Assembly: GCA_964407215.1 (NCBI GenBank)
Contig: CAYOUT010000003.1
Location: 34,700-98,699, forward strand
Direction of reading: 5' to 3'
DNA from: an uncultured Anaerolineales bacterium
GTDB lineage: Bacteria; Chloroflexota; Anaerolineae; UBA1429
Length of the DNA stretch: 64,000 nucleotides
Part shown: positions 1 to 64,000 of the stretch, piece by piece
How the letters are laid out: the number at the start of each line of letters is the position of its first letter
Position numbering within the stretch: position 1 is the stretch's first letter
Position numbers and translations under genes: made by a program
The notes under the pieces: model-generated
The model's database searches: none
Told to the model about the DNA's origin: nothing
The model's input: the letters and a program-made list of their open reading frames with translations, nothing else

Positions 1-919
1 ACGTGCGCACGCCAGCATAGACGGCCGTTACCTGCCTCAGTGTGGGCATCGCTGAGCCCTCGATGGTTGCGGCGGCGGTGCCGGTGGCCACGGCCCAGCG
101 GGAGACCTCTCTGGACGGTAGCCCCTGCTGCCAAGCCCAGAGTGCACCCGACAGCAGCGCATCGCCAGCCCCTACAGCACTCACTTCCCTGATCTCTGGG
201 GGTTGCGCTGCCCACACCGATCCATCATCGACATAGGCGGCGCCCCGGCTATCAGCAGAAAGGAGCACGCGCCGGGGCCCCATGGCAAGGATGGCCGCCA
301 ACCCTGCGCTCCACTGCTCTGGGCCATCGAAAGATCTCCCGGTCAACTCGCTGGCTTCATCTGTATTGGGCTTGAGCAAGTCGGGCGCCGCTACGCAACC
401 CGCTGCCAACGCTTGGCCGGACGTGTCCAACACAGCCAACGCACCCCTTCGCCTGACGCTCTCTATCAGTCTCGCATACGTGTCGGCGGGGGCATCCGGC
501 GGGAGGTTGCCCGAGAAGACGCAGATATCGTTTGCTCCTACGCGCTCCATCAGGCGGGCCTCTAGAGCGATCATGTCCGCTTCCGAGATGGCTGGCCCTG
601 CCTCGTTGAGTTTGGTCGTCACACCGTGCGTGTCGTCAATGACTGTGATATTGGAGCGTGTCTCGCCCTCCACCACGACGAAATCACAGTCGTACCCCTG
701 TGCGCGTAGCCCATCCACCAGCACTCGCCCCGATACGCCGGCGGCGAACCCCATCGCTACGCTGGGTACCCCGAACATGCGTAGACCTATCGACACGTTC
801 ACGCCTTTGCCGCTCAGATCGGTGCGCGAATAAGTGGCTCGATTCAGGTCGCCCACCGACAAGCGCGAGAAGCGCATGGTACGGTCGATGGTAGGGTTCA
901 GGGTGATCGTATAGATCAT
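1..919 (-). CDS. pfkB-family sugar kinase (1-phosphofructokinase/tagatose-6-P kinase-like). Partial: the C-terminus lies beyond position 1.
   Basis: My own reverse-strand translation from the ATG at 919 gives MIYTITLNP...RATYSRTDLSGKGVNVS..., which matches the pfkB N-terminal GG/KG motif. The ORF track does not list it because it runs off the window edge. Its start overlaps the upstream stop as ATGA. The plus-strand ORFs at 203..894 are antisense to it. Confidence 0.65.
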   Translation of the reverse strand, partial: MIYTITLNPTIDRTMRFSRLSVGDLNRATYSRTDLSGKGVNVSIGLRMFGVPSVAMGFAAGVSGRVLVDGLRAQGYDCDFVVVEGETRSNITVIDDTHGVTTKLNEAGPAISEADMIALEARLMERVGANDICVFSGNLPPDAPADTYARLIESVRRRGALAVLDTSGQALAAGCVAAPDLLKPNTDEASELTGRSFDGPEQWSAGLAAILAMGPRRVLLSADSRGAAYVDDGSVWAAQPPEIREVSAVGAGDALLSGALWAWQQGLPSREVSRWAVATGTAAATIEGSAMPTLRQVTAVYAGVRT

Positions 920-2100
920 CGCCAGCGCTCTTCCCCGAGCAGCATTCGATAGCGCTCGAGTATGGCGGCGCCGAGCGGCTCGTCGGGCCGGATGTGGCAA
1001 ACCGATTCCAGGACGGCTTCTATACCCTGGGCACCGATGCGGTCCTGTAACACCACCGCCGCAGGATCCTCGGGCGCGTCAAAAGCCAGGGTTCCGGCGA
1101 TTCCCCAAGCCAGATGAAGCGGGATCTTGCCGGTATGTTCGGCCACGCGCGCCGCACCCACCAACCGGTCCGACGGATCCAGCTTGCGCAGAGGGTCGCG
1201 AGTGAGGCGCAGGATTGGATCGGCCAGCACGCGATTAGCGAAACGCGTAGTGAGGTCGCGTACATGCGCGCGCAACCACTCCTCCGAAGCCGCGTACTGG
1301 ATGGCGATCCCCTCGAGCGCTTCGTTCAGGGCGCCGTCGAGAATGGGTCGTATCTCTGGGTCGTCCAATGCCTCGTAGCCCAGCCGATGGCCCCGTCGAT
1401 AACCAAGGTAGCCCAACACCGCATGCCCCATATTATGCAAGTACAGCTTGCGCGCCGTGTAGAGGCCAAAATTGTCGCGCGGCTCCATCCCCACGATTTC
1501 AGGGATATCACCGACGAACCCGGAGCGGTCCACGGGAAGCTCTTTGTAGGGCTCTACGATGACGAGACTGGGATCTTGGGCGCGGAGCTCTGCGGGGAGC
1601 TCCGGCACCATTCTGCCGATGACTGTATCCACAAAGCCCACGTGGGAGGCCAGATACCCATGATATCGTTGCGCCAACCGCTCGGTGACCATCTCACGCA
1701 GGATCGATGCCGCATTTTTCAAGTTCTCGCAGACGATGATGTTCAACGGCTCATCGACCCCTCGATCCGCTCGTAGCGCGATACCGGCAGCAAGCGAAGG
1801 CGAGATATGAGGCAACACCCTGGCGCCCACAGCAGTTGCTCCCAAGGTGGCTTCTGCCAAGGCCTGTGTCACAGCCTCCATGTTCTGCGACAGGATGCCC
1901 GTCACCGGCCCAACCTGGACCTCCTCGGTATGTTGATTATCAACCAGCCTGATGGTGTAGGTCCGCTTGGCGCGCATGGCGCCGATCAGCGGCTCATCGA
2001 TATCAACAAAGACGACCTGATAACCGGATTCCGAAAAAAGCTGGCCCAGGAATCCGCGCCCGACGTTCCCAGCGCCAAAGATCACCGCTTTCTGAAGCAT
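916..2100 (-). CDS. mtlD: mannitol-1-phosphate 5-dehydrogenase (MtlD family)
   Basis: The N-terminus reads MLQKAVIFGAGNVGRGFLG. NIIVCEN, HVGFVD, KLYLHNMGHA and PLRKLDPSDRL align with E. coli MtlD signatures. I moved the start to the Rossmann-motif Met; the ORF-track start at 2367 is an over-extension. Confidence 0.75.
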   Translation of the reverse strand: MLQKAVIFGAGNVGRGFLGQLFSESGYQVVFVDIDEPLIGAMRAKRTYTIRLVDNQHTEEVQVGPVTGILSQNMEAVTQALAEATLGATAVGARVLPHISPSLAAGIALRADRGVDEPLNIIVCENLKNAASILREMVTERLAQRYHGYLASHVGFVDTVIGRMVPELPAELRAQDPSLVIVEPYKELPVDRSGFVGDIPEIVGMEPRDNFGLYTARKLYLHNMGHAVLGYLGYRRGHRLGYEALDDPEIRPILDGALNEALEGIAIQYAASEEWLRAHVRDLTTRFANRVLADPILRLTRDPLRKLDPSDRLVGAARVAEHTGKIPLHLAWGIAGTLAFDAPEDPAAVVLQDRIGAQGIEAVLESVCHIRPDEPLGAAILERYRMLLGEERWR

Positions 2101-2195
2101 ACAGACTCCTCGACACGAGGCCAGTTGCTGGTCTCGCGGAGATCGGGGCAACCGAGCCCTTTTGGAGCTCGTGCCCCGATGGCACTCGGATGCAC

Positions 2196-2990
2196 CTAAT
2201 GCATCTCTTGGCCGCCCGTGACGTTGATGGCCTGGCCCGTCATGTACGAGGACTGATCGGAGGCCAAGAACACCATCACATTGCCCACATCCTCGTAAGT
2301 GCAGCCACGTTTGAGGGGTACCTGGTCCAGGTACTTTTGGCGTACCTCCTCCTTGGTGATCCCCCACTTTTGCGCGTACTGCTCGTACAGGCTATTGACC
2401 CATAGAGGGGAATCCAGCAGGTTTCCCGGGCAGATGGCGTTCACCCGCACCTGGTAATCTGCCAGTTCCAGCGCCAAGCTCTGTGTGAGGCCGATGCCGC
2501 CGAACTTGCTCGCGGCGTAGGCCGAGTTTTTGTAACTTCCCCGCTTGCCCGACTTGGAGTTGATCTGGATGATGCTCCCGCTCTTTTGGGATTTCATTGC
2601 ACGGGCTGCGGCGCGGGCCACGTTAAAATAGCCGACCAGGTTCACTTCGATGACCTTGCGCCAACGCCCCGGATCGATCTCTGTCACCTCGCCTGCAAAC
2701 AGCACACCGGCGTTGGAAACAACGACGTCCAGATGTCCATGAGTATCAACGATGCGATCTACCAAAGCCTCACACTGGGCAAGGTCCGTCACGTCCACAT
2801 GAGCCCACATAGTGTGGACACTGTACTGCTGAGCGATGGCTTCCGCTACAGCTTTTGCGCTGTCATCGGCGATGTCAGCCACTACCACGTGAGCCCCCTC
2901 AGCCCCCAGCCGGTGGGCCAGGGCCTCGCCCAGGCCCTGGCTGGCACCGGTAACCATCGCTACTTTGCCGTGTAATAGCTGCCGGTTCAT
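2196..2990 (-). CDS. short-chain dehydrogenase/reductase (sorbitol-6-phosphate dehydrogenase-like SDR)
   Basis: MNRQLLHGKVAMVTGASQGLGEA is a TGxxxGxG Rossmann motif. The protein has a YxxxK catalytic region (YAASKFGG) and NAG. The start overlaps the upstream stop by 1 nt. Confidence 0.8.
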   Translation of the reverse strand: MNRQLLHGKVAMVTGASQGLGEALAHRLGAEGAHVVVADIADDSAKAVAEAIAQQYSVHTMWAHVDVTDLAQCEALVDRIVDTHGHLDVVVSNAGVLFAGEVTEIDPGRWRKVIEVNLVGYFNVARAAARAMKSQKSGSIIQINSKSGKRGSYKNSAYAASKFGGIGLTQSLALELADYQVRVNAICPGNLLDSPLWVNSLYEQYAQKWGITKEEVRQKYLDQVPLKRGCTYEDVGNVMVFLASDQSSYMTGQAINVTGGQEMH

Positions 2991-4765
2991 CACGGAAGCA
3001 TCTCCTTCAAAAACTCGGCCTCGGCTTCGATAGTCCAAGACTCGTGAGGGCCGAGTTTGGCGTACACGGAGGGAAGCGAGTCCTTTAGGTCCTCGAGATG
3101 GGTCAAGGGGAAATCGAGGATCTGCGGGTAGATGACACACTTGCCGGTGAAAGCTTGGTGCATCACTCCCTCCAACCCCTTCTTGACATCGCACATGCCC
3201 GAAATCGCGGCTACGGACAGATTTGGATTCAGCAGGCCCGATTCGGCCGAGTGCAGCATATTACGGAGGTCGTGGATGGCGGAGCCGCTGGTCCCCGTGA
3301 AACGATTTCCACGGTCCACGACACAGCTCAGATCGATAGGGGCCTTGGTGCCGCGGGGCAGCCCGGCAAAGATGTTCATGACAGCATTGGGGGCCAGCAT
3401 GCTGACAGCTCCCGCTACAACGCCGGCACTTGGAGCCAACACGACGATATCATCGAATCCGGCGCCGCCCGTCATCTCTACGAGACCGGCGTTGAACTCT
3501 TGCGGCGATTTGCCATCGGGTGTGCGCAGCGCCACTTCAGTGATACCCCGCTTTTCCTCGATGATGTTACTGAACTTTTCAGTGATGGTGGCCAGCCGGT
3601 CCGCGATTAGATCCGTGGCAACCACCAACTTGGGGCCTTGAGCTGCCTCGAGTGCTCGCTGCACGTGCATTTGCCCCATGGGGCCCGCCGCCCCCAAAAA
3701 GGCCGAATAGCCGCCGGCGCGTAGTTCTGTTCGTACCGGCTCATAGGCGTCGGCGATCACCCCGCTCGGGGTCCCGGTGAGGCTGAGGTTATCATAGTGC
3801 ACTCGCCCCACATCCACCTGCGCAGCGCCCGACAGCCCCTGCGCCCCGACCAGGTTCAATACGGCATCGCGGCGGGCCAGCGGCTCTACCGCTTCATATA
3901 GGGCTACGTCCGTACCCAGCAATACGACGTCATCAAATCCGTCCTTGCCAGATGCCGTCACGGCCTCCTGCAAAGTGTCCTCGCTTGGGACTCCAAGCTC
4001 CACCAGGGCGAATCCTTCTGTTTGGCTCCGTGTGCGGAGCTCCTCCTGCAGTGCCCCTGTGACGCCCATAGTGACCACACGCGCGGGCGGTTGCCCCCCT
4101 GCGTACGGCGTCCCCAAAGCATAGTTGTCCGAGGCAGCGGGGCCAGCGACGATCAGCACCGCACCCTCGGGCGCCCACCCGGCTCGGTATACCACGTCGT
4201 ACGAGGCCGTCACACAGGCCCAAGGCTCGGTGAGCGCCGCCTGCGCATAGCCCGTTTCCGGCTTGACGGGAATTAGATACGAGCCCTCGTCACCCTCCAG
4301 GATCTCCTTGCCAATCACATTGAACTGGGACAGCCCGCCTTGTAACGCATAGCCGTAGGCCATTCCCACGCCCTTGTAGTAGATATCAGCTTGTATGATG
4401 AAGCGATCCCCGGGACGGTACTTGGTCCGGAGGTTCTCGCCCACTCTGACCACCGTCATGGCCACCTCGTGCCCCAAGACGACTGGGTTGGCCTTCATAT
4501 CGCGGCCGAGCAAACGGGGATGGTTCTCGCCAGATTGGATGATCTTGATATCTGAGAAGCACAGCCCCACGGCGTCGTGACGCACCAACAACTCGTCCGG
4601 GCCGATAGTTGGCGTATCGACCTCGATGGGGCGACCGTCTGTCCCCAGGTTCTCGAGGCCTGCACCATAGAGAGGCCAAAGCCAGCTCTGGGATGGGATC
4701 TTTGCTTCGGCCTGCCGATACGCAGCCAGCTTGGGCTCCGCATACAAATCACTGCGGCTCATCAT
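2990..4765 (-). CDS. long (591 aa) MDR-family Zn-type alcohol/polyol dehydrogenase with two nucleotide-binding segments
   Basis: It has a GroES-like ADH N-terminal domain (PVVLGHEVAMTVVRVG, TEPWAC). Two Gly-rich Rossmann-like segments follow (LIVAGPAASDN and FLGAAGPMGQMHVQ). This is about 250 aa longer than a canonical MDR. Confidence 0.55.
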   Translation of the reverse strand: MMSRSDLYAEPKLAAYRQAEAKIPSQSWLWPLYGAGLENLGTDGRPIEVDTPTIGPDELLVRHDAVGLCFSDIKIIQSGENHPRLLGRDMKANPVVLGHEVAMTVVRVGENLRTKYRPGDRFIIQADIYYKGVGMAYGYALQGGLSQFNVIGKEILEGDEGSYLIPVKPETGYAQAALTEPWACVTASYDVVYRAGWAPEGAVLIVAGPAASDNYALGTPYAGGQPPARVVTMGVTGALQEELRTRSQTEGFALVELGVPSEDTLQEAVTASGKDGFDDVVLLGTDVALYEAVEPLARRDAVLNLVGAQGLSGAAQVDVGRVHYDNLSLTGTPSGVIADAYEPVRTELRAGGYSAFLGAAGPMGQMHVQRALEAAQGPKLVVATDLIADRLATITEKFSNIIEEKRGITEVALRTPDGKSPQEFNAGLVEMTGGAGFDDIVVLAPSAGVVAGAVSMLAPNAVMNIFAGLPRGTKAPIDLSCVVDRGNRFTGTSGSAIHDLRNMLHSAESGLLNPNLSVAAISGMCDVKKGLEGVMHQAFTGKCVIYPQILDFPLTHLEDLKDSLPSVYAKLGPHESWTIEAEAEFLKEMLP

Positions 4766-4826
4766 TCACTCTCCTCTGCGCGTTCACCTCGCGCCAGACA
4801 GGGAATACAAAGAGACACTATCTCGA

Positions 4827-5594
4827 TCAGCCGAGCTTGAGTACCTGCCGCCGATAGGCTTCATCGGGACGAGTATGAATACGGCGTACGTTCTGCGGCG
4901 TCAAAAAATGCGGGCCGCCGAACACATAGGTGCCCGCCAGGATGCGGCAGGTCTTGACGTACATCGACGTAATGTTGTCCACCTCGGAGGCGGACTTGCC
5001 CAACGCGATAAAGCCATGATTCTGCATCAGGATAACTTTGGGGGGCTGCCCCCACCGCTCGAGGTAGCCACGCAAGACGTCTCGCACTGCACGGGCCAAC
5101 GGCAGGCCTGGGTCAGTATACGGCACATAGGCCGGAGCGGGGCCACAGACTACGATCTCGTCGGGGAACAGGCGCCCTGCGATAGCCTGTTCAGCGGCCA
5201 CGGAACACATGAGCGCGTTCACGGCCACAGGATGCGTGTGCCCAACAAAGCGGGCGCCCCCCTCAGAGAGCGCCAGTGCGTGCAACACCGTCTCTACGGA
5301 GGGGTGCGGCTTGACGCTGGGATCCACCTTGGCGGCCTCGAGGCCGTTTTTGACCTCTTCATCAGTGAGGCTGGGGCCATCTGCTAACGCGCGGATGGCC
5401 TCCAGGTGGACGCGCACGAAACCGTCCGGGCCGATGTCTACCAAGTGTGTTCCACTGGCCTTGACCCAGAACGTGTTGTCGTCACACAGCGCAGACGTGT
5501 TGCCCTCGCCGAGAATCACCAAATCGCGCTCCGGCTGTGCTAGGGTGTGCGAGAGCTCGATCAGTGTTTGCAGAATGCTGTTTGCGTTCGCCAT
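4827..5594 (-). CDS. class II aldolase/adducin-family protein (rhamnulose-/fuculose-1-phosphate aldolase-like)
   Basis: The 255-aa size fits. Conserved metal-binding His stretches are present (HTHP, HNHG region). It sits immediately downstream of an isomerase and a kinase. Confidence 0.7.
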   Translation of the reverse strand: MANANSILQTLIELSHTLAQPERDLVILGEGNTSALCDDNTFWVKASGTHLVDIGPDGFVRVHLEAIRALADGPSLTDEEVKNGLEAAKVDPSVKPHPSVETVLHALALSEGGARFVGHTHPVAVNALMCSVAAEQAIAGRLFPDEIVVCGPAPAYVPYTDPGLPLARAVRDVLRGYLERWGQPPKVILMQNHGFIALGKSASEVDNITSMYVKTCRILAGTYVFGGPHFLTPQNVRRIHTRPDEAYRRQVLKLG

Positions 5595-5597
5595 GCC

Positions 5598-6830
5598 TCA
5601 CGCTCCCGGGTAGCCCGAACCATCGCCTGGCTCGATACCGCGTTCCTGGCTCGTCTTTTCTGCGTATCCGCTGGCACGGAAAGCGGCCAGAGGATCGGGA
5701 TCGAGCTCCATCTCCTCACGCAAAGCCGCCAACAGGGGCCGTACGTCGGTGCGGTAGGCATCCAACAGGGTCTCCTCGGCGGTGACCACGTCGCCGGACA
5801 GCTGCGCATCCTGCAGCGCTTTGCGGTCGACCAGCAGTGCACGCGCATAGGCCTCCTGCACGTTGATCACCGACTGGATCATGGATTCGATCTTGGGCTT
5901 GATATTGATGCTCTCGTCGATCATGTAGGCTACGTTCATGTTCACTTCTGGGTCTAACTCACCAGCTACGAGCTCGTTGTAGATGAGGAACAGTTCGTAC
6001 GGATTGATGGACCCTACAGTGAGATCGTCGTCAGCGAACTTTTTGTTATTGAAATGGAACCCGCCCAAGCGCCCCTCGTCGATGAGATACGCCACGATCT
6101 GCTCAATGTTGGTGCCCAACGGATGATGCCCGAGGTCCACCAACACCTGGGCACGGTCGCCCAATTTTTGTGCGAACAACAACGAGGTGCCCCAATCGCC
6201 GAGATCTGTGTGGTAGAATGCGGGCTCAAAGAACTTGTACTCGATGAGAAGCCGCATAGGGGCGGGCATGGCAGCGTATGATTCCTGCAACGCCTCTAGC
6301 AGGCGCCGCTTGCGGTCACGGAAGCTGTCTTGTCCAGGAGAGCTGGTGCCGTCCGCTAACCACAGGCTGATAATATCCGACCCGACGGTCTCGGCGATCT
6401 CGATACACTCCAGCATGTGATCCAACGCCTTACGCCTAATGGCGGGATCGGGGTTGCAGAGGCTGCCGAGCTTATAGTCGGCATCTTGGAACAGGTTGGG
6501 ATTGATCGCTCCGAGCTGCAATCCGAGGGACGTAGCGTAGCTCTTGAGCTCGCCATAGTCGTCAACTTTGTCCCAGGGGATGTGCAACGCCACCGAGGGC
6601 GCGACGCCCGTGTACTTTTGTACTTGGGCCGCATCCTGCAGCTTCTCAAACGCGGTGCGAGCAGCCCCTGCCTGATTGAATACTTTGAAGCGTGTGCCAG
6701 AATCGGCATAACCCCAAGATGGGGTCTCAATATGCTGTGCTTTCAGTGCAGACTTGACGAATTCCAGGTCCACCCCGCGCGCACTGAGGTCGTCTGTCAG
6801 TAGGTTGTATGCCTCACGCCATGCTCTCAT
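5598..6830 (-). CDS. rhaI: L-rhamnose isomerase, Pseudomonas stutzeri/actinobacterial type (xylose-isomerase-like TIM barrel)
   Basis: [19 protein letters not shown]...[15 protein letters not shown] resembles the P. stutzeri L-RhI N-terminus. A GGAGG Shine-Dalgarno lies 9 nt upstream of the ATG at 6830. The ORF-track extension to 6905 is rejected. Confidence 0.7.
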
Positions 6831-6901
6831 CTCTGGGATCCTCCCTTTTGGTCGTTTCAACTCGCGATACTGTAATCGATTCCTACGTGTACGCCAACGC
6901 G

Positions 6902-7675
6902 TCACACGAGAATAACCTGCACACCCCTATCTCGAAATGCGCTAATCAGATCGGGGTCTGCTTCCCGATCTGTGAGAATCCGGTCGATTTGACCGATAGA
7001 GGCACAGGAGGCAAAGGCCACCTTGCCCAGCTTGGTAGAGTCAACGATGGCATTCACTTGTCGCACCGTGCCCACAAGATCGCGTTTGAGCTCCACTTCG
7101 GGGAGGTGTGCATCGGTGAGGCCATCAACCAGATCGAGTCCTCGCCCGCCAAAAAAGCCCTTTTGCAGGTTGCCATCCGCCAGCACACACAGGCCGGCTT
7201 TTCCGACAACTGAGGCAGCCTCTCGCCAAACAGGACCGCCAGGTATGATCACAGAGATGCCCGGCGCTCGCAGCAACTCGAGCGCGACGTAAAGCCCGGT
7301 CGTAACTACCGTCAAGTCTCGCTTGTGTACCAGACGGCGCGCCATGTGCCATGAAGTGGTGCTGGCGTCGAGAACGATGGCCTCTCCATCGGCCACCAAC
7401 TCTGCGGCGGCCGCCCCAATACGCTCCTTGGCCTGAACCTGGCTGCGCTGCCGTACCGAAAAGGAGAGGGCCCCCTCGCCCATCTGGATTGGTACAGCAC
7501 CGCCGTGTGTTCGCAGGAGTTGGCCGCTTTTCTCTAGAAGCTCGAGATCCGAACGTACCGTTACGGTAGAGACACCGAACGAATCAGCCAGCTCCGCAAC
7601 CGACACGTACGAGTCCTCCTGCAACTGCCTGAGAACAGCGTCCAAGCGCTCATGTCTATAGAGTCGGCGCCGCAT
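6902..7675 (-). CDS. DeoR-family transcriptional regulator
   Basis: The N-terminus carries a DeoR HTH ([40 protein letters not shown]). The C-terminus is a DeoR sugar-phosphate-binding domain. I moved the start to M102 of the track ORF. Confidence 0.8.
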
Positions 7676-7684
7676 GCTCTGACT

Positions 7685-7753
7685 TTCGAATATTTTCGAA
7701 TCCTTTCTCACACTTGCGCAAAAGATTGTAGCACAGGACACGCGGAGCGTCAA
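7685..7753 (-). promoter_or_regulatory. Promoter of the DeoR gene with a tandem TTCGAA operator-like repeat. On the minus strand the -35 TTGACG and -10 TACAAT are separated by 17 nt.
   Basis: Reading the minus strand, TTGACG (rc of 7748..7753) and TACAAT (rc of 7725..7730) are 17 nt apart. Two TTCGAA hexamers at 7685..7690 and 7695..7700 are spaced 10 bp apart, between the predicted transcription start site and the start codon at 7675. Confidence 0.45.
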
Positions 7754-7862
7754 CTTGTTTAATGTATTACGATGGTGCCTGGCTGCGGCATCGCGTGTGC
7801 CGAGCGCGCTCTGGCAGCTGTCGAGACTGGAAGGAGCGATGGTTGTCAACCGGAAGCGGCTG

Positions 7863-8636
7863 CTAGATGGTGCGACGAGGGACACCTTCGATGGCGGGGC
7901 GGCGGGTAACCCACATAATGCGATAGGTTGTGGGGCGATGGCTCTGAAATGTAAAACACTCATAGTGAGCTTCCACATGCAGCCCTACATCCGTCAGCAA
8001 GGTTGCTATCTGCTCTGCGGGGTAAGCCTGCTCGACGTGTTGCTCTTCAATCTTGCGATACAATCCCCCCTGCTCCACATAACATATAACGCGCACAGAC
8101 GCCCGCTGTCGGGTGGGGTCGTAGTCACTCTGCATGATCATAGACAACCCCTCGTGCTCGGTAAAGTAGGTCTCGTTATCCCATTGGGTGCTCAGCGCCC
8201 AAGCAGTGTTCATGTCAAACAAAAACACGCCGCCGGGAAGGAGAGCACTATGCACCTGCGCGAAGACCGATGAGAGGTCCTCGCTGGTCAGCATATAGTT
8301 CATACTGTCGTATAGGCACGTGGCGAGGCCGACTTGCGCGGGTAGCACAACGCGTCGCATGTCCTGTTGGCTCCAAGTAATGCTCACGTCGTGGTCTCGA
8401 GCTTTGGCCTGAGCTTCGGCAAGCATCTGGGCCGAGCCGTCCACGGCGTACACCTCCCACCCCCTCTCGGCCATGGCGATGGCAACTGTGCCGGTGCCGC
8501 AGGCCAGCTCTAGCATAACCTTGCCAACGGCCGTGTGTCGCCCTAGCAAGGCCTCGAGGTAGGGAATCATGCGCAGGCTGAAGGCCAGTTGTCCGGAGCG
8601 GTCATAAACACTCGCGTATTCGGTGTAGATAGACAT
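7863..8636 (-). CDS. class I SAM-dependent methyltransferase
   Basis: VMLELACGTGTVAIAMAERGWEVYAVDGS is a methyltransferase motif I (ExGxGxG). LLPGGVFLFD is a post-I motif. Confidence 0.7.
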   Translation of the reverse strand: MSIYTEYASVYDRSGQLAFSLRMIPYLEALLGRHTAVGKVMLELACGTGTVAIAMAERGWEVYAVDGSAQMLAEAQAKARDHDVSITWSQQDMRRVVLPAQVGLATCLYDSMNYMLTSEDLSSVFAQVHSALLPGGVFLFDMNTAWALSTQWDNETYFTEHEGLSMIMQSDYDPTRQRASVRVICYVEQGGLYRKIEEQHVEQAYPAEQIATLLTDVGLHVEAHYECFTFQSHRPTTYRIMWVTRRPAIEGVPRRTI

Positions 8637-8804
8637 TGACAGATCCTCGGCTCAATGGCGCCGCTCGGGGCTTTTCTACGCGCCCATTATATCTGTGAGC
8701 TGAAAAAGGCGTCAAACGCTCGTCGTATAAAGAATGTGTAGCACGAGAAGTCGGATGAGGACGCCTCCTGTTGACCGACATTCCTACCCGCTTATACTGA
8801 CGCC

Positions 8805-9656
8805 ATGCACCCAAAATACATCATCGAGCGTGCGAGCCCAACTCCATCTGAGGCTGCCGACATCTACCGAGTGGAGCGGTTCACCCTCCACGACAGCGCC
8901 TACTCGCCCGAGGAGATGCTGGCTGTTCTGCGCGTCCCCGGACAGTATATCTATATCGTCCGCCAGGGGGCTGAGGCGGTGGGGTTTTGCTCGTGCTTTG
9001 AGACGGCCACACACCATGGCGCTCGCTTAGAGATCGATATGCTAGGTGTGCTACCGGCCCATCGTGGCAAGGGGATTGCACGTCGGCTCATACAGCGCAG
9101 CACTCGCGAAGCTGCCTTGCGAGGAGTAAGCAGTGCCCGGGCTGTGGTGGCCTCAGAGAACAGGGCCTCGCAGCACGCTTTTGCCCACGCAGGTCTGAAG
9201 TCAGGCCGACGATGCGAGCTGATGGTCTACGAGTTCGTCGGCACAGTGCCGATAGCGTATCTGCCGAAGGGATGGGATTGGCGGTTGATCCCACGCGGCT
9301 GTATCCGAGTGAAAAGCATTTCGGAACCGTTCTGCGCCAGAGGGTCCGGCTGTTTTCTGCACGCCCTTTGCGACGCCACTGATTGCTGCGTGGCCTTGGC
9401 CGAATGCCAACGTGTGCAGACTTTGGCGTATCAAGGCGTTTGGATCGAGAGATTGTGGGCGGCATCAGACGAGGCGCTCTCGCTTCTCGCCCGCGCCGTC
9501 ATCGAATGGGGCAAGCGCTTGGATCTGGACGAGGTGGGGTATCTTGCCCCCCGGCCCTACGATGACGAGGCGGTTTGCGAGCGACTCGTCCCTTTGGTGC
9601 GCCAGGGCTTTCACAGTCGGGGGTGCTATTTGGCCTTTTCTATGGGGCTCGATTAG
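8805..9656 (+). CDS. GNAT-family N-acetyltransferase with a C-terminal extension
   Basis: PAHRGKGIARRLI is the acetyl-CoA-binding R/Q-x-x-G-x-G/A motif. The start codon directly follows the divergent intergenic region. Confidence 0.65.
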   Translation: MHPKYIIERASPTPSEAADIYRVERFTLHDSAYSPEEMLAVLRVPGQYIYIVRQGAEAVGFCSCFETATHHGARLEIDMLGVLPAHRGKGIARRLIQRSTREAALRGVSSARAVVASENRASQHAFAHAGLKSGRRCELMVYEFVGTVPIAYLPKGWDWRLIPRGCIRVKSISEPFCARGSGCFLHALCDATDCCVALAECQRVQTLAYQGVWIERLWAASDEALSLLARAVIEWGKRLDLDEVGYLAPRPYDDEAVCERLVPLVRQGFHSRGCYLAFSMGLD

Positions 9657-9818
9657 GCCCCCAGGACTCTGTGGTGCGGAGATTGTCTCGTAACGGTACT
9701 CACTTGCGATATTGTCTCTCTTGGGCCATAGTGGCGGAAGAGACGGTAGGCGTTCACGTTCCACCCGATGCGCCGAGCGCGGCGCATCGCATCCATGGTG
9801 ACAGACAGGAGAAGGGAT

Positions 9819-11420
9819 ATGCCGAACCTATCGTGTTGGTTGTCGAGTTCGCTGCGCCGCTTCTACCCCACTTCGCCCGTCGAGAGCACCGATAGCCTCG
9901 AACTGCTCGCCGCGCGGAACGAACGCGCGTCTTTTCAAGCCTGTGTGCATAACCCAAGTTGGGATGTCGCTCAAGTACAGGTTTCTGTGAGCGACGTAGA
10001 GGGGTTGACCATCCTAGTGCGGCGTGTGGGCTATGTGCCCATGGCGCATCACAATACCGAAACGGAGCCAGACGAACTCGATGGTGTGGGCCGCGTCCCA
10101 GGCCTGGTGCCCGATCCGCTCTTTCCCGAGGATTGCGTCACCCTCGGTGCGATGGAGACTCACGCGTTTTGGGTTAACGTCACGATACCTGCCGACGCCG
10201 AGCCGGGGGCTCGGGAGTTCACGGTGCGGTTCGCCAGGAACGGCGAGACCTTGGCGGAGCTACCCGTTCGCCTGAAAGTGCATTCGATTGTGAACGAGGG
10301 ACATGACAATTTGCCGGTCACGCACTGGTTCTATGCCGACGCTCTGTGCGATTGGTACTGTGTCGAGCCGTTCGAAGAGGCTTTCTGGGACATCGTTCAG
10401 CCTTATATGCAAAACGTGGTGCAGCACGGGGTCAACAGCCTCTATGTTCCCATCTTTACGCCTCCCACCGATGGTGTCAAACGCGCTACGCAATTGCTGC
10501 GAGTGACCACCCCGGAGGTGGGACGTTACGCGTTCGATTTCAACGACGTGTTGCGCTGGGTGCGTCTGGCGAAAGCCAGCGGTGCGCGTTACTTTGAGTG
10601 GACGCACCTCTTCTCTCAGTGGGGCATCAAGTACGCCCTGCGAATCTATCGCAGCAACGCCGATCCGGATTCGCTTCTATGGCCACCCGATACCGCTGCC
10701 ACCTCTGACGTCTACCGTGGCTTTCTGGCGCAGTTCCTGCCGGCGTTTCACGAGTTTTTGGCGACGCACGACCTGCTGGATCGCTCCATCTTTCACCTGT
10801 CGGATGAACCACATGGCGACGAACATCTGGAGGCATACCGCCGCGCACGCGCCATGTTGCGCGAGTTAGCCCCCTGGATGCGTGTGGCCGACGCCATGAG
10901 CGACATCCGCTTCGGCCTCGAGGGGTTGACCGATATCCCCATCCCGAGTATCTCGACAGCTCACGAGTACGCCGAGGCAGGCATCCCCTCTTGGGTCTAC
11001 TTTTGTTGTGGCCCGCGGGGTCGCTATCTCAACCGCCTTATGGATACCCCGCTGCCTAAAATCCGCATGACGGGCTGGCTGCTATATCGCCTCAAGGCAC
11101 AGGGCTTCTTGCATTGGGGCTACAACTACTGGTACAAATCGCAGACGCAGCAACTCATCGACCCGTACACCGAGCAGGCAGGCTGCGCCTGGCCGAGCTG
11201 GGCCTACGGCGATACTTTCCTGGTATATCCTGGTGAGCGCGGCCCGGTGGATTCGATCCGCTGGGAGGCCTTTGGCGAGTCGCTGCAGGATTATGGCTTG
11301 CTGCAATCCGCCGGTGTTCAGCCGGAGAACGCTCTGCTCTCCTCTATCAAAGACTATGACGATTTCCCCAAGACGGAGGAGTGGATTGTGGCCGCTCGGA
11401 GAAAGATACTAACGGGATAA
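9819..11420 (+). CDS. DUF4091 domain protein (GH123-like putative glycoside hydrolase)
   Basis: FLHWGYNYW is a motif I recall as typical of DUF4091/GH123 proteins. An AGGAGA Shine-Dalgarno precedes the ATG at 9819, so the track start at 9768 is less likely. Confidence 0.5.
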   Translation: MPNLSCWLSSSLRRFYPTSPVESTDSLELLAARNERASFQACVHNPSWDVAQVQVSVSDVEGLTILVRRVGYVPMAHHNTETEPDELDGVGRVPGLVPDPLFPEDCVTLGAMETHAFWVNVTIPADAEPGAREFTVRFARNGETLAELPVRLKVHSIVNEGHDNLPVTHWFYADALCDWYCVEPFEEAFWDIVQPYMQNVVQHGVNSLYVPIFTPPTDGVKRATQLLRVTTPEVGRYAFDFNDVLRWVRLAKASGARYFEWTHLFSQWGIKYALRIYRSNADPDSLLWPPDTAATSDVYRGFLAQFLPAFHEFLATHDLLDRSIFHLSDEPHGDEHLEAYRRARAMLRELAPWMRVADAMSDIRFGLEGLTDIPIPSISTAHEYAEAGIPSWVYFCCGPRGRYLNRLMDTPLPKIRMTGWLLYRLKAQGFLHWGYNYWYKSQTQQLIDPYTEQAGCAWPSWAYGDTFLVYPGERGPVDSIRWEAFGESLQDYGLLQSAGVQPENALLSSIKDYDDFPKTEEWIVAARRKILTG

Positions 11421-11578
11421 CGCTGCCAGGATTCCCTTTTCAGTGTTTTGGCAGCCACTACGCTAACTCGCACACTGAGGTTCTTTCATATGGGCTCGAC
11501 AAGGAACCTCAGTCTGTCGTTCTGAGCCGAACGATCAATATATGATCTCTGTCATGGTAACACATACCCCTTCGCTAG

Positions 11579-12928
11579 GTGCCATCTGGGGGAGGTATGA
11601 TGAGAGGTCATCGTGCTGATAGTCTATTCGTTTTGACGGGGCTCTTGCTCGTAATGAGCTTGGTGCTGTCCTCCTGTACGCTGCCCTCAGTTACGCCATT
11701 GCGGACTGCCGTAACGTTGGCGCCAGAAGTATCGCCTGCTCCGTGTAAGGTGCCGACCAAGGCGTTGCGGCACGAGATCCCGTACCCTGTGGCGGTAGAG
11801 GCTGCACGGCAAGTACTCGCCACAGCTCTAGACGCCTCGCTGGAGGTAACAGTCCGCGACTATGCTCCGATCGAGTGGTCGGATTCCTGTCTCGGGCTGC
11901 CCCAAAGTGGCGAGATGTGCTTGCAAGTGAACACACCGGGCTACGGGGGGATGCTGGTCGCGGGAGACCGGCAATGGGAGTTCCGCACGGACGAGGCTGG
12001 TGAGACTATCCGCTTGATACCGGGCGCAGCGCTATCCGCGCGCCAAGTTTTGATGCAACAGCTACAGGTCACACTGAGCGAGATCGTGTTTGTGGAGATA
12101 GAGGAGGTCGAATGGCCCGATGCCTGCCTGGGCATTGTGATTGAGGATCGGGTATGCTCGGAAGCTCTGACTCCTGGCTATCGGGTGGTGCTGGGAGCGC
12201 TTGGCGAACAGTACGAGTTTCACACCGATTGGCTGGGCGGGGCGGTGCTATTGGCCGGTGCGCCGGCTCCGATCATCGACCATGTGGCTGTCGTTTGGGC
12301 CGATCTCGGCGATGAGCGCGAGATGGCCGTAATAGGCCGGGAGACGCTGGCCTTTGGCGCCCTAGGTGGCGCCATGATGACGGTACCTTTCGCGGAACCC
12401 GATCGGTTGCAGGAGCTGACGCTCTTTGTGGAGACCTATGCGTCGTTTGACGCACACACGCCAGCGGGGGAGATCTCCTTCTCAGGCGAGGGCTCCAAGC
12501 AGGCCACTGCCGCCGAACAACGTATGATCGCCGAGTGGGCACGACTCGTAGCACTCGAGGGTGCTGCAGGCCGTGGCGGTGCGAGCTGGGGGCTTGCCCT
12601 CGCCTGGCACTCGGAGGCGGCTACGGGTGACCCCTGTGCGAATCTCACTGTGTACCTGACGGGACAGGCATTTGCGACCTCTTGCGCCAACGATATCCCG
12701 CAGGAGCTGGGTCGTGGATGGCTCAGCGCAGATCAGTTGGAGCAAGTCTATGGCTGGGTCGATGCGCTTCGGGTATTCGAGCTAGAGCGCGCTACAGCCC
12801 TTGATGACGTGCCAGCAGTAACTCGCATCGTTTTCTCTGGCGCCGGCGACACCGAGCCGACGGAATCGCAGGCTCTGGCGATACATCACTTCGCCGGGGG
12901 GCTGTATCACAGCTTTCTGGAGCCCTAA
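11579..12928 (+). CDS. hypothetical secreted lipoprotein with a tandem Cys-containing repeat domain
   Basis: The signal peptide has a lipobox (LVLSSC). Two roughly 60-aa repeats share the pattern EW.D.CLG...C...TPGY...EF.TD. Confidence 0.5.
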   Translation: MPSGGGMMRGHRADSLFVLTGLLLVMSLVLSSCTLPSVTPLRTAVTLAPEVSPAPCKVPTKALRHEIPYPVAVEAARQVLATALDASLEVTVRDYAPIEWSDSCLGLPQSGEMCLQVNTPGYGGMLVAGDRQWEFRTDEAGETIRLIPGAALSARQVLMQQLQVTLSEIVFVEIEEVEWPDACLGIVIEDRVCSEALTPGYRVVLGALGEQYEFHTDWLGGAVLLAGAPAPIIDHVAVVWADLGDEREMAVIGRETLAFGALGGAMMTVPFAEPDRLQELTLFVETYASFDAHTPAGEISFSGEGSKQATAAEQRMIAEWARLVALEGAAGRGGASWGLALAWHSEAATGDPCANLTVYLTGQAFATSCANDIPQELGRGWLSADQLEQVYGWVDALRVFELERATALDDVPAVTRIVFSGAGDTEPTESQALAIHHFAGGLYHSFLEP

Positions 12929-13011
12929 ATCACTTGCATCTACATATGTAGAGGTCGGCAAAATGAGCCGGCCTCGTGGTGCTCGAGAGAATAGGGCCCG
13001 GGTTGCGGTCG

Positions 13012-14331
13012 TTAGGGCGTAGGGACTTTGGACGCATACCAGTCTGCTCGCGTGAGCGGTAGATAGCTCGCGCCTCTGCCCCCCGGCTTTACCAAAAGCG
13101 TCTGGTAGACGTTCAGCCGCCCCGTCGTAAAGCCGTGTGCCGACCCGGACATGAACAGCCGCCATACGCGGTATGTGGGCTCATCGACGTGTTGTAGCGA
13201 GCCTTCATGGTGGTGCTCCAGGCGGCGTACCCAGTGGCGCAACGTCAGAGCGTAATGTTCTCGCAGGCTCTCTACATCACGCACCTCAAAGCCGACCTCT
13301 TCGGCCGCCCGCAGCGTAGTGTTGATGGGCACCAACTCACCATCCGGGAATACATAGGTGTTGGAGAACGATGGCCCCGACGGATACCGGTGGGTGGCCT
13401 TGTGCGCGATGCCGTGATTTACAAAAGCGCCGCCGGGCCGCAACAGACGCCACGCCCGCGCAAAGTAGGAGGGGAGCAGAGCTGCACCTACGTGCTCAAA
13501 CATCCCCACGCTGACCAACGCATCGTACGGGCGCTGTCCGGAACCGTCGGGCACCTCTAGCTCGCGATAGTCGCGAACCTCCACCCGACACCGGTTCTGC
13601 AGCCCCGCCTCCTCGATGCGCATCTGAGCGAACTCGGCCTGGGGTGCGCTCAGCGTGATCCCCGTTGCATCCACGCCATAGTGCTGCGCCGCCCAGATAA
13701 CGAGGCCGCCCCAGCCACAGCCGATATCCAACAAGCGTTGTCCGGGCTCCAACCGCAACTTGCGACACAAGTAATCGAGTTTGCGTGCTTGGGCCGTGTC
13801 GAGATCCTCGCCGTCTCGCGTAAAGTAGGCGCACGAATAGACCATGCGCTGATCCAGAAACAAGCTGTAAAAAGCATTGGAGACATCATAGTGATAAGTG
13901 ACCGCCTGACGGTCACGATCGGCGGAATGTCGCCTACCCGTTAGCCGCGCTCGAGGGCGCCTGTTTCCGGTGTGCGAGACGGCTGGCAGGCGCAAGAGAT
14001 CGAGCCCCAGCTTGAGGCGTATTCGCCAGTTGGTTGCCATAGCCACGAGCGCCTCGGCCGCGCCGAACACGTGCTCGATATCTCCTTCGATGTCCACATC
14101 GTTGTAAAGATAAGCCTCCGCCAGCCCCAGCTCGCTCCCCGGCAAGAACATCGATCGCAAGCTGCCCCGATGGTTGAGCACTAACGTTACCGGGCGCGGC
14201 GCTTCGTCGGGCCAATAGGTGTCGTCCCACAACCGTACTCGCAGATTCCCTACATCGCCAAAGAGCATCATCAATAGGTCCCTCGTGATCTCTTTGGCCG
14301 AAACGTTCTTCGTGGTCGCCTTTGTAGACAT
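13012..14331 (-). CDS. cyclopropane-fatty-acyl-phospholipid synthase family SAM methyltransferase
   Basis: LDIGCGWGGL, YDALVSVGMFEHVG and LLRPGGAFVNHGI match the CFA-synthase signature. The start at 14331 (MSTKATTK) has an AAGGA Shine-Dalgarno and avoids a 225-nt overlap with the upstream gene. Confidence 0.75.
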   Translation of the reverse strand: MSTKATTKNVSAKEITRDLLMMLFGDVGNLRVRLWDDTYWPDEAPRPVTLVLNHRGSLRSMFLPGSELGLAEAYLYNDVDIEGDIEHVFGAAEALVAMATNWRIRLKLGLDLLRLPAVSHTGNRRPRARLTGRRHSADRDRQAVTYHYDVSNAFYSLFLDQRMVYSCAYFTRDGEDLDTAQARKLDYLCRKLRLEPGQRLLDIGCGWGGLVIWAAQHYGVDATGITLSAPQAEFAQMRIEEAGLQNRCRVEVRDYRELEVPDGSGQRPYDALVSVGMFEHVGAALLPSYFARAWRLLRPGGAFVNHGIAHKATHRYPSGPSFSNTYVFPDGELVPINTTLRAAEEVGFEVRDVESLREHYALTLRHWVRRLEHHHEGSLQHVDEPTYRVWRLFMSGSAHGFTTGRLNVYQTLLVKPGGRGASYLPLTRADWYASKVPTP

Positions 14332-14396
14332 GCTTTCATCCTTTGCCCCTGGAGCCAGATGCCACTGGCTCAGGGGCTGCATATCAGGCGTCCATC

Positions 14397-15560
14397 TTAG
14401 ACTTTTCCGTACTCCAGGTGAGACACCTGATGCGACTTGATATAGTCCCAATCCAGTAAGGCGCCGAGCCCTGGCCCCTCCGGTGCGTAAACGCAGCCCT
14501 TTTCGTCGATAGCGTCCAGCCCGTCGCGGAAATTCAAATAGTAGCTGGCAAAGGTGCCGGGGCTTTTTGGATGAACTAGCCCCATCTCGTAGTAGTTTGT
14601 GTTGCGGATTGAGGTCATGCAATGGCGCGTGGCAGGGCCCGGACCGTGAAACTCGATATCGATACCCAGTCCCTCGGCGGCGTGCGCCAACTTCATGACG
14701 CCGGTGATACCGTCATAGCCGATGTCACCTCGCAGAAAGTCAGTCGCATCAGCCAGCGCAAAATCCACGTGGGGTTCCAATGTGCGCACATGCTCCGTCT
14801 GTAGGAGGGGGGTTTTGATGAGTTGCCGCAATTTACGATGCCCAAATTGGGAGATGCCGCCATCCTTGTAAGGATCCTCGAGCCAGAAGAAGCGCTCGTC
14901 GTCGCAGGCCCAACCCACTTTGACGGCATCGCCAAAGGTGTCGAGTTCGCAGGCTGGATCCAGCAACAGGTCCATCTTGCCACCAACCCGTTTGCCCACA
15001 GCGTGTATGTTGGCGATCTCCAAGTCCACTAACGAGCCTCCCCAGCCGTGGATCTTGAAGGCGGGATATCCCATCTCAAGGCATTGCTCGGCGAAATCGG
15101 CATAGGCCTCTGGAGAATCAAGGCCGCCGTTGTGATCGCCATGGGTGGTGCTAGCGTAGCACTTTAGCGGCCGGACATGCCCCCCCAATAGCTCGTACAA
15201 GGGAGCGTGATAATACTTGCCGGCGAGGTCCCACAGTGCCACGTCCACCGCGGCCATGCCAACGCGAGCCATCTGGCGCAGAGCGCGCTTGACGTCTTGG
15301 TAGATGCGTTCGCGCTCCAGGGCGTTCTTGCCGATGAGATAGTCAGCGAACATGGGCAGCGTCGCCAGCGATGTCATGCCCGCCGTACACTCGCCCGTGA
15401 TGCCCTGGTCGGTGTGAATCTGTAGCACAGCGGTTCGGCCCGTGACGGTGCTGCCCGCTTCGTAGACCAGATTGAACCCGTTATAGTCCCGGCCCAGCTC
15501 GTGTAGGGTGTACTCGAACTCTGTGATCTCGATACCCCTGATGATCGGCTTGTCTCCCAT
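14397..15560 (-). CDS. enolase-superfamily enzyme (mandelate racemase/muconate lactonizing enzyme family; sugar-acid dehydratase-like)
   Basis: It has an MR_MLE N-terminal capping domain and a barrel bearing KIHGWGG and DDERFFWLEDP metal-ligand motifs. A perfect AGGAGG Shine-Dalgarno precedes the M16 start. Confidence 0.7.
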   Translation of the reverse strand: MGDKPIIRGIEITEFEYTLHELGRDYNGFNLVYEAGSTVTGRTAVLQIHTDQGITGECTAGMTSLATLPMFADYLIGKNALERERIYQDVKRALRQMARVGMAAVDVALWDLAGKYYHAPLYELLGGHVRPLKCYASTTHGDHNGGLDSPEAYADFAEQCLEMGYPAFKIHGWGGSLVDLEIANIHAVGKRVGGKMDLLLDPACELDTFGDAVKVGWACDDERFFWLEDPYKDGGISQFGHRKLRQLIKTPLLQTEHVRTLEPHVDFALADATDFLRGDIGYDGITGVMKLAHAAEGLGIDIEFHGPGPATRHCMTSIRNTNYYEMGLVHPKSPGTFASYYLNFRDGLDAIDEKGCVYAPEGPGLGALLDWDYIKSHQVSHLEYGKV

Positions 15561-15802
15561 TGCTGCGCCTCCTGTTTTCGTCGCGCGTACTGTGATGGTT
15601 ATCATTGTAAGACGTTAATGAACATTACATCCCGGCTTCGCCGGATGTCAAGCTGAGAGTCGCTCGTATGCTGCCATTAGCGGGAGATCGAGCACAATGG
15701 GTTGACAGGAACGCCTCGTACCGCCTATCCTCGGCTCCGATGAGAGCGGGGCAAGCCCCCCGACGCTCCTTGTATGTACGACGCAGAAGGGAGATGATCG
15801 TA

Positions 15803-17269
15803 ATGAGCCAGGACGGACCGATTCGCCTTCACCCAGAGAACCCGCGCTATTTTCTCTATCGCGGCCAACCCCGTGTGTTGATCACCGCTACAGAACACTA
15901 TGGAGCCGTGCTCAACCGCAATTTCGATTACCACGCCTACCTGGACGATGCCGCAGACAAGAAAATGACGCTGAGCCGCTGTTTTCTTTTGTTTCGTGAG
16001 CTGGAAGGGGGCAGGAATCCGCACTCGCCCTGCAAGCCCGTGCCGGCCGAGTACCTGGCACCGTTTGCACGGACGGGCCCAGGTTACGCCATGGATGGCT
16101 ACCCAAAGTTCGATCTGAGCCGCTGGGATACAGAGTTCATGGAGCGGCTTCACGGATTCCTTTCGGCGGCCGCTGAGCGCGACATAGTGGTTGAACTCAC
16201 ACTGTTCAGCAACACCTACTGGGATGGGGTTTGGGAACTGAATCCCTTCAACATCCACAACAACGTGAACGGCGTGGGCGACATCGCCTGGCAGGACTAT
16301 AACTCGATGCTGGACGCCGGTATGTTCGAGTATCAAAAGACCTACGTTCGCAAGATCGTGCAGGAGGTCAATAGCTACGACAATTGCTATTTAGAGATCT
16401 GCAACGAACCCTTTGGCGATCACCCCGGCCATGTGAGTGTGGCTGATGTGGAAGCCTGGCACACGGCGCTTCGGAACGTGATTCGTGAAGAGGAGGCGCG
16501 CCTTCCCAAACAACACTTGATTTTCCAGGTGCCCACGGAGCGTTCACGAGGCGGCGCCCATCTGGATGGGCTGGTGGACGAGCCGAGCATCGATGCTATC
16601 GACCTGCACGACTATCACCTGTTGTTTTACAAGGGGCTTGCTCTGCACCCCCTGAGCCGCTTTATGGAGGGTGACCTCAAGCTTGAGGGTGTCCACTATC
16701 TCTGGACGGCCTGTCACAGTGCGGGCAAGCCGTTAGTGTTTGACGAAGACAATGCCGCTACCTTTTTCCGCAACGATATGGGGTGGACTATCCAGCGCAA
16801 GCGCGCCTGGACCGTGGTCTGCAGTGGCGGTCACTATGATATGATCGACTTTTCCATTCAGTCGGGCGGGCAGGAGCAGGGCACGCCCGAATCGCGAGAA
16901 AAGCTTCGTTCTTGGATGCGCCATCTCTCCGCCTTTATTCACACAGTGGATTTCGTTCACACCGTACCAGTGCGTGGATTCTGCGTTCGCTTGCCGGAGC
17001 ACACTCTCGCTGCCACGCTGGTCAACCCAGGCCAGGAGTATGTGATCTACGTGGCCGATGTTCGGGAGGCTGATGAGCGGGGCTCTGGCGAGCCGTGCGA
17101 GGGTCCATTGGCATTTACCCTGCCTCGCCAAAAGTATGAGGTCAAGCTGTACGACCCTGTGTCGGGAGGTTATTCGGCCCAAACCTGGCAGCTCGATGGA
17201 GGCGACGTCACGTTGCAATTGCCCCCCTTTGTCCACGATGTCGTCGTCCATATCACGGCGGTGAATTGA
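15803..17269 (+). CDS. putative clan GH-A (beta/alpha)8 glycoside hydrolase (GH5-like)
   Basis: EICNEP is the catalytic acid/base NEP motif typical of clan GH-A. The protein has no signal peptide. The start at MSQDGP has a GGGAG Shine-Dalgarno. Confidence 0.5.
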   Translation: MSQDGPIRLHPENPRYFLYRGQPRVLITATEHYGAVLNRNFDYHAYLDDAADKKMTLSRCFLLFRELEGGRNPHSPCKPVPAEYLAPFARTGPGYAMDGYPKFDLSRWDTEFMERLHGFLSAAAERDIVVELTLFSNTYWDGVWELNPFNIHNNVNGVGDIAWQDYNSMLDAGMFEYQKTYVRKIVQEVNSYDNCYLEICNEPFGDHPGHVSVADVEAWHTALRNVIREEEARLPKQHLIFQVPTERSRGGAHLDGLVDEPSIDAIDLHDYHLLFYKGLALHPLSRFMEGDLKLEGVHYLWTACHSAGKPLVFDEDNAATFFRNDMGWTIQRKRAWTVVCSGGHYDMIDFSIQSGGQEQGTPESREKLRSWMRHLSAFIHTVDFVHTVPVRGFCVRLPEHTLAATLVNPGQEYVIYVADVREADERGSGEPCEGPLAFTLPRQKYEVKLYDPVSGGYSAQTWQLDGGDVTLQLPPFVHDVVVHITAVN

Positions 17270-17312
17270 ACCCTACGTGATCGGCTTGTTGGTTGGGAGC
17301 AGGATAGTGTCA

Positions 17313-18374
17313 ATGAATACCTATGAACGCATGAAAGCGATGTACGAGCACCGCGAGGCCGATCGGGTGCCCATTGTGGAGACCCCCTGGAGCTCGACTC
17401 TCGAGCGCTGGGAACAGGAAGGTCTCCCCTCCGGTGTGGACTGGGAGGAGTATCTGGGGCTGGATAGACTGGTGACTATACACGCAGATAACAGTCCGCG
17501 TTATCCAGTGCGCGTCTTGGAGCAGACCGACGACTATACGGTGACGACTTCTAGCTTTGGGGTTACCATGCGCAACTGGCGTCACGCTGGAGGGGTGCCC
17601 GAGTTTCTCGATTTCAAAGTAGTGGATCCCGATGCTTGGGCCAAGGCCAAGGAGCGTATGCAGCCCAGCCGCGACCGTGTGGATTGGGGGACGCTGCAAC
17701 GGAACTACAAGCTGTGGCGTGAGCAGGGAGTATGGATTAGCGCGGGGTTCTGGTTCGGCTTTGATGTCACCCACTCTTGGATGGTGGGCACAGAGCGCCT
17801 GTTGCTGGCGTTCGTAGAACGCCCCGAGTGGGTGGCTGACATGATCAACCATATGCTCGAACTGGATATCGCGCTGTTCGATATGGTGTGGGAGGCCGGC
17901 TATCACTTTGACGAGATCCGCTGGCCTGACGATCTGGGGTACAAGAACAACCAGTTTATTTCGCCGAGAATGTACCGCAACCTGATCAAACCGGCTCACA
18001 AGCGCGCCGCTGAGTGGGCCCGCGCCAAAGGCGTCCACGTGGCACTGCATTCCTGCGGCGATGTGAACCCCTTTATTCCCGACTTTGTTGAGGCGGGCAT
18101 CGAGATGCTCAACCCTCTGGAGGTCAAGGCTGGCATGGATCCGCTGGCGCTCAAAGCGCGATACGGAGAGGGGCTGGCCTTGCACGGGGGGCTGAATGCG
18201 GTGCTCTATGAGCGCCCCGAGGAGCTCTGGGACGAAATGAGACGAGTGATCCCAGACATGAAGGCGCGAGGGGGCTATGTCATCAGTTCGGACCACTCAG
18301 TGCCCGATAGCGTCAGCCTGGACGAGTTCCGGCACTTTGTTCGGCTGGCCAAGGCGCTCGGAAGCTACGAGTAA
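17313..18374 (+). CDS. uroporphyrinogen decarboxylase (URO-D)-family protein, paralog 1
   Basis: The URO-D/MtaA fold is suggested by the length and by the conserved C-terminal SSDHSVP-type region. The start is at MNTYERMK. Confidence 0.6.
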   Translation: MNTYERMKAMYEHREADRVPIVETPWSSTLERWEQEGLPSGVDWEEYLGLDRLVTIHADNSPRYPVRVLEQTDDYTVTTSSFGVTMRNWRHAGGVPEFLDFKVVDPDAWAKAKERMQPSRDRVDWGTLQRNYKLWREQGVWISAGFWFGFDVTHSWMVGTERLLLAFVERPEWVADMINHMLELDIALFDMVWEAGYHFDEIRWPDDLGYKNNQFISPRMYRNLIKPAHKRAAEWARAKGVHVALHSCGDVNPFIPDFVEAGIEMLNPLEVKAGMDPLALKARYGEGLALHGGLNAVLYERPEELWDEMRRVIPDMKARGGYVISSDHSVPDSVSLDEFRHFVRLAKALGSYE

Positions 18375-18661
18375 GGTTTCTGTGGGGCGGCGCAGGTCTT
18401 GGCGCAGCCGTTAAAGTGAGATCAATCAGCACCGAAGGCCATGCGGAGGAGAAAAGCGTAGCGATTGAGGATAAGAGTACGCTGGATGCGCGTGGTGAAC
18501 CAAGCCGTGGGCGGGCATCAGCACGCTCTGGCCTCTCGCCACCAGTCTTTGTAACGGGATACCGCACCAGTGGCCTAACGATATCAGACGCTGCCCACGG
18601 CGCTCTTTCCCCCATCGCCCGGTCGTGATGCGCTTGAGGTTGTGTGAACCCTCGCACCTGA

Positions 18662-18687
18662 GAGGCCCTGGCTCAAGCCAGGGCCTC
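18662..18687. terminator. perfect 11-bp hairpin (GAGGCCCTGGC-tcaa-GCCAGGGCCTC) between convergent genes
   Basis: The hairpin is seen directly in the sequence. It lies 44 nt downstream of the minus-strand stop at 18733. The U-tract is weak on both strands. Confidence 0.35.
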
Positions 18688-18732
18688 GAGCTTTCCACGG
18701 CATAAAGTGCGTAAGATGCTCCCTGGGTTCGC

Positions 18733-21700
18733 CTACCGCCAGCCGCAGAGAGCCTCTACATGGGCGGCAGATCCATCGCGTAGCCAGCCGTCAAGCTGAG
18801 CTTGCTCCTTGAGCTGTTGGCCCCGCAGCCGGGGCACAATAACGAAGCGGCAATCAAAACGAGACAGCGCCGTTATATCGCCCCACAGCTTCTCAAACTG
18901 AGCCACGGGATAGATGTCCTCTTGCCCCTGACCCCAGCGTTTCTTGACCTCTTTGAGTGTGATGTAGGTGGGCATTCGGGCGGCGACACCCCTTATGGCC
19001 GAGGAGACCCTATCCTCATGCGACAGATCTTTGTGCGTGAGGCCAAAGGCACCGAGCAGCTTGTCGATATCCAACCACATAGTGTTCGAGTTATAGTAAG
19101 AAAGGCGAAACTCGCCCTCCTCCCTCGGCATGGCCAAGCCCTCTAGCAACCGCAAGCGCCCATCGATGCGCGCCAAGCCACCTCCGCGGTCCTCAAGCCT
19201 GCGAGTGATCACCTCGGCGGTGAACGCAGCGCCCTGGCTGATGTGCCACCCGAGCAGGGAGGGATCCACGTCTGCGCCCAGGGTGTCGATGTTGTGTATC
19301 ATCAGGTAACGCAGGTTGGGCCGCTCGTCCAGTAGCCGTAGTAGCACACCGTTGCGCAGCATGTTGGGCACCTCGAACCAATGGCCCACCGGGTGGAGGC
19401 ATTGGACTGGCAAGTTGTCCGTGTAATCGCCCCCCTCTCCGGCCTGCCTGGCCCAGCCTATCAACGCCGAGTGAAAGCTCTCGCGCACCTTTTGCGCTTG
19501 TTCATCCAGGAGCTGCTGCGGCATCTCCTCCCAGGCGAAACGCAGGTCACGGGCCATGGGGATCAAGCGCAGGCCTATAGCCCGCCCGGGCGAGAGGAGC
19601 AATGGCCCCGGATAACCGTAATGCTCTTGGCGTTGGAGGTAGGCTCTGATCGGCTCGTGGGTCAGGTAGCTCGTGGTGACAACGTGTGGGATGCTGAGAC
19701 CACACAGGCGGCCCATGCGCTGGCTCTTGGCCAAGTGGCATTCGATAAAGGAGCGGTGTGCACCACCCAGTTTGCAAAACGGATGCAGAGCCTTGACCAC
19801 ACCAGCGCCCTGAGTCCAGCGGCTTCCGACACCACCGGCCAACGACACCACGGCCAAGGCGCCGGATGCCAAGGCGTCCATCCCAATATCGCGGTACTCC
19901 TGGGGCAAGCCGCGACTGGCGTCTTGTACGTCATCGTCGGAGACGTCACGAATGTCGGTGCTGAGGGGCAGCCTGTTCTGCGCAAGCCCAATGCGGCCGT
20001 TACGCAGGTCGGCACGGATTTGCTCATGCTGAAGCGGATCAAAGCCGTTCTGCTCCAAGAGTTCTTGCAGGCTTTGACTACCCGCCTCGGCGCGCTCGGG
20101 ACGCGGTAGAATCGCGTCAAAGAGGGTCTGCACGGTACCGGCCAGCTCGGGCTTGGTGCGGCATGCCGCCCCAAAAAGATCCAGCTCCGTGCGACGGAGG
20201 GGTGGGAGCTGCAATCGTTCCTGTCGCAAGAGTTGCGGTAGGATGAGAGTGTAATACCCGGGTGGCATCAGCGCCTCGTCGCCTCGGAAGAGATCGGCCC
20301 ACGTCCCCCGCTCGTTAATGGAAAAATCATACACTACAGGCTCCATGGCAAAAGGCAGGGCGTGCTCCAAGGCGCGCTTGCCTTCGCTCATGATCTCCTG
20401 TAAGCGTTCCTGCGCCTTTTCCTTGTGTGCGGGGTCGAAAATAAAGCCCATTCCTCCACCGGACATACCGCCCAGCATCCAGAACCCCCAGAAATCGCCC
20501 CTGAACTCGCCTTCAACCCGTTGGATGAGCGTCTCCGTGTAAAGATTGCTGGCCCAAGGGATAATGGCCTGTATAGGCTCTCTAAAGTTGTGTGTGGTGG
20601 ACGCGCCGATGGCGCGCACGTCGCCAGCTCTCAAGTGGGCGAGGATGCGGTCTAGGGTGAGGCAAGCTTCTTGGCGCGCTCGCCACTCGGCCTCAGAGCG
20701 CAACAGATACTTTTCCGTCACCATCTCCAAGATGGGACCGACGTTCTGAGCCATCCCGCCATGGACCAGCACTAGGCTGTCTTGCAAGTGTTGACGCGTG
20801 TCTGGAGATACCTCTTCGGGGCCCAGGATCGTGTGGCTGGGCAATAGACGCCCGTGACTAATACTGTGCTCCGGGTCACCCTCCTGGGCCGACTCCCCTT
20901 GGATCAGCTTGATGCCGGGCCACACTCCGCCCGAGTCCTGCCAACCCCCGCCCGAGCCGGCAAGCCACTCTCCGAGGATCGCCCGTGCGGCAACGAGGCG
21001 TCTTTCGTGGTTCTCTAGCGGCCCCACGAGGCGTCGCGCCTGCCCCGTGGCGCGCATGCACACAGTGATGAGGGCAGCGAGAAGGCTGGTAGAGACCGCC
21101 AGTCGCGAGCCCTTTGGGATGTTTTTCACGTTACTCACCAGCTCGAGCCCCCGCCCGGGGCCGGCCATACGCGCCAAGAGGTCGGCCAAGCTCTCACCGG
21201 AGCCCTCTATTCCCGGGGGCACCAAGCCCGATGCGATGATTGCAGCTTTGAGAAGCCCCAGGTAGTCTCTGGCATAGTCAAACACTGTGGCCAAATCTGT
21301 GATATCCGTCGTCACGCCAAGATCCACGCTGGCCAATCGCAAAATCGGCTCGTCGATAACGCGTATATAGGCCTCAACGGGGGGCCGCGGTGATGAATCT
21401 CTGTTCCGCACCCCCAAATCGATGGATATATTCAGTACGCGGGCCCCTTGGGGGTAATCCATCCCCAGGAAAAAGATGTCGCTCCATCCGCTATGGGTGA
21501 GGTCCATGCGTACCGGTGTGGATTCTCTCAGGAGGGGGTAGAGGCCATCATCTGTGCGCTGAAGGAGATCACTATGAATGCGCAAAGGCTGATCGGCGGG
21601 GTGGCCCATACGGAACATCCACTGGTTCCCGCTCACAGAGCGGACGCTGCGGCGCACCTGGTCGGCCAGGGTCTGGAAGCCGAGGCTGTGATAACCCGCG

Positions 21701-22053
21701 GCGAGCGCGCTGGCCAGCCCATCGGTAGGACCTTCCTCCCTTTGTTTGCCCAAGAACAGATCGATCGCCTCCTCGAAACGTCGTCGTAGCAGAAAAGAGT
21801 ACCCATCAAAAGGGAGCAGCCCTCGCATGCGTAGGCCCGGTTTGCTGGGTAGGTAGAACCGGTAGATGGCGTAGAGGAAAAAAGACGCTCTCACACGCTG
21901 ATACAGGTTGTCACAGGATCGACGAAAACGGTCCAGAGTATCGCACTCTGCGAGCAAGTCGCCCAGGCTGGCCGAGCGGCAGAATCCATCCAACGAACGA
22001 TCGCGCACTGTCGGGTCGGGCGAGGTGATGAGCCTGACGAGCTGCCCTGTCAT
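18733..22053 (-). CDS. 1106-aa multidomain protein: N-terminal region of unknown function + GHMP-family sugar-1-kinase (fucokinase/HddA-like) + C-terminal UDPGP-family sugar-1-phosphate nucleotidyltransferase
   Basis: The kinase part shows motifs [21 protein letters not shown] (GHMP motif 2-like), [11 protein letters not shown] and [17 protein letters not shown] (GHMP motif 3-like). The C-terminal part shows [21 protein letters not shown] and [17 protein letters not shown], which are UDPGP-like signatures. The start overlaps the upstream gene's stop by 4 nt. Confidence 0.65.
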
Positions 22054-22919
22054 CGGCCATCTCCCCCTAAAGCGCTCAGCTCACGTTGTGCCATGAGCTC
22101 CAGTAGCTGGGAGAGGACCAGATCGCGGTCGCGGCCGTGGAGAGCTAGCGCGAGTTGAGCCGTCAGTAGGCCATACTTGACGCCCACGTCGTAGCGCAGG
22201 CCCTGAGTCACTAGGGCCAGGTAACGCTCGCGATGCGCCAACTCTGACAGAGCATCGGATAGACTCACCGGTCTCTGCCCGTCGGCCTCGGTTACGTGTC
22301 GCTCTAGGAGGCCCATAACACTGTGAGTCAGTACGTGCATCCCAAAAAAGCACAGGTAATGTCCCGCGCGTAGACCGGGTACCACCAAGCGTTGTTCAGC
22401 TTCGGTAGGAGTTGGCTTTTCCAGAACGTCCTCGATCAAGTATAGATCCTGGCGCCCCGAGACGCGACGTCCGCCGACGGTACCATAGTAGGGAAGCAAG
22501 CTCTCGCGGGAGGGTTGTACCGCTGAGACAGCACACGACTCGGCTCGCGCTACGTCCACCAACTGCTGTGCGCACTCTTGGGCCCCCCGGCTGACGTAAA
22601 GATGATCGCCCACCAGAAGAAGGAAGGGGCTCTGCCCCACAAAATCTCGTGCGCAGAACACTGCGTGACCATATCCCAGCGGATCGACTTGCTGCACAAA
22701 GTGCAGCCTGCCCCCAGAATCGCCAGCCACTTGCGTGTAAGCGCTCTCATCGCCCGGGCAGACTACTACACAGATCTCCTCGACCCCTGCCCGCAACACT
22801 TCCTCGATGAGGATGCGCAACACCGATTTCTGGGCACCGTCGCGGTCAATGAGTGTCTGAAGCGGGAGAGTCCTCTGTTCTCTGCCAGCGGCAGTGATCA
22901 CCGCCCTTTTCACTTGCAT
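22050..22919 (-). CDS. sugar-1-phosphate nucleotidyltransferase (GalU/RmlA-like NTP_transferase)
   Basis: [21 protein letters not shown] matches the GalU G-x-G-T-R-x-L-P motif. A GAGGG Shine-Dalgarno lies 7 nt upstream of the ATG at 22919. Confidence 0.7.
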
Positions 22920-22939
22920 AGAATGCCCTCGCATTGGAC

Positions 22940-22975
22940 AATATTATATGAGCACCTGCGTCTCATTGTCGGAGA
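22940..22975 (-). promoter_or_regulatory. candidate promoter for the nucleotidyltransferase-kinase operon; a perfect TATAAT -10 on the minus strand
   Basis: On the minus strand, TATAAT lies about 25 nt upstream of the start codon. The -35 region is weak (GACAAT). Confidence 0.3.
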
Positions 22976-23731
22976 GTAGACACCAGGGACAAGAGTATTC
23001 TACCACTCGAACCAGCGTGTAACCAGCACTGGCAACACAGCTGTCATATCGGCTATACGCTGAGGGCACCGTGCCCCGCTCTCTCGGCTGGCCGATACAG
23101 CACGGGTATCCTGGCCCGTGAGCACAAGATGCAAGGTGCGCCATGAGCACGTGCGATCGAATGGCTGCTGCCCTGTCGAAAGGCGGATTTCGTGAGATAC
23201 CCGTTGTCATCCCATACGAGAGTATATTCATTCGAGATTCTTGGAGCCAGCTTATAGATAGTCCGTAGCGGCACAGTACTCGATGGAGTTGAGCGAACAG
23301 CTATCGCAGCGAAAACAAGAGGAGCCCGTCGTATCGATCAGGGCAGGATTTAACTATCCAGTTTCTGCGCAAGTCAGAGCGCGAGAGACTCTGCCTTTAA
23401 ATCCAGATCGCGGGCGTTCCCCGAATCGGCAGGGCCACTGGTGGAGACACCAGAGCTGCAGCCTCCCCAGATAGGCGGCGAGCTCACCGTCGATCACGTC
23501 GACGCTGATGCCCGTCGATAGCGCAGAGGCGCTAAAGCAGCTCATTACGCTCCCCAAAGCAGAGCCTGCCTATGGGGATTTGAGGGGATGATGACCAGGA
23601 TCGCGCAACGGCCTGATCTCGCTACCCGGCTCATTGCCTGCATGGGGTGGAAGTGGCGGCTGCGTTGGGGCCCGGGGCATCTAGATCGAGGAGTGCATGA
23701 CAGATATGATCGAAGCGGAACCCTTTGCCAC

Positions 23732-24607
23732 TTACAACAGCCAGCCCACCAGCGCTCCCACCATGGCGCCGATGAGAGAACTGATGCAGTTCACCGCATC
23801 GTTAGTCATCCAACGCCACCCGTGTACATACATATTGGGTGCTCCGGTAGGATCAACAGGCCGCTCGGTCTCTTTCCCGCGACTGGGCGAGTAGTAAATC
23901 GCCTGTACAGTGGCACCCAATAAGCTATCGAACAACGAGCCCACCGAACCGCCCAGCACTGCGATGGGTATCAGCCCACTGGCCCCCACGAAGCGCTCTG
24001 TGCCCAACTGGCGGTGGATACTTCCCCCCAGGAGCCCATCCAATCTCAAGAACGCCAACATCGTGAGCCCCATGGCCAATGCCCCCGCCATAGAGGCTAA
24101 CGAGCCTAAAGCGGAGACGCCCCCCGACGTGCCCGGCTCGACGGGCTTCCACGTAGTTACAAGCCTCGGTGAGCGGGCGCTCAGTACACCCAGCTCAGTG
24201 GCCCAAGTATCTGCACTTACCGACGCCATAGCACCCACAAAAGCGGCCAGCCAGATGGGTGAAGGGTTCAGCATGTGCCCCAACGCTAACAGGGCCCCTA
24301 TCCCGCCATTGGCTAATGCTTGTCCCAGGTCGCGTTGAGAGCCCTTGGCGAATTGGTCCGCCACCGTTATCTTGGCGGATTCCTTGTAACGCGAGAGGAG
24401 GCTGGCGAGCGCGAAAAAAGTGATCAGGGTGAGGCCCCAGGCCCACCCCCCGCCCCCCCAGATGATGGTGCCTACTATAGCAGCGCCGAAGGCGCCGCTG
24501 CGTGTTAACGCCCGCCGCTTCAGTGCGGCCAAACCCACGAGACCGCTGAACACGAACCCAGAACCGAACCGCATCACCCATTCCATACGTAAGCCGCTCC
24601 TACACAA
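23732..24607 (-). CDS. DUF92/COG1836 membrane protein (VTE6 phytyl-phosphate kinase family)
   Basis: It is a multi-TM protein. It carries the GTIIWGGGGW segment characteristic of DUF92. Confidence 0.6.
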   Translation of the reverse strand: MCRSGLRMEWVMRFGSGFVFSGLVGLAALKRRALTRSGAFGAAIVGTIIWGGGGWAWGLTLITFFALASLLSRYKESAKITVADQFAKGSQRDLGQALANGGIGALLALGHMLNPSPIWLAAFVGAMASVSADTWATELGVLSARSPRLVTTWKPVEPGTSGGVSALGSLASMAGALAMGLTMLAFLRLDGLLGGSIHRQLGTERFVGASGLIPIAVLGGSVGSLFDSLLGATVQAIYYSPSRGKETERPVDPTGAPNMYVHGWRWMTNDAVNCISSLIGAMVGALVGWLL

Positions 24608-24656
24608 CTCGTCGCTGGACGTAAATACCCTGATGCGCTAGAGGCTGCTGCCCTTC

Positions 24657-25367
24657 TCATCGCGCGCCAACCAGTAGCCGGAGCACCGCGCCCGCCAAGA
24701 GAGGTACGGTGAGATTGTCGCTCCCTGCAGGGGACACGCCCTCTGCAATGGTGGCCACCGCGGTCGCGGCGAGGGTGTATATCAAGGCTTGCCCCAAACT
24801 CAGGGGCGTGCTGTTGGGGCTCAAGCCAGAGCTAGGTAACAACAAGAGGCTTATCAAGATGCCAATGAAAGCGAATAGCGCCATGGCGGCAGTCCCCTCC
24901 CATGAGCGCTGATGGCCCAGAACCCTGTAGTGATGTCTCCCCCAGCGCTCTCCCACGAGGCTGGCGGCGGCATCGCCCAGCGTCATGGCCATCATGGCGG
25001 CGACAGCGATGGGCGCGTGGTCCTGCTCATCGCCTGTGCGCCAGAGCAGCACAAACAGCAATGTGGCAGAGAAGGCAAAGTACACGGTGCCGTATGTAGA
25101 GCTGGTTGTGTCCATGGCCTTGAAAGCCTGCCATCGGCGAAAAGCGTAGTTCAACCCGATAAAGGTGGCAAAAGGAATCACGCCATAGTACCAATGCTCG
25201 AACAGAAACAAGATCCCCCAAACCCATAGCCCCGCACCCACATGGGTCACTTTACGCGTCAGGCTCTGAGGCCAGCGAAGGCGCTTACCCAAGGCCTCTG
25301 AAGCGAGCAACAGCGCGAAAGCGTAGGCGTAAGAGAGGGCCAGGCCGGTAACGTCACGGGGTGTCAT
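24657..25367 (-). CDS. CTP-dependent polyprenol/phytol/dolichol kinase-like membrane protein (CdsA-related family)
   Basis: MAMTLGDAAASLVGERWGRH matches the G-D-x-x-A-S-x-x-G-x-x-x-G-x-H motif of the phytol/dolichol kinase family. The start is at MTPRDV (M58 of the track ORF). Confidence 0.55.
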   Translation of the reverse strand: MTPRDVTGLALSYAYAFALLLASEALGKRLRWPQSLTRKVTHVGAGLWVWGILFLFEHWYYGVIPFATFIGLNYAFRRWQAFKAMDTTSSTYGTVYFAFSATLLFVLLWRTGDEQDHAPIAVAAMMAMTLGDAAASLVGERWGRHHYRVLGHQRSWEGTAAMALFAFIGILISLLLLPSSGLSPNSTPLSLGQALIYTLAATAVATIAEGVSPAGSDNLTVPLLAGAVLRLLVGAR

Positions 25368-25639
25368 GGATTCGACCTCATTGAGATTGCGTATTGGTTC
25401 GATCGGCTGGAATATGACACAACCTTGCGTTCTGCGCAAGGCGAACAATAGGCCTGTGAAGCTGTACCATCTGTATACCGATGTCGGGCGCGGTACGGCG
25501 GTCCGGCTAATCGCAAGAGGCTCGGCTGCACAAGGCATCCCATAGTTTTGGTGCAGTTCGTGTGGACACAGGTCGCCATAAGGCGAGCATAGTCAAGGCC
25601 CAGTCGTCTGCCCGTTTTGACGCCCCAGACCTTTCGTGC

Positions 25640-25858
25640 CATAATACACAAGGTGCTAAGGTCCATAGGGCCCAATTGAAAACAGTTCTCCGAACTGCAC
25701 GGCCTAAAGAACCAGTCCATGGTGTGCAGTCGGTGCCGCGGATTCCGCGGCCGACGGTATGGGTGGAAACGCCCATGCCCCCCATGTTTGGAAAGGAGAA
25801 CCCGGCTCGGCGCACTCTTGTGCCGGCGTTCTCTGCGAACGCCGGTTTTCTTTTTTGT
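25640..25858 (+). ncRNA. structured leader upstream of the Moco operon. I read it as a candidate Moco/Tuco riboswitch with a terminator/antiterminator expression platform.
   Basis: There are hairpins at GCCGCGG-att-CCGCGGC and ATGGGTG-GAAA-CGCCCAT. A GGAAAGGAG segment is present. CGGCGCAC...GTGCCGGCG is a possible antiterminator that shares GCCGGCG with the terminator's 5' arm. Confidence 0.35.
25823..25858 (+). terminator. intrinsic terminator (GCCGGCGTTC-tctgc-GAACGCCGG followed by TTTTCTTTTTTGT) located 20 nt before mog/moaB
   Basis: A perfect 9-10 bp GC-rich stem is followed by a 12-nt T-rich tract. Sitting immediately upstream of a start codon, it looks like an attenuator. Confidence 0.6.
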
Positions 25859-25879
25859 CTCAAGAGGATGGTAGGGCGC

Positions 25880-26377
25880 ATGCGTGCTGCGATAGTGACG
25901 ATAAGCGATAAAGCCTTTGTCGGCCAGCGAGAGGACAGCAGCGGCCCGATTCTCGCTCGAGCGCTCAGCGAACTGGGTGCCGTGGTCATCGAGAACATCA
26001 TTCTGCCCGACGAGCAGGATCGGATCGCTGCCGAACTGATGCGCTTGGCGGACGAGTTGCGCGTCGACTTGGTTGTGACCACGGGCGGCACGGGTCCCGC
26101 TGCGCGCGATCGGACACCAGAGGCTACTCGAGCGGTGATCGAACGGGAGATGCCCGGTTTGGCCGAGGTGCTACGCTTTCAGGGCTATCAGAAGACTCCG
26201 TGGGCGGTGCTTTCACGAGGGCTCGCTGGCATCCGCGGAGCCTGCCTGATCATCAACTTGCCGGGCAATCCCAAGGCTGTGCTGGAGGGGATGGAGGTGT
26301 TGGCCGCCATCCTGCCGCATGCTGTACAGATGATTCGCGGTGAGAACCTGGAGCACGAGGGATCTCACCATGCGTGA
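25880..26377 (+). CDS. mog: molybdenum cofactor biosynthesis protein MogA/MoaB (molybdopterin adenylyltransferase family)
   Basis: MRAAIVTISDK...LVVTTGGTGPAARDRTPEA contains the GGTG motif of the MogA/MoaB fold. An alternative start lies at 25868. Confidence 0.75.
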   Translation: MRAAIVTISDKAFVGQREDSSGPILARALSELGAVVIENIILPDEQDRIAAELMRLADELRVDLVVTTGGTGPAARDRTPEATRAVIEREMPGLAEVLRFQGYQKTPWAVLSRGLAGIRGACLIINLPGNPKAVLEGMEVLAAILPHAVQMIRGENLEHEGSHHA

Positions 26378-27599
26378 CCGAGAGAGCTACCCCCTTTTGA
26401 GCGTCGAACAGGCGTTGGAACGCATCCTCGCCACGGTACATCCCCTGGAGCCGGAGAGCATCCCGATCCTTGAGGCGTTGGGCCGTGTGCTGGCAGAGGA
26501 CATTTCCTCTGATACCGATGTGCCCCCTCTGGACAACTCGGCCATGGACGGCTATGCCGTGCAGGGTGGGGCTCTCGACAACGCTGTGGCCCCGATACGG
26601 TTGCGTATCGTGGACGAGGTGGTCGCTGGCCAGATGCCCGAGCGCTGCGTAGGCGAGGGCGAGGCGGTCCGCATTATGACGGGCGCGCCCATCCCCCAGG
26701 GTGCCGACACAGTAGTGCGGTTTGAGGATACAGCCCGTGAGGGGGAGTGGGTGGTGATCCATCGGGTACCCCGGGTGGGCGCCAACGTGCGTTCCGCTGG
26801 AGAGGACGTCCGCTGCGGGGAGATAGTGCTTACTGCGGGCACTCCGCTGCGTGCGCAGGAGATCGGTATGCTGGCCTCTGTTGGGCACGAGCGGGCGCGG
26901 GTGCTCCGTCGACCACGGGTGGCTATCCTGGCCACAGGCGATGAAGTGGTGGAGATCCGTGAGCCCGCAGGGGCTGGCAAGATACGCAACATCAACAGCT
27001 ATACCAACGCGACGCAAGTATTGGCCGCCGGGGGTGAGCCTGTGTTGTTGGGCGTCGCCCGTGACAGAGCTGGCGAGTTGAGTGATGCCCTGCGCCGTGG
27101 GCTCGATGCCGGGGCCGACTTGTTCATAACCTCCGGCGGGGTGTCGGTGGGAGATTTCGACTTGGTGAAGAACGTGCTCTCCTCCGAGGGGAGCATGGAC
27201 TTTTGGTGGGTCAATATGAAGCCGGGGAAGCCGATGGCGTTTGGGCGCCTGGAGCGCGTGCCACTGCTGGCCCTGCCGGGAAATCCCGTGGCGGCCATGA
27301 TCAGTTTTGGGCTCTTTGCGAGGCCAGCGATCCGTAAAATGCTGGGGCACACACAATGGGAGTGGCCCTCTACCATGGCCAGGCTTGCTGATCCTATCGC
27401 CCGCAAAGATGGCCGACGCCACTACTTGCGTGTGCGCTTGCAGGAGGCACCGGGCGGGCTGCTGGAGGCCAGACTCACCGGCGACCAGGGATCCGGCATA
27501 TTGGCTTCGATGGTGCAGGCCGATGGACTGGCCGTGATCCCCGAGGATTGCGGTCGCCTTGAGGCGGGCAGTCTGGTGCAGGTGTTGTTGCTGAACTGA
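26370..27599 (+). CDS. moeA: molybdopterin molybdotransferase MoeA (paralog 1)
   Basis: PLDNSAMDGYAV and ITSGGVSVGDFD match MoeA motifs. A GAGGGA Shine-Dalgarno is present. The start overlaps the end of mog by 8 nt. Confidence 0.8.
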   Translation: MRDRESYPLLSVEQALERILATVHPLEPESIPILEALGRVLAEDISSDTDVPPLDNSAMDGYAVQGGALDNAVAPIRLRIVDEVVAGQMPERCVGEGEAVRIMTGAPIPQGADTVVRFEDTAREGEWVVIHRVPRVGANVRSAGEDVRCGEIVLTAGTPLRAQEIGMLASVGHERARVLRRPRVAILATGDEVVEIREPAGAGKIRNINSYTNATQVLAAGGEPVLLGVARDRAGELSDALRRGLDAGADLFITSGGVSVGDFDLVKNVLSSEGSMDFWWVNMKPGKPMAFGRLERVPLLALPGNPVAAMISFGLFARPAIRKMLGHTQWEWPSTMARLADPIARKDGRRHYLRVRLQEAPGGLLEARLTGDQGSGILASMVQADGLAVIPEDCGRLEAGSLVQVLLLN

Positions 27600-27671
27600 A
27601 TGTTTCTACTCGGACAACGTTCATGCACGGTGTCTGGTGATGCCTATCTCGACTTGTATCGGATGATGTAA

Positions 27672-28910
27672 ATGGCAAAAAATTTGTACCCTCTTATCTC
27701 AACGGAATCCGCATGGCAGCGCATTGCCGCCGTCATACGGGCTCTGTCGCCCGTCGAACAGCAGCTGGATGCTTTGCTGGGCCACGTGCTCGCGGAGAAC
27801 GTCGTTGCGCGCGAGAACATGCCACCGTTTCGCTCTGCGGCCATGGACGGTTACGCCGTTATCGCCGCAGAAGGGACAGCCCAGCGACGCATTCTTGGCG
27901 AGCAGGATGCGGGGCGCGCGCAACCCTTCCTCGTAACGCCCGGGACCGCGGTACGCATCATGACGGGGGCGCCGGTGCCCGAAGGAGCGGACGCTGTTGT
28001 GCCGGTGGAGCAAGCTCTCGAAGAGGCCGGGTGTGTTCGCTTCCATGGAACGATGCCCTCCAATAGTTTTGTCCGGCCTGTTGGCCAAGATCTGGCGGCC
28101 GGCGATGTGGTGCTGCATGCGGGGATTGTGCTGGGGCCTCCGGAAATCGGCCTTCTGGCGGCGGTGGGGCGCACACGGGTGTCGGTGCATCCCAAACCCA
28201 TCGTCGCAGTGATGGCCACTGGCGATGAGTTGGTCGATCCCGACCAGCTTCCCGCGCCCGGCCAGATACGAGACAGCAACAGCCACGCTCTCGTGGCTGC
28301 GATCGCGGCTGCAGGGTTTGTACCCCTATCGTTGGGGCATGTCGATGACGATGCGGAGATGCTGCGCGCGGCTATTCTGGAGGGCGTGTCTGGTGCCGAC
28401 ATGCTATTGACCTCTGGCGGCGTCTCCATGGGCACGCGAGATTTGATCAAGCCGTTACTGCGCGAGCTTGGCACGGTGCATTTTGGGCGGGTCGCCGTCA
28501 AGCCGGGCAAACCTCTGACTTTTGCTGTGGTTCGAGGGACGCCGGTATTCGGGTTGCCCGGTTTTCCCGTGTCCTCGCTCGTCTCGTTCGAGCAATTCGT
28601 GCGGCCGGCTCTGCGCATCATGGCGGGGCACAGCAAACTCTGGCGGCCTCAAGTGTGTGCGCGCCTAAGCCATCCCGTTCGGCACGAAGCGGATCGCACC
28701 GAGTTCCAGCGGGCCGTGGTAGAACAGCGTGATGGCATCTGGTGGGCCGAAACCACGGGCTCGCAGGTGTCGGGCAGGCTCAAATCGCTTGTGGGCGCCA
28801 ATGCCCTTTTGCGCATTCCCGAGGGTGTGGCGGATCTGGCTGCAGGTGATCAAGTGGACGCTATCCTGGTCGATCAGCCGGAGGTGGGTGGCAATGAGCA
28901 CACCTCATGA
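27672..28910 (+). CDS. moeA: molybdopterin molybdotransferase MoeA (paralog 2)
   Basis: FRSAAMDGYAV and LTSGGVSMGTRD match MoeA motifs. It is a second tandem copy. Confidence 0.8.
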   Translation: MAKNLYPLISTESAWQRIAAVIRALSPVEQQLDALLGHVLAENVVARENMPPFRSAAMDGYAVIAAEGTAQRRILGEQDAGRAQPFLVTPGTAVRIMTGAPVPEGADAVVPVEQALEEAGCVRFHGTMPSNSFVRPVGQDLAAGDVVLHAGIVLGPPEIGLLAAVGRTRVSVHPKPIVAVMATGDELVDPDQLPAPGQIRDSNSHALVAAIAAAGFVPLSLGHVDDDAEMLRAAILEGVSGADMLLTSGGVSMGTRDLIKPLLRELGTVHFGRVAVKPGKPLTFAVVRGTPVFGLPGFPVSSLVSFEQFVRPALRIMAGHSKLWRPQVCARLSHPVRHEADRTEFQRAVVEQRDGIWWAETTGSQVSGRLKSLVGANALLRIPEGVADLAAGDQVDAILVDQPEVGGNEHTS

Positions 28911-29880
28911 CAGCCTCGACCGGCCCATCAGCTATCTGCGCGTCTCGGTGACGGATCGCTGTAATCTGCGCTGTGTCTATTGTATGCCCGAAGAGGGTGT
29001 GCCTCTGCGCGACCACGAAAGCATCCTGCGCTACGAGGAGATCGCGCGTATAGTACGAGTTGCGGCCGAGATGGGCATTACCAAAATACGCCTCACTGGT
29101 GGCGAGCCATTGGCACGCTTAGGCGTGGTGCAGCTTGTGCGTCAGATCGCAGAGATACCGGGCATAGATGACCTGTCTATGACCACCAACGGGACGCTCT
29201 TGGCGCAGCAGGCGGAGGCCCTGGCCGCGGCTGGGCTGAATCGGGTGAACATCAGCCTGGATAGCCTGCGGGCGGATCGCTTCCGTGCTATGACGCGGCG
29301 GGGCGACCTGCAGAACGCCCTTGATGGTATCCAAGCCGCATACGACGCCGGATTGGTGCCGGTCAAGATCAACATGGTGGTGTTGCACGGCTTTAACGTG
29401 GACGAAGTAGCCGATATGGCGCGGCGTACAGTGGAGGATGCCTGGAACGTGCGCTATATCGAGGTGATGCCGCTTGGTGCGGGTGCGCAATGGACGGGCG
29501 ACGGCTATGTGCCGGCCGGCGAGATTCAACACATTATTGAGAAGGCCTTTGGGCCTCTAGAGCCAGCGAATTTGAGGGGCAATGGGCCGGCTAACACTTG
29601 GCGCATCCCCGGGGCGGAAGGGACCATCGGGTTCATTACACCAGTGAGCGAGCACTTTTGTCACCAGTGCAATCGATTGCGCCTGACGGCCGATGGGCGC
29701 CTGTTGCCCTGCTTGCTGTCGGATCTGGAGACCGATTTGCGTGGCCCCTTGCGTGCTGGCGCTGATGATGAAGCGTTACGCGAGCTCTTTAGGAGCGCCA
29801 TTCAATCCAAGCCGGGTGGTCACCATCTGATGCAGCACCAAGTACCTAGGGCACGAGAAATGTCGCGCATCGGGGGGTAG
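28894..29880 (+). CDS. moaA: GTP 3',8-cyclase MoaA (radical SAM)
   Basis: CNLRCVYCMP is the CxxxCxxC radical-SAM cluster. A C-terminal CHQCNRLRLTADGRL second cluster is present. A GGAGGTG Shine-Dalgarno is present. Confidence 0.85.
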   Translation: MSTPHDSLDRPISYLRVSVTDRCNLRCVYCMPEEGVPLRDHESILRYEEIARIVRVAAEMGITKIRLTGGEPLARLGVVQLVRQIAEIPGIDDLSMTTNGTLLAQQAEALAAAGLNRVNISLDSLRADRFRAMTRRGDLQNALDGIQAAYDAGLVPVKINMVVLHGFNVDEVADMARRTVEDAWNVRYIEVMPLGAGAQWTGDGYVPAGEIQHIIEKAFGPLEPANLRGNGPANTWRIPGAEGTIGFITPVSEHFCHQCNRLRLTADGRLLPCLLSDLETDLRGPLRAGADDEALRELFRSAIQSKPGGHHLMQHQVPRAREMSRIGG

Positions 29881-29891
29881 GGAGGCGATAG

Positions 29892-30380
29892 TTGGAGCTT
29901 TCACATCTGGATAACAGAGGGCACGCACGTATGGTGGATGTGAGCGACAAAGACACCACCGTGCGCGAGGCGGTGGCCGTCGGAGAGGTTCGCATGCGGC
30001 CCGAGACGCTGGACTTGATCCAGGGGGGGGGATTCCCCAAGGGAGACGTATTGGCTGTGGCACGCGTCGCCGGAATCATGGCCGCCAAGCGCACGCCGGA
30101 TCTCATTCCTCTGTGCCATCCGCTGCCGATTACGGGGGTGGATCTGGAGCTGACGCCCCACGCAAAGCGGCATGCTGTCGAGATCAGGGCGCGTGTCAAG
30201 TGTATGGGCGTGACTGGCGTAGAAATGGAGGCGCTGACATCTGTGTCGGTGGCCGCTCTTACGATCTATGACATGTGCAAAGCTGTCGATCGAACGATGC
30301 AAATCGAAGGGATACGGCTGGTGCGTAAAAGCGGCGGACGTAGTGGGGATCTCGTGCTGGAGCATGTAGATGACGAGTGA
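29892..30380 (+). CDS. moaC: cyclic pyranopterin monophosphate synthase MoaC
   Basis: [16 protein letters not shown] and the other MoaC conserved blocks are present. Confidence 0.85.
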
Positions 30381-30807
30381 GGGGCGGGTAGTAGCGGTGT
30401 GTGTAAGCGACCGCAAGGGTGTGCCCAAGCACGATGTGGGTTCGGGTGCGCTGCGAGACGATTGGGGGCTAGAGGGCGATGCTCACGCCGGTCCCTGGCA
30501 TCGGCAAGTGAGCCTGTTGGCCATGGAGAGCATAGAGAAGATGCGAGCCAAAGGGCTCAAGGTGAATCAAGGCAGCTTTGCCGAGAACATCACCACGCAG
30601 GGTTTGGAGTTGCACTCACTCCCCGTTGGCACACGCATGCAGTTGGGGGGCTCCCTAGTAGAAATCACTCAGATCGGCAAGGAATGCCACACACGTTGCG
30701 CCATCTATCGCTTGGCGGGCGATTGTGTCATGCCCCGTGAGGGGATCTTTGTCAGGGTGCTGCGTTCTGGCGAGGTCGCTGTGGGGGATGCGGTGCGAGT
30801 TCTGTAG
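30370..30807 (+). CDS. MOSC-domain protein (MOSC beta-barrel, YiiM-like)
   Basis: It is about 145 aa. It has a conserved Cys (ECHTRCAIY) and the GENIT segment typical of MOSC. Confidence 0.6.
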
Positions 30808-30829
30808 GCCGCCGAGGGCGAGTCCCTCT

Positions 30830-31570
30830 ATGCACAGCCCTACGAGGAGGCCCAACATTAACGAACTACTCACGGGTATTGCCCATGCTCTGGAGCTGCT
30901 CGTGCGGGGCGACCCGGACTTGCTGGAGATTGTGACGCTCTCTCTGCGAGTGTCCGGGATCGCATTGATACTGAGCACGAGTATTGGCGTGCCGCTGGGC
31001 GCGCTGCTCGGCTTGGCCCGCTTTCATGGCAGGCGCCTGGCCATTGCGCTGACCTACACAGGGATGGGGTTTCCGCCAGTAGTGATCGGCCTTTTTGTCT
31101 ACATGCTACTCTCTCGGGGCGGGCCGCTGGGCCAGTTGGGGTGGTCGTCGGTGCCAGCGCTGTTTACCCCGGGCGCTATGATAGTGGCTCAGACGGTCAT
31201 TTCTTTCCCTTTGGTGGCGGGCTTTACCATGGCGGGGGTTATGGGAGTTGATGCTCGCTTGCGGCAGCAGGTGCAATCTCTTGGCGCCACCCAGTGGCAG
31301 ACGGCAGCCGCGGTTCTGATGGAGGCTCGGATCGGAGTGGTCGTGTCGGTCATCGCCGGGTTTGGCGGTATCATCTCCGAGGTGGGCGCGGTAATGCTGG
31401 TGGGCGGGAATATCGAACACCGCACGCGAGTGCTTACCACAGCTATCGTGCTGGAGACGCGCAAGGGGAATTTTGGTCTGGCGTTAGCGCTGGGTGTTAT
31501 CTTGTTGGCTATAGCCTTTGTGACCAACCTCGCCGTGTTGCGATTCCAGGGGAGGGCGCTGGACGAATGA
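30830..31570 (+). CDS. tupB: ABC transporter permease, tungstate/molybdate type (TupB-like)
   Basis: It has roughly six TM helices and an EAA-like loop (ARLRQQVQSLGATQWQ). It sits directly before the cognate ATPase and the TupA-type substrate-binding protein. Confidence 0.6.
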   Translation: MHSPTRRPNINELLTGIAHALELLVRGDPDLLEIVTLSLRVSGIALILSTSIGVPLGALLGLARFHGRRLAIALTYTGMGFPPVVIGLFVYMLLSRGGPLGQLGWSSVPALFTPGAMIVAQTVISFPLVAGFTMAGVMGVDARLRQQVQSLGATQWQTAAAVLMEARIGVVVSVIAGFGGIISEVGAVMLVGGNIEHRTRVLTTAIVLETRKGNFGLALALGVILLAIAFVTNLAVLRFQGRALDE

Positions 31571-32298
31571 CGGCTCCGATCTACAGAGTGGATGGTCTGC
31601 AGAAGGCCTACGACGGTCGCTTGGTCTTGGATGTGGAGCACCTCGAGATACAGCAGGGGGAGACTTTTGCCATCGTGGGACCCAGCGGCGCCGGCAAAAG
31701 CACACTCCTCAGATTGTTCAATTTCCTCGAACCCCCCACCAAGGGGGAGATCCGCTTTCTCGAAAGGCCTTTCAGTCGCGAAGTGGGAATGCCTCTTGAA
31801 CTGCGGCGGCGTGTGACGACGGTATTCCAGCAGCCGATGCTCCTGAACCGTAGTGTTTACGCCAACGTCGCCTACGGATTGCGTGTTCGTGGAATGGGGG
31901 ATTCAGACCAGCGCATTCGAGATGTGCTGCGGCAGGTGGGGCTGAGCCGACTCATCAAGCAACGCGCACGTACGCTTTCTGGTGGGGAGGCTCAGCGTGT
32001 GGCGCTGGCGCGAGCCATGGTTCTTGAGCCGGATGTACTTCTGTTGGACGAGCCCACAGCAAACCTGGACCCTCATAACGTTGTGACAATCGAGCGAATT
32101 ATCAAAGACCTGAACCAAGATCAAAAAACCACGATGATTATCGTAACGCACAACGTATTTCAGGCTCGTCGCGTTGCGGACAGGGTGGCGCTCATGCTGG
32201 ACGGCAAGTTGGTGGAGGTGGCCGATGTAGATGCGTTTTTCGAATCCCCTCAGGATCATCGCACGCGAGCTTTTGCCCGTGGTGAGATGATATATTAG
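31567..32298 (+). CDS. tupC: ABC transporter ATP-binding protein (TupC-like)
   Basis: Walker A (GPSGAGKST), the LSGGEAQR signature and Walker B (LLLDEP) are present. The start overlaps the tupB stop as ATGA. Confidence 0.7.
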   Translation: MTAPIYRVDGLQKAYDGRLVLDVEHLEIQQGETFAIVGPSGAGKSTLLRLFNFLEPPTKGEIRFLERPFSREVGMPLELRRRVTTVFQQPMLLNRSVYANVAYGLRVRGMGDSDQRIRDVLRQVGLSRLIKQRARTLSGGEAQRVALARAMVLEPDVLLLDEPTANLDPHNVVTIERIIKDLNQDQKTTMIIVTHNVFQARRVADRVALMLDGKLVEVADVDAFFESPQDHRTRAFARGEMIY

Positions 32299-32313
32299 AC
32301 AATGGAAGGAGAA

Positions 32314-33279
32314 ATGACTGTGAAGAATTTTCTACGCCTTGGACTGCTTCTTGTGCTTGTGGTGTCTTTGTTGGCGGCATGCGCCCCAGCAGCGGCCCCC
32401 TCAGTAGACACTGAGCCGCCGCAGGCCGCAGAGGAACAAGCTCCCGTAGAGCAGGCTCCGGAGGAACAGGCCCCGGAGGAACAGGCTCCGGAGGAGGCTG
32501 CTTCGCCATTTGAAGGCGCTGTGCTCTTGCTAGCGACTACCACCAGCACCGAGGACTCGGGACTGCTAGGTGAGATTCTACCAGTGTTCGAGGAGGAATA
32601 CGGCGTTACGGTTGACGTCGTGGCAGTAGGTACGGGGCAGGCTCTGCAGATCGGCATGGATGGTAATGCTGACGTGCTGTTGGTTCACGCCCGCGCTCGC
32701 GAGGATGCCTTTATGGAAGAGGGGCATGGTTCGCGCCGCGAGGACGTGATGTATAACGATTTCATCATCCTGGGGCCAGCTGATGATCCAGCCAGTATTC
32801 GTGGCATGACCGATGCTGGCGAGGCGATGGCTGCGATCGCTGAGGCAGGAGAGACTTTTGTCTCTCGCGGTGACGAGTCGGGTACCCACGTAAAAGAGCT
32901 GAGCGTGTGGAAGGCCGCAGGTATTGAGCCCGCTGGCGATTGGTACGTGTCGGCTGGTCAAGGCATGGGCGACGTGCTGATGATGGCCGATGAGCAGCAG
33001 GCCTACACCCTCAGCGACCGCGCCACTTACCTGGCGCTGCGCGGCGCTGGGAACTCTCTGGAAGTGATGGTGGAGGGCGATGCGGTGTTGTTGAACTACT
33101 ATGGCATCATCGCAGTGAACCCCGACAAGGGTGAGCACATCCAGGCGGAACTGACTGACACATTTATCGATTGGTTCGTCTCACTCCCCACACAAGAGCT
33201 GATCTCTGAGTTTGGTGTGGAGGAGTACGGCGATTCCCTCTTTATCCCCAACGCCACGTCCTGGCTCGAGGCGCACTAG
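32314..33279 (+). CDS. tupA: tungstate ABC transporter substrate-binding lipoprotein (TupA-like)
   Basis: A lipobox (LLAAC) is followed by LLLATTTSTEDSGLL, the TupA TTTS anion-binding motif. A GGAAGGAG Shine-Dalgarno precedes the ATG at 32314. Confidence 0.7.
   Translation: MTVKNFLRLGLLLVLVVSLLAACAPAAAPSVDTEPPQAAEEQAPVEQAPEEQAPEEQAPEEAASPFEGAVLLLATTTSTEDSGLLGEILPVFEEEYGVTVDVVAVGTGQALQIGMDGNADVLLVHARAREDAFMEEGHGSRREDVMYNDFIILGPADDPASIRGMTDAGEAMAAIAEAGETFVSRGDESGTHVKELSVWKAAGIEPAGDWYVSAGQGMGDVLMMADEQQAYTLSDRATYLALRGAGNSLEVMVEGDAVLLNYYGIIAVNPDKGEHIQAELTDTFIDWFVSLPTQELISEFGVEEYGDSLFIPNATSWLEAH
32431..32497 (+). repeat. 15-nt tandem repeat encoding the (E-E-Q-A-P)n linker in TupA
   Basis: The repeat reads gaggaacaRgcYccg about four times. 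It lies between the lipobox and the binding domain. Confidence 0.6.
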
Positions 33280-33388
33280 CCGACCGAGCACGGGGGTACA
33301 CAGACGTTCGCAGTGGAAGGAGGGTGGCTTGTCTGGGCCACCCTCACCTTGTAATAACAACTGCGTCTCGCAACCCCTCACGCGCTCA

Positions 33389-35416
33389 CTAGCTCTCCAA
33401 GTTGAGCCAGCGCAGCTCCTCCGGCGTGAGACTCACTTGCAACGCCTCCACAGACGTGCGGGTTTCCTCGATGCTACGCGGGCCGATGAGAGCGAACACT
33501 TCCAGTGGTTGACAGAGCACATAGGCCAGCGCGATCTGAGTAGAAGTCACGCCTCTGAGTCGGGCTAGTTCTCTCGCGCGCTCCAGCCGCTGAAAGTTGG
33601 CCTCGTTGAACCAGGTGCGTGCGATCTCGCGCATGTCCGGATTGGTACGATCCTGTGGCGCGTAGCGACCGGTGAAGAGCCCCGATGCTTGGCTGCTCCA
33701 TGCAAAGAGCGGTATGCGGGTGCGTTCGTACCATGCGCGCGATACGGCATCCGATGCGGTGATACAGCCGGGCCACATCGGCTCATTCCAGACGGCTAGC
33801 GCCAAATTGGGGCTGCTGGCCGCAAAGCCCGTCAGATTGTGATCTCGAGCGTATACGTTGGCCGCCTCGATGCGCTCGATGCTCCAATTAGAGCCTCCGA
33901 ACGCGCGTATGCGGCCGGCCCTCTTGTGCTCGTTGAGGCACTCGACGAACTCACCCACGGGAATATCTGGGTTGTCGCGATGCAACATATACAGATCCAG
34001 GTAGTCGGTCTGCAGGTGCTCCAGGGTCTCCGCCAGCTGGCTTGTAAGTCCCTCCGGGTGACAGTCGGGTGTGTGAGCCCCCTTGCCGATGAGCACCAGT
34101 TCCTCTCGAATCCCCCGCAGATTCAGCCATTGTCCCACAGTAGCCTCGGTGCCATAGACCCGTGCCGTGTCCAAGCAGGTGCCCCCCAGCTCCACGTAAT
34201 GATCCAGCATGGCGCAAGTGAAGGGCAGCTCGTCTCGGCGGTAGACCATGGTGCCCATCACGATGCGCGAGATCGGCTTGTCTACACCCTCGACCCGACC
34301 GTACTGCATGATGTGGCCCGTGCGGGGCGCGGGCGCTCGGCCCGACGTAGGGGTTGCTAACGCCTCGGGCGTCTCGTTATCGAACACTAAACCGATCTTT
34401 TTGCGCCACCGATCCAATGTGCGCATATTGCCAAGGCTATCCTCCCACGTCATGCATGGGGGCGGCCCTTGGCGGTCCGATAGGTGGCGGGCTACGGTGT
34501 CCGCTTCGATGGCGTACAACTGCGCCCCACCCTCAACCTGTAATGTCTCCGGCTCGGGCTCACCGTCGCGGAAGATCAGGATTTCGTTGCTCGACTCTTG
34601 TGGAAACCAGGGGTTGGGCACGATGATATGCCCCTCAGAGCCCCAGATGCGCAGCGCAGGATCCACACTCAACTGGATTCCGCAAACGAGATTGGCGAGA
34701 ACATCGCCGGGGAACCCGAGCGCGGCAGTGGCCCACTCGTCTACGCAACTCCCCTCACCGACATGCGCCAAGCCCTCGACCTCTGTGGGCTCGGCCACGG
34801 GTCTGCCTGTGGCGGCCCCAGCTACAAGGCGCGCCATCGAGGCGCAATAGCAGCCCACGTCCATGATGCCACCACCGGCTGCTGCGTTCTGTTGGCGGAT
34901 GTTATCTCGCGGCCCCTGCATATTGAATGAGAAATGGGCCTGAATCAGTCGCACGTCGCCGATGGCCCCCTCACGTATCAACTGCACCAATCGTGCTGTC
35001 TGGGGGTGGCAACGATACATAAAGGCTTCCATCAGAAATACGTCGTGGTAGCGGGCCGCTTCGATAGCGGTCATGGCCTCGGCATAGTTCGTGGCCAGCG
35101 GCTTCTCACACAAGATGTGTTTGCGCGCCTCGGCGCAGCGGATGGTCCACAGGGCGTGTAGATGGTTGGGCAAGGCGATGTACACCGCCTGTACGTCAGG
35201 ATCGGCCAGAAGGGCTTCGTAGCTGCTGTAGCGTCGAGGGATGTCGAACTCGTCACCAAAGCGATCTGCCTTCTCTTGATTGCGGCTTCCTATGGCGAGC
35301 AGTTCACCGGTCTCCGAACTTCGCAGGGCTTTGGCAAAGGTCTTGGCGATGCCACCGGCGCCTAGAATCCCCCAACGGAGCATCGACATAGTATCGTTGG
35401 TCTCTGTCATCATCAT
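33389..35416 (-). CDS. fusion protein: Gfo/Idh/MocA-family NAD(P)-dependent oxidoreductase (N-terminal) + aldo/keto reductase (C-terminal)
   Basis: LRWGILGAGGIAK, EKPLA and the ~370-aa Gfo/Idh/MocA fold are followed by AKR motifs (LDTARVYG, the LHRDNPD region). A GGGAGG Shine-Dalgarno precedes the ATGATGATG at 35416. Confidence 0.7.
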   Translation of the reverse strand: MMMTETNDTMSMLRWGILGAGGIAKTFAKALRSSETGELLAIGSRNQEKADRFGDEFDIPRRYSSYEALLADPDVQAVYIALPNHLHALWTIRCAEARKHILCEKPLATNYAEAMTAIEAARYHDVFLMEAFMYRCHPQTARLVQLIREGAIGDVRLIQAHFSFNMQGPRDNIRQQNAAAGGGIMDVGCYCASMARLVAGAATGRPVAEPTEVEGLAHVGEGSCVDEWATAALGFPGDVLANLVCGIQLSVDPALRIWGSEGHIIVPNPWFPQESSNEILIFRDGEPEPETLQVEGGAQLYAIEADTVARHLSDRQGPPPCMTWEDSLGNMRTLDRWRKKIGLVFDNETPEALATPTSGRAPAPRTGHIMQYGRVEGVDKPISRIVMGTMVYRRDELPFTCAMLDHYVELGGTCLDTARVYGTEATVGQWLNLRGIREELVLIGKGAHTPDCHPEGLTSQLAETLEHLQTDYLDLYMLHRDNPDIPVGEFVECLNEHKRAGRIRAFGGSNWSIERIEAANVYARDHNLTGFAASSPNLALAVWNEPMWPGCITASDAVSRAWYERTRIPLFAWSSQASGLFTGRYAPQDRTNPDMREIARTWFNEANFQRLERARELARLRGVTSTQIALAYVLCQPLEVFALIGPRSIEETRTSVEALQVSLTPEELRWLNLES

Positions 35417-35669
35417 AATTGCCTCCCAGATCACCGCGTATGTACTGTACTGAGGCTGCAGTGTAGCGGGGGTGGCGGTCGATGACAAGGGGGGGTGTGG
35501 TCCGGCAGTGTTTGCTCAAAAGGCGGCGATGAGTAGTATTGTGGCAGGCGTCCGCTTCCGCGTCTCATGGCTGGACGAGGTCGTGGCATCGCCGAGTCTA
35601 TCAGGGGAGCACGATCTCCATGTGCGAGCAGTTACTTGTGGCGTTGGGCTATTCGGCGGAAGCGCTTCC

Positions 35670-36833
35670 ATGAGCCGACGAACAATCCTTTTTCTTTATA
35701 TGGCCGCCGTGTTTTTGTACTGGATGTCCCTGTATCTGTATGTGCCCACGCTACCCACCTACACCCAGAGCAAGGTGGACGACCTCGCAGTGGTGGGCAC
35801 GGTAGCCTCTATGTACGGCCTTTGGCAAGCGATCATCCGGTTGCCGTTGGGCATCGCGTCCGATTGGTTGGGTTGGCGCAAACCCTTCATCTTGGCGGGG
35901 TTTGTGTTGGCCGGTCTCGGCGCTTATATCATGGGCACAGCCAGCGGTATCCAAGGATTGATTGTGGGGCGCGCCATCACCGGGCTCGCGGCGGGTACTT
36001 GGGTGCCGCTGGTGGTGGTGTTCAACAGCCAATTCTCGGCTCACGATGCCGTCAAGGCCACCTCGTTACTTACTCTGGTGGGGTCCGCAGGACAGGTGCT
36101 GGCGACAGGGGCCACGGGTTCTCTCAACGAATGGGGTGGCTATTCGCTGCCCTTCTTTTTAGCTATCGGTGCCGCGGGGTTGGCCCTTGTGACGGTGTTG
36201 CCGGCGCACGAGGTGCGCAGACCGCCGCGCACACCCTCCGTGGCGGGTATCGTCGCGCTCATCACCAGGCGAGATGTGTTGCTGCCCGCAATCCTGAGCC
36301 TGCTCAACCAATACGTGACCTGGTCTACCGTCTTTGCTTTCATTCCAGTGTTAGCCAAAGAGTTTGGCGCGTCGGATCCTATGTTGAGCTTGCTGGTAAG
36401 CCTGAATCTCGGCGTGATGTTGGTGGGTAATCTACTTACAACCTCCATTGTGGGCAAGTTCGGCGCCCAGAAGCTGGCCTATGCCACCTTTGCCTTTGCG
36501 GGGACGGGGCTTGCTGGGCTCGTCGTGGCCCGCTCCTTGCCGGTGGTCTTTGTGGCCCAACTCTGTATCGGGTTGGCGCAAGGTATCGGCGCCCCTGTTT
36601 TCATGGGGATGAGCATTCGGCATGTGGATGACCAAGAGCGCACCACGGCAATGGGCCTCCACCAAAGCGTATACGCCATCGGGATGTTTGCTGGCCCGTG
36701 GCTCAGTGGTATTCTGGCGCGCGCTTTGGGGATCCAACCCACGTTCGCCATCACCACCGTCGTCATCGTGGGGCTGGGGTTGCTCGGCGCTCGCTGGCTT
36801 CAGCAGGCTGACGTGCAGAGGGTCGCGGCCTGA
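35670..36833 (+). CDS. MFS transporter
   Basis: It has about 12 TM helices. An MFS loop motif is present (GRAITGLAAG). Confidence 0.7.
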   Translation: MSRRTILFLYMAAVFLYWMSLYLYVPTLPTYTQSKVDDLAVVGTVASMYGLWQAIIRLPLGIASDWLGWRKPFILAGFVLAGLGAYIMGTASGIQGLIVGRAITGLAAGTWVPLVVVFNSQFSAHDAVKATSLLTLVGSAGQVLATGATGSLNEWGGYSLPFFLAIGAAGLALVTVLPAHEVRRPPRTPSVAGIVALITRRDVLLPAILSLLNQYVTWSTVFAFIPVLAKEFGASDPMLSLLVSLNLGVMLVGNLLTTSIVGKFGAQKLAYATFAFAGTGLAGLVVARSLPVVFVAQLCIGLAQGIGAPVFMGMSIRHVDDQERTTAMGLHQSVYAIGMFAGPWLSGILARALGIQPTFAITTVVIVGLGLLGARWLQQADVQRVAA

Positions 36834-36866
36834 TCCGCCTACCCGCTAACACCAAGGAGGCTGCTC

Positions 36867-37850
36867 GTGTCAACCCACATGCGAGCGATCGTCAATACGG
36901 GTCCCGGCCTGCTGGATTTGTGTCATTGGCCTCTGCCGGAGCCGGGCCCCGAGCAGGTGCGGATCAAAACGGCGGCCTGCGGCATCTGCGCCACTGACCT
37001 GGAGATGATCGCTGGCTGGGAGCGCACCGGCTTCCCGGCCATACCCGGTCACGAATGGTCGGGGGTCGTCGAAGCCGTGGGAGAGGGTGTGAACCGCGGG
37101 CTGATAGGGCGCTTGTGCGTCGGCGAGAACGTACTGGCAGACGGTGACGAGGTGGGCTTTGAGCAGCCCGGAGGCTATGGCGAGTTCCTGGTGATCGAGG
37201 CACGCAATGTGTACCCGCTACCGGATGGTATTTCTCCTATCGCGGCCGCCCTCGTCGAACCGCTGGCCGTGGCCGTGCGCGGCCTGCGCAGGTTACGGCT
37301 GGGGGATGAGAGACGCGTCTTGGTGTTCGGAGACGGGCCTATCGGGCTGATCGTTGTGATGTTGTTGTGCCTAGCTGGAACAGAGCAGGTGACTCTGGTG
37401 GGAGGGCGTCCCGGGCGTCTGGGCGTAGCGAGGGAGCTCGGCGCTGAAAGAGTGCTCGATTACCACTCCCTGGGCGCTAACCTGGCTGAAGGGATGCGAT
37501 GCGCGTCACGCGAACCGTTCCCCGCGATCGTGGAGGCCAGCGGCTCTGCGGAGGCACTGAACGCCTGTCTGGCTATGGCGGAGCAGGGAGGGCGTATACT
37601 TGTGCTGGGCGATTATGGCCGTGCGCGAGCCGAGTTCGTCTGGAACGACCTGCTACACCGCGAGATCGAGCTCATCGGGAGCAACGCCAGCGCCGATGCT
37701 TGGCCGGAGTCGATACGCCTGCTAACGGAGGAGAGACTGCCGATTGAGCGTTTGGCTACTCATCGATTCCCTGCAGCGCAGTATGCGGAAGCGATAGCCT
37801 TGGCCGGAGGACATCACAGTGACGTGATCAAAGTGCTTATCGAGTGGTAA
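36867..37850 (+). CDS. Zn-dependent alcohol dehydrogenase (MDR; sorbitol/threonine dehydrogenase-like)
   Basis: CGICATDLE and GHEWSGVV are Zn-ligand motifs. A GxGxxG Rossmann motif is present (VFGDGPIGL). Confidence 0.75.
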   Translation: MSTHMRAIVNTGPGLLDLCHWPLPEPGPEQVRIKTAACGICATDLEMIAGWERTGFPAIPGHEWSGVVEAVGEGVNRGLIGRLCVGENVLADGDEVGFEQPGGYGEFLVIEARNVYPLPDGISPIAAALVEPLAVAVRGLRRLRLGDERRVLVFGDGPIGLIVVMLLCLAGTEQVTLVGGRPGRLGVARELGAERVLDYHSLGANLAEGMRCASREPFPAIVEASGSAEALNACLAMAEQGGRILVLGDYGRARAEFVWNDLLHREIELIGSNASADAWPESIRLLTEERLPIERLATHRFPAAQYAEAIALAGGHHSDVIKVLIEW

Positions 37851-38006
37851 TCTGAATTACGAGGCAGTGTGCTGTATGCGCGGTCTCGCACCATTTCGTC
37901 GGCTCATCGGCTGTACGGCGGATAACTCTTATCCTAGCCCTCTACAACCCCGCCCCTCACATTTTAGAACATATTTGCTCATCCCCCCTCCCGACAGATT
38001 CTTTAC

Positions 38007-38034
38007 TTGTTAACTCTACATTATCTGCTATAAT
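38007..38034 (+). promoter_or_regulatory. sigma70-like promoter for metY-metX-metW (-35 TTGTTA, 16-nt spacer, -10 TATAAT)
   Basis: The promoter is seen directly in an AT-rich stretch. A 170-nt leader follows. Confidence 0.5.
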
Positions 38035-38210
38035 GGGACCAGTCTGATGACCGCCGATGCAGCCGGGCGACCTCAAAGGCGAGGCCGTAGCGACGCTGCA
38101 TCGGCGTACTGTTTATCGAATCGGGTTCGCTGAGGAACACCGGTGCTGACCTGCTGATCTCTGAAGTGCGGCGTACCTAACGCAACCGACACGCATGAGA
38201 ATAGGAGAGT

Positions 38211-39497
38211 GTGATGGCGGAGGAGTTGGAGTTCAAAGGCTTTGATACGCGGGCGCTCCACACAGGGCACACGCCCGATGCCACGGGAGCGCGTGCTGTG
38301 CCTATCTGGCAGACGACCAGCTACGTCTTCCAGGATACGGACCACGCTGCCAGGTTGTTTGCCCTGCAGGAGCCGGGCAACATCTACACGCGCATTATGA
38401 ACCCGACAGTGGATGTGCTCGAGCAGCGCGTGGCCTCCCTCGAAGGGGGCGTCGCGGGCCTCGCATTCTCCAGCGGCATGGCCGCCATTGTGGCTGGCAT
38501 ACTGACATTGACCAGCGCAGGTGATGAGATTGTATCGAGCACACGGCTCTACGGAGGCACTGTGACGCTCTTTAACGTCACTTTGCCGCGAATGGGTGTA
38601 CGTACACGCTGGGTGGATAGCGACGAGCCCGAGGCGTTCGCTGCAGCTATCAACGGGAACACCAAAGTTGTGTATCTTGAGACCATCGGTAACCCCAAAC
38701 TGACGGTGCCCGACCTCGCCGGTATCGCCAAGGCGGCTCACGAGCGCGGAGTGCCGGTCATGGTGGACAATACATCCGCCTCACCCGCCCTGACGCGTCC
38801 CATCGAGCACGATTGCGATATTGTGGTGCACAGTCTCACCAAGTACATGGGGGGGCACGGCAACTCTATCGGCGGAGCGCTCGTGGATGGCGGGGCTTTC
38901 CCTTGGGGTAACGGCAACTTTGCCGATTTCGTCGATCCCGATCCGAGCTACCATGGCGTCAAGTTCTACGAGACCTTTGGCTCAGCCACTTATGCCATGC
39001 GTGCACGGACGCGCCTGCTCCGCGACACCGGCGCTTGCCTCAGCCCGTTCAACGCCTTCCTCATCTTGCAGGGGATCGAAACACTCAGCCTGCGAATGAC
39101 TCGCCATTCTGAGAACGCACTCGAGGTGGCCCAGTATCTCAGCGGCCACGAGAAAGTGGGCTGGGTGCTGTATCCGGGTCTGGAGAACCACCCTTCGTAT
39201 CACAGAGCGCAACGGTATCTACCCCATGGCGCCAGCGGCCTCGTGGGCTTTGGGCTAGTTGGTGGCCTGGAAGCGGGAAGACGGTTCATTGAGAGCCTGA
39301 GACTGTTCAGCCATTTGGCAAACATCGGTGATGCCAAGAGCTTGGCCATACACCCTGCATCCACCACACACTCGCAACTGACGGAGGAAGAGCAGCACCA
39401 AGCGGGAGTAACCCCCGACTTTGTGAGGCTCTCCATCGGGATCGAGAACATAGAAGACATCTTGGCCGATCTGGATCAGGCTCTGCAAAAGGTATAG
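38211..39497 (+). CDS. metY: O-acetylhomoserine aminocarboxypropyltransferase (sulfhydrylase) MetY
   Basis: The [13 protein letters not shown]...[10 protein letters not shown]-terminus and the PLP-lysine region ([11 protein letters not shown]) match MetY. Confidence 0.85.
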
Positions 39498-39521
39498 GCA
39501 GCCCCGACCTGAGGACGGACT

Positions 39522-40739
39522 GTGGAAACACAAAAAAGGAACGCTGTAATAAAAGACTCCCGGTTCAGTGGCGAGCGCGGTGTGGGGTTGGTTCAACCAC
39601 GTATCTTTACTTTTGCCGAGCCGCCCCATGAACTGGAGCTGGATTGCGGGCGAAAGCTGGGGCCCATCACGTTGGCTTACGAGACTTACGGCCGGCTCAA
39701 CAAAGCCCGTGATAACGCACTATTGATCTGCCATGCGCTATCGGGCGATGCGCACGTGGCGGGCTATCACTCGCCCCAAGATCGCAAGCCCGGCTGGTGG
39801 AACATCATGGTGGGCCCGGGCAAAACCTTTGATACAGACAAGTATTTTGTCGTTTGCAGCAACGTCATTGGCGGGTGCAAAGGGAGTACAGGGCCCGCGT
39901 CCATCGATCCTAGCACAGGCCAGCCCTACGGTCTGAATTTCCCGGTAGTGACCATCGCTGATATGGTGCGTGCTCAACGGGCGCTTATCGATCATCTCGG
40001 AATCGAGCGCTTGCTTTCGGTGATAGGCGGCAGCATGGGCGGCATGCAGGTTCTGGATTGGGCTGTACGCTACCCCCACCGGGTGGCGTCCGCCATACCC
40101 ATCGCCACCGCTGCGCGCCTGAGCGCCCAGAACATAGCCTTTGATGAGGTGGGGCGCCAGGCCATCATGGCCGACCCCAACTGGATGGGCGGTGATTACT
40201 ATGGCAAGGCGGTTCCTTCGGCGGGCCTGGCCATCGCGCGTATGATCGGGCATATCACTTACCTGTCTGACGAGCAGATGCGTGCCAAGTTTGGCCGCAG
40301 GCTACAGAGCCGCCAGGCCTTTGGCTACGATTTTGAGACCGAGTTCCAGGTTGAGAGCTACCTGCGCTACCAGGGCGACAGCTTTGTGCATCGCTTTGAC
40401 GCCAACTCGTATCTCTATATCACCAAAGCCATCGATTACTTTGATTTGGCCAACGGTTACGGATCGCTTATCGAGGCGCTGGCACGGGTGAGGGCCTCCT
40501 TCTTGGTGATATCGTTCACTAGCGATTGGCTTTTCCCCACCTACCAGTCAAAGGAGATCGTGCGAGCGCTGCAGGCCAATGCCGCGCCTACGACCTTTGT
40601 CGAGATCCCGAGCAGCTATGGCCACGACGCCTTCTTGCTACCCAACGAGCAGATGGAGGCGTCCATGGCCGGGTTTCTGGCTAACGTGCAAGCACAGGTG
40701 CGCCGAGGCGTAAACGAGGTGGACGACGGATGCCCATGA
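39522..40739 (+). CDS. metX: homoserine O-acetyltransferase MetX
   Basis: It has an alpha/beta hydrolase fold with GGSMGGMQ (GxSxG). [14 protein letters not shown] is present. Confidence 0.85.
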
Positions 40740-41347
40740 ACTCGCGCTCTTCCTCCCGGATACGCCCCGACTATGGCCTCATCGAGTCCCTGGTACCGCG
40801 CTGTGCAAAAGTATTGGATCTGGGCTGTGGCGATGGCAGCCTCCTAGCGCATCTCAAAGCCAACAAAGGCTGTGACGGGCGAGGTATCGAGATCGACGAG
40901 CGTGCAGTGCTCGAGTGCGTCACGCGAGGCGTGCCCGTCTATCACGGCGATATGGTAGAGGGGATGGATTCTTACCGAGATCGCACTTTTGACGTGGTGA
41001 TTCTCAGCCAGACTCTGCAGCAAACCAGCGACCCGCGCCACGTAATCCACGAGATGTTGCGCGTCGGTGGACGCGCCATCATCAGCTTCCCCAACTTTGG
41101 GCACTGGTACACCAGGCTGCAGCTTCTGCTCACAGGACGCATGCCGCAGAATCGCTTGCTGCCGTACACTTGGTATGAGACTCCTAACGTTCACCTGTGC
41201 ACAGTGAAGGATTTTTTGGAGCTGTGCAGCGCCGAGAGACTTTGCCGTGTAGAAGAGATCTATCTCACACCGGGCTACCGCCGTGTCAGCTCGAGCCTTG
41301 CCAATCTGTGGGCGGGTCTCGCGATATTCGAGATCGAGCGCGCTTGA
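40730..41347 (+). CDS. metW: methionine biosynthesis protein MetW
   Basis: [15 protein letters not shown] and ISFPNFGHW match the MetW family. The start overlaps the metX stop. Confidence 0.8.
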
Positions 41348-41374
41348 CGCGTCATAGCTTAGGTAGCGGATCAT

Positions 41375-41403
41375 TTGCTTACTCTGCCGCTGGCTTGTAT
41401 GAT
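41375..41403 (+). promoter_or_regulatory. candidate promoter of the fucosidase gene (-35 TTGCTT, 17 nt, -10 TATGAT)
   Basis: The promoter is seen in the sequence. An AAAGGAGGA Shine-Dalgarno lies before the ATG at 41483. Confidence 0.35.
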
Positions 41404-41482
41404 CGAGCTAACGGCGTGTTGCGTGCGCCTCTTGCAGTACAGCAAGTACGCTATGTGAGGCACCATCACAAAGGAGGATGCC

Positions 41483-42772
41483 ATGAGCAAGGGCAAGCTA
41501 AAAACGGCAGATACGGCTTGGTGGGTTCACGATCGGCTTGGGATGTTTATCCACTGGGGGCTGTATGCCTTACCCGCACGCCACGAGTGGATACAGAGCA
41601 TGGAGCGCATCACGGAAGAGAACTATCGCAAATACTTTGATCATTTCGATCCCGACCTATACGACCCCAAGGCTTGGGCGCGTGCAGCGCGGGAAGCTGG
41701 TATGCGCTATTTCGTCATCACCACCAAACACCACGAGGGCTTCTGCCTGTGGGATTCGCAGCAGACCGACTACAAAGCGACCAACACGCCCTACGGCAGG
41801 GACCTGTTGCGGCCGATGGTCGAGGCGTTCAGAGCCGAGGGTCTGCGTGTGGGCTTTTACCACTCTCTCATCGACTGGCACCACCCCGACTATCCAGTGG
41901 ATCGCGTACACCCCATGCGAGACGACGCCGAATTCCGCGAGCGGACGCGTGGCCGCGATGTGGCTCGCTACGCCGCATACTTGGAGGCCCAGGTACGAGA
42001 GCTTCTCACACAGTACGGCGAGATCGACCTGATCTTTTACGATTTCTCTTTCCCGGGAGAGGATGGCAAAGGGCGTGACGACTGGCAATCGGAAAAGCTG
42101 CTCGCGTTGACGCGCGAGCTGCAACCGGGGATCATCGTCAACGACCGTCTTGATCTGCTGGACGTCCCCGGCGGTTGGGATTACCGCACGCCGGAGCAGG
42201 TGATGGTGCGCGAGGGGCTCAAGGTAGATGGTAAGCCCGTTCTCTGGGAGACTTGCCAAACCTTCTCCGGCAGTTGGGGCTACCACCGCGACGAGGCCAC
42301 CTGGAAGAGCGTAGATCAGCTCCTGCTGCTACTGATCGACACGGTGAGCAAAGGGGGCAACCTGTTGCTTAACGTGGGACCTACCGCACGCGGCGAGTTC
42401 GACGACCGCGCCCTAGATCGGTTGGAGGGCATGGGCGCTTGGATGCGGCGCCACGGGCGCGCTATCTATGGCTGTACGCCGGCCCCGTCCGAGTTCGTCA
42501 CACCACAGGACTGTCGTCTCACCTACAACCCCGAGACGCGGCGCCTCTACGTGCACGTGTTGAACTGGCCCATCCAAGAGCTGCATCTGGATGGTTTGGC
42601 TGGCAAGGTGGCCTATGCCCAGCTGCTCAACGACGCGTCCGAGGTTCACTTTCGTGAACAAACTGAGCCACAGGCTCCTTGGGAGGGTGGAGGCAAGGAC
42701 ACTCTGACCCTCCGTCTGCCAGTGACGCGTCCCAATGTGGCCGTGCCCGTCGTCGAACTGTTCCTCAAGTAG
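41483..42772 (+). CDS. alpha-L-fucosidase (GH29)
   Basis: FIHWGLYA, ITTKHHEGFCLWDS and the YHSLIDWHHPDY motifs are typical of GH29. Confidence 0.85.
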   Translation: MSKGKLKTADTAWWVHDRLGMFIHWGLYALPARHEWIQSMERITEENYRKYFDHFDPDLYDPKAWARAAREAGMRYFVITTKHHEGFCLWDSQQTDYKATNTPYGRDLLRPMVEAFRAEGLRVGFYHSLIDWHHPDYPVDRVHPMRDDAEFRERTRGRDVARYAAYLEAQVRELLTQYGEIDLIFYDFSFPGEDGKGRDDWQSEKLLALTRELQPGIIVNDRLDLLDVPGGWDYRTPEQVMVREGLKVDGKPVLWETCQTFSGSWGYHRDEATWKSVDQLLLLLIDTVSKGGNLLLNVGPTARGEFDDRALDRLEGMGAWMRRHGRAIYGCTPAPSEFVTPQDCRLTYNPETRRLYVHVLNWPIQELHLDGLAGKVAYAQLLNDASEVHFREQTEPQAPWEGGGKDTLTLRLPVTRPNVAVPVVELFLK

Positions 42773-42787
42773 GCTGTAGGATGAGTT

Positions 42788-42814
42788 GGGGCAGCGCATG
42801 GTTCGCGCTGCCCC
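42788..42814 (+). terminator. hairpin terminator (GGGGCAGCGC-atggttc-GCGCTGCCCC) located 15 nt after the fucosidase stop
   Basis: A perfect 10-bp stem is followed by GGTTGTCTG. The genes around it are convergent. Confidence 0.5.
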
Positions 42815-42925
42815 GGTTGTCTGCCTAGCCCCCGGCCGCTCCTCGCACAAGCGCAGACTCTGCGGAATGGTGAGGCTTCTTGCCTTGGCTGCAATTGGCG
42901 ATTGTGCCCGATGTCGGCTCAAGCT

Positions 42926-44227
42926 CTAGCTATACGTCGGCAGGTAATCCCCGTGCGCCTCGATCAGATCATCGCACAACGACACGATCTCATCCAGTGT
43001 CAGTTCGGCCGCGGTGTGTGGGTCGAGCATGGCCGCCTGGTAGATGTGCTCCTTCTTTCTCGTCAGGGCCGCTTGGATCGTCAGCTCGTGAACGTTCACG
43101 TTGGTTCTTGTGAGCGCCGCGCACTGGGCGGGCAGGTCGCCTACGTAGGTGGGAGTGATGCCGTTACGGTCGGCCACACACATCACCTCGACGCAGCAGT
43201 CGTAGGGCAGGTTAGTGATCAGGCTCTTGTTAAGCACGTTGCCACCGAACAGGAACGGTGTGCCGGTGAGTACGGCGTCGAAAATGAACGAGGCGTACTC
43301 GTGGCCACGCTCGTGCTCAATGGGATGGTCCGCTAGCAACTCCTCGCGCATTTTCTCCCATCCCTTGATCTGCGCGATACAGCGTCGAGGATACTCGTCC
43401 AGCGGGATGTGAAAGCGCTCGATCAGTTCGGGAGCTCTGCCCTTGATGAACCAGGGCACATACTCGGCGCTATGCTCGCTCGATTCGGTGACATAGTAAC
43501 CGAACCACTTCATGATCTCGAAACGCACGGCGTCCTTGTGTTTGTACTCGGGGAGCTCAGCACGCCGTTTGATCTCGGGGTACAGGTCCTCTCCGTGGCG
43601 GGTGATCTCTAGCAGCCAACCCTGATGGTTAACGCCTGCGATCTTCCATTGCAGGTCATCGGTGGGCAGGTCCAATTCGTGACACAAATGGCTGGCGCAG
43701 CCCTGCACGCTGTGGCATAGACCCACAGTACGTATGCTACTGGCTTTGAGAATGGCGCCAGTAAGCATCGCCATAGGGTTGCTATAGCTCAGCATCAGAA
43801 CGTCCGGGGCGACCTCCTCCATAATGCGGCAATAGTCCAACATCACTGGGATGGTGCGCAAGCCACGAAAGATGCCACCGATCCCCAGCGTATCGGCGAT
43901 AGTCTGGCGTAGCCCGTACTTTTTCGGAACCTCAAAGTCGATGACGGTGCTTGGCTCATAGCCGCCCACTTGGATGGCGTTCACGACAAAGTCGGCGCCT
44001 TCCAGGGCTTTGGCGGCGTCCTGTGCCAGATAGGCCTCTACCGTGGCGTTTGCGTGTAGGGTGCGGTTGATGTTCTTGAGCATCACCTCCGACACGCGTA
44101 GGCGGTCCGGATCGATATCGATAAGGGTGATGTGCGCATCTCGCAACGAATCCACATGTAGGCAATCGCCCAACACGCTTTTGGCGAATACCGTGCTGCC
44201 GGCGCCGAGAAAGCTGATCTTGGCCAC
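42926..44227 (-). CDS. GH4-family NAD+/Mn2+-dependent alpha-galactosidase/alpha-glucosidase
   Basis: VAKISFLGAGSTVF is the GH4 Rossmann N-terminus. The true start is a GTG at 44227, preceded by a perfect AGGAGG Shine-Dalgarno; the track ATG at 44272 is an over-extension. Confidence 0.8.
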   Translation of the reverse strand: MAKISFLGAGSTVFAKSVLGDCLHVDSLRDAHITLIDIDPDRLRVSEVMLKNINRTLHANATVEAYLAQDAAKALEGADFVVNAIQVGGYEPSTVIDFEVPKKYGLRQTIADTLGIGGIFRGLRTIPVMLDYCRIMEEVAPDVLMLSYSNPMAMLTGAILKASSIRTVGLCHSVQGCASHLCHELDLPTDDLQWKIAGVNHQGWLLEITRHGEDLYPEIKRRAELPEYKHKDAVRFEIMKWFGYYVTESSEHSAEYVPWFIKGRAPELIERFHIPLDEYPRRCIAQIKGWEKMREELLADHPIEHERGHEYASFIFDAVLTGTPFLFGGNVLNKSLITNLPYDCCVEVMCVADRNGITPTYVGDLPAQCAALTRTNVNVHELTIQAALTRKKEHIYQAAMLDPHTAAELTLDEIVSLCDDLIEAHGDYLPTYS

Positions 44228-44317
44228 GGCTGACCTCCTCTTGGGGTAATGCTCGGATGGTAGACGTTGCAAAGCCGCGCGTCAAGCAGAGCGGCGATGT
44301 GCAAATTGGTGTTTGTC

Positions 44318-47612
<3,295 letters not shown>

Positions 47613-47636
47613 GCTTGGGTGAAGGAGTGTTCTAGC

Positions 47637-48962
47637 ATGGTGATCTTTCAACGTGAGATACCTGTACGTTACGATGTGGATGTGTTCGTGGCTGGCGGCG
47701 GACCTGCGGGGGTTGCGGCTGCTCTGGCGGCGGCGCGCCATGGCGCCAGCGTTTTTCTGGCCGAAGGTCACACCTGTTTTGGTGGAATGGGCACTGCCGG
47801 CCTGGTGCCGGCGTTTATGCAGTTTGGCGATGGAGTACACTTTTTGGCCGGAGGCATCGGGCGCGAAGTTTACGATCGTCTCTGGCGGGCGAACGGTGTT
47901 GGCCCCGACGACCGCTATGATGATCCGTACGGCCGTGCGGCCATCCGCACCGAGGTGCTCAAACGCGTCTACGACGAGATGATGGCAGAGTCGAGCGCAG
48001 AGTTTGCTTTCCAGACGCAAATAGTGGCTGTAGAGCATGTGGACGGCCGGATGGATGCGGCGATCTGCGCCGCCAAGAGCGGCCTGTACGCCGTCAAAGC
48101 GAGGGTGTTCGTGGACTGTACGGGCGACGGCGACCTGTGTGCCTGGGCGGACGCGCCTTATGAGAAGGGCGACGCAGAAAGCAACATGATGCCCGGTACT
48201 GTCTGCAGCCTGTGGGCCGATATCGACTGGGATACTGTGCGCGTGTCCGGCTTGAGCCCACAAAAAGCCGTCTTGCAGGCTGTGGAGGATGGAATCTTTA
48301 CCCATCCCGATCGCCATCTACCGGGTATGTGGCGCGTGGGGCGGCGCGCTGGCGGGGGCAATATCGGCCATACCTACGGCGTGGACGCCACCGACGAACG
48401 TTCGCTAACTCGGGCGCTCCTCTGGGGCCGCCAGGTGGTGATGGAGTACGAGCGTTTCTACAAGCAGTACCTGCGAGGCTATGAGCGTATGGAGCTCATG
48501 GCTACGGGCTCGCTACACGGCACTCGCGAATCGCGGCGCATCCTGGGAGATTACGTCTTGAGCCTGGACGACTTTACCAGTCAGGCGGTGTTCGAGGATG
48601 AGATCGGGCGCTACGCCTACCCGGTGGATATCCACGCCTCCAAGCCGGATGCCGCCTCCTTTGCACAGTTTGAGAAAGAGATGGGCACCTATCGCTACGA
48701 TCCGGGCGAGAGCTACGGGATCCCCTATCGCATCCTGTTGCCGCAAGGCCTGCGGAACGTGCTTGTGGCCGGGCGTTGCGTTAGCTCGGATCGCTACCTG
48801 CAAGGGTCGATTCGCGTCATGCCCGGCTGCTATATCACAGGCCAGGCCGCAGGGTTAGCTGCAGCATTGGCCTCCCGACAGGAGGGTGACACGCGGGCGG
48901 TCTCTGTGGAGGAACTACAGGCCGGCCTACGTGCCATGGGGGCGTACCTGCCCAATAGCTAG
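47637..48962 (+). CDS. FAD-dependent oxidoreductase (GidA/FixC-like FAD_oxidored family)
   Basis: DVFVAGGGPAGVAAALAAARHG is a GxGxxG dinucleotide-binding motif. An AAGGAG Shine-Dalgarno precedes the ATG at 47637. Confidence 0.65.
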   Translation: MVIFQREIPVRYDVDVFVAGGGPAGVAAALAAARHGASVFLAEGHTCFGGMGTAGLVPAFMQFGDGVHFLAGGIGREVYDRLWRANGVGPDDRYDDPYGRAAIRTEVLKRVYDEMMAESSAEFAFQTQIVAVEHVDGRMDAAICAAKSGLYAVKARVFVDCTGDGDLCAWADAPYEKGDAESNMMPGTVCSLWADIDWDTVRVSGLSPQKAVLQAVEDGIFTHPDRHLPGMWRVGRRAGGGNIGHTYGVDATDERSLTRALLWGRQVVMEYERFYKQYLRGYERMELMATGSLHGTRESRRILGDYVLSLDDFTSQAVFEDEIGRYAYPVDIHASKPDAASFAQFEKEMGTYRYDPGESYGIPYRILLPQGLRNVLVAGRCVSSDRYLQGSIRVMPGCYITGQAAGLAAALASRQEGDTRAVSVEELQAGLRAMGAYLPNS

Positions 48963-49021
48963 CACGAGGGGCTCTGATGCCCTCAATAGTGCGACACGAG
49001 CAGAGACCAAGGAGCCCATCG

Positions 49022-50176
49022 ATGGATCGACCAAAGGACGGGGTGTATGCTCCAGTGGCGCGAGACACTATGGTGGAGCCGGCGCGTCGGCTGCGAGATG
49101 TCTACGCCATTACGCCGGAGGAGCCGCTCATCAAACGCGAGTTCGGCTTCTATTCGCTGGAAGCGTGGCGTGAGCAGGGGATGCCTCAGGATGTGCCCCT
49201 GCCAGAGCTGTTCGACTATGACGAGCCGGGTATCTACCACCTGGGGCAACTCGGTTGGTGCGAGGCGGCTTTTTGTCCCGATTTCGAGGAGAAGGTGCTG
49301 GAGGATCGGGGCGATCACGAGGTAGTGCAAGATCTCGCCGGGCGGCACGTGTTGTATTTCAAAGGGCGGCGTGACGGCTTTATGCCCGAGTATTTGGATC
49401 ACCCCGTGAAAGATATGCACACTTGGGAACGAGACGCCAAGTGGCGTTTGGACCCGGCTAGCCCGGAGCGCTATGACGACTTGGAGTCTCGTATGGAGCG
49501 CGCCCGTGTAGAGGCCGCCAAAGGGATGATCGTATCGCAGAACCTGATCGGTGGCTACATGTACCTGCGCAGCCTTATCGGTCCCAGCGAGCTCCTCTAT
49601 GCATTTTACGATATGCCGGACGTGATTCACGAGTGTATGCGGGCATGGTTCGAACTGGCGGACGCAGTCATCGCGCGGCATCAGCAATATGTCACACTGG
49701 ACGAACTATATCTCGCCGAGGATATCTGCTACAACGCTGGCTTGCTCATCTCGCCCGACATGATGCGCGCGTTCTTGTTCCCGTATTACCAGCAACTCAT
49801 CTCTAATATCAAGGCGAGACAGCTCGACCCAGAGCGCCATCTCTATATTCAGGTCGACACCGACGGCCATGCCCCCGCAGCGATTCCTGCCTATCGTGAG
49901 ATCGGCATGGATGTCATGAGCCCCTTCGAGGTGGCGTCGGGTTGTGATGTGGTGGCCCTGGGTCGGCGGTACCCCGATCTGGTGATCTTGGGCGGCATCG
50001 ACAAGCGCGTTTTAGCCTCTGGTCGCAAAGCTATCGACCGCCACCTCGAATATATTTTGCCCACCATGAAAGCTCGCGGGGGTTATATCCCCACATGTGA
50101 TCACGGCGTACCGGCCGAGGTGCCCTACGAAGACTATTTGTACTACCGCAGACGCTGTGTTGAACTCGGGAGCTAA
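49022..50176 (+). CDS. URO-D-family protein, paralog 2
   Basis: The C-terminal half aligns with paralogs 1 and 3 (GGIDKRVL..., ARGGYIPTCDHGVP). An AAGGAG Shine-Dalgarno is present. Confidence 0.55.
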   Translation: MDRPKDGVYAPVARDTMVEPARRLRDVYAITPEEPLIKREFGFYSLEAWREQGMPQDVPLPELFDYDEPGIYHLGQLGWCEAAFCPDFEEKVLEDRGDHEVVQDLAGRHVLYFKGRRDGFMPEYLDHPVKDMHTWERDAKWRLDPASPERYDDLESRMERARVEAAKGMIVSQNLIGGYMYLRSLIGPSELLYAFYDMPDVIHECMRAWFELADAVIARHQQYVTLDELYLAEDICYNAGLLISPDMMRAFLFPYYQQLISNIKARQLDPERHLYIQVDTDGHAPAAIPAYREIGMDVMSPFEVASGCDVVALGRRYPDLVILGGIDKRVLASGRKAIDRHLEYILPTMKARGGYIPTCDHGVPAEVPYEDYLYYRRRCVELGS

Positions 50177-50213
50177 CGACCGTCATACGCACTACTGACT
50201 GAAGGAGAGTAGC

Positions 50214-52193
50214 ATGAGCCGCTACACTGGGCCTTATTTGGGCGCCGCCTATTACCCTGAGGATTGGCCTCTGGAGCAGGTCGATGAGGACATCGCTCTC
50301 ATGCGCGACGCGGGTATGACCGTGATGCGCATCGGCGAGTTCGCCTGGAGCCGTATGGAGCCCAAGGAGGGCGTGTATACGCTGGATTGGCTCCACTTGG
50401 TGGTGGACAAGCTGGGGGAAGCGGGCATCGCCACCATCATGGGCACTCCCACCTGCACGCCGCCGGCCTGGCTTGCCGAACGCTATCCCGAGATTCTGGC
50501 GGTGGATGACCAAGGACAACGCGCACAGCACGGAGCGCGCCGTCATGCATGCCCCAACAATCCGGTCTATCGCGATTACTGCGCTCGTATCGTCACTCGC
50601 CTGGCAGAGGCGTTCGGGCGGGATGATAACGTCATCGGCTGGCAGATCGATAACGAGCTATACCCTTACGGTGCGAGAGGATGCTGCTGCCCCGTCTGTC
50701 ACGCGCGCTTCATCGAGGCGATGGGGGCACAGTTCGGCGATATCGGAGCCTTGAACGGGGCCTGGGGAACGGATTTGTGGAGCCAGACCTACCAATCCTT
50801 TAGCCAGTTGCCGATTCCTCGTGTCGATGTATGGCATCACCCCTCGTTGCTCACGGCCTGGATGGCCTTCCAGTCTGACTCGTATGTGGCCTTCTCGGAC
50901 CACCAGGCGGATATCTTGCACAGCTTGGTGCAGCAGCCGGTGGGCACAGATATGATGCCTTTTGGCGGGTTGAACTACCACAAGGTCCACCGAAAACTGG
51001 ATGTCGTGCAGTTCAACCATTACAACAGCATGGAGAACCTGTGGCAGGCAGCGTTCTGGATGGATTTATGCAGACCGCTGAAAGAGACACCCTTTTGGAA
51101 TACGGAGACTGCCACCTGCTGGAATGGCTCCACGACGGCCATGGGCTACAAGGAGCCGGGGTTCTGTCGGGCCAATTCCTGGCTCCCCATCGCACTGGGC
51201 GGTGAGGCCAACTTGTATTGGCTTTGGCGTGCGCACTGGAGCGGCCAGGAGCTGATGCACGGTTCGGTGGTCTCTAGCTGTGGGCGGCCCTTACACATTC
51301 TGGGAGAGGTGCAAGAGATAGCGGCTGGCTATCGGCAAGCAGCCGAGTTCATTCGGGGGACGAGGCCCACGCGATCTGGCCTGGCCGCCCACTTTTCGGG
51401 GTTGGCTTGGTGGATGTTCGAATTTCAGCCCATGGTGCGGGGCTTTAGCTATGGGGAAAAACTGCTGAACGCCTTCTATCGGCCAGTGCAACAGGCGCAA
51501 CTCCGACCCGACATCATCGACCCCGCCGCGTCGCTGGAGCCCTATCAGTTGGTCTGCTCACCTTTCCTGCCGACTCTGGACGAAGCGAGTCTGCGCGAGC
51601 GGTTGCTCGCTTGGATCGAGGCGGGCGGCACGTGGGTGGCGGGACCTCTTACCGATGTGCGTGACCTCCATGCGACGAAATACCGGCATGCGCCCTACGG
51701 CTCACTGGAAGACTGGGCGGGCGTGCGCTGTCGATACCAGATACCGGGCGACCCTCGCGAGTTTGGCTTACGCTGGGAGGATGGCTCTGTCTCGCACGGC
51801 TCGGTGTGGTACGACGGACTGGAGCTACAGGATGGCGAGGCGCTGGCTCTGTACACGGAGGGTCCTCTCGAGGGGCTGGCGGCTGCCGTACGACGTCGCA
51901 TTGGGCGAGGACAGATCGTGTTGCTGGGCACTATGCCAACGCCGGAGGACCTTCGGGACTTGCTGATGCGCTTGGGGCGAGAGGCGGGCGTGGCCCCCAC
52001 TACCGAGGCTACGTCGAACCTATTGGTAGTGCCACGCGAGGGACCCGCGGGCCGAGGCGTGATAGTGCTCGAGCTGGATCATCGCGAAGGAGCGCTCACC
52101 CTGCTCGCCTCCGCCACCGATCTGCTCACCGGTGCGCGATATGATGGACGGGTGCAGGTTCCCCCGTACGGCGTCATGGTTCTCGCGTGCTGA
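50214..52193 (+). CDS. beta-galactosidase (GH42) with a CxxC/Cys4 zinc site
   Basis: GAAYYPEDW, the WQIDNE catalytic acid and the CCCPVCH zinc motif are characteristic of GH42. Confidence 0.85.
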   Translation: MSRYTGPYLGAAYYPEDWPLEQVDEDIALMRDAGMTVMRIGEFAWSRMEPKEGVYTLDWLHLVVDKLGEAGIATIMGTPTCTPPAWLAERYPEILAVDDQGQRAQHGARRHACPNNPVYRDYCARIVTRLAEAFGRDDNVIGWQIDNELYPYGARGCCCPVCHARFIEAMGAQFGDIGALNGAWGTDLWSQTYQSFSQLPIPRVDVWHHPSLLTAWMAFQSDSYVAFSDHQADILHSLVQQPVGTDMMPFGGLNYHKVHRKLDVVQFNHYNSMENLWQAAFWMDLCRPLKETPFWNTETATCWNGSTTAMGYKEPGFCRANSWLPIALGGEANLYWLWRAHWSGQELMHGSVVSSCGRPLHILGEVQEIAAGYRQAAEFIRGTRPTRSGLAAHFSGLAWWMFEFQPMVRGFSYGEKLLNAFYRPVQQAQLRPDIIDPAASLEPYQLVCSPFLPTLDEASLRERLLAWIEAGGTWVAGPLTDVRDLHATKYRHAPYGSLEDWAGVRCRYQIPGDPREFGLRWEDGSVSHGSVWYDGLELQDGEALALYTEGPLEGLAAAVRRRIGRGQIVLLGTMPTPEDLRDLLMRLGREAGVAPTTEATSNLLVVPREGPAGRGVIVLELDHREGALTLLASATDLLTGARYDGRVQVPPYGVMVLAC

Positions 52194-52261
52194 GGTCTTG
52201 TGTTAACAGCGGCGTAGAGTCTGCGCTGCACAACGACACGATGTCAAACGAAAGGGATGCT

Positions 52262-53422
52262 ATGAAGATCACCGATATCAAGACCTACCCTGTATGGGTG
52301 GGGCAGCGCAACCAACTCGTCGTCAAAGTAGAGACGGACGAAGGAATCGTCGGGTGGGGCGAATCGGGGCTCTCGGGCCGCGAGTTGGCCGTTATCGGGG
52401 CGATCCGCCACTATCGCGAGCTGCTCATCGGCAAGGATCCCATGCGCAGAGGGGCCTTGTGGCAAGAGATGTACCGCAGCCAGTACTATGAGGGCGGGCG
52501 GGTGCTCACAGCGGCCATCTCGGCTCTTGACACAGCGTGCTATGATATCACCGGAAAGGCTCTGGGCGTGCCCGTGTACCAACTGCTGGGCGGCAAGCAG
52601 CGCGATCTCGTGCCCTGTTTCGCCTCGACGCCCGCACCCATGGGGCCCAGACTTATCGAAGACATCAAGTTGCTAGTGGACAAAGGCTGGAACGTGATCC
52701 GCACTGGCATCGGCCATCGACACCATCCGGAGGACCCACGTATCTACGAGCCGCGCGAGTCGATCGCCATAACGGCCGAGTGGCTGGTGAAGGCGCGCGA
52801 GGAGGTGGGGTTAGAGCCGGTGCTGGGCATCGATTACCACCATCGCCTCAGCGTGGCTGAGGCCGCATCCTTTTGCCAGCGGATGCCCTCTGGCACCCTC
52901 GACTTTCTCGAGGAGCCGATCCGCGATGAATCCCCCGAGGCTTACGAAGCGCTGCGCAAGATGGTGGATGTGCCCTTTGCCATCGGTGAAGAGTTCTCGA
53001 GCAAATGGGCGTTCCTGCCCTATATCGAACGCGGCATCGCTAACTTTGCCCGGATCGATGTGGGCAACGTGGGAGGGCTCACGGAAGCCATGAAAGTGGC
53101 GGGCTGGGCTGAGGCACACTATATCGATCTGATGCCTCACAACCCGCTCGGGCCCATCTGCACGGCAGCAACCATCCACTTGGCGGCTGCGGTGGCCAAC
53201 TTTTCGTGGCTGGAGGTGCGTAACTCGCCCACCGAGGACCTGGGCTTTGACGACCCCGAATGGTTCCCCGTGCAGCCGCGCATGGAGGGCCCCATGTATA
53301 TCGTCCCTGACGCGCCCGGACTCGGGGTGGAGTTCAACGAGGAGCGCGCCAAGGAAGAAGAGTTCCGTTTTAACCCGACGTGGATGCTTCACCGCCGCGA
53401 CGGTTCCTACACTAACGCCTAG
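52262..53422 (+). CDS. enolase-superfamily D-galactonate/D-mannonate dehydratase-like enzyme
   Basis: MKITDIKTYPV...GWGE is the capping domain. The barrel is KxK-less, of the ManD/GalD type. Confidence 0.7.
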   Translation: MKITDIKTYPVWVGQRNQLVVKVETDEGIVGWGESGLSGRELAVIGAIRHYRELLIGKDPMRRGALWQEMYRSQYYEGGRVLTAAISALDTACYDITGKALGVPVYQLLGGKQRDLVPCFASTPAPMGPRLIEDIKLLVDKGWNVIRTGIGHRHHPEDPRIYEPRESIAITAEWLVKAREEVGLEPVLGIDYHHRLSVAEAASFCQRMPSGTLDFLEEPIRDESPEAYEALRKMVDVPFAIGEEFSSKWAFLPYIERGIANFARIDVGNVGGLTEAMKVAGWAEAHYIDLMPHNPLGPICTAATIHLAAAVANFSWLEVRNSPTEDLGFDDPEWFPVQPRMEGPMYIVPDAPGLGVEFNEERAKEEEFRFNPTWMLHRRDGSYTNA

Positions 53423-53468
53423 AGCACGGCACAGCACGCCGAACAGATTGCTCTGAGGAGATGGGCGC

Positions 53469-54557
53469 ATGAAGAGTCTTTTTGATGTCGAGGTCTCGCC
53501 TAACTGGGAGGCTCTGGTGGCCTGTATTCTACGCCAGGGCACACCGCAGCGGGTGCACTATATCGAGTTGTTCCTGGACGAGGAGGTCCAGGTGGCAATC
53601 TGCGACAAGTTCGATCTCTTGATGGACCTCGAACCCGATGATCCCTATTGGGATCTGAAGCGGCAGATCATTTTGCAGCGCTTTCTAGGTTACGACTATG
53701 TGCGGGCGGGGCTGGAAAATATGGATATGCCGCTCCACCGCACCACGATATCGGACACGGCCGAGCTGGGTCGCAAAGGCGGCCGCAGCTACATGAACGA
53801 GCACCAAGGCCCCATCACCACCTGGGAAGAGTTCGAGGTCTACCCCTGGCCCGACGCACACCGAGCGACGACGAGGGCATTGGAATGGTACGAAGCCAAC
53901 TTGCCCGACGACATGTGTATCATAGGCAGTGGCGGCTTTGGCCATTTCGCCGAGTATCTCACCTGGCTGATGGGCTATGAATCCCTGTGTTACGCGCTTT
54001 ACGATCAGCCCGATCTGGTGCGGGCTATCGCCGACCGCTTATTGGAGATGTATCGAGTGGCGCTGAAGCGCATCCTGGCTTTCGATCGTGTCAAGATCAT
54101 CTGGGGCAGCGATGATATGGGTTTTCGCTCCGCCACGCTCATCAGTCCCGATGCGACCCGCCGGTACATTCTCCCCGGTCACAAGCTGATGGCGCAGATG
54201 TCTCACAGTGCGGGGCGCCCTTATCTGTTGCACTCTTGCGGAAACCTTACAGAGATTATGGAGGATCTATTGGAGGATGTGCGGATCGATGCCAGGCACT
54301 CCTTCGAGGACACCATCGAACCGGTCACTGACGCCAAACGGCGTTATGGCGATCGCGTGGCCCTGCTGGGTGGTATCGACGTCGATTTTATGTGTCGCGC
54401 CAGTGAGGAGGCTCTACGGCAGCGAGTGCGTGAGATGCTGGACGTGTGCATGCCCGGCGGTGGTTACTGCTTGGGCAGTGGCAACAGCGTTGCTAACTAT
54501 ATCCCGTTGGCCAACTATTTGGCCATGCTGGATGAGGGGCGGCGGTACGTGCTCTGA
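53469..54557 (+). CDS. URO-D-family protein, paralog 3
   Basis: It is similar in length and C-terminal blocks (LLGGIDVDFM, MPGGGYCLGSGNS) to paralogs 1 and 2. Confidence 0.6.
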   Translation: MKSLFDVEVSPNWEALVACILRQGTPQRVHYIELFLDEEVQVAICDKFDLLMDLEPDDPYWDLKRQIILQRFLGYDYVRAGLENMDMPLHRTTISDTAELGRKGGRSYMNEHQGPITTWEEFEVYPWPDAHRATTRALEWYEANLPDDMCIIGSGGFGHFAEYLTWLMGYESLCYALYDQPDLVRAIADRLLEMYRVALKRILAFDRVKIIWGSDDMGFRSATLISPDATRRYILPGHKLMAQMSHSAGRPYLLHSCGNLTEIMEDLLEDVRIDARHSFEDTIEPVTDAKRRYGDRVALLGGIDVDFMCRASEEALRQRVREMLDVCMPGGGYCLGSGNSVANYIPLANYLAMLDEGRRYVL

Positions 54558-54625
54558 ACTCTTTTACATTATGGTGGTGAAGAACAAGCCGCCGGCTTTT
54601 GCCCGGATTTCGATGGCTTGGTCCC

Positions 54626-56053
54626 TCAGCTTATCTTTTCGGACGGTAGGTCACCGGTAGTATGGGTGGGAGGTGGCAGCTCCCGGTGTATCTCTGTCAG
54701 GCGGTAGCCAAAGCCAGGCCCCCGCAGCGACGACAGGTCAAGCATGCCATCGCGCCTACGGTACAACCTGGGGTGGATCTCTGCCTCGGCAGCGGATGCG
54801 TTCGGATAGAACTGCATGGCATTGCTCTCGACGCCCATGATGGTGCCAGCGTGAGCCGCCAGCAGCACATGCGGGATTTGGGCCAACATGGGGTTGGTCA
54901 GGTCTTGTACCATCAGGGCCATGCCGTGAGCTTTGGCCCAGCAGAGGCTCAACAACGCGCCTGTCTGGGTTTTGCAGGTCTTGAGCGCCACACCGGACCA
55001 CCCCAGGTCGCGCCCCAGACGGATTAGCCGCCAATTGTGGGCACTTTCATCCATGAAAAGGGGTTTGCGCGCCGCTAGGCTATGTACATCGATGCGGTGA
55101 CGCTCCAAATCATAAGGGAAAGGCTGCTCGACATACAGGATCATGCCGTACAGACGCGGTTCGTCGCGTAGAAGGCGATCCAACAGAGCATTGACGTAGG
55201 CGGGGTCAGTGACAGTACAGTTCAAGTCAGCTGATAGCCAATCCGCGCCGCACTCAGATGCGGCCCTCCCCACACGGCGTACTCGCTGGTAGTCCCAGTC
55301 CCAGTCGTTGCCGCGCAGTTTGATCTTGAGGCACTTGAGGCCGTCACTAGCGATCCAATCGCGCAGCAGCACCGGGTAACCATCGCAGGGCTCGTCTCCC
55401 GTGAGGTCGCTTTTGTCGATCGGGTCCAGCCCTCCAACGAGATGCCATACGGGAAGCGCTTGGGGTGGCGGCGTCAGATACTCTTGCGGGTACCTGCCCG
55501 AGAAGCAGAGGTTGGAGCCGGCCGCGGGCACCAGGAACTGACACAGGTCTTGGCTCATGAACTCGGGGCCGTAGGTTTCGTAGATGGGCAGCCCCAGTAG
55601 GGCGCCGTAAGCGTCGTGTAGCGCGATATCGAATGCCGAGCAACACACGAGAGCAGCCAGCCAGGGGATCGGCTCGTGTTCGGCGCCCAACCGGCTATTG
55701 GCCGATTCGAGCAGGCCAGGCAGCACCCGCTCCTGGAAGGCATGGCCCACTTTGACGGGGTGGCCCGTCTCTTCAAAGGCAGCCCAAGCGTCGGTGAGTT
55801 CCTCGCAAAGCGAGACGAGGGCGTTATAGCGCTTGATATAGGGCAGGGTGCTGGGCCACACCCACTGCACGCTCAACGGTGTCTCGCCCCAGCCTATAGC
55901 TGTGCGTCCCTGGCGATCTCTTATTCGCAAGCACACTCGGGCACAGGTGACTGTGGTGAGTGTCTCGGGACCGAATTTCAGCGGGACACGTGTCTGCACA
56001 GGGAGCAAGTACAATCTGGCTGCAATGGGTCTTGCGTCGGTGAGTCTGGTCAT
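54626..56053 (-). CDS. divergent enolase-superfamily (MR/MLE-like) protein
   Basis: The KIKLRG and DESA segments are consistent with MR/MLE metal-ligand strands. The start is at MTRLTDARPI, with a GAGGGGG Shine-Dalgarno. Confidence 0.5.
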   Translation of the reverse strand: MTRLTDARPIAARLYLLPVQTRVPLKFGPETLTTVTCARVCLRIRDRQGRTAIGWGETPLSVQWVWPSTLPYIKRYNALVSLCEELTDAWAAFEETGHPVKVGHAFQERVLPGLLESANSRLGAEHEPIPWLAALVCCSAFDIALHDAYGALLGLPIYETYGPEFMSQDLCQFLVPAAGSNLCFSGRYPQEYLTPPPQALPVWHLVGGLDPIDKSDLTGDEPCDGYPVLLRDWIASDGLKCLKIKLRGNDWDWDYQRVRRVGRAASECGADWLSADLNCTVTDPAYVNALLDRLLRDEPRLYGMILYVEQPFPYDLERHRIDVHSLAARKPLFMDESAHNWRLIRLGRDLGWSGVALKTCKTQTGALLSLCWAKAHGMALMVQDLTNPMLAQIPHVLLAAHAGTIMGVESNAMQFYPNASAAEAEIHPRLYRRRDGMLDLSSLRGPGFGYRLTEIHRELPPPTHTTGDLPSEKIS

Positions 56054-56341
56054 CTGGGGGACCCCCTCTGTGTAGGCGCCCCGGTACATAGGGAAGGGGC
56101 TGTTCGGCTAGCCCATTGTGCCCCAAACGGATGGGGCTACGCAAGGCGGGTTGTCGCAGCTCTTGCATACGGATGGACGCACAGAAAAGGCTGACACAAA
56201 TGGACGCCGTGCTCGTGTTCACAGTGGGCATCGATGCAACGCAGGCACGAGGTTCGTGTTCAGAGGAGGGCCATATGGACACGGAAAAAGAAGCGTCTGC
56301 TACTCCCGATGGCGTAATGTTGGCCGCCATCTATCACTTTC

Positions 56342-56794
56342 TTGGCGGGAGTGAATTTGTTGAGCCTAATCATCGCGGTTTTGTCGGGGCTGGGCCTCAT
56401 GATTTGGACGGCAGCTACCCACGACGCAGGGGTGATCATTCTCGGATTACCACTCCTTGGAGCGGCGCTGCTGTGGACGAGTTCTGTGGCGACAGTGTCT
56501 TTTGCGACGGGCTGGGGGCTGCTGAAAGTGCGAAATTGAGCTCGCTGGATGGCTCTACTGCTTGCTATTCTTGGGCTGTTCAACTTTCCCACCGGCACCG
56601 TCATCGGGGGGCTGATTATCTGGTATTTTCTCAGAGATGATATACGCCCTCTGTTTGATAGGCGCCGATACGCTGCGGAAAGAGAGGCTCATAGCCTCTC
56701 TTTCCGCAGCAGCTGGCGGTCTAGTAGCGTACCTCGACGGTTTTGCCCGTCTCTGCTGAGTGAAGCAGGGCCGCGATCACCTGTGATTGCTTGA
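56342..56794 (+). pseudogene. small membrane-protein ORF interrupted by an in-frame TGA (65-aa and 81-aa hydrophobic ORFs in the same frame)
   Basis: The ORFs use a TTG start. There are four predicted TM helices across the TGA at 56537..56539. The region lies in a 630-bp gap between minus-strand genes, and its 3' end overlaps the neighbouring gene by 73 nt. Confidence 0.25.
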
Positions 56795-57893
56795 GGCCGT
56801 CCACATGTGTGGGAAGCGGGCCCAGATTCTGCCAGCTTTGTGGTGTCAGCGTGTCCTCTAGAATGGCATCCACGATGCAGCCCGATAGGGCCATAGGCGC
56901 ACCGTATCCCAAGCCATGGAACTCTAGCGCCAATGAGAGCTCCCCTCCTCCTGCGGTCAGCTGTCCCGCGCTGAGATCAGGTCGATGCACAAGCGCCGCA
57001 ACATTGACACCATGCGCTAGGAGGGCGCCTTGGTGGGCGAGCAGCTGCTCCATCGTTGTGTCTCCTGACACGTTCGCGCGCCAGCCATCTTCCGTGCCAA
57101 ACCCCCCGCGTTTGTTGTAGATCAGCGTCCCGCTGGCTCCCGAAAAACACATATAGAACTCGACCAACTGGTCGATGTGCTTGATCCACTCCGCTTTGAC
57201 ACGGATCTTGGCGCCAGTATCAAAGGTGAGAAAGGCGTCGTATACGTCGGGGGTGTGGCCGAGCACTTTGCGCTGAGAGATGGCATAGACCTCAGTGACT
57301 TCAGCGGGGCTAAGGTACCAATGCAGCAGGTCCACCACGTGGCTCAGTAGAAAATGCGCGGTGGATGAGCCCGCAGCCCACTCTTGGCTACGGCTGCCCC
57401 ACATCTGGGTGGGCACCGAGATGTTGTCGTCAAGGCGTGATTCGCCGTATACCACCGGCCCCAGAAGACCCTGTTGGATCACGTAGCGCGTGGCGATATC
57501 CAACGGGGCCGATCGGTTGGCATAGTTCACGAACAGACGTGCGCCACGGCGCTCAACAACCTCCGCGATGGCGAGGGCATCTTCCACCGTGGTGGCTAGC
57601 GGTTTTTCCTCGAGGATATTGGGTACGCCCGCCTCCAGAGCAGCTAAAGTGGGCTCGCGATGGAGTGGATCCGGCGTAGCCACGATGACCAGATCGAGAG
57701 CGTACTCACGGAGCATTCTGCGGTAATCGGTGTAGCATTGGGCTCCCGTCAGTTGGGCCACTCGCTCGGCCACGTCCTGGCGGATGTCCGACACAGCTAC
57801 GACATCCACCGCAGCGTGCTTGTGCATATAGTCCGCGTGTTGGCTGCCGAGAATGCCCAGACCGATCACGCCTGCTTTTAGTCTTTCGCTCAT
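56721..57893 (-). CDS. Gfo/Idh/MocA-family oxidoreductase
   Basis: LKAGVIGLGILGSQHA is the Rossmann motif. EKPLA is present. Confidence 0.8.
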   Translation of the reverse strand: MSERLKAGVIGLGILGSQHADYMHKHAAVDVVAVSDIRQDVAERVAQLTGAQCYTDYRRMLREYALDLVIVATPDPLHREPTLAALEAGVPNILEEKPLATTVEDALAIAEVVERRGARLFVNYANRSAPLDIATRYVIQQGLLGPVVYGESRLDDNISVPTQMWGSRSQEWAAGSSTAHFLLSHVVDLLHWYLSPAEVTEVYAISQRKVLGHTPDVYDAFLTFDTGAKIRVKAEWIKHIDQLVEFYMCFSGASGTLIYNKRGGFGTEDGWRANVSGDTTMEQLLAHQGALLAHGVNVAALVHRPDLSAGQLTAGGGELSLALEFHGLGYGAPMALSGCIVDAILEDTLTPQSWQNLGPLPTHVDGLKQSQVIAALLHSAETGKTVEVRY

Positions 57894-57962
57894 GGAACCT
57901 CCTGTGACTGGGGCTGTACCTTGTTAGTTGTGAATCCGTTTCCGATTGCCTTTTGGCCGCCG

Positions 57963-58901
57963 TCACTGGTGTTCAATGTTTGGCAGGCCTAACTCTTGTG
58001 CTACGTTCTGCGCCAAGCCGTGCAGGTCGCGCAGCGCCGAGATCTCTTCGTCACTGAATGTACAATTGCAGGATCGACAGGTGGGTGTCAGCTGCAGCCC
58101 TAACATCATCCCGAGGTATACTTTGGCGCATGCGGGGTACTTGTCTCGGGTGGCGAGGTCGCCTACGCTCAGGAATCGCTGCAGGTGTTGGCTCCTGACA
58201 GATTGGCTCGCATGGTGACACAGCCAGACGTACAAACTCGGGTAAAAGTTGGCGCCAACCCCACAATAGCCGTGGGCGCCGGCCAGCAGCGAATCCAATA
58301 GCGTTGGGGTGTTGGCATTATAGAATGCAAAGGGTGCGCCGCCTACCGCACCAATTTTGGCCCGGATGGCATTCAGATCGCATGAGGTGTCTTTGTGGAA
58401 CACGAACCGCCCGCTGTGAGCCGCCCAGCTGATAACACGAGGGCTCAGGAGCCGTTTGTAGGGGGCGGGGCACTCGTACAGCCCCAATGGGATGCCGGTA
58501 GTGCTCTGTAACAGGGCATCGGCGTTGGCGAGCCATTGGTCGTCATCGTCGCTGGCCTCGGCCAACTGGTTCGTCAGCACCACGACGGCGCTGACGCCGG
58601 TATCAGCCATGCGGCGCACCGATGCAGCCTGCGCCTCGATCTCGCCGCCGAACGTTCCCGAAGCTACCACCGGCACCCGTCCCCCTACGCGGGCTACCAC
58701 TTGTCGAGCGATCTTTAGTCGTTCGGCAGGCGTCAGATGGAACATCTCACTGGAGAGGCAGACAGTAAACAGCCCTGCTACGCCGGCCTCCAGATACCAT
58801 TCGATCAGCGCATCCAGAGCTCTCCAATCGATAGCGTGATCCTCCCGAAAAGGGGTGAGCATCACGGGCCAGACACCCGCCGGAGAAATGATTGGTTGCA
58901 T
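57963..58901 (-). CDS. DapA/NanA-family class I aldolase (2-keto-3-deoxy-sugar-acid aldolase-like)
   Basis: PVMLTPF, GTFGGE and FHKDTS (the Schiff-base Lys context) match the DapA family. Confidence 0.75.
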   Translation of the reverse strand: MQPIISPAGVWPVMLTPFREDHAIDWRALDALIEWYLEAGVAGLFTVCLSSEMFHLTPAERLKIARQVVARVGGRVPVVASGTFGGEIEAQAASVRRMADTGVSAVVVLTNQLAEASDDDDQWLANADALLQSTTGIPLGLYECPAPYKRLLSPRVISWAAHSGRFVFHKDTSCDLNAIRAKIGAVGGAPFAFYNANTPTLLDSLLAGAHGYCGVGANFYPSLYVWLCHHASQSVRSQHLQRFLSVGDLATRDKYPACAKVYLGMMLGLQLTPTCRSCNCTFSDEEISALRDLHGLAQNVAQELGLPNIEHQ

Positions 58902-59064
58902 AATCCCCCATGTGTGCGCGATGTAGCTGCACGTTGTTGGAGCGCGTCCAGCGATACCCCGCTTACTCGATTACCACTAGTGCGGTGTCCATCAGCCTGG
59001 CCAGCTGCGAACGCAGCTCACTTGGCGACCCACGCTAAGGACACAACAGTGTGTCGTCCTCTCA

Positions 59065-59790
59065 TTACACCGGCGATCCACGAACTTGGCTGTATGCGAA
59101 TCGCAGGTGCGATTTGGTGCTACCGATGTACAAGGCCAGCCAGGGATGCCTCCCCTTCGGCGGCCGCCAACGGCTTGAGTGGCGCCCAAGATGGTGATGG
59201 GGCCGGTCTGTACGCTGAATTCGACCGATATACCGTACCCGCGCTTGCCGCGATACAGCCCCAAGCCTCGGCCGTTGTGGCCCTGCGCAGTGAGCAGCGC
59301 GCCGGCTTTGGCGTCTACGCGCATAGTACAGGCTGCTCCTTACGTCGGCTGTAGGGATCCAATCGAGAATCTCGCCCCAAGCGCGCCCATCCTCGAACAA
59401 CATACCCGCGACCACATCAAAGGGCGCTCGAACGCGGGCAAATGCGTTGGATATATCGGGCACGCAGCAGGCGCAGCAATTGGCCGGCCACTCTTGTGTG
59501 TCGGTGTGCTCATAGTCGAGCGCGAGAGTGGGCTGGAGGTCCAAGATCAGCACATTGGCCGCACGGCGTTGTACCGCTAGCAGCATCCGCGAAAAGTTGT
59601 AAAGTGCCCACGTAACACACGATGCACAGACGTACGACCCCAAGCGCTCTTCCACATGTTGTTGATATCCCGAGAGTCGCTCGCGTAGCCCCTCGAGCTG
59701 CGGCCAGCAGGCAGCCAAGCCGATACGAATACGCTTATACGTGCCGGTAGCCTTGGGCTCCGCCCCATGCAGATACCCCCTCTTGCTCAC
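59065..59790 (-). CDS. hypothetical protein; the C-terminal third is Arg-rich and low-complexity, so a frameshift or pseudogene is possible
   Basis: The N-terminal ~150 aa are protein-like (RIRIGLAACWPQL..., CCACCVPDI). The tail looks like wrong-frame translation. An overlapping ORF at 58992..59324 has a protein-like start. Confidence 0.3.
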   Translation of the reverse strand: MSKRGYLHGAEPKATGTYKRIRIGLAACWPQLEGLRERLSGYQQHVEERLGSYVCASCVTWALYNFSRMLLAVQRRAANVLILDLQPTLALDYEHTDTQEWPANCCACCVPDISNAFARVRAPFDVVAGMLFEDGRAWGEILDWIPTADVRSSLYYARRRQSRRAAHCAGPQRPRLGAVSRQARVRYIGRIQRTDRPHHHLGRHSSRWRPPKGRHPWLALYIGSTKSHLRFAYSQVRGSPV

Positions 59791-59946
59791 ACATCCGATC
59801 CACTCGACGTGCCAGATAAAAGCAAGATTGGGGTGGATATTCCCATGATATCAAGGGGTGGAGTGGTTGTCCAGGAATAAGCCCCGGGTTTTCGCGGTTG
59901 AAGGCTCTATCCGTGTATGCTCGCGGTTTGCTTGACTATAGAGCAC

Positions 59947-59974
59947 TTTGACGACACGCACGATACTGTATAAA
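59947..59974 (+). promoter_or_regulatory. candidate promoter of the ABC exporter pair (-35 TTTGAC, 16 nt, -10 TATAAA)
   Basis: The promoter is seen in the sequence, about 65 nt upstream of the GTG start at 60039. Confidence 0.35.
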
Positions 59975-60038
59975 ATGATCGTCTATCGATTGCGGGAGTT
60001 GGGCCTCTCGCGTGCCCTCACCGCACGGGAGAACGAAC

Positions 60039-61817
60039 GTGAAGTACCTTTGGCGCTCGATGGTATTCCTAAAGAGATACTGGCTGATGAGCTTGGCCGC
60101 GTTGGCTAGCTTGGCCATTTCAGCTGCGGGGATGCTCGTCGTTCCGCGACTGTCTCAGACGATTATCGACCAGGGAATTGCTCAAGGCGATATGGCGCTG
60201 GTGACCAGGCTGTCTGTGCTGATGCTCGCCATCGCCGTGGCCCGGGGGCTGTTCCAGTTCGCCCAGGGCGCCCTGGCTGCTCGTGTGGCGCAAGGGATCG
60301 CTTACGACCTGCGCAACACACTACACGCCAAGATCCAGGGACTGTCGTTCAGCTACCATGACCACGCTCAGACGGGGCAACTTCTGACTCGCACCACCTC
60401 GGATGTGGAGGCAGTGCAGCGCTTCGTGGGACGTGGAGCAGCCATGTTTCTCATGGCGGTGCTGATGCTAGGGGGCTCGTTGGCTCTGTTGTTCGCCACC
60501 AACTGGCGACTGGCCATTGTTATGGTTGCGATTGTGCCCGTAACGCTCGGCCTCTTTGGGCTGTTTGCGCGCGTGGCGACTCCCCTGTTCAAAGAGGTAC
60601 AGCAGCGTCTATCCGATCTGAACGTTGTGCTGCAAGAGAACATCGCTGGCGTACGCGTTGTCAAAGCGTTCGCTAGAGAGCCTTACGAGGCGCAACGCTA
60701 CGAGGCCGTTAACCGGCGAGTGTACGACATCAATATAGATGTAAACCGAGTGCTATCACTCGCGTTCCCCACGGTATTCTCGGTGTCGAGCCTTGCGACT
60801 CTGGCGATCTACTGGATTGGTGGCAATCAGGTGATCGGCGGCACGCTGACAGTGGGCGAGTTGGTTGCTTTTGTGGGGTACGTCATGCTGTCGTTCTTCC
60901 CCGTGCTGATGATCGGTATGATCATCGCTATGATGTCGGCTGCAGCGGCCTCTGCTGAGCGCATTTTTGAAGTGCTCGATGCTGCGTCGGAAGTGGTCGA
61001 AAAACAGGACGCGGTGCCTCTGCTTCCGGTGCAGGGCCGCGTTGTGTTCGATGATGTGTCGTTTCGCTATTATGGCTCGGGCGACCCTGTGTTGAGCCAC
61101 GTCAGCTTTGCTGCAGAGCCCGGACAGGTGGTGGCGTTGTTGGGAGCGACGGGATCGGGCAAATCCACCATTATCAACCTCATCCCTCGTTTCTATGATG
61201 TGACAGAGGGCAGCGTCAGTATCGATGGGTACGATGTGCGCGATGTGACACTCGATTCGCTGCGCTCTCAAATCGGTATCGTATTGCAGGAGACCAACCT
61301 CTTTGAGGGGACGATCCGCGACAACATCGCCTTTGGCAGGCGCGATGCGACACTCGACCAAGTTGTCGAGGTGGCCAAAGCTGCAGAGGCTCACGAGTTC
61401 ATCACCAGCTTTGCGGATGGCTATGAGAGTCGCGTGGGAGAGCGTGGCGCGACGCTCTCCGGCGGGCAGAAGCAGCGTATCGCAATCGCCCGTGCGCTGC
61501 TCTTGAACCCCAAGATTCTCATCCTGGACGACGCTACATCGAGCGTAGACCTCGCTACCGAGCATCGCATTCAGAAGGCGCTCGAGCGACTCATCGAGGG
61601 GCGCACCAGTTTTGTGATCGCACAACGGATCGCCACGGTGCTGAACGCCGATCAGATCCTGGTGTTGGACAAGGGGGAGATCGTGGCGCGCGGCGTGCAC
61701 GAGGAATTGCTCGAGACCAGTGAGATCTATGCCGAGATCTGCCACTCTCAGCTTCAAGACAGTCCGCAGGAGCCGTTGGATACAGAGGCGGATTTTGCTG
61801 AGGAGGTGCGGCCATGA
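60039..61817 (+). CDS. ABC transporter permease/ATP-binding protein (type I exporter, ABCB-like), subunit 1
   Basis: A 6-TM domain is followed by an NBD with Walker A (GATGSGKST), LSGGQKQR and ILILDDATS. The GTG start is preceded by a GGGAGA Shine-Dalgarno (VKYLWRSMVFLKRYW). Confidence 0.8.
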   Translation: MKYLWRSMVFLKRYWLMSLAALASLAISAAGMLVVPRLSQTIIDQGIAQGDMALVTRLSVLMLAIAVARGLFQFAQGALAARVAQGIAYDLRNTLHAKIQGLSFSYHDHAQTGQLLTRTTSDVEAVQRFVGRGAAMFLMAVLMLGGSLALLFATNWRLAIVMVAIVPVTLGLFGLFARVATPLFKEVQQRLSDLNVVLQENIAGVRVVKAFAREPYEAQRYEAVNRRVYDINIDVNRVLSLAFPTVFSVSSLATLAIYWIGGNQVIGGTLTVGELVAFVGYVMLSFFPVLMIGMIIAMMSAAAASAERIFEVLDAASEVVEKQDAVPLLPVQGRVVFDDVSFRYYGSGDPVLSHVSFAAEPGQVVALLGATGSGKSTIINLIPRFYDVTEGSVSIDGYDVRDVTLDSLRSQIGIVLQETNLFEGTIRDNIAFGRRDATLDQVVEVAKAAEAHEFITSFADGYESRVGERGATLSGGQKQRIAIARALLLNPKILILDDATSSVDLATEHRIQKALERLIEGRTSFVIAQRIATVLNADQILVLDKGEIVARGVHEELLETSEIYAEICHSQLQDSPQEPLDTEADFAEEVRP

Positions 61818-63709
61818 CGGATGATCACGGTTTTAGCCCGAATGCGCCCACCAAGCCCTCCGATACGGGCCAAGTGGCCCAAAAATTGTGGCCTTATTTT
61901 GACCCCTATAAGTGGCGGTTGGGCGCCATCGCCTTGGTGCTGGTGGCCGCTACTTTGGTGGATATGGCGGGCCCCTATCTCATCGGTGTTGCCGTGGACC
62001 AGTTCATTGACCCCACGAATCAGGTCGCACCGGCTTGGCTCGTACTGCTGGTCGGCCCGGATGTGGAGCGCCGCGTTGGCCTGGCGATAGTGATGGCTCT
62101 TCTCGCACTGACGTATGCTGTGGGGTGGGGGATGAGCGTGTTGCTGTTCCGGCTGATGGTGCGCATGTCGCAAAAGATTTTGTTGACGATGCGGACCCAG
62201 ATCTTTGACCAGATCCAACGCCTCTCGCTGAGCTTCTTTGATCAACACGAGGCCGGAGACCTCATGAGTCGGTTGGTCAACGATACCCAGGTGATCAACG
62301 ATATGTTTGGCCCCGGTTTGGCCCAAATGCTCAGGGGGTTGCTGAGCCTAGTGGGCATTTTGGTGGCTATGGTGGCCCTCAACTGGCGGCTCGCGGTGGC
62401 TTCGTTCGCCGTGTTGCCCCTTTTCCTGGTGGCCACCCTCTTTTTCGTGCGACGTGTGCGCATAGCCTTCCGGCAGACGCGAAAAACGATCGGCGAAGTG
62501 AGTGCCGAGTTACAGGAGAATATCGCGGGCGTCCGTGAGGTGCAGGCTTTCAGCCGTGAGGACGAGAGCCTGCAAGAGTTCGAGGCCGTCAACGCGCGCA
62601 ACCGGAGCGCCAACATACAGGCCGAGACGCTCTCCTCCGCTTTCCAGCCGACGCTTGAGGTGCTAAGCACTGTGGGGGTTGCTGCCGTGACCGGTTATGG
62701 CGGCTATCTGGTCATAGCGTACTCTCCGCCGCTGGTGAGCATTGGCGTGATCGTTGCTTTTCTGACATATGTGCGGCGTTTCTATCAGCCTATCGCCGAG
62801 CTGGCTCAGCTCTTTGGCCAGCTGCAATCGGCCATCGCGGGGGCGGAACGCATCTTTGAACTGCTCGATACCGAACCAGAGATCACCACCGCTCTCGATG
62901 CTGTAGAGCCAGGCACTCTCACGGGCAGGATCGAGTATCGTAACGTGAGTTTTCGGTACACGGACGAAGAGCCGGTGTTGGAGGATGTCTCGCTGACTAT
63001 TGAGCCGGAGCAGACAGTGGCTTTAGTGGGGCCGACTGGCTCAGGCAAGACCACCATTGTGAACCTTCTCATCCGGAATTACGATACACAAGCAGGATCT
63101 ATCCTGGTGGACGGCCACGACCTGCGGACGGTGGACATAGCCAGTCTGCGCCAGCAGATCGGCGTGGTGCCTCAGGACACTTTTCTTTTCTCGGGCACAG
63201 TGATGGACAACATCCGGTATGGGCGCTTGGAGGCCAGCGACGAAGAGGTCATCGAGGCCGCCAAGACGGCTAACGCACACAGCTTTATCGAGCGCATGCC
63301 CCAGGGTTACCAAACGGAGATCGGCGAGCGTGGGGCCAACCTCAGCCACGGCAATCGACAATTGCTGGCGATCGCCCGCGCTATCCTCAAAGATCCGCGT
63401 ATCCTGATTTTGGATGAGGCCACTAGCTCGGTGGATACTCGGACGGAACTACTGATCCAGCATGGCTTGGCGCAATTACTGAAGCGTCGCACCAGTTTGA
63501 TCATCGCGCATCGCCTCAGTACGATTCGCAACGCCGACCTGATTTTGGTGCTCAAAGATGGACGCGTTGTAGAGCGGGGCACACACAACGAGTTGCTGGC
63601 CCTCCGTGGCTTGTACCACAACCTGTATATGAGCCAGTTCCGCCGGCAAGAGACGATTGCGCCGACGGAACTGGTGTCGAGAGTCAAACCCGAGATGGGT
63701 ACCAGCTAA
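61814..63709 (+). CDS. ABC transporter permease/ATP-binding protein, subunit 2 (heterodimer partner)
   Basis: GPTGSGKTT and LILDEATSS are present. The signature is degenerate (LSHGNRQLLAIARA). There is a 4-nt overlap with subunit 1. Confidence 0.8.
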   Translation: MTDDHGFSPNAPTKPSDTGQVAQKLWPYFDPYKWRLGAIALVLVAATLVDMAGPYLIGVAVDQFIDPTNQVAPAWLVLLVGPDVERRVGLAIVMALLALTYAVGWGMSVLLFRLMVRMSQKILLTMRTQIFDQIQRLSLSFFDQHEAGDLMSRLVNDTQVINDMFGPGLAQMLRGLLSLVGILVAMVALNWRLAVASFAVLPLFLVATLFFVRRVRIAFRQTRKTIGEVSAELQENIAGVREVQAFSREDESLQEFEAVNARNRSANIQAETLSSAFQPTLEVLSTVGVAAVTGYGGYLVIAYSPPLVSIGVIVAFLTYVRRFYQPIAELAQLFGQLQSAIAGAERIFELLDTEPEITTALDAVEPGTLTGRIEYRNVSFRYTDEEPVLEDVSLTIEPEQTVALVGPTGSGKTTIVNLLIRNYDTQAGSILVDGHDLRTVDIASLRQQIGVVPQDTFLFSGTVMDNIRYGRLEASDEEVIEAAKTANAHSFIERMPQGYQTEIGERGANLSHGNRQLLAIARAILKDPRILILDEATSSVDTRTELLIQHGLAQLLKRRTSLIIAHRLSTIRNADLILVLKDGRVVERGTHNELLALRGLYHNLYMSQFRRQETIAPTELVSRVKPEMGTS

Positions 63710-64000
63710 GTAGCGTTGGCCCAGGTGCTGGGGAAGCCCGCCTCGCGCAGCCACTCTGCGGAGAGCAGCTCCGCGCGGGCCAACCACATGCGCACCTGTG
63801 CCAGGTCAAAGGGCGGGTTGCCGGCTAGGTAATGGCTCTTGCCCGGGCCGAGCTCGCTCTCCCAGGCGAGAACATAGAGGCGTTTCCAGCTGTTAGAGAA
63901 GGGCACCCGCTCCAATGGGGTAACTGCGTCAGCTTTGGCTAGGGCAGCGCCTTCGGTCACCTTCTCGCCCGAGGCTACGTCTAGGATGCTGTAGGCCACG
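63706..64000 (-). CDS. hypothetical protein; partial, with its N-terminus beyond the window end
   Basis: The ORF runs to the window edge. It converges on the ABC exporter with a 4-nt overlap. I recognise no motif. Confidence 0.3.
   Translation of the reverse strand, partial: VAYSILDVASGEKVTEGAALAKADAVTPLERVPFSNSWKRLYVLAWESELGPGKSHYLAGNPPFDLAQVRMWLARAELLSAEWLREAGFPSTWANAT

Follow-up and report, generated by a model that had tools for sequence, protein, structure and literature searches.

The window, a stretch of 64,000 nucleotides from an uncultured Anaerolineales bacterium, carries three forward-strand genes whose products have the uroporphyrinogen decarboxylase (UroD) fold: U1 (17313..18374), U2 (49022..50176), and U3 (53469..54557). 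All three open reading frames lie where an earlier note had placed them, a Shine-Dalgarno-like sequence backs each start (GGGAGCAGGA, AAGGAG, and GAGGAG), and the gene calls of the 302,277-bp source contig agree (353, 384, and 362 aa). Each passes the gathering score of Pfam PF01208 URO-D (23.9 bits; U1: 67.2 bits, E = 1.7e-18; U2: 40.3 bits, E = 2.6e-10; U3: 69.0 bits, E = 5e-19), the matched part of the model being confined to its C-terminal half to two-thirds. The AlphaFold2 models of U1 and U2 (pLDDT 92 and 86) find their best PDB matches in MtaA 4AY7 and HemE structures (E = 1e-10 to 1e-12, 12–17% identity), the top Foldseek match being MtaA 4AY7 for U1 (E = 3.5e-12, TM 0.67–0.70) and human UROD for U2 (E = 1.6e-10); MetE is a weaker match of both (E = 1e-4 to 1e-6). 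U3 was aligned to MtaA 4AY7 by sequence (E = 4.4e-4). The three paralogs of UroD/MtaA fold that the earlier note had announced are therefore real. Their motifs are WPDDLGYK (17922-17945), HSCG (18048-18059), PLEVKAG (18114-18134), and SDHSVP (18288-18305) in U1; KGRRDGFMPEY (49361-49393), AEDICYN (49715-49735), VDTDG (49853-49867), PFEVASG (49922-49942), and PTCDHGVP (50090-50113) in U2; and GSDDMGFR (54105-54128), LHSCG (54228-54242), HSFED (54297-54311), and GGGYCLGSGNSVA (54456-54494) in U3.

The genes around them include all the glycosidases and sugar-acid genes named earlier, i.e., a GH5-like gene by U1, and GH2, PF12831, GH42, and enolase-family dehydratase genes around U2 and U3. U1 starts 43 nt past a same-strand gene for a weakly GH5-like/DUF6298 protein of 533 aa (15668..17269, +; Pfam Cellulase E = 2.8e-7, DUF6298 E = 3e-5) that has no NCBIfam match. 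Divergent from this pair is an enolase-superfamily (MR_MLE) gene resembling acid-sugar dehydratases (14397..15605, −; Pfam MR_MLE_C and MR_MLE_N), with weak NCBIfam matches to ManD and galactonate dehydratases. U2 and U3 belong to an apparent operon, all on the forward strand, in the order GH2 LacZ-type β-galactosidase (44403..47612; Pfam Glyco_hydro_2_C E = 6e-106, Bgal_small_N, LacZ_4), PF12831 FAD-dependent oxidoreductase (47619..48962; Pfam FAD_oxidored E = 1.2e-100), U2, GH42 β-galactosidase (50214..52193; Pfam Glyco_hydro_42 E = 7.2e-101), enolase-superfamily dehydratase (52187..53422; Pfam MR_MLE_C and MR_MLE_N), and U3, with intergenic gaps of 6, 59, 37, −7 (an overlap), and 46 nt. The dehydratase is nearest to galactonate dehydratase (NCBIfam 249 bits, below the 311-bit cut-off). 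Two consensus matches flank this string. The sigma-70-like promoter match (44318..44345, +; 10/12 hexamer matches, extended TG) lies 58 nt before GH2 begins and is the best of a region where such sites are no more numerous than expected from shuffling; the other, where U3 ends, is a weak terminator-like hairpin with a T-rich tail (54536..54565, +). Upstream are a GH29 α-L-fucosidase (41483..42772, +; Pfam Alpha_L_fucos E = 1.2e-88) and, divergent from the GH2 operon, a GH4 α-galactosidase (42926..44272, −; Pfam GH4; NCBIfam PRK15076 634 bits vs. a 486-bit cut-off). Downstream, on the reverse strand, are a 487-aa protein with an enolase-superfamily C-terminal domain only (54626..56089; Pfam MR_MLE_C E = 9.5e-12) and no NCBIfam match, a GFO/IDH/MocA sugar dehydrogenase (56721..57893; Pfam), and a DHDPS/KDG-aldolase-family protein (57963..58901; Pfam DHDPS E = 3.9e-24, NCBIfam matches only weak). 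The reported lack of hem and corrinoid genes was confirmed: the Pfam scan of the 43 window ORFs returned neither hem genes nor a B12-binding protein, a six-frame search of the window found no MetH B12 domain, and Rfam found no cobalamin riboswitch there.

U1, U2, and U3 are only 25–27% identical to one another, and profile–profile comparison joins U1 to U2 over the full length (probability 99.8%) and U1 to U3 over the C-terminal 205 columns (99.4%). The C-terminal blocks thought to be common to all three do exist, but each occurs in two of the three: GGID in U2 and U3 (GGLN in U1), and ARGGY...DH.VP in U1 and U2 (PGGGY...GNSVA in U3). Word-index searches returned 3099 (U1), 5704 (U2), and 3647 (U3) homologues at E ≤ 1e-5, the best 120 being 61–80% identical and coming from many phyla, including Chloroflexota, Armatimonadota, and Planctomycetota. 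The U2 clade comprises 263 clusters at 50% identity (E ≤ 1e-30), all single-domain and about 360–400 aa long. In 15 of 80 U2 loci, another divergent UroD paralog is encoded less than 10 kb from U2, which fits a diversified enzyme family. Each of the three genes represents a separate, large, uncharacterised orphan family with thousands of members, for which we found no literature.

None of the three is a uroporphyrinogen decarboxylase. They share the UroD fold with HemE/UROD (human 1URO, B. subtilis 2INF, E. coli b3997), human UROD being the top structural match of U2, and the His of HemE "NLGHGI" aligns with that of "DH(S/G)VP" in U1 and U2. However, no family clusters inside bona fide HemE: the NCBIfam hemE model matches none of the three, the N-terminal substrate-binding motif RQAGR of HemE occurs in 0 of 97 family members, the catalytic Asp77/86 region is also absent, and hhalign links them to E. 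coli HemE at a probability of 1–21%. Identity to HemE is 12–16%, roughly 100 residues of U2 fall outside the Foldseek alignments to HemE, and there is no haem-pathway context. The earlier suggestion that these proteins decarboxylate uronic or sugar acids in the manner of HemE, with no cofactor, gains no direct support. The common fold, the many invariant Arg residues that could bind carboxylates, and the enolase-superfamily sugar-acid dehydratases adjoining all three genes in the window would favor it. Yet we consider it highly improbable, given the missing HemE residues and equivalog match. HemE chemistry depends on the electron sink of a pyrrole ring, and sugars contain no such ring. The conserved His/Cys/Glu or Asp/Asp/Glu clusters, which are of metal-ligand type, point to metal catalysis, whereas HemE is metal-free.

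These clusters are invariant sets of polar residues in segments aligning with the Zn-ligand segments of MtaA, the methylcobamide:coenzyme M methyltransferase of Methanosarcina mazei (4AY7/4AY8), which has the same (β/α)8 UroD fold, as does the MtaA/CmuA subfamily (TIGR01463). U1 has His246-x-Cys248, Glu270, and Asp327-His328; U3 has His255-x-Cys257, Glu280, and Asn339; and U2 has Asp279-x-Asp281, Glu303, and Asp360-His361. U1 and U3 align with MtaA over the H-x-C strand and the following Glu: LHICGNVNP and SVEEKIG of MtaA pair with LHSCGDVNP and PLEVKAG of U1, and the U3 alignment is similar, N339 facing the Cys of MtaA APGCG. In the ligand check proposed in the earlier note, three of four positions are kept in U1 and U3 (the last Cys giving way to Asp-His and Asn, respectively) and the site is replaced in U2, where His-x-Cys becomes Asp-x-Asp (D-T-D-G opposite H-S-C-G by hhalign). 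The D-x-D/E/D-H pattern of U2 is retained in 94 of 98 diverse representatives of its clade, and the single Cys of U1 is invariant across its family. In the U1 and U2 models the candidate ligands sit at or just past the C-terminal ends of predicted β-strands; both proteins also have a β-rich segment near the N-terminus that sets them apart from MtaA. Judging from the alignments, all three are predicted to bind a metal, with a candidate Zn-type site in U1 and U3 and, in U2, a candidate harder, carboxylate-rich site that would suit Mn, Mg, or Fe. The substrate may be small and anionic, as so many Arg and Lys residues are invariant. Ligand spacing in U1 (His-x-Cys, 21 residues, Glu, 56 residues, Asp-His) is similar to that of the MetE Zn site in T. 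maritima, His-x-Cys...Glu...Cys. The catalytic barrel of MetE (T. maritima 1XPG, S. mutans 3T0C) is a more distant member of the superfamily. It belongs to a double-barrel protein of some 750 aa, unlike the single barrels of about 360 aa here, which have a last ligand other than Cys, no folate or homocysteine context, and no match to Pfam Meth_synt.

The resemblance to MtaA raises the alternative that the three are MT1/MtaA-type methyltransferases in corrinoid-dependent O-demethylation of methylated sugars, with the corrinoid protein encoded elsewhere in the genome. In its favor, no solved structure comes nearer to U1 than MtaA, which is also the nearest match of U3 by sequence, and the retained Zn-ligand positions of both fit such a role. 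In Methanosarcina, mtaA is not always beside mtaCB, and algal and cyanobacterial glycans commonly contain methylated sugars. MtaA/CmuA models are also the best NCBIfam matches, but at 16–49 bits against cut-offs of 235–600 (U3: 48.6 bits, cut-off 235). With these scores, identity to MtaA of 12–17% (Foldseek alignments of U1 and U2), and 165 of 166 related loci lacking any B12-binding domain out to 10 kb, canonical MtaA can be rejected. The sole B12-domain match in the 2.0 Mb of the window plus 166 loci was a MetH-like gene 8 kb from U2 (locus L045), and no corrinoid partner was among the 25 most frequent neighbour Pfam families. The replaced ligands (the last Cys in U1 and U3, the whole site in U2) and the lack of a cobalamin riboswitch in the window also count against corrinoid chemistry, as does the occurrence of these families in Chthonomonas and Fimbriimonadaceae, lineages of aerobes. 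In addition, alkyl methyl ethers are not readily attacked by Co(I). Demethylation of this type, the other chemistry in the earlier note, is without direct support, and we regard it as very unlikely. The MtaA-like proteins known as Mlps are also bacterial UroD-superfamily members of unassigned role, found outside methanogens and often as several paralogs per cluster; their definition requires over 25% identity to a characterised CoM methyltransferase, and they are encoded with a corrinoid protein and its reductive activator (PMC10418091). U1 and U2 do not reach that level of identity, and no corrinoid protein lies near U1, U2, or U3.

Chloroflexota loci bear out the tie to sugar breakdown, whereas those of other phyla do not, so that the co-localization with glycosidases expected from the earlier note is conserved in part. 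Of 19 Chloroflexota U2 loci, 8 have GH2, GH42, GH4, GH29, or GH32 no more than two genes away, and the PF12831 flavoprotein occurs in 3. The GH2-FADox-U2-GH42 order recurs in L008 and L025, and we also found GH2-GH29-U2 (L006), U2-GH4 (L027 and L062), U2-GH32 (L040 and L044), and dehydratase-U2 (L038, where the ortholog of the dehydratase at 52187..53422 is syntenic with U2). These varied gene orders and five GH families exceed the expectation from inherited synteny. The dehydratase-U3-GFO module of L080, L125, L127, and L128, whose GFO genes are 66–69% identical to that at 56721..57893 and adjoin U3 orthologs, is not independent evidence because these loci are syntenic relatives of the window. 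Of the 10 U1 contexts, about half relate to carbohydrates. Next to U1 orthologs are CE15 and heparinase-like lyases in L004, GalK and GFO in L001, GH95, GH43, and PF12831 in the P0064 context, and, in L166, a PFK-like kinase plus a RuBisCO-like protein. Across all phyla, the contexts are heterogeneous: the most frequent neighbour family occurs in no more than 7–8 of 80 loci (U2 or U3), and 120 immediate neighbours of U2 include 159 Pfam families, 111 of U3 include 112.

Such diversity is compatible with a general, non-glycan function in a widespread housekeeping or stress process, e.g., metabolite repair, Zn-dependent alkylation of a thiol, or a link to metal homeostasis, the position among glycosidases being an arrangement specific to the Anaerolineae lineage with no mechanistic meaning. 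The cross-phylum identity of 63–80% is typical of a universal substrate; many orthologs have housekeeping neighbours (MutL, FtsK, GatB, ProRS, fab genes, UDG, FUR); U1 and U3 keep the His-x-Cys/Glu of the thiol-alkylating Zn enzymes MtaA and MetE; and metal transporter genes adjoin two U1 orthologs (CDF in L180, Zip in the P0064 context). Moreover, orthologs about 70% identical lie beside β-galactosidases, α-galactosidases, and fructan and fucose glycosidases, which argues against a sugar-specific role. This explanation is nevertheless rather unlikely in our estimate: the glycosidases at Chloroflexota U2 loci, the carbohydrate-related U1 contexts, and the tight operon spacing in the window stand against it, there is no enrichment of CDF or FUR genes around U2 or U3, and the Asp/Asp/Glu/His site of U2 is ill-suited to thiolate chemistry.

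We tentatively favor the reading, at a probability of about 0.42, that U1, U2, and U3 are stand-alone metal-dependent enzymes acting on sugar-derived metabolites and representing three ancient orphan subfamilies with no corrinoid partner. They would be cytoplasmic, single-domain (β/α)8-barrel enzymes of the UroD/MtaA/MetE superfamily, from separate, ancient, and strongly conserved subfamilies that function without a corrinoid protein. In the source genome they may have been recruited to galactoside/fucoside and sugar-acid catabolism, U2 and U3 through the apparent operon and U1 behind the GH5-like gene. Of the role in glycan catabolism envisaged earlier, the fold, the paralogy, and the glycosidase and sugar-acid setting stand, and the two chemistries proposed with it lack direct support. 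The likeliest chemistry would be Lewis-acid catalysis on a sugar acid, sugar lactone, or keto-sugar supplied by neighbouring enzymes. More speculatively, U3 might open the lactone, a step otherwise lacking between those of the GFO-type dehydrogenase and the dehydratase, an idea weakened by the SMP-30 and Amidohydro_2 lactonase-type genes that adjoin some U2 and U3 orthologs. U2, equally speculatively, might process the product of the adjacent flavoprotein. In oxidise-then-cleave sugar systems, such as 3-keto-glycoside and C-glycoside deglycosylation, an FAD/NAD oxidoreductase works with a metal-dependent TIM-barrel lyase. The known lyases have a xylose-isomerase-like fold (PF01261), unlike the UroD fold of U2. 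The analogy would be purely functional: PF12831 lies directly upstream of U2, an Asp/Asp/Glu/His TIM barrel, in the window, and likewise adjoins the U2 orthologs in L008, L025, and L051.

Three open reading frames on the plus strand, U1 (17313-18374), U2 (49022-50176), and U3 (53469-54557), encode paralogs of the uroporphyrinogen decarboxylase (UroD) fold, as the earlier note had proposed. They score 67.2, 40.3, and 69.0 bits, respectively, against PF01208 (gathering threshold 23.9), the model being covered only from positions about 122-151 to 335-345. Their start codons are backed by Shine-Dalgarno-like sequences and agree with the 353-, 384-, and 362-aa products on the 302-kb source contig; an N-terminal hydrophobic stretch is present in none of them. 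The predicted structures of U1 (AF2 pLDDT 92) and U2 (pLDDT 86) are UroD-type (beta/alpha)8 barrels, and their top Foldseek matches in the PDB were all MtaA (4AY7) or HemE, with MetE matching weakly and more distantly (TM 0.3-0.5). MetE is also distinguished by its double barrel and Meth_synt_1/2 domains, whereas the three paralogs are 353-384 aa long and match only PF01208 at E <= 0.01. Pairwise identity among them is 25-27%, and profile comparison linked U1 to U2 over the full length and U1 to U3 over the C-terminal 205 columns. A PDB sequence search with the U1 family profile returned no match at E <= 0.01, and single-sequence PDB searches returned marginal matches to MtaA or HemE only.

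Three chemistries are known in the UroD superfamily: decarboxylation without a metal, in haem synthesis; methyl transfer that depends on Zn and involves corrinoids or folate; and epoxide:CoM transfer. U1, U2, and U3 belong to Pfam URO-D in the broad sense and lack what defines both characterised branches. Their placement relative to HemE and MtaA was based on model scores, motifs, and profile comparisons, identities of 12-17% being too low for a reliable tree. HemE is recognised by an N-terminal, substrate-binding RQAGR motif (Arg37 and Arg41 in human UROD) and by the region of the catalytic Asp86. RQAGR occurs in no member of the U1, U2, or U3 families (0/33, 0/31, and 0/33, respectively). 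In hhalign comparisons with E. coli HemE the probabilities were 21, 1, and 5%, and the N-terminal catalytic region stayed outside every alignment; all models listed by the NCBIfam scan at E <= 0.01 were of the MtaA/CmuA type, none of them for hemE. Lacking both RQAGR and a hemE match, the paralogs lie outside bona fide HemE, and, in agreement with the earlier note, no hem gene was found among the 43 window ORFs scanned with Pfam. The HemE-like decarboxylase entertained in that note, which has HemE among the closest structural matches on its side, is very unlikely.

The other idea in that note, a corrinoid-dependent demethylase, fares little differently. The best scores against MtaA/CmuA-type NCBIfam models were 36, 15.9, and 48.6 bits for U1, U2, and U3, respectively, vs. 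cut-offs of 235-600. A nearby cognate corrinoid gene is usual, not obligatory, for MtaA, MtbA, and CmuA. We searched the window and 166 related loci (2.0 Mb in all, six-frame ORFs) by jackhmmer with the MetH B12 domain and the DxHxxG motif; the sole match was a MetH-like protein 8 kb from the U2 ortholog in locus L045. Within the window, neither Pfam (43 ORFs) nor the B12-domain search (six-frame ORFs) found a cobalamin-binding corrinoid protein, as the first reading of the sequence had reported, and Rfam found no cobalamin riboswitch, its only match being a Moco riboswitch (25676-25814). A corrinoid partner for the three paralogs was rejected on the B12-domain and Rfam scans. MtaA-like proteins (Mlp) are by definition >25% identical to a CoM methyltransferase of established function and clustered with genes for a corrinoid protein and its reductive activator (PMC10418091), whereas U1 and U2 are only 12-17% identical to MtaA (4AY7) and no corrinoid protein was found nearby. 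Partial conservation of the MtaA metal site, described below, speaks for demethylation, which we nevertheless regard as very unlikely.

Alignments of 31-33 sequences per family contain invariant polar motifs in all three families, and in the models of U1 and U2 these motifs lie at or immediately past predicted strand ends, where their residues would converge on one predicted site. An acidic motif (WPDD(M/L)GYK in U1, AEDICYN in U2, and GSDDMGFR in U3) is accompanied by four candidate ligands: the first two in H246-S-C248-G, D279-T-D281-G, and H255-S-C257-G, the third in PLE270VKAG, PFE303V, and H277-S-F-E280-D, and the fourth in D327-H328-S-V-P, D360-H361-G-V-P, and G-N339-S-V-A, in U1, U2, and U3, respectively. 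HMMER aligned LHSCG(D/N) and the next Glu of U1 and U3 to LHICGN and EE of MtaA, and N339 of U3 to the Cys of APGCG, the MtaA residues in question being its Zn ligands. The last Zn-ligand Cys position is occupied by Asp327-His328 in U1 and by Asn339 in U3. In U2, Asp-x-Asp stands opposite His-x-Cys (hhalign), and among 98 representatives of the U2 clade (full-length, 30-60% identity), 94 keep D-x-D/E/D-H. None of the three therefore has the complete His-x-Cys...Glu...Cys site of MtaA, MtbA, and CmuA. Of the residues that the earlier note had singled out, the MtaA ligands persist in part in U1 and U3 (H-x-C and Glu) and are replaced in U2, and the RQAGR of HemE is absent from all. C248 is the sole Cys of U1 and is invariant; invariant Arg and Lys are numerous in all three families, and U1 is Trp-rich (4.2%).

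Judged by these motifs, U1, U2, and U3 would be cytoplasmic metal-dependent enzymes with a substrate that is probably anionic. U1 and U3 appear to have a Zn-type site without the second thiolate, and U2 a putative hard-ligand metal site, in which carboxylates would take the place of the Zn-thiolate site; U2 carries a different, clade-wide predicted active-site signature. The most economical reading is that the three represent orphan subfamilies of UroD-fold enzymes that work alone and depend on a metal, and that may be deployed in cytoplasmic glycoside and sugar-acid catabolism in Chloroflexota, most clearly in the window.

The window has a G+C content of ~60%, its closest protein matches are in Anaerolineae/Chloroflexota MAGs, and its gene map (ORF listing and Pfam, 43 ORFs) is dominated by sugar catabolism. 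A rhamnose/fucose-type isomerase-aldolase island (916-7978) is followed by genes for GH123 (9768-11420), an enolase-superfamily protein (14397-15605, minus strand), and a weak GH5-like/DUF6298 protein (15668-17269), 43 nt after which U1 starts. Nucleotidyl-transferase genes, a Moco-synthesis island, and metY-metX-metW come after U1 and ahead of GH29 (41483-42772) and a GH4 alpha-galactosidase (42926-44272, minus strand; above the NCBIfam cut-off). U2 and U3 are the third and sixth members of a plus-strand string consisting of GH2 (44403-47612), a PF12831 FAD oxidoreductase (47619-48962), U2, GH42 (50214-52193), an enolase-superfamily dehydratase (52187-53422), and U3, with intergenic gaps of 6, 59, 37, -7, and 46 nt. 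The dehydratase is closest to galactonate dehydratase (NCBIfam, 249 bits, below cut-off). The region's best promoter-like site is placed 58 nt 5' of GH2, and a weak hairpin resembling a terminator at the U3 end, both by consensus match only. Beyond U3, the minus strand carries, according to Pfam, genes for a further enolase-superfamily protein, a GFO/IDH/MocA dehydrogenase, and an aldolase-like protein of the DHDPS family.

The Moco riboswitch (plus strand, 71.5 bits) heads a Moco-biosynthesis island (25562-29880) with a MogA-like gene, two MoeA paralogs, and MoaA; ORF 25562-26377, as called mechanically, encloses the riboswitch, so this gene must really start downstream of it. A 1106-aa protein (18733-22053, minus) has only a UDP-glucose-pyrophosphorylase-like piece recognised (residues 897-999), its first ~900 residues (~80%) being without family assignment, and is overlapped by 4 nt by an NTP_transferase gene (22050-22934, minus). 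A 699-aa fusion (33389-35488, minus) joins an N-terminal GFO/IDH/MocA dehydrogenase to a C-terminal aldo-keto reductase, an unusual two-oxidoreductase architecture, and adjoins an MFS transporter and a Zn-ADH. Between the sugar islands, 38211-41347 (plus) encodes an O-acetylhomoserine sulfhydrylase-type PLP enzyme, a MetX-like acyltransferase, and MetW, a methionine-biosynthesis trio; no methionine synthase was found in the window. Two ORFs with coding-like codon-position G+C have no Pfam match: one of 449 aa (11579-12928, plus), which comes after GH123 and has no NCBIfam match either, and one of 241 aa (59065-59790, minus). A CMAS-type SAM methyltransferase ORF (13012-14622, minus) overlaps, as mechanically called, the enolase-superfamily ORF 14397-15605 by 226 nt; its start is probably further downstream, since its Pfam matches begin only at residues 126 (DUF7884) and 233 (CMAS domain).

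All three families are large. Homologs at E <= 1e-5 numbered 3099, 5704, and 3647 for U1, U2, and U3, respectively, with the top listed ones at 61-80% identity and drawn from Chloroflexota, Armatimonadota, Planctomycetota, Verrucomicrobiota, Kiritimatiellota, Latescibacterota, Poribacteria, and Bacillota. Three families of thousands of sequences each, spread over many glycan-degrading phyla, fit none of the three chemistries of the superfamily. The listed homologs are named only 'uroporphyrinogen decarboxylase (family protein)' or 'hypothetical'; the former label is misleading, as it may falsely imply haem biosynthesis in MAG reconstructions, and would need correction. When each species was represented by a single genome, U2 relatives turned up in at least 533 species, the best 80 (65-76% identity) including Hydrogenedentota, Lentisphaerota, Limnochordia, and Spirochaetales; Chthonomonas calidirosea also has a U2 ortholog (L055). 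HMMER, run exhaustively with U2 as the query on 1.84 billion cluster representatives, returned 263 clusters at E <= 1e-30, 1060 at 1e-10, and 2802 at 0.001, so that the U2 clade contains at least 263 clusters (50% identity). The 150 U2 clusters listed include no fusion, and those of full length have a single domain and some 360-400 aa. Full-text literature searches for UroD-like proteins in connection with glycosidases, PULs, sulfatases, or the phyla that carry them found nothing on the U1, U2, or U3 families.

The earlier note expected co-localisation with CAZymes to be conserved, and this holds for U2 in Chloroflexota (a glycosidase in 8 of 19 loci, two genes either side), but not in other phyla, where neighbours are heterogeneous. 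The Chloroflexota U2 neighbours include GH2 (L006, L008, and L025), GH42 (L025 and L037), GH29 (L006), GH4 (L027 and L062), and GH32 (L040 and L044). PF12831 is directly 5' of U2 in three of the 19 loci (L008, L025, and L051), a second UroD paralog is present in five, and a dehydratase is near U2 in L038. Because gene orders differ among these loci, the association exceeds inherited synteny; that the partner GH specificities differ, though the orthologs are ~70% identical, argues against a sugar-specific role of U2. We also clustered by BLAST every ORF up to 10 kb away in 80 U2 and 80 U3 loci, and no family recurred in more than 7-8 of 80 loci for either (at most 7 for U2). Homologs of the window GH2, PF12831, and GH42 were found in only 3 of the 80 species genomes with U2; a neighbour cluster of 19 loci was rejected as a partner, being an antisense ORF of U2 and hence an ORF-picking artefact. 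Across all phyla, 120 immediate U2 neighbours match 159 Pfam families, most often URO-D (5), AraC-type regulators (5), response regulators (4), and xylose-isomerase-like TIM barrels (4), followed by PF12831 (3), Amidohydro_2 (3), and GH29, GH4, and GH32 (2 each).

The 111 immediate neighbours of U3 in 80 metagenome loci match 112 families, including sulfatase (5), MR_MLE (3), MutL (3), and SMP-30 lactonase, FtsK, UDG, and FUR (2 each). A module of dehydratase, U3, small membrane ORF, and GFO is found in four syntenic relatives of the window (L080, L125, L127, and L128), and a remnant of its small ORF persists in the window (56489-56662). The module is contiguous in these related genomes; in the window it is interrupted after U3 by a gene (54626-56089, minus) whose 487-aa product lacks an NCBIfam match and is recognised as an enolase-superfamily member by its C-terminal domain alone. 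For U1, five of 10 distinct contexts are carbohydrate-related, namely the window itself, L001 (GalK and GFO), L004 (CE15 and heparinase-like lyases), L166 (PFK-like kinase, RuBisCO-like protein, and sulfatase), and P0064 (GH95, GH43, and PF12831); the others are housekeeping or miscellaneous.

We consider it possible, with a probability of roughly two in five, that U1, U2, and U3 are enzymes acting on sugar-derived metabolites, in which case they would fill unassigned steps of carbohydrate catabolism in abundant, poorly studied bacteria. A general, non-glycan function is the less probable of the two and in our judgment doubtful, and this division reflects three points against a glycan-specific role: contexts in other phyla are heterogeneous and often housekeeping, conservation across phyla is very high, and dedicated lactonase-type genes lie near some orthologs. 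Under the sugar-metabolite reading, U3 might speculatively be the lactonase of the sugar-acid set in the window, as suggested by a GFO-type dehydrogenase, a galactonate-dehydratase-like enzyme, and a DHDPS-type aldolase without a lactonase, and by the position of U3 46 nt 3' of the dehydratase. The PF12831 flavoprotein precedes U2 in four genomes, and the two could, speculatively and by analogy, form an oxidise-then-transform unit; such pairs occur in keto-glycoside metabolism. It is rather unlikely that the three found new corrinoid-independent, metal-dependent carbohydrate-processing families on the UroD fold, catalysing glycan-catabolism steps without an assigned enzyme. If true, such steps would belong to cytoplasmic glycan catabolism in Chloroflexota, Armatimonadota, and PVC bacteria, for example conversion of the PF12831 product, with oxidation followed by cleavage or decarboxylation, the stripping of a common sugar decoration, or reactions of sugar-acid lactonases or isomerases of a new class. 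What ties the families to new carbohydrate chemistry is contextual evidence, restricted by lineage.

Some ortholog neighbourhoods deserve separate mention. A U1 ortholog with 71% identity, in L166 (5776-9502) and L167, lies on the same strand between a PFK-like kinase and a PF00016 protein (RuBisCO large-subunit family), probably a form-IV RuBisCO-like protein; a sulfatase comes next, and the whole resembles a sugar-acid phosphate pathway. In Planctomycetota contigs (L174-L177, 3948-7095), a gene for a 670-aa glycyl-radical enzyme (PFL-like and Gly_radical) is followed after 40 nt by a U3 ortholog with 74% identity, and the pair adjoins pyruvate:ferredoxin oxidoreductase genes. A zinc-homeostasis link for U1 is a weak lead: a CDF gene (Cation_efflux/ZT_dimer) lies 88 nt 3' of the U1 ortholog on the same strand in L180 (6159-7379), a Zip transporter two genes from it in P0064, and a FUR-family regulator with an ABC ATPase 5 kb from it in L169 (12816-15071); among the 160 U2 and U3 loci, CDF occurs in three and FUR in four, without enrichment. 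Of 80 U2 loci, 15 carry a further, divergent UroD paralog no more than 10 kb away, as do four of 80 U3 loci, in several phyla; clustered paralogs are found in L040, L042, L044, L051, L058, L080, L102, L124, L139, and L161, among others. The plasmid collection gave three matches only, distant and mostly unannotated; one 110-kb unannotated record from the gut Firmicute Subdoligranulum variabile (OY725838.1, around 65350-66333) matches U1 at five places (~26% identity) and contains a paralog-rich region of distant UroD-like genes.

Follow-up and report, generated by a model that had tools for sequence, protein, structure and literature searches.

A two-gene operon of an uncultured Anaerolineales bacterium pairs a small GalU-like nucleotidyltransferase with an 1106-aa protein in which a predicted fucokinase-clade GHMP kinase precedes a predicted UDPGP-family pyrophosphorylase. 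We propose, as the reading we find rather likely, that the two genes form a free-standing module that converts a free sugar, probably resembling L-fucose, into a sugar-1-phosphate and then into an NDP-sugar. Literature searches found no published characterisation of the kinase-UDPGP architecture, in agreement with the sequence-only reading of this DNA that preceded our analysis, and the large protein carries the database name "UTP--glucose-1-phosphate uridylyltransferase" only.

Organisation of the operon

Both genes lie on the minus strand of the window, the whole stretch of 64,000 nucleotides that was analysed. The two ORFs, their ATGA overlap and all peptides quoted in the sequence-only reading were found in the translated sequence: the GalU-like motif peptide is present in the small protein, and the peptides of the large protein are located at residues 311-331, 366-376, 525-541, 738-758 and 921-937. 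Thousands of full-length homologues indicate that neither ORF occurs by chance. The features of the locus are as follows:

22943..22972 (-): sigma-70-like promoter match CCGACA-18-TATAAT, directly upstream of the operon; consensus match only
22050..22919 (-): small GalU-like gene, 289 aa counted from M6, with an alternative upstream ATG at 22934
22050..22053 (-): ATGA overlap of the small-gene stop codon with the large-gene ATG, seen in the sequence
18733..22053 (-): large fusion gene, 1106 aa, whole gene including the stop codon
21649..22053 (-): residues 1-135, all-helical N-terminal domain without recognisable relative
21520..21648 (-): residues 136-178, basic conserved segment SVRSVxGNQWMFRxGHPxDxPLR, low model confidence
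20284..21519 (-): residues 179-590, predicted fucokinase-clade GHMP sugar-1-kinase domain, from profile and PDB matches
19954..20283 (-): residues 591-700, helical connector, with helices at 598-684 in the model
18736..19953 (-): residues 701-1106, predicted UDPGP-family (PF01704) core and C-terminal domain, from Pfam, PDB and Foldseek

The longest ORF of the small gene spans 22050..22934 (-) and encodes 294 aa, the start at 22919 being the second in-frame ATG (M6, MQVKRAV...). We prefer this second start on account of the homologue consensus MKITKAVITAAG, the 289-aa NCBI call (P0273) and a GAGGG located 8 nt upstream. The ATGA overlap predicts translational coupling of the two genes, and a Shine-Dalgarno-like run, GGGGGAG, lies about 9 nt upstream of the large-gene ATG. 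Among 69 related loci, the same 4-nt overlap recurs in 16, and the genes lie -8 to +30 nt apart in 43. Sigma-70-like matches are no more numerous in the region than the shuffled expectation. In the 800-nt gap that precedes the operon, an Rfam E-value scan of 18300-23800 detected neither a riboswitch nor a leader RNA; its sole match was a sub-threshold sRNA, located downstream.

Domains of the large protein

The middle of the large protein had been read as a GHMP kinase of the fucokinase/HddA type, and profile and PDB searches agree on an assignment to the fucokinase clade. The domain aligns with positions 614-951 of the NCBIfam Fkp model PRK13412 (E=1.4e-22), at 79.3 bits against an equivalog cut-off of 721; this match covers the kinase part only, with no N-terminal Fkp/FPGT guanylyltransferase. 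In the PDB, it matches the C-terminal domain of Fkp (9iip/5yys) at E~1e-11, or E=2e-10 with the family profile. No Pfam GHMP model matched the large protein at E<=1.

In a residue-level comparison, R592, W599, D601, S719, E751, Q761 and D762 of Fkp correspond to R182, W190, D192, S321, E362, Q372 and D373, and all seven, together with G370, are invariant in the family alignment. This set includes the catalytic base (D373, in GGGWQD), the motif I arginine (R182) and the conserved glutamate (E362), and motif III is intact. Residues reported for kinase catalysis and fucose binding in the crystal structure of Fkp are all matched identically, except Thr602 and the backbone contacts Gly717 and Ala900. 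The P-loop is the unusual element: it reads GSRLAVSTS where Fkp has AGSGLGTSS (canonical motif II, PxGSGLGSS), with R317 and A319 replacing the glycines G715 and G717 of Fkp. Both substitutions are invariant in the main clade and the Mg-ligand serine, S321, is kept, while distant relatives have a near-canonical GSGLAVST loop with glycine at the R317 position. The P-loop arginine had suggested a PPi-dependent kinase that would recycle the by-product of the pyrophosphorylase; this idea was dropped as it had no supporting evidence.

The C-terminal ~450 residues, in which UDPGP signatures had been noticed, are assigned to the UDPGP family by both sequence and predicted fold. Pfam PF01704 scores 54.8 bits against a gathering cut-off of 22 (E=8.6e-15), and fungal, plant and human UGPases of the PDB are matched at E-values of 1e-13 to 1e-8. 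Foldseek retrieves plant UGPase, human AGX and fungal UAP from the PDB at E~3e-13 over 405-499 aligned columns, with target-normalised TM scores of 0.5-0.59 and an identity of only 13-20%. The catalytic residues G741, G743, R745, K754, H891, N921, D923, E1054 and K1055 show no variation across 49 sequences. Their motifs (the loop LAGGxGSRW, K754, GH891, N921-x-D923 and FE-K1055) are mostly kept in relatives of 30-55% identity. The nucleotide-binding loop is UAP/USP-like (LAGGxGxR), while the central region is nearest to UGPase in sequence.

The structure model of the large protein is of moderate confidence (mean pLDDT 68). The first ~250 residues had been described as having no recognised motif; GHMP homology in fact begins near residue 178, which reduces the unassigned part to ~135 helical residues and a conserved segment of ~40 residues. 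Searches with the helical N-terminus, Pfam among them, gave no match. In the segment 136-178, residues S136, V137, R138, G142-R148, G150, H151, D154, P156 and L157 are invariant and pLDDT is below 50; the segment is not kept in a divergent clade of relatives. Since the Foldseek alignments to whole UGPase/UAP chains span 405-499 columns, the modelled connector 591-700 probably belongs to the UDPGP enzyme as its N-terminal helical portion.

The small protein

From its sequence, the small protein is classified as a paralogue of GalU-like sugar-1-phosphate nucleotidyltransferases. It scores 35.8 bits with Pfam NTP_transferase and 96.5 bits with the galU equivalog model TIGR01099, below the cut-off of 326.8; its best PDB match is the UGPase YngB of B. 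subtilis (E=4.6e-26). The sugar-phosphate and uridine motifs of GalU (Q, LGxGHA, GD, EKP, RYDxG) are retained: across 72 sequences Q20, D110, H111, E172, K173 and P174 are invariant, as are Q82, G87 and A91, and R21 (68/72), H90 (68/72), R247 (71/72) and D249 (62/72) are near-invariant. Its NTP loop, TAAG[RK]xQRxLPLQTLxDRDG, lacks the GalU signature GxGTRxLPxTKxxPKE, and R31 aligns with the lysine of PKE. The strict conservation of this altered loop points to a positive function, not decay. The view of this protein as a second pyrophosphorylase is overstated: with a G[RK]xQR loop in place of GxGTR, it may be something other than an ordinary additional enzyme.

Distribution and gene context

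The domain order had been called unusual, but the architecture is not rare in nature: the kinase-UDPGP order occurs in at least 595 species genomes from about ten phyla, at 63-74% identity. The family also comprises at least 8000 metagenomic proteins, and 3209 clusters at 50% identity. The nearest relatives among species genomes belong to Anaerolineae, and identity between phyla reaches 65-69% across 1100 residues. The small gene stands directly upstream of the large one in 71 of 80 loci, again from about ten phyla; in most of the nine remaining loci, the sequence extends upstream by under 1 kb. In two outgroups, at 55% and 46% identity, the large gene is likewise preceded by an NTP_transferase gene that overlaps it by 4 nt.

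Beyond this pair, no third conserved gene was found beside the operon in the 80 loci, either by ORF clustering or by a Pfam census of 136 flanking genes, in which MFS transporters were the commonest family (4/136). None of five neighbours from the window recurs at the 80 loci by tblastn, and no conserved phosphatase gene was found beside main-clade operons. GH29, GH2, GH42 and GH4 genes do exist in the window, and the operon had been suggested to serve the sugars they release; as a general feature this link was rejected for want of synteny in the 80 loci. A role in anti-phage defence was likewise rejected, given the absence of PADLOC matches and of copies in viral contigs. PF01704 has been listed among cellulose-degradation-associated families in a 2013 machine-learning study (PMC3585893), which is not informative here.

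Distant relatives provide further evidence on the coupling of the domains. In P0248, the UDPGP module and the kinase module (N-domain plus GHMP) are fused in the reverse order, which supports a functional coupling of kinase and UDPGP. In giant relatives, both modules are fused with a ROK sugar kinase and an IMPase-type phosphatase; together with the reverse-order fusion, this gives Rosetta-stone support for a shared sugar-phosphate pathway. BLASTP found no GalU-like protein fused into the giant relatives, and tblastn found no GalU-like copy at four divergent (Omnitrophota-type) loci.

Comparison with known systems

The fusion is a variant among kinase/pyrophosphorylase fusions such as Fkp, FKGP and GKUP. 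Fkp of Bacteroides fragilis and plant FKGP likewise combine a fucokinase-clade GHMP kinase and a nucleotide-sugar pyrophosphorylase in one chain, and Fkp shares with the large protein its kinase catalytic and sugar-contact residues as well as a helical region ahead of the kinase domain. They differ in having the pyrophosphorylase first, in lacking a separately encoded GalU-like partner and, for Fkp, in a P-loop with two glycines instead of arginine and alanine. The pyrophosphorylase is of the Fkp/FPGT type, with a beta-helix in Fkp, whereas that of the large protein is of the UDPGP (PF01704) type and C-terminal. This had been presented as a different nucleotidyltransferase fold, which is too strong: Fkp-type and UDPGP-type pyrophosphorylases both belong to the GT-A-like nucleotidyltransferase superfamily, and the difference lies at the family level. 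The reversal of domain order, also pointed out from the sequence, agrees with published accounts, in which the known fusions have a pyrophosphorylase of another family followed by the kinase (PMC11982464, PMC3938481); in Fkp these occupy residues 1-496 and 519-949 (PMC11982464). Zebrafish GKUP, a glucuronokinase/putative UDP-GlcA pyrophosphorylase, fuses a GHMP sugar-1-kinase to a UTP-dependent nucleotidyltransferase for UDP-sugar salvage (PMC3938481). It resembles the large protein in joining a GHMP sugar-1-kinase and a nucleotidyltransferase on one chain, but has an N-terminal short bacterial-type NTP-transferase, a C-terminal kinase of another clade and no UDPGP domain.

Eukaryotic UGPase, UAP and USP match the C-terminal ~450 residues in fold and catalytic motifs; they are stand-alone enzymes of ~470-630 aa, unlike the UDPGP domain fused here behind a kinase. 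In plants, sugar-salvage routes that start with GHMP sugar-1-kinases end with USP. As for the small protein, GalF and GMPPA are altered paralogues of GalU and GMPPB with regulatory roles; the small protein similarly has a GalU-type fold with an altered NTP loop and is paired with a pyrophosphorylase. In the present case the putative partner is of the UDPGP family, not a paralogue of the small protein.

Proposed function and alternative explanations

In the mechanism we propose, the GHMP domain would phosphorylate the anomeric hydroxyl of a monosaccharide with ATP. Because its pocket resembles that of L-fucokinase, this domain probably acts on an L-fucose-like sugar (L-galacto or related). The UDPGP domain of the same chain would then convert the sugar-1-phosphate and an NTP, most probably UTP, into an NDP-sugar and pyrophosphate. 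The GalU-like protein is most likely a partner subunit of the large protein, which may control the enzyme in response to the UDP-sugar that it forms, in the manner of GalF with GalU or GMPPA with GMPPB; alternatively, it could be a second transferase. That the two domains act one after the other, which sugar and nucleotide they use, and that the small protein binds the large one are inferences. The sequence-only reading had already envisaged a single-polypeptide module for sugar activation: both of its domains are now confirmed by sequence comparison and, as the catalytic residues of both are invariant, it is reasonable to read the protein as one chain that takes a free sugar to an NDP-sugar, "UDP" and the identity of the sugar being assumptions. 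By analogy, Fkp and GKUP argue for it, since they pair a GHMP anomeric kinase with a pyrophosphorylase in the same two-step logic. Against it stand a sugar that gene context does not indicate, an identity between phyla higher than expected of a dispensable salvage enzyme, and the second, GalU-like protein, which a simple two-step scheme leaves unexplained.

The non-canonical P-loop (R317, A319) and the silence of the Pfam GHMP models also count against sugar activation, and raise the question of whether the GHMP domain is a kinase at all. It could be a non-catalytic regulator binding a sugar or sugar-phosphate, within an allosteric UDP-sugar or UDP-glucose pyrophosphorylase, as the database name suggests; the departure of GSRLAVSTS from the GHMP consensus GSGLGTSS and the Fkp score far under its cut-off (79 vs 721) fit this view. 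Pseudoenzymes usually lose catalytic residues, however, while here the alignment shows no change at D373 (the general base), R182, E362 or S321 (the Mg ligand) and motif III is intact, and the GSGLAVST loop of distant relatives, with its glycine, makes the domain family as a whole look catalytic. We therefore hold a pseudokinase to be improbable. A catalytic kinase might instead convert an already phosphorylated sugar into a sugar-1,x-bisphosphate, like HddA of the GDP-heptose pathway; the operon would in that case be biosynthetic and not devoted to salvage. Within the GHMP kinases, HddA forms the sister clade of fucokinase, the ROK kinase and IMPase-type phosphatase of the giant relatives would supply and remove a distal phosphate, and a binding site for a second phosphate could be formed by the invariant arginine-rich segment 132-158 and R317. 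Main-clade operons, on the other hand, have no conserved phosphatase neighbour, the basic segment is not kept in the very clade that bears the ROK and IMPase fusions, and the invariant W190, the counterpart of a tryptophan that packs against C4-C6 of fucose in Fkp, suggests that the sugar edge is hydrophobic and bears no phosphate; a bisphosphate product thus seems highly unlikely.

A further question is which transferase receives the kinase product. Arabidopsis USPase, a UDPGP-family enzyme, rejects beta-L-Fuc-1-P (PMC5609113), which makes a fucokinase-type product and a UDPGP-type transferase stereochemically awkward partners. The product could then go to the GalU-like protein, leaving the UDPGP domain to supply UDP-glucose, or to run in reverse so that both transferases swap uridylyl between UDP-glucose and the new sugar-1-phosphate, in a GalT-free bypass of the Leloir type. 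Consistent with such a split, the order of short NTP-transferase, helical region and GHMP domain parallels that of Fkp, the small protein retains the uridine- and sugar-phosphate-binding motifs of GalU (Q82 and RYDxG among them), and its R-rich loop partly resembles G75-G76-x-S78-R79-R80 of Fkp. Yet Pfam and NCBIfam profile searches detected no similarity between the small protein and the N-terminal domain of Fkp, we know of no uridylyl-exchange mechanism of this kind, and the small protein is missing beside the divergent clade, whose kinase and UDPGP modules stay fused, which indicates that the kinase-UDPGP link is older and tighter. We regard this division of labour as a minor possibility, and retain activation on one chain as the preferred explanation. 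A bolder extension, to which we give little credence, is a heteromeric machine of the two proteins, which would handle nucleotides at three sites and produce a nucleotide sugar new to biology: either a UDP-activated L-fucose-type (beta-L) sugar, or the product of a GalT-independent uridylyl exchange passing UTP/PPi between the GalU-like subunit and the UDPGP domain.

Significance

This large family, more conserved between phyla than most enzymes, is annotated from only one of its three domains, and a plain UDP-glucose pyrophosphorylase annotation is probably misleading for metabolic reconstructions of the genomes that carry it. If our main proposal is true, the operon would join Fkp/FKGP and GKUP as a third independently assembled one-chain sugar salvage system, and would be the first to use a eukaryote-type UDPGP enzyme. 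The large protein could also serve as a one-enzyme catalyst from free sugars to UDP-sugars in chemo-enzymatic glycan synthesis. Were the three-site machine to exist, it would constitute an unrecognised, near-housekeeping sugar activation in Chloroflexota, Verrucomicrobiota, Planctomycetota, Acidobacteriota and others, a role that would help account for sequences so unusually well conserved. The identity of the sugar would inform the envelope and glycan biology common to many poorly studied phyla of soil, sediment and freshwater.

Gene pair and upstream region

The sequence-only reading had proposed that a GalU-like nucleotidyltransferase gene ends in an ATGA overlap with the gene of a giant kinase-pyrophosphorylase fusion. 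Both open reading frames (ORFs) and the overlap lie where it had put them, and all the peptides it quoted are found in the ORFs:

18733..22053 (-), large gene, 1106-aa ORF
22050..22934 (-), small gene, 294-aa ORF, directly upstream of the large gene on the same strand

Within the ATGA, the stop codon of the small gene overlaps the ATG of the large gene, which is preceded by a Shine-Dalgarno-like purine-rich run. Position 22919, the end coordinate of that reading, is the second in-frame ATG of the small gene; a start there is favoured, since it agrees with the homologues and the 289-aa NCBI gene call and has a GAGGG 8 nt upstream. A candidate sigma-70-like match occurs immediately ahead of the small gene. 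The ~800 nt upstream of the operon (22935-23731) hold no convincing gene, and an Rfam scan of 18300-23800, which includes this gap, returned no family at gathering score. A sub-threshold match to BjrC68, a Bradyrhizobiaceae sRNA, in the gap that follows the large gene (18633-18696, + strand; 25.8 bits vs a gathering score of 39, E=0.0015) is probably due to chance.

Domain architecture of the large protein

UDPGP (PF01704) is the sole Pfam match of the large protein (54.8 bits vs a cut-off of 22). With NCBIfam, residues 179-558 align with the kinase part (614-951) of the model for Fkp, the Bacteroides L-fucokinase/GDP-fucose pyrophosphorylase (E=1.4e-22), at a score far under the equivalog cut-off. 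Sequence searches of the PDB match residues 178-413 to the Fkp kinase domain (E~1e-11) and residues 880-997 to fungal, plant and human UGPases (best E 5e-13, family profile). The AlphaFold2 model (mean pLDDT 68) has four parts: a helical N-terminal domain, an alpha/beta GHMP domain, a helical connector and an alpha/beta C-terminal enzyme. The helical parts are:

Residues 1-135, helical N-terminal domain (AlphaFold2, pLDDT 80-95)
Residues 598-684, helical connector (AlphaFold2)

Foldseek alignments of the model to entire chains of UGPase and UDP-GlcNAc pyrophosphorylase span 405-499 columns (target-normalised TM 0.5-0.59).

Distribution and conservation

A word-indexed protein search with the large protein gave at least 8000 matches, the best 120 all full-length at 71-75% identity. 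Scanning one genome per GTDB species identified at least 595 carriers (63-74% identity), among Chloroflexota, Verrucomicrobiota, Planctomycetota, Acidobacteriota, Armatimonadota, Lentisphaerota, Myxococcota, Bacteroidota (including Rhodothermales) and Moduliflexus, and an exhaustive HMMER search of 50%-identity representatives retrieved 3209 clusters at E<=1e-3 and 710 at E<=1e-30. Members, if named, are annotated "UTP--glucose-1-phosphate uridylyltransferase" or "hypothetical protein". Across the 80 best loci, members of the same phylum average 71-76% identity and members of different phyla 65-69%. Such divergence is very compressed for an 1100-residue enzyme and suggests that constraint is unusually strong, that the genes have spread horizontally, or both; conservation of this strength was unexpected for a salvage enzyme. 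Searches for defence systems gave no match, and a search of viral contigs found no copy.

At 71 of these 80 loci the GalU-like gene immediately precedes the large gene on its strand; the other nine have upstream sequence mostly too short to judge. Where both genes could be compared (69 loci), 16 share the identical 4-nt overlap, and the genes lie -8 to +30 nt apart in 43. The pair and its 4-nt overlap are present in outgroups at 55% and 46% identity, unlike one at 49%. None of five window neighbours (GH5-like, URO-D-like, DUF92, CTP-transferase-like, enolase-superfamily) recurs at the 80 loci, and ORF clustering with a Pfam survey of 136 genes in the flanks revealed no third conserved partner, the commonest family being MFS transporters (4/136). 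The operon is thus a self-contained unit of two genes whose surroundings vary.

Two occurrences stand apart. A 243-kb plasmid of Hymenobacter volaticus (NZ_CP095065.1; locus L085:8026-12229) carries the pair, its large gene adjoining one annotated "sugar phosphate nucleotidyltransferase"; this large gene is probably a pseudogene, as its match is broken into three pieces and the gene table does not list it. A 1292-aa homologue (P0158, KAK2962578.1; 32% full-length BLASTP identity), annotated in the oxymonad eukaryote Blattamonas nauphoetae, could reflect lateral transfer or contamination.

Distant and giant relatives

In one homologue, P0248 (L082:6001-9741, low-GC genome GCA_030765505.1), the UDPGP module comes first (117-481) and the module of N-domain plus GHMP second (544-1218), so that fusion of the modules occurs in either order, with the helical N-domain staying attached to the kinase. 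P0248 belongs to a series of very long ORFs (943-1288 aa), mostly without a Pfam match, near NUDIX-, phosphodiester-glycosidase- and class-3-FBPase-like genes. Two giant relatives, P0143 (2318 aa) and P0159 (2939 aa, L081:10001-18820), add a ROK-family sugar kinase to the core; P0143, whose sole source is an 8.6-kb contig, also carries an inositol-monophosphatase-family phosphatase domain. P0159 has as its upstream neighbour an ORF of 7976 aa that is truncated at the edge of the locus and bears HAD and glycoamylase domains. Among the domains encoded beside the divergent Omnitrophota-type members are those of UDP-glucose dehydrogenase, NUDIX, class-3 FBPase and phosphodiester glycosidase. In one Omnitrophota MAG, UDP-glucose/GDP-mannose dehydrogenase domains occur in a 1857-aa protein (L083:42-5615) whose gene overlaps the start of a 1343-aa relative (P0134) by 4 nt. 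Together, the permuted, giant and divergent relatives place the core in sugar-phosphate/nucleotide-sugar metabolism.

Other genes of the window

The glycosidase genes that the operon had been suggested to serve (GH29, GH2, GH42 and GH4) do exist in the window, alongside a GH123 gene:

9768-11420, GH123
41483-42772 (+), GH29 alpha-L-fucosidase
42926-44272, GH4
44403-47612, GH2
50214-52193, GH42

The suggestion itself is unsupported: these genes are not syntenic with the operon elsewhere and hence are no evidence for its function. An alpha-L-fucosidase gene at 19 kb distance would fit with a supply of fucose to this organism.

Three URO-D (uroporphyrinogen-decarboxylase-family) paralogues (17277-18374, 48977-50176 and 53469-54557, all +) are interspersed with glycosidase and sugar-oxidoreductase genes, a threefold presence that is odd for this family in a carbohydrate-utilisation region. 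Also present are several oxidoreductases, an apparent 699-aa fusion of a GFO/IDH/MocA oxidoreductase (37-360) with an aldo/keto reductase (408-693) at 33389-35488 (-), and three enolase-superfamily (MR_MLE) genes at 14397-15605 (-), 52187-53422 (+) and 54626-56089 (-). The MR_MLE genes, GH29 and oxidoreductases could form a non-phosphorylative sugar-acid route, for instance for L-fuconate. The interval 23732-25538 (-) encodes an integral membrane protein of the DUF92 family (PF01940) beside a weak CTP_transf_1-like membrane protein, a pair that resembles the plant phytyl-phosphate kinase/phytol kinase (VTE6/VTE5) pairing. A molybdenum-cofactor cluster (25562-28910, +) comprises a MogA-like MoCF_biosynth protein and, after it, two MoeA paralogues.

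Catalytic residues

Kinase residues were mapped by HMMER alignment to Fkp, using those named in the Fkp structure paper (PMC11982464). R182, W190, D192, S321, E362, G370, Q372 and D373 correspond to Fkp R592, W599, D601, S719, E751, G759, Q761 and D762, and every one is invariant in an alignment of 49 homologues. Their Fkp counterparts supply the general base, transition-state stabilisers, Mg ligand and five of six fucose contacts (PMC11982464); the sole non-identical contact is Fkp T602, here I193. The phosphate-binding loop is unusual: a ten-residue segment stands against AGSGLGTSS in Fkp, with two glycines replaced by R317 and A319, neither of which varies in this clade. This loop leaves some room for a GHMP domain acting as a pseudokinase regulator, which we consider improbable given the invariant residues. 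Relatives at 30-37% identity have the loop GSGLAVST, with Gly at the R317 position and Gly or Ala at that of W190, so that the family looks catalytic and W190 and R317 are clade-specific. The UDPGP domain has an invariant nucleotide-binding loop (LAGGxGSRW), K754, GH891, N921-x-D923 and FE-K1055, motifs mostly retained in distant relatives.

The small protein scores 96.5 bits against TIGR01099, under the cut-off of 326.8, and its top PDB match is B. subtilis YngB (E=4.6e-26). It keeps the GalU sugar-phosphate and uridine motifs (Q82, a 14-residue motif and RYDxG) and has TAAG[RK]xQRxLPLQTLxDRDG, nearly invariant in 72 small-protein sequences, in place of the GalU nucleotide loop GxGTR...PKE. 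This looks like a different constrained loop rather than decay, for which the Fkp loop G75-G76-x-S78-R79-R80 is a partial precedent. The small protein may be either an enzyme or a ligand-sensing partner; its nearest parallel is the GalU/GalF type of pairing.

Proposed function

The best-supported reading is a two-step sugar activation on one chain, in which the GHMP domain would phosphorylate a free sugar at the anomeric position using ATP and the UDPGP domain would then perform nucleotidyl transfer. Fkp and its plant counterpart FKGP (PMC11982464), and the zebrafish glucuronokinase/putative UDP-GlcA pyrophosphorylase GKUP (PMC3938481), provide a known kinase-plus-pyrophosphorylase logic. The large protein shares kinase clade and logic with Fkp/FKGP and falls outside that group by pyrophosphorylase type, order and score; relative to GKUP too, the pyrophosphorylase is of another family and the order reversed. 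The further nearest systems are GKUP itself and stand-alone UGPase, UAP and USP.

An L-fucose-like sugar is the substrate suggested by the kinase pocket; HddA-like action on sugar phosphates is very improbable. Given that Arabidopsis USPase, a UDPGP-family enzyme, does not accept beta-L-Fuc-1-P (PMC5609113), there are three options: a sugar other than L-fucose, a novel specificity of the UDPGP domain, or use of the kinase product by the GalU-like protein. Such a division of labour, with the small protein as cognate transferase, possibly in GalT-free uridylyl exchange, would suit the retained GalU motifs; we give it a minor though real chance.

Full-text literature searches yielded no study of the kinase-UDPGP architecture, most subscription-journal papers lying outside their coverage, where one could exist. 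The architecture is common in nature and annotated from a single domain only.

Follow-up and report, generated by a model that had tools for sequence, protein, structure and literature searches.

A putative two-gene operon for the stepwise activation of isoprenoid alcohols in a non-photosynthetic Anaerolineales bacterium

Two neighbouring genes in the genome of an uncultured Anaerolineales bacterium probably constitute an operon for two-step isoprenoid-alcohol salvage, in which a prenol would be converted to the prenyl monophosphate and then to the prenyl diphosphate. The first gene (gene B) encodes a putative prenol-kinase-like protein of the COG0170 type and the second (gene A) a membrane protein of the DUF92/COG1836 family. 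Phytol kinase, VTE5, is At5g04490 in Arabidopsis and Slr1652 in Synechocystis and has FOLK and the Plasmodium PolK among its relatives; phytyl-phosphate kinase, VTE6, is a COG1836/DUF92 protein represented by At1g78620 in Arabidopsis and Sll0875 in Synechocystis. The features of the locus are given below in coordinates of the window, which is the whole stretch of 64,000 nucleotides that was analysed.

25368..25379, minus strand: element with the gene B ribosome-binding site GAGG (25379-25376), 8 nt 5' of the ATG at 25367
24657..25367, minus strand: gene B, 236 aa, 8-helix membrane protein, putative member of the COG0170-type prenol kinase group (VTE5/FOLK/PolK-like)
24587..24656, minus strand: B-A spacer, 70 bp, which contains the gene A ribosome-binding site
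24601-24597, minus strand: gene A ribosome-binding site AGGAG, 10 nt before the ATG at 24586, read off the sequence
23732..24586, minus strand: gene A, 284-aa DUF92/COG1836 membrane protein (VTE6-like)

A previous, sequence-only reading of this DNA had described two minus-strand open reading frames lying 50 bp apart, and both are present with the motifs quoted for them (GTIIWGGGGW in the translation of gene A and GDAAASLVGERWGRH in that of gene B). The genes are adjacent as described, although the gap measures 70 bp when gene A is started at ATG 24586, the best placement given the AGGAG upstream of it and the same start point in homologues; only the upstream TTG at 24607, an alternative start, would bring the gap to 49 bp. 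Gene B starts at ATG 25367, as do 25 of 25 homologues. A longer gene B reading frame, one reaching 25538, is not supported. A scan of the 70-bp spacer found no terminator, and scans for promoters and terminators around the operon gave nothing informative. No contig from four sequencing runs spans the B-A junction, and the single run labelled RNA-Seq, which is probably DNA, contains just a 245-bp piece of gene B. We regard the layout on the minus strand as that of a probable two-gene operon, a judgement made jointly with the assignment of gene B and the two-step activation.

The gene B protein has an R-K-x2-H charged clamp near its N-terminus and both conserved Asp motifs, as well as further motifs of the form GD...A...G and E...DN..P. 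In an alignment of 82 diverse relatives R38, D132, E209 and D217 are invariant, N218 is nearly invariant, and K39 and H42 are conserved in at least 90% of the sequences. A charged clamp, formed by Arg29, Lys30 and His33, is also found in PfPolK, a Plasmodium prenol kinase that has been assayed and that has 8 transmembrane helices in its published model (PMC10849223), the same number as the long helices in the AF2 model of gene B (pLDDT 96.2). Gene B thus resembles VTE5, FOLK and PolK in being a small multi-helix membrane protein with R-K-x2-H, GD..A...G and a C-terminal E...DN..P. In a protein atlas, taken as a source of leads only, it lies near the 'diacylglycerol/polyprenol kinase' and 'phytol kinase' clusters.

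The homologues of gene B (378 word-indexed; 2361 HMMER matches) carry several names. JGI calls them phytol kinase or dolichol kinase, many of the close ones being dolichol kinase, and NCBI labels several as phosphatidate cytidylyltransferase. That gene B could be a true CdsA, that is, a CDP-diacylglycerol synthase, had been raised in the sequence-only reading as an outcome that would overturn its assignment, and besides the NCBI name this possibility draws on the best solved-structure match of gene B, which is TmCdsA 4q2e (Foldseek probability 1.0, E 8e-3; E 0.02 with the gene B profile). Nevertheless, we consider it extremely unlikely, as the TM-score to 4q2e is just 0.38, the match to PF01148 in Pfam reaches 19.6 bits, below the cut-off of 24, over profile positions 57-215 of 264, and a protein of 236 aa bearing the prenol-kinase clamp stands against a full CdsA elsewhere in the genome, which scores 216.8 bits with PF01148 where gene B scores 18-20. 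VIA-align of the gene B model returned just CarS 5guf (Z 6.8, within helical-protein noise), and PDB sequence searches with the single proteins B and A gave no match. The fold matches to CdsA and CarS would fit a shared superfamily rather than membership of CdsA. The annotation of the window is corrected accordingly, with gene B prenol-kinase-like and not a phosphatidate cytidylyltransferase; the clamp, the Asp motifs and homology to a cyanobacterial paralog bear out the family first proposed for it, with PF01148 below its cut-off.

The assignment of gene A to DUF92/COG1836, also made from the letters of the sequence, was confirmed by a match to PF01940 over profile positions 3-251 of 251 (E 3.8e-70, 236.5 bits, cut-off 27.5). 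The score against TIGR00297, an NCBIfam hypothetical equivalog, was 130.4 bits, below the cut-off of 205.85. Across 31 sequences, which include three from Nostocales, K72, D126, E131, T153, S221, T226 and Q228 are invariant, and D220 is replaced by Glu in the three Nostocales sequences. In the protein atlas gene A falls near a 'phytyl-phosphate kinase' cluster, which is likewise a lead only. Family matches, homologue numbers and confident AF2 models (pLDDT 89.0 for gene A) indicate that B and A are real conserved genes and not chance open reading frames.

DUF92 has been described as distantly related to the CTP-transferase family, with conservation of the metal-binding Asp (Makarova, Galperin and Koonin 2015, PMC5898192), and hhalign pairs D126 of gene A with D132 of gene B (E 2.3e-4, probability 44%). 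Such a relationship could mean that gene A is a cytidylyltransferase like CdsA or CarS, which would use the prenyl phosphate from B to form a CDP-activated prenol destined for some lipid. The C-terminal half of the gene A model does align with CarS 5guf (Z 6.9, rmsd 4.1, 125 residues), and the model aligns with CdsA 4q2e (Z 5.6), but both VIA-align scores lie inside helical-bundle noise; Foldseek on the same model found nothing at E <0.2, the highest probability being 0.60 for CdsA 4q2g. Moreover, 80 related loci show no linkage of the pair to a CDP-alcohol transferase gene, and plant and cyanobacterial work has assigned phytyl-phosphate kinase activity to VTE6 (reviewed in PMC9782597). A cytidylyltransferase is therefore a very unlikely identity for gene A, and we retain a DUF92/VTE6-type kinase as its probable role.

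Both proteins are distant from the cyanobacterial forms. By BLASTP, gene B is 31-36% identical over ~200-214 residues (E 1e-23 to 1e-25) to a near-universal cyanobacterial paralog, which has a homologue match in 118 of 121 cyanobacterial genomes and which we infer to be the characterised Slr1652 type. Its own type, at 50-53% identity, occurs in just two of the 121 genomes, and identity to the B-type of Chloroflexus and Nostoc is 53-54%. In a quick tree the near-universal type falls in another clade than gene B (supports 88-89, unstarred), whose own clade holds Chloroflexus, a few Nostocales in which it is an extra copy, KSB1, Calditrichota and Bacteroidota. Gene A is 54% identical to the DUF92 protein of Chloroflexus and 26-29% identical to the sole DUF92 protein of three Nostocales genomes. 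As B and A share only ~30% identity with the cyanobacterial forms, we speak of VTE5/VTE6-like proteins rather than of orthologues.

Compared with VTE6, gene A has the full-length PF01940 match and the family-wide polar residues in common with cyanobacterial sequences but is under the TIGR00297 cut-off, and the loop that precedes its last helix (Y231..W259) exceeds theirs by ~25-30 residues. The cyanobacterial DUF92 sequences have a longer loop of their own after the fourth helix, unlike gene A. Gene B differs from VTE5 not only in clade and identity but also in its host, which is non-photosynthetic and comes from bioreactors. The nearest cultivated relatives are Chloroflexus/Roseiflexus-like bacteria (53% identity for B, 54% for A), in which homologues of both genes are present in 18 of 18 sampled genomes of the family but lie on different contigs or >0.7 Mb apart. 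These hosts are phototrophic and thus have pigments of the chlorophyll type that can be recycled.

In order to assess how regularly the two genes occur together, Chloroflexota MAG loci were collected via an alignment of close gene B homologues. DUF92 lies downstream of B in 41 of 53 informative loci (Anaerolineae/Thermoflexia), directly 3' on the same strand in 32 of them and ~700-830 bp downstream in the other nine; six of the 41, from six MAGs, are single-ORF B-DUF92 fusions. Eleven informative Anaerolineae-type loci among the 53 have no DUF92 near B. A search for longer proteins returned 10 of 486-527 aa, all with a B-like N-terminus and a DUF92 C-terminus, and fusions in this order account for ~20 of the best 150 representatives of 50% clusters among the 2361 HMMER matches to B. 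In the quick tree the label 'fused' needs at least five separate changes when starred branches alone are counted. In a sample of the phylum, 30 of the 31 genomes in which B matched strongly also had DUF92, versus 103 of 301 overall, related genomes not being independent in these counts. Conservation of the pairing, on which the sequence-only reading had staked its proposal, thus holds within gene B's own clade, with many independent fusions. The two genes are unlinked in Nostocales and other cyanobacteria, as well as in the complete genomes of Chloroflexaceae-like and Roseiflexaceae-like bacteria.

Clustering of the neighbours in 80 related loci identified no recurrent gene besides B and A, which are therefore the conserved unit. 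No isoprenoid gene (prenyltransferase, reductase or other) lies beside the pair here or recurs in the 80 loci, which leaves a pathway without a visible end, and the genome's own GGR-family gene shows no co-occurrence with B-A in related genomes. In 15 related loci, which belong to one related MAG group, the pair is faced from the opposite strand by convergent genes for DegV fatty-acid-binding proteins.

The order of the two genes matches the domain order of a fusion known from some archaea, in which DUF92 carries an N-terminal Sec59-like domain (COG0170-COG1836; arCOG02245, e.g. Mbar_A3310), and an isoprenoid kinase step was inferred there as it is for B-A (PMC5898192). The archaeal DUF92 genes are, however, linked to uppS, which has no counterpart beside B-A, and B and A are two bacterial genes (Makarova et al., PMC5898192). 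A role for COG1836 in phytol-phosphate metabolism had been predicted earlier (Gerdes 2011, PMC3223725), and mutants in VTE5 and VTE6 build up free phytol and lack phytyl-PP-dependent products (Molecules 2022 review, PMC9782597). According to the same review, these activities are absent from yeast and E. coli. The pairing is thus already predicted in the literature, and the fusion is known in archaea (Makarova 2015); the statement that this function is unexplored stands for bench work on such bacteria, of which our literature search found none, and does not stand for the link itself.

In the reading that we favour, gene B would act first, as a CTP-dependent kinase of the VTE5/FOLK/PolK type converting a prenol of C15-C20, e.g. 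farnesol, geranylgeraniol or phytol, to its monophosphate. Gene A, of the DUF92/VTE6 type, would then add the second phosphate, and the resulting prenyl diphosphate could be used by prenyltransferases and chain-elongating synthases. What is observed of the pair is its families, conserved catalytic-type residues, operon layout, recurrent gene order, fusions and co-occurrence; that both proteins are kinases, which nucleotide they use, how long the chain of the substrate is and that the module serves salvage are inferences from these.

An alternative possibility is that gene B is a kinase of long-chain polyprenols (undecaprenol or dolichol type) by which the monophosphate form of the sugar carrier used for envelope glycans is regenerated, with A in a separate or accessory role on the same lipid. 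The dolichol kinase names given by JGI to close homologues would agree with this, as would the uppS linkage of archaeal DUF92 (PMC5898192) and a sugar-nucleotide operon which lies downstream of B-A on the same strand. Nevertheless, this operon is ~800 bp away and is not a recurrent neighbour in the 80 related loci, and among the paralogs tested gene B is by identity nearest to the cyanobacterial short prenol-kinase type. A single phosphate is enough for a carrier, which leaves unexplained why B is so tightly coupled, and has repeatedly been fused, to a second enzyme of CTP-transferase-like type. We consider the polyprenol carrier unlikely. Of the functions suggested in the sequence-only reading, two-step phosphorylation of a prenol is supported at the level of sequence, while a lipid-carrier role would call for the first kinase alone.

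It is quite unlikely, in our view, that the pair acts on a non-isoprenoid lipid alcohol, or in biosynthesis instead of salvage. The distance of both B and A from characterised enzymes leaves room for such a role and the DegV genes could point to it, but their link to the pair is limited to that single MAG group and to the opposite strand, and all characterised members of both families have a prenol or a prenyl phosphate as substrate (PMC9782597, PMC10849223). Two-step salvage of isoprenoid alcohols remains the reading that we consider probable, and the pair offers a clear hypothesis that is open to test. Outside phototrophs the prenol kinase and the prenyl-phosphate kinase are missing enzymes, for which bacterial operons and natural fusions of this kind offer candidates, and the genes may be handy parts for engineered isoprenoid production from fed alcohols.

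The locus had been described as non-photosynthetic in appearance, and the genome agrees with this description. Phototrophy of the host was rejected, as the 95%-complete genome shows no genes for reaction-centre L/M, a chlorophyll-synthase-type UbiA or phytoene synthase. No PcrB was found in it either. Candidate consumers of a prenyl diphosphate that are visible in the genome are MenA and a polyprenyl synthase, for menaquinone, and a second UbiA-family enzyme. We tentatively suggest, as a speculation that may well prove wrong, that in this dark bioreactor host the operon scavenges free isoprenoid alcohols and turns them into diphosphates for the cell's own quinone and prenyl lipids, and that the module moves between phyla as two genes or in fused form. 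Released by other organisms, such alcohols could be phytol, set free when chlorophyll is degraded in reactors fed with plants or algae, or else farnesol and geranylgeraniol. Within the family to which the window belongs the pair occurs in just one of 18 sister genera, and the B-A module is accessory and patchy there.

Genes B and A lie head-to-tail on the minus strand, as follows:

25367 to 24657, minus strand: gene B, ORF of 236 aa, resembling VTE5 (phytol kinase)
24586 to 23732, minus strand: gene A, ORF of 284 aa, DUF92/COG1836, resembling VTE6 (phytyl-phosphate kinase)

The start methionine of gene B is common to 25 close homologues and is preceded in the sequence by a ribosome-binding site (GAGG, 8 nt 5' of the ATG), and therefore a longer ORF reaching 25538 is not supported. 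Gene A has AGGAG 10 nt 5' of the ATG at 24586, where its homologues also start, which leaves a spacer of 70 bp. The 50 bp given in the sequence-only reading matches a start at the upstream TTG 24607, which we do not retain; both motifs quoted there were found in the translated genes (GTIIWGGGGW in A, the other in B). A molybdenum-cofactor cluster lies upstream on the opposite strand, and a nucleotidyltransferase and sugar-kinase/pyrophosphorylase operon lies approximately 800 bp downstream. The sole ORF between gene A and this operon (22935-23731) encodes 95 aa without a Pfam match (22944-23231), and a predicted promoter-like site at 22972-22943 points at the operon.

Gene A matches PF01940 with 236.5 bits, so that its earlier assignment to COG1836/DUF92 is unambiguous, and it falls below the TIGR00297 equivalog cut-off (130 versus 206 bits). 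Gene B scores 19.6 bits against PF01148, under the cut-off of 24, and has no NCBIfam match. We considered whether it could be the housekeeping cytidylyltransferase (CdsA), but rejected this because the genome encodes a genuine CdsA elsewhere (C4:199857-200618, 216.8 bits), in agreement with the earlier assignment to a prenol-kinase family. Anaerolineae-type MAGs supply its close homologues (57-66% identity), which are named "phytol kinase" or "dolichol kinase" by JGI and "phosphatidate cytidylyltransferase" by NCBI. Across 82 diverse relatives, R38, D132, G158, E209 and D217 are invariant, and K39, H42, N73, G131, A135, G139, N218 and P222 nearly so; the R-K-x2-H motif corresponds to the "charged clamp" of PfPolK, an experimentally assayed Plasmodium prenol kinase (PMC10849223). 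The AF2 model (pLDDT 96.2) has eight long helices, the number published for PolK. Among solved structures it comes closest to TmCdsA (Foldseek probability 1.0, E 8e-3, TM 0.38), which also gives a profile match (E 0.02), a predicted likeness at superfamily level only. DUF92 has itself been shown to belong, as a distant relative, to the CTP-transferase family (Makarova, Galperin and Koonin, PMC5898192), with which an hhalign comparison of the A and B alignments weakly agrees (E 2.3e-4, probability 44%, pairing ADTWATE of A with GDAAAS of B).

Judged by sequence identity, A and B are not very close to VTE6 and VTE5. A B-like gene is present in 118 of 121 sampled cyanobacterial genomes, and in all but two cyanobacteria the best match reaches only approximately 27-46% identity within the aligned stretch, in most cases 30-39%. 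By BLASTP, gene B is 31-36% identical to five proteins of the type near-universal in cyanobacteria, which is presumably that of the characterised Slr1652, and 53-54% identical to its Chloroflexus counterpart and to a second Nostoc copy. Gene A is 54% identical to the Chloroflexus DUF92, 38% to a second DUF92 paralog of its own genome and 26-29% to the single DUF92 of three Nostocales genomes. A quick ML tree places gene B inside a starred clade whose 68 sequences derive for the most part from Anaerolineae/Thermoflexia MAGs, next to clades of Chloroflexaceae and Nostocales B-type proteins, with the near-universal cyanobacterial type in a different part of the tree.

A tblastn search with A around 80 genome loci carrying a B homologue gave the following distribution:

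32 of 80 loci: DUF92 directly downstream, same strand, gap 12-177 bp or fused
9 of 80: DUF92 about 700-830 bp downstream
1 of 80: DUF92 4.3 kb off, opposite strand
11 of 80: without DUF92 despite adequate flank, Anaerolineae-type MAGs
9 of 80: flank too short to judge
18 of 80: without DUF92 within 6 kb (Chloroflexales 7, cyanobacteria 5, KSB1/Calditrichota/Bacteroidota/unclassified 6)

Where the spacing is 700-830 bp, five of the nine loci have a 207-aa ORF without a Pfam match in the gap. This intervening ORF occurs in a Thermoflexus-like group of MAGs, at these positions in the extracted loci:

L041:6725-7348, L042:6725-7354, L049:6439-7065, L070:6725-7351 and L038:3790-4434: ORF of about 207 aa, no Pfam match

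No further gene recurs with the pair among the neighbours of the 80 loci; those repeated (DegV, a radical-SAM protein, a Cys/Met PLP enzyme, ProRS, DUF218) look like ordinary synteny.

When longer relatives of B were sought, ten proteins of 486-527 aa came up, each combining a B-like N-terminus with a DUF92 C-terminus, in the order that the two genes have in the window. Such fusions make up about 20 of the 150 best 50%-cluster representatives, are single ORFs in six named MAGs, and require at least five changes of the "fused" label on the B tree, counting starred branches alone. At least seven of the 121 cyanobacteria encode an extra protein with a B-like N-terminal domain in an open frame of 461-523 aa, for example:

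L105:1333-2778, L106:720-2177, L107:596-2002 and L108:610-1947 (genomes G374, G445, G349 and G386): extra B-like proteins

Close inspection of one of them showed no more than sub-threshold DUF92 similarity (17.9 bits) in the C-terminal half; these proteins may be very divergent fusions.

In the 301-genome phylum sample, DUF92 is present in 30 of the 31 genomes with a strong B match versus 103 overall, kin not being independent; B and DUF92 are adjacent in no other genome of that sample, and in complete Chloroflexaceae-like and Roseiflexaceae-like genomes they are separated by more than 0.7 Mb. Among 30 nearer relatives, one of 18 sister genera of the family has B, with an A-type DUF92 84 bp away, and the other 17 carry the second DUF92 paralog type alone; in further genomes of the same class the pair is adjacent in two and unlinked in two. 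The expectation that the two genes are conserved together holds within B's own clade: they co-occur and are repeatedly joined or fused. Their linkage characterises a single clade, and the module is an accessory one with a patchy distribution. B-type genes also occur in a few Nostocales, as second copies, and in several other phyla:

L085-L088 and L092: Nostocales (Nostoc, Tolypothrix)
L058, L094 and L025: KSB1
L067 and L080: Calditrichota
L052 and L083: Bacteroidota

The sequences from the latter three phyla are nested within the Anaerolineae clade, which, together with the Nostocales copies, suggests lateral transfer and an apparently mobile distribution.

Taking the observed families, motifs, operon, fusions and co-occurrence together, B and A probably form a two-step module converting a prenol to its diphosphate, the activities, donor, substrate and physiological role being those we infer. 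B would phosphorylate a free C15-C20 prenol, likely with CTP, and A would convert the monophosphate to the diphosphate, which could re-enter prenyl-transfer or chain-elongation reactions; menaquinone synthesis would be the most visible sink in this genome, and the alcohol could derive from endogenous dephosphorylation or from uptake. Plants and cyanobacteria are known to use the VTE5 to VTE6 route (review: PMC9782597). A comparison of plant and prokaryote genomes predicted in 2011 that COG1836 has a role in "phytol-phosphate metabolism" (PMC3223725), and archaeal proteins joining COG0170 to COG1836 were reported in 2015 (PMC5898192); we found no bench study of such bacterial genes in the literature. 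Specific here are the distinct A-type/B-type subfamily pair, common to Chloroflexus, its operon and fusion forms in non-phototrophic Anaerolineae, and its patchy and apparently mobile distribution.

The host genome (3.47 Mb, 95% complete) yielded no reaction-centre L/M genes, in line with the earlier description of the locus as non-photosynthetic-looking, and no phytoene or squalene synthase or PcrB was found. Its only two UbiA-family enzymes are MenA, adjoining a polyprenyl diphosphate synthase, and one like decaprenyl-phosphate phosphoribosyltransferase; none lies alongside the pair. One bioreactor metagenome run, possibly the source of the locus, contains it in full, and fragments of approximately 98-99% identity occur in two of four other runs, from two other studies. 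From this gene content and occurrence, the host is a dark-living non-phototroph.

Further genes of the host genome are:

C1:340954-341820 (locus L005:1492-2643): single GGR-family reductase, TIGR02032 210 bits
C2:333943-334701 (locus L002:1456-2307): second DUF92 paralog, 38% identical to gene A
C2:339944-340312 (locus L110:1027-2595, minus strand): 522-aa protein, N-terminal TauE/SafE sulfite-exporter domain
C14:50403-51095 (locus L109:995-1735): third B-like paralog, 246 aa, 29-34% identity to B, no Pfam match

The GGR-family gene adjoins a flavorubredoxin gene and is likewise isoprenoid-related and patchy, the 18 sister genera having yielded no homologue. The second DUF92 paralog is flanked by genes for a bPH_5/DUF1648 membrane protein and for a B12-binding-domain protein, and has no B-like neighbour. 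About 5 kb from it is the gene for the TauE/SafE protein, whose C-terminal piece resembles the catalytic half of gene B and to which a protein from elsewhere (P0133, 505 aa, PF01925) is similar.
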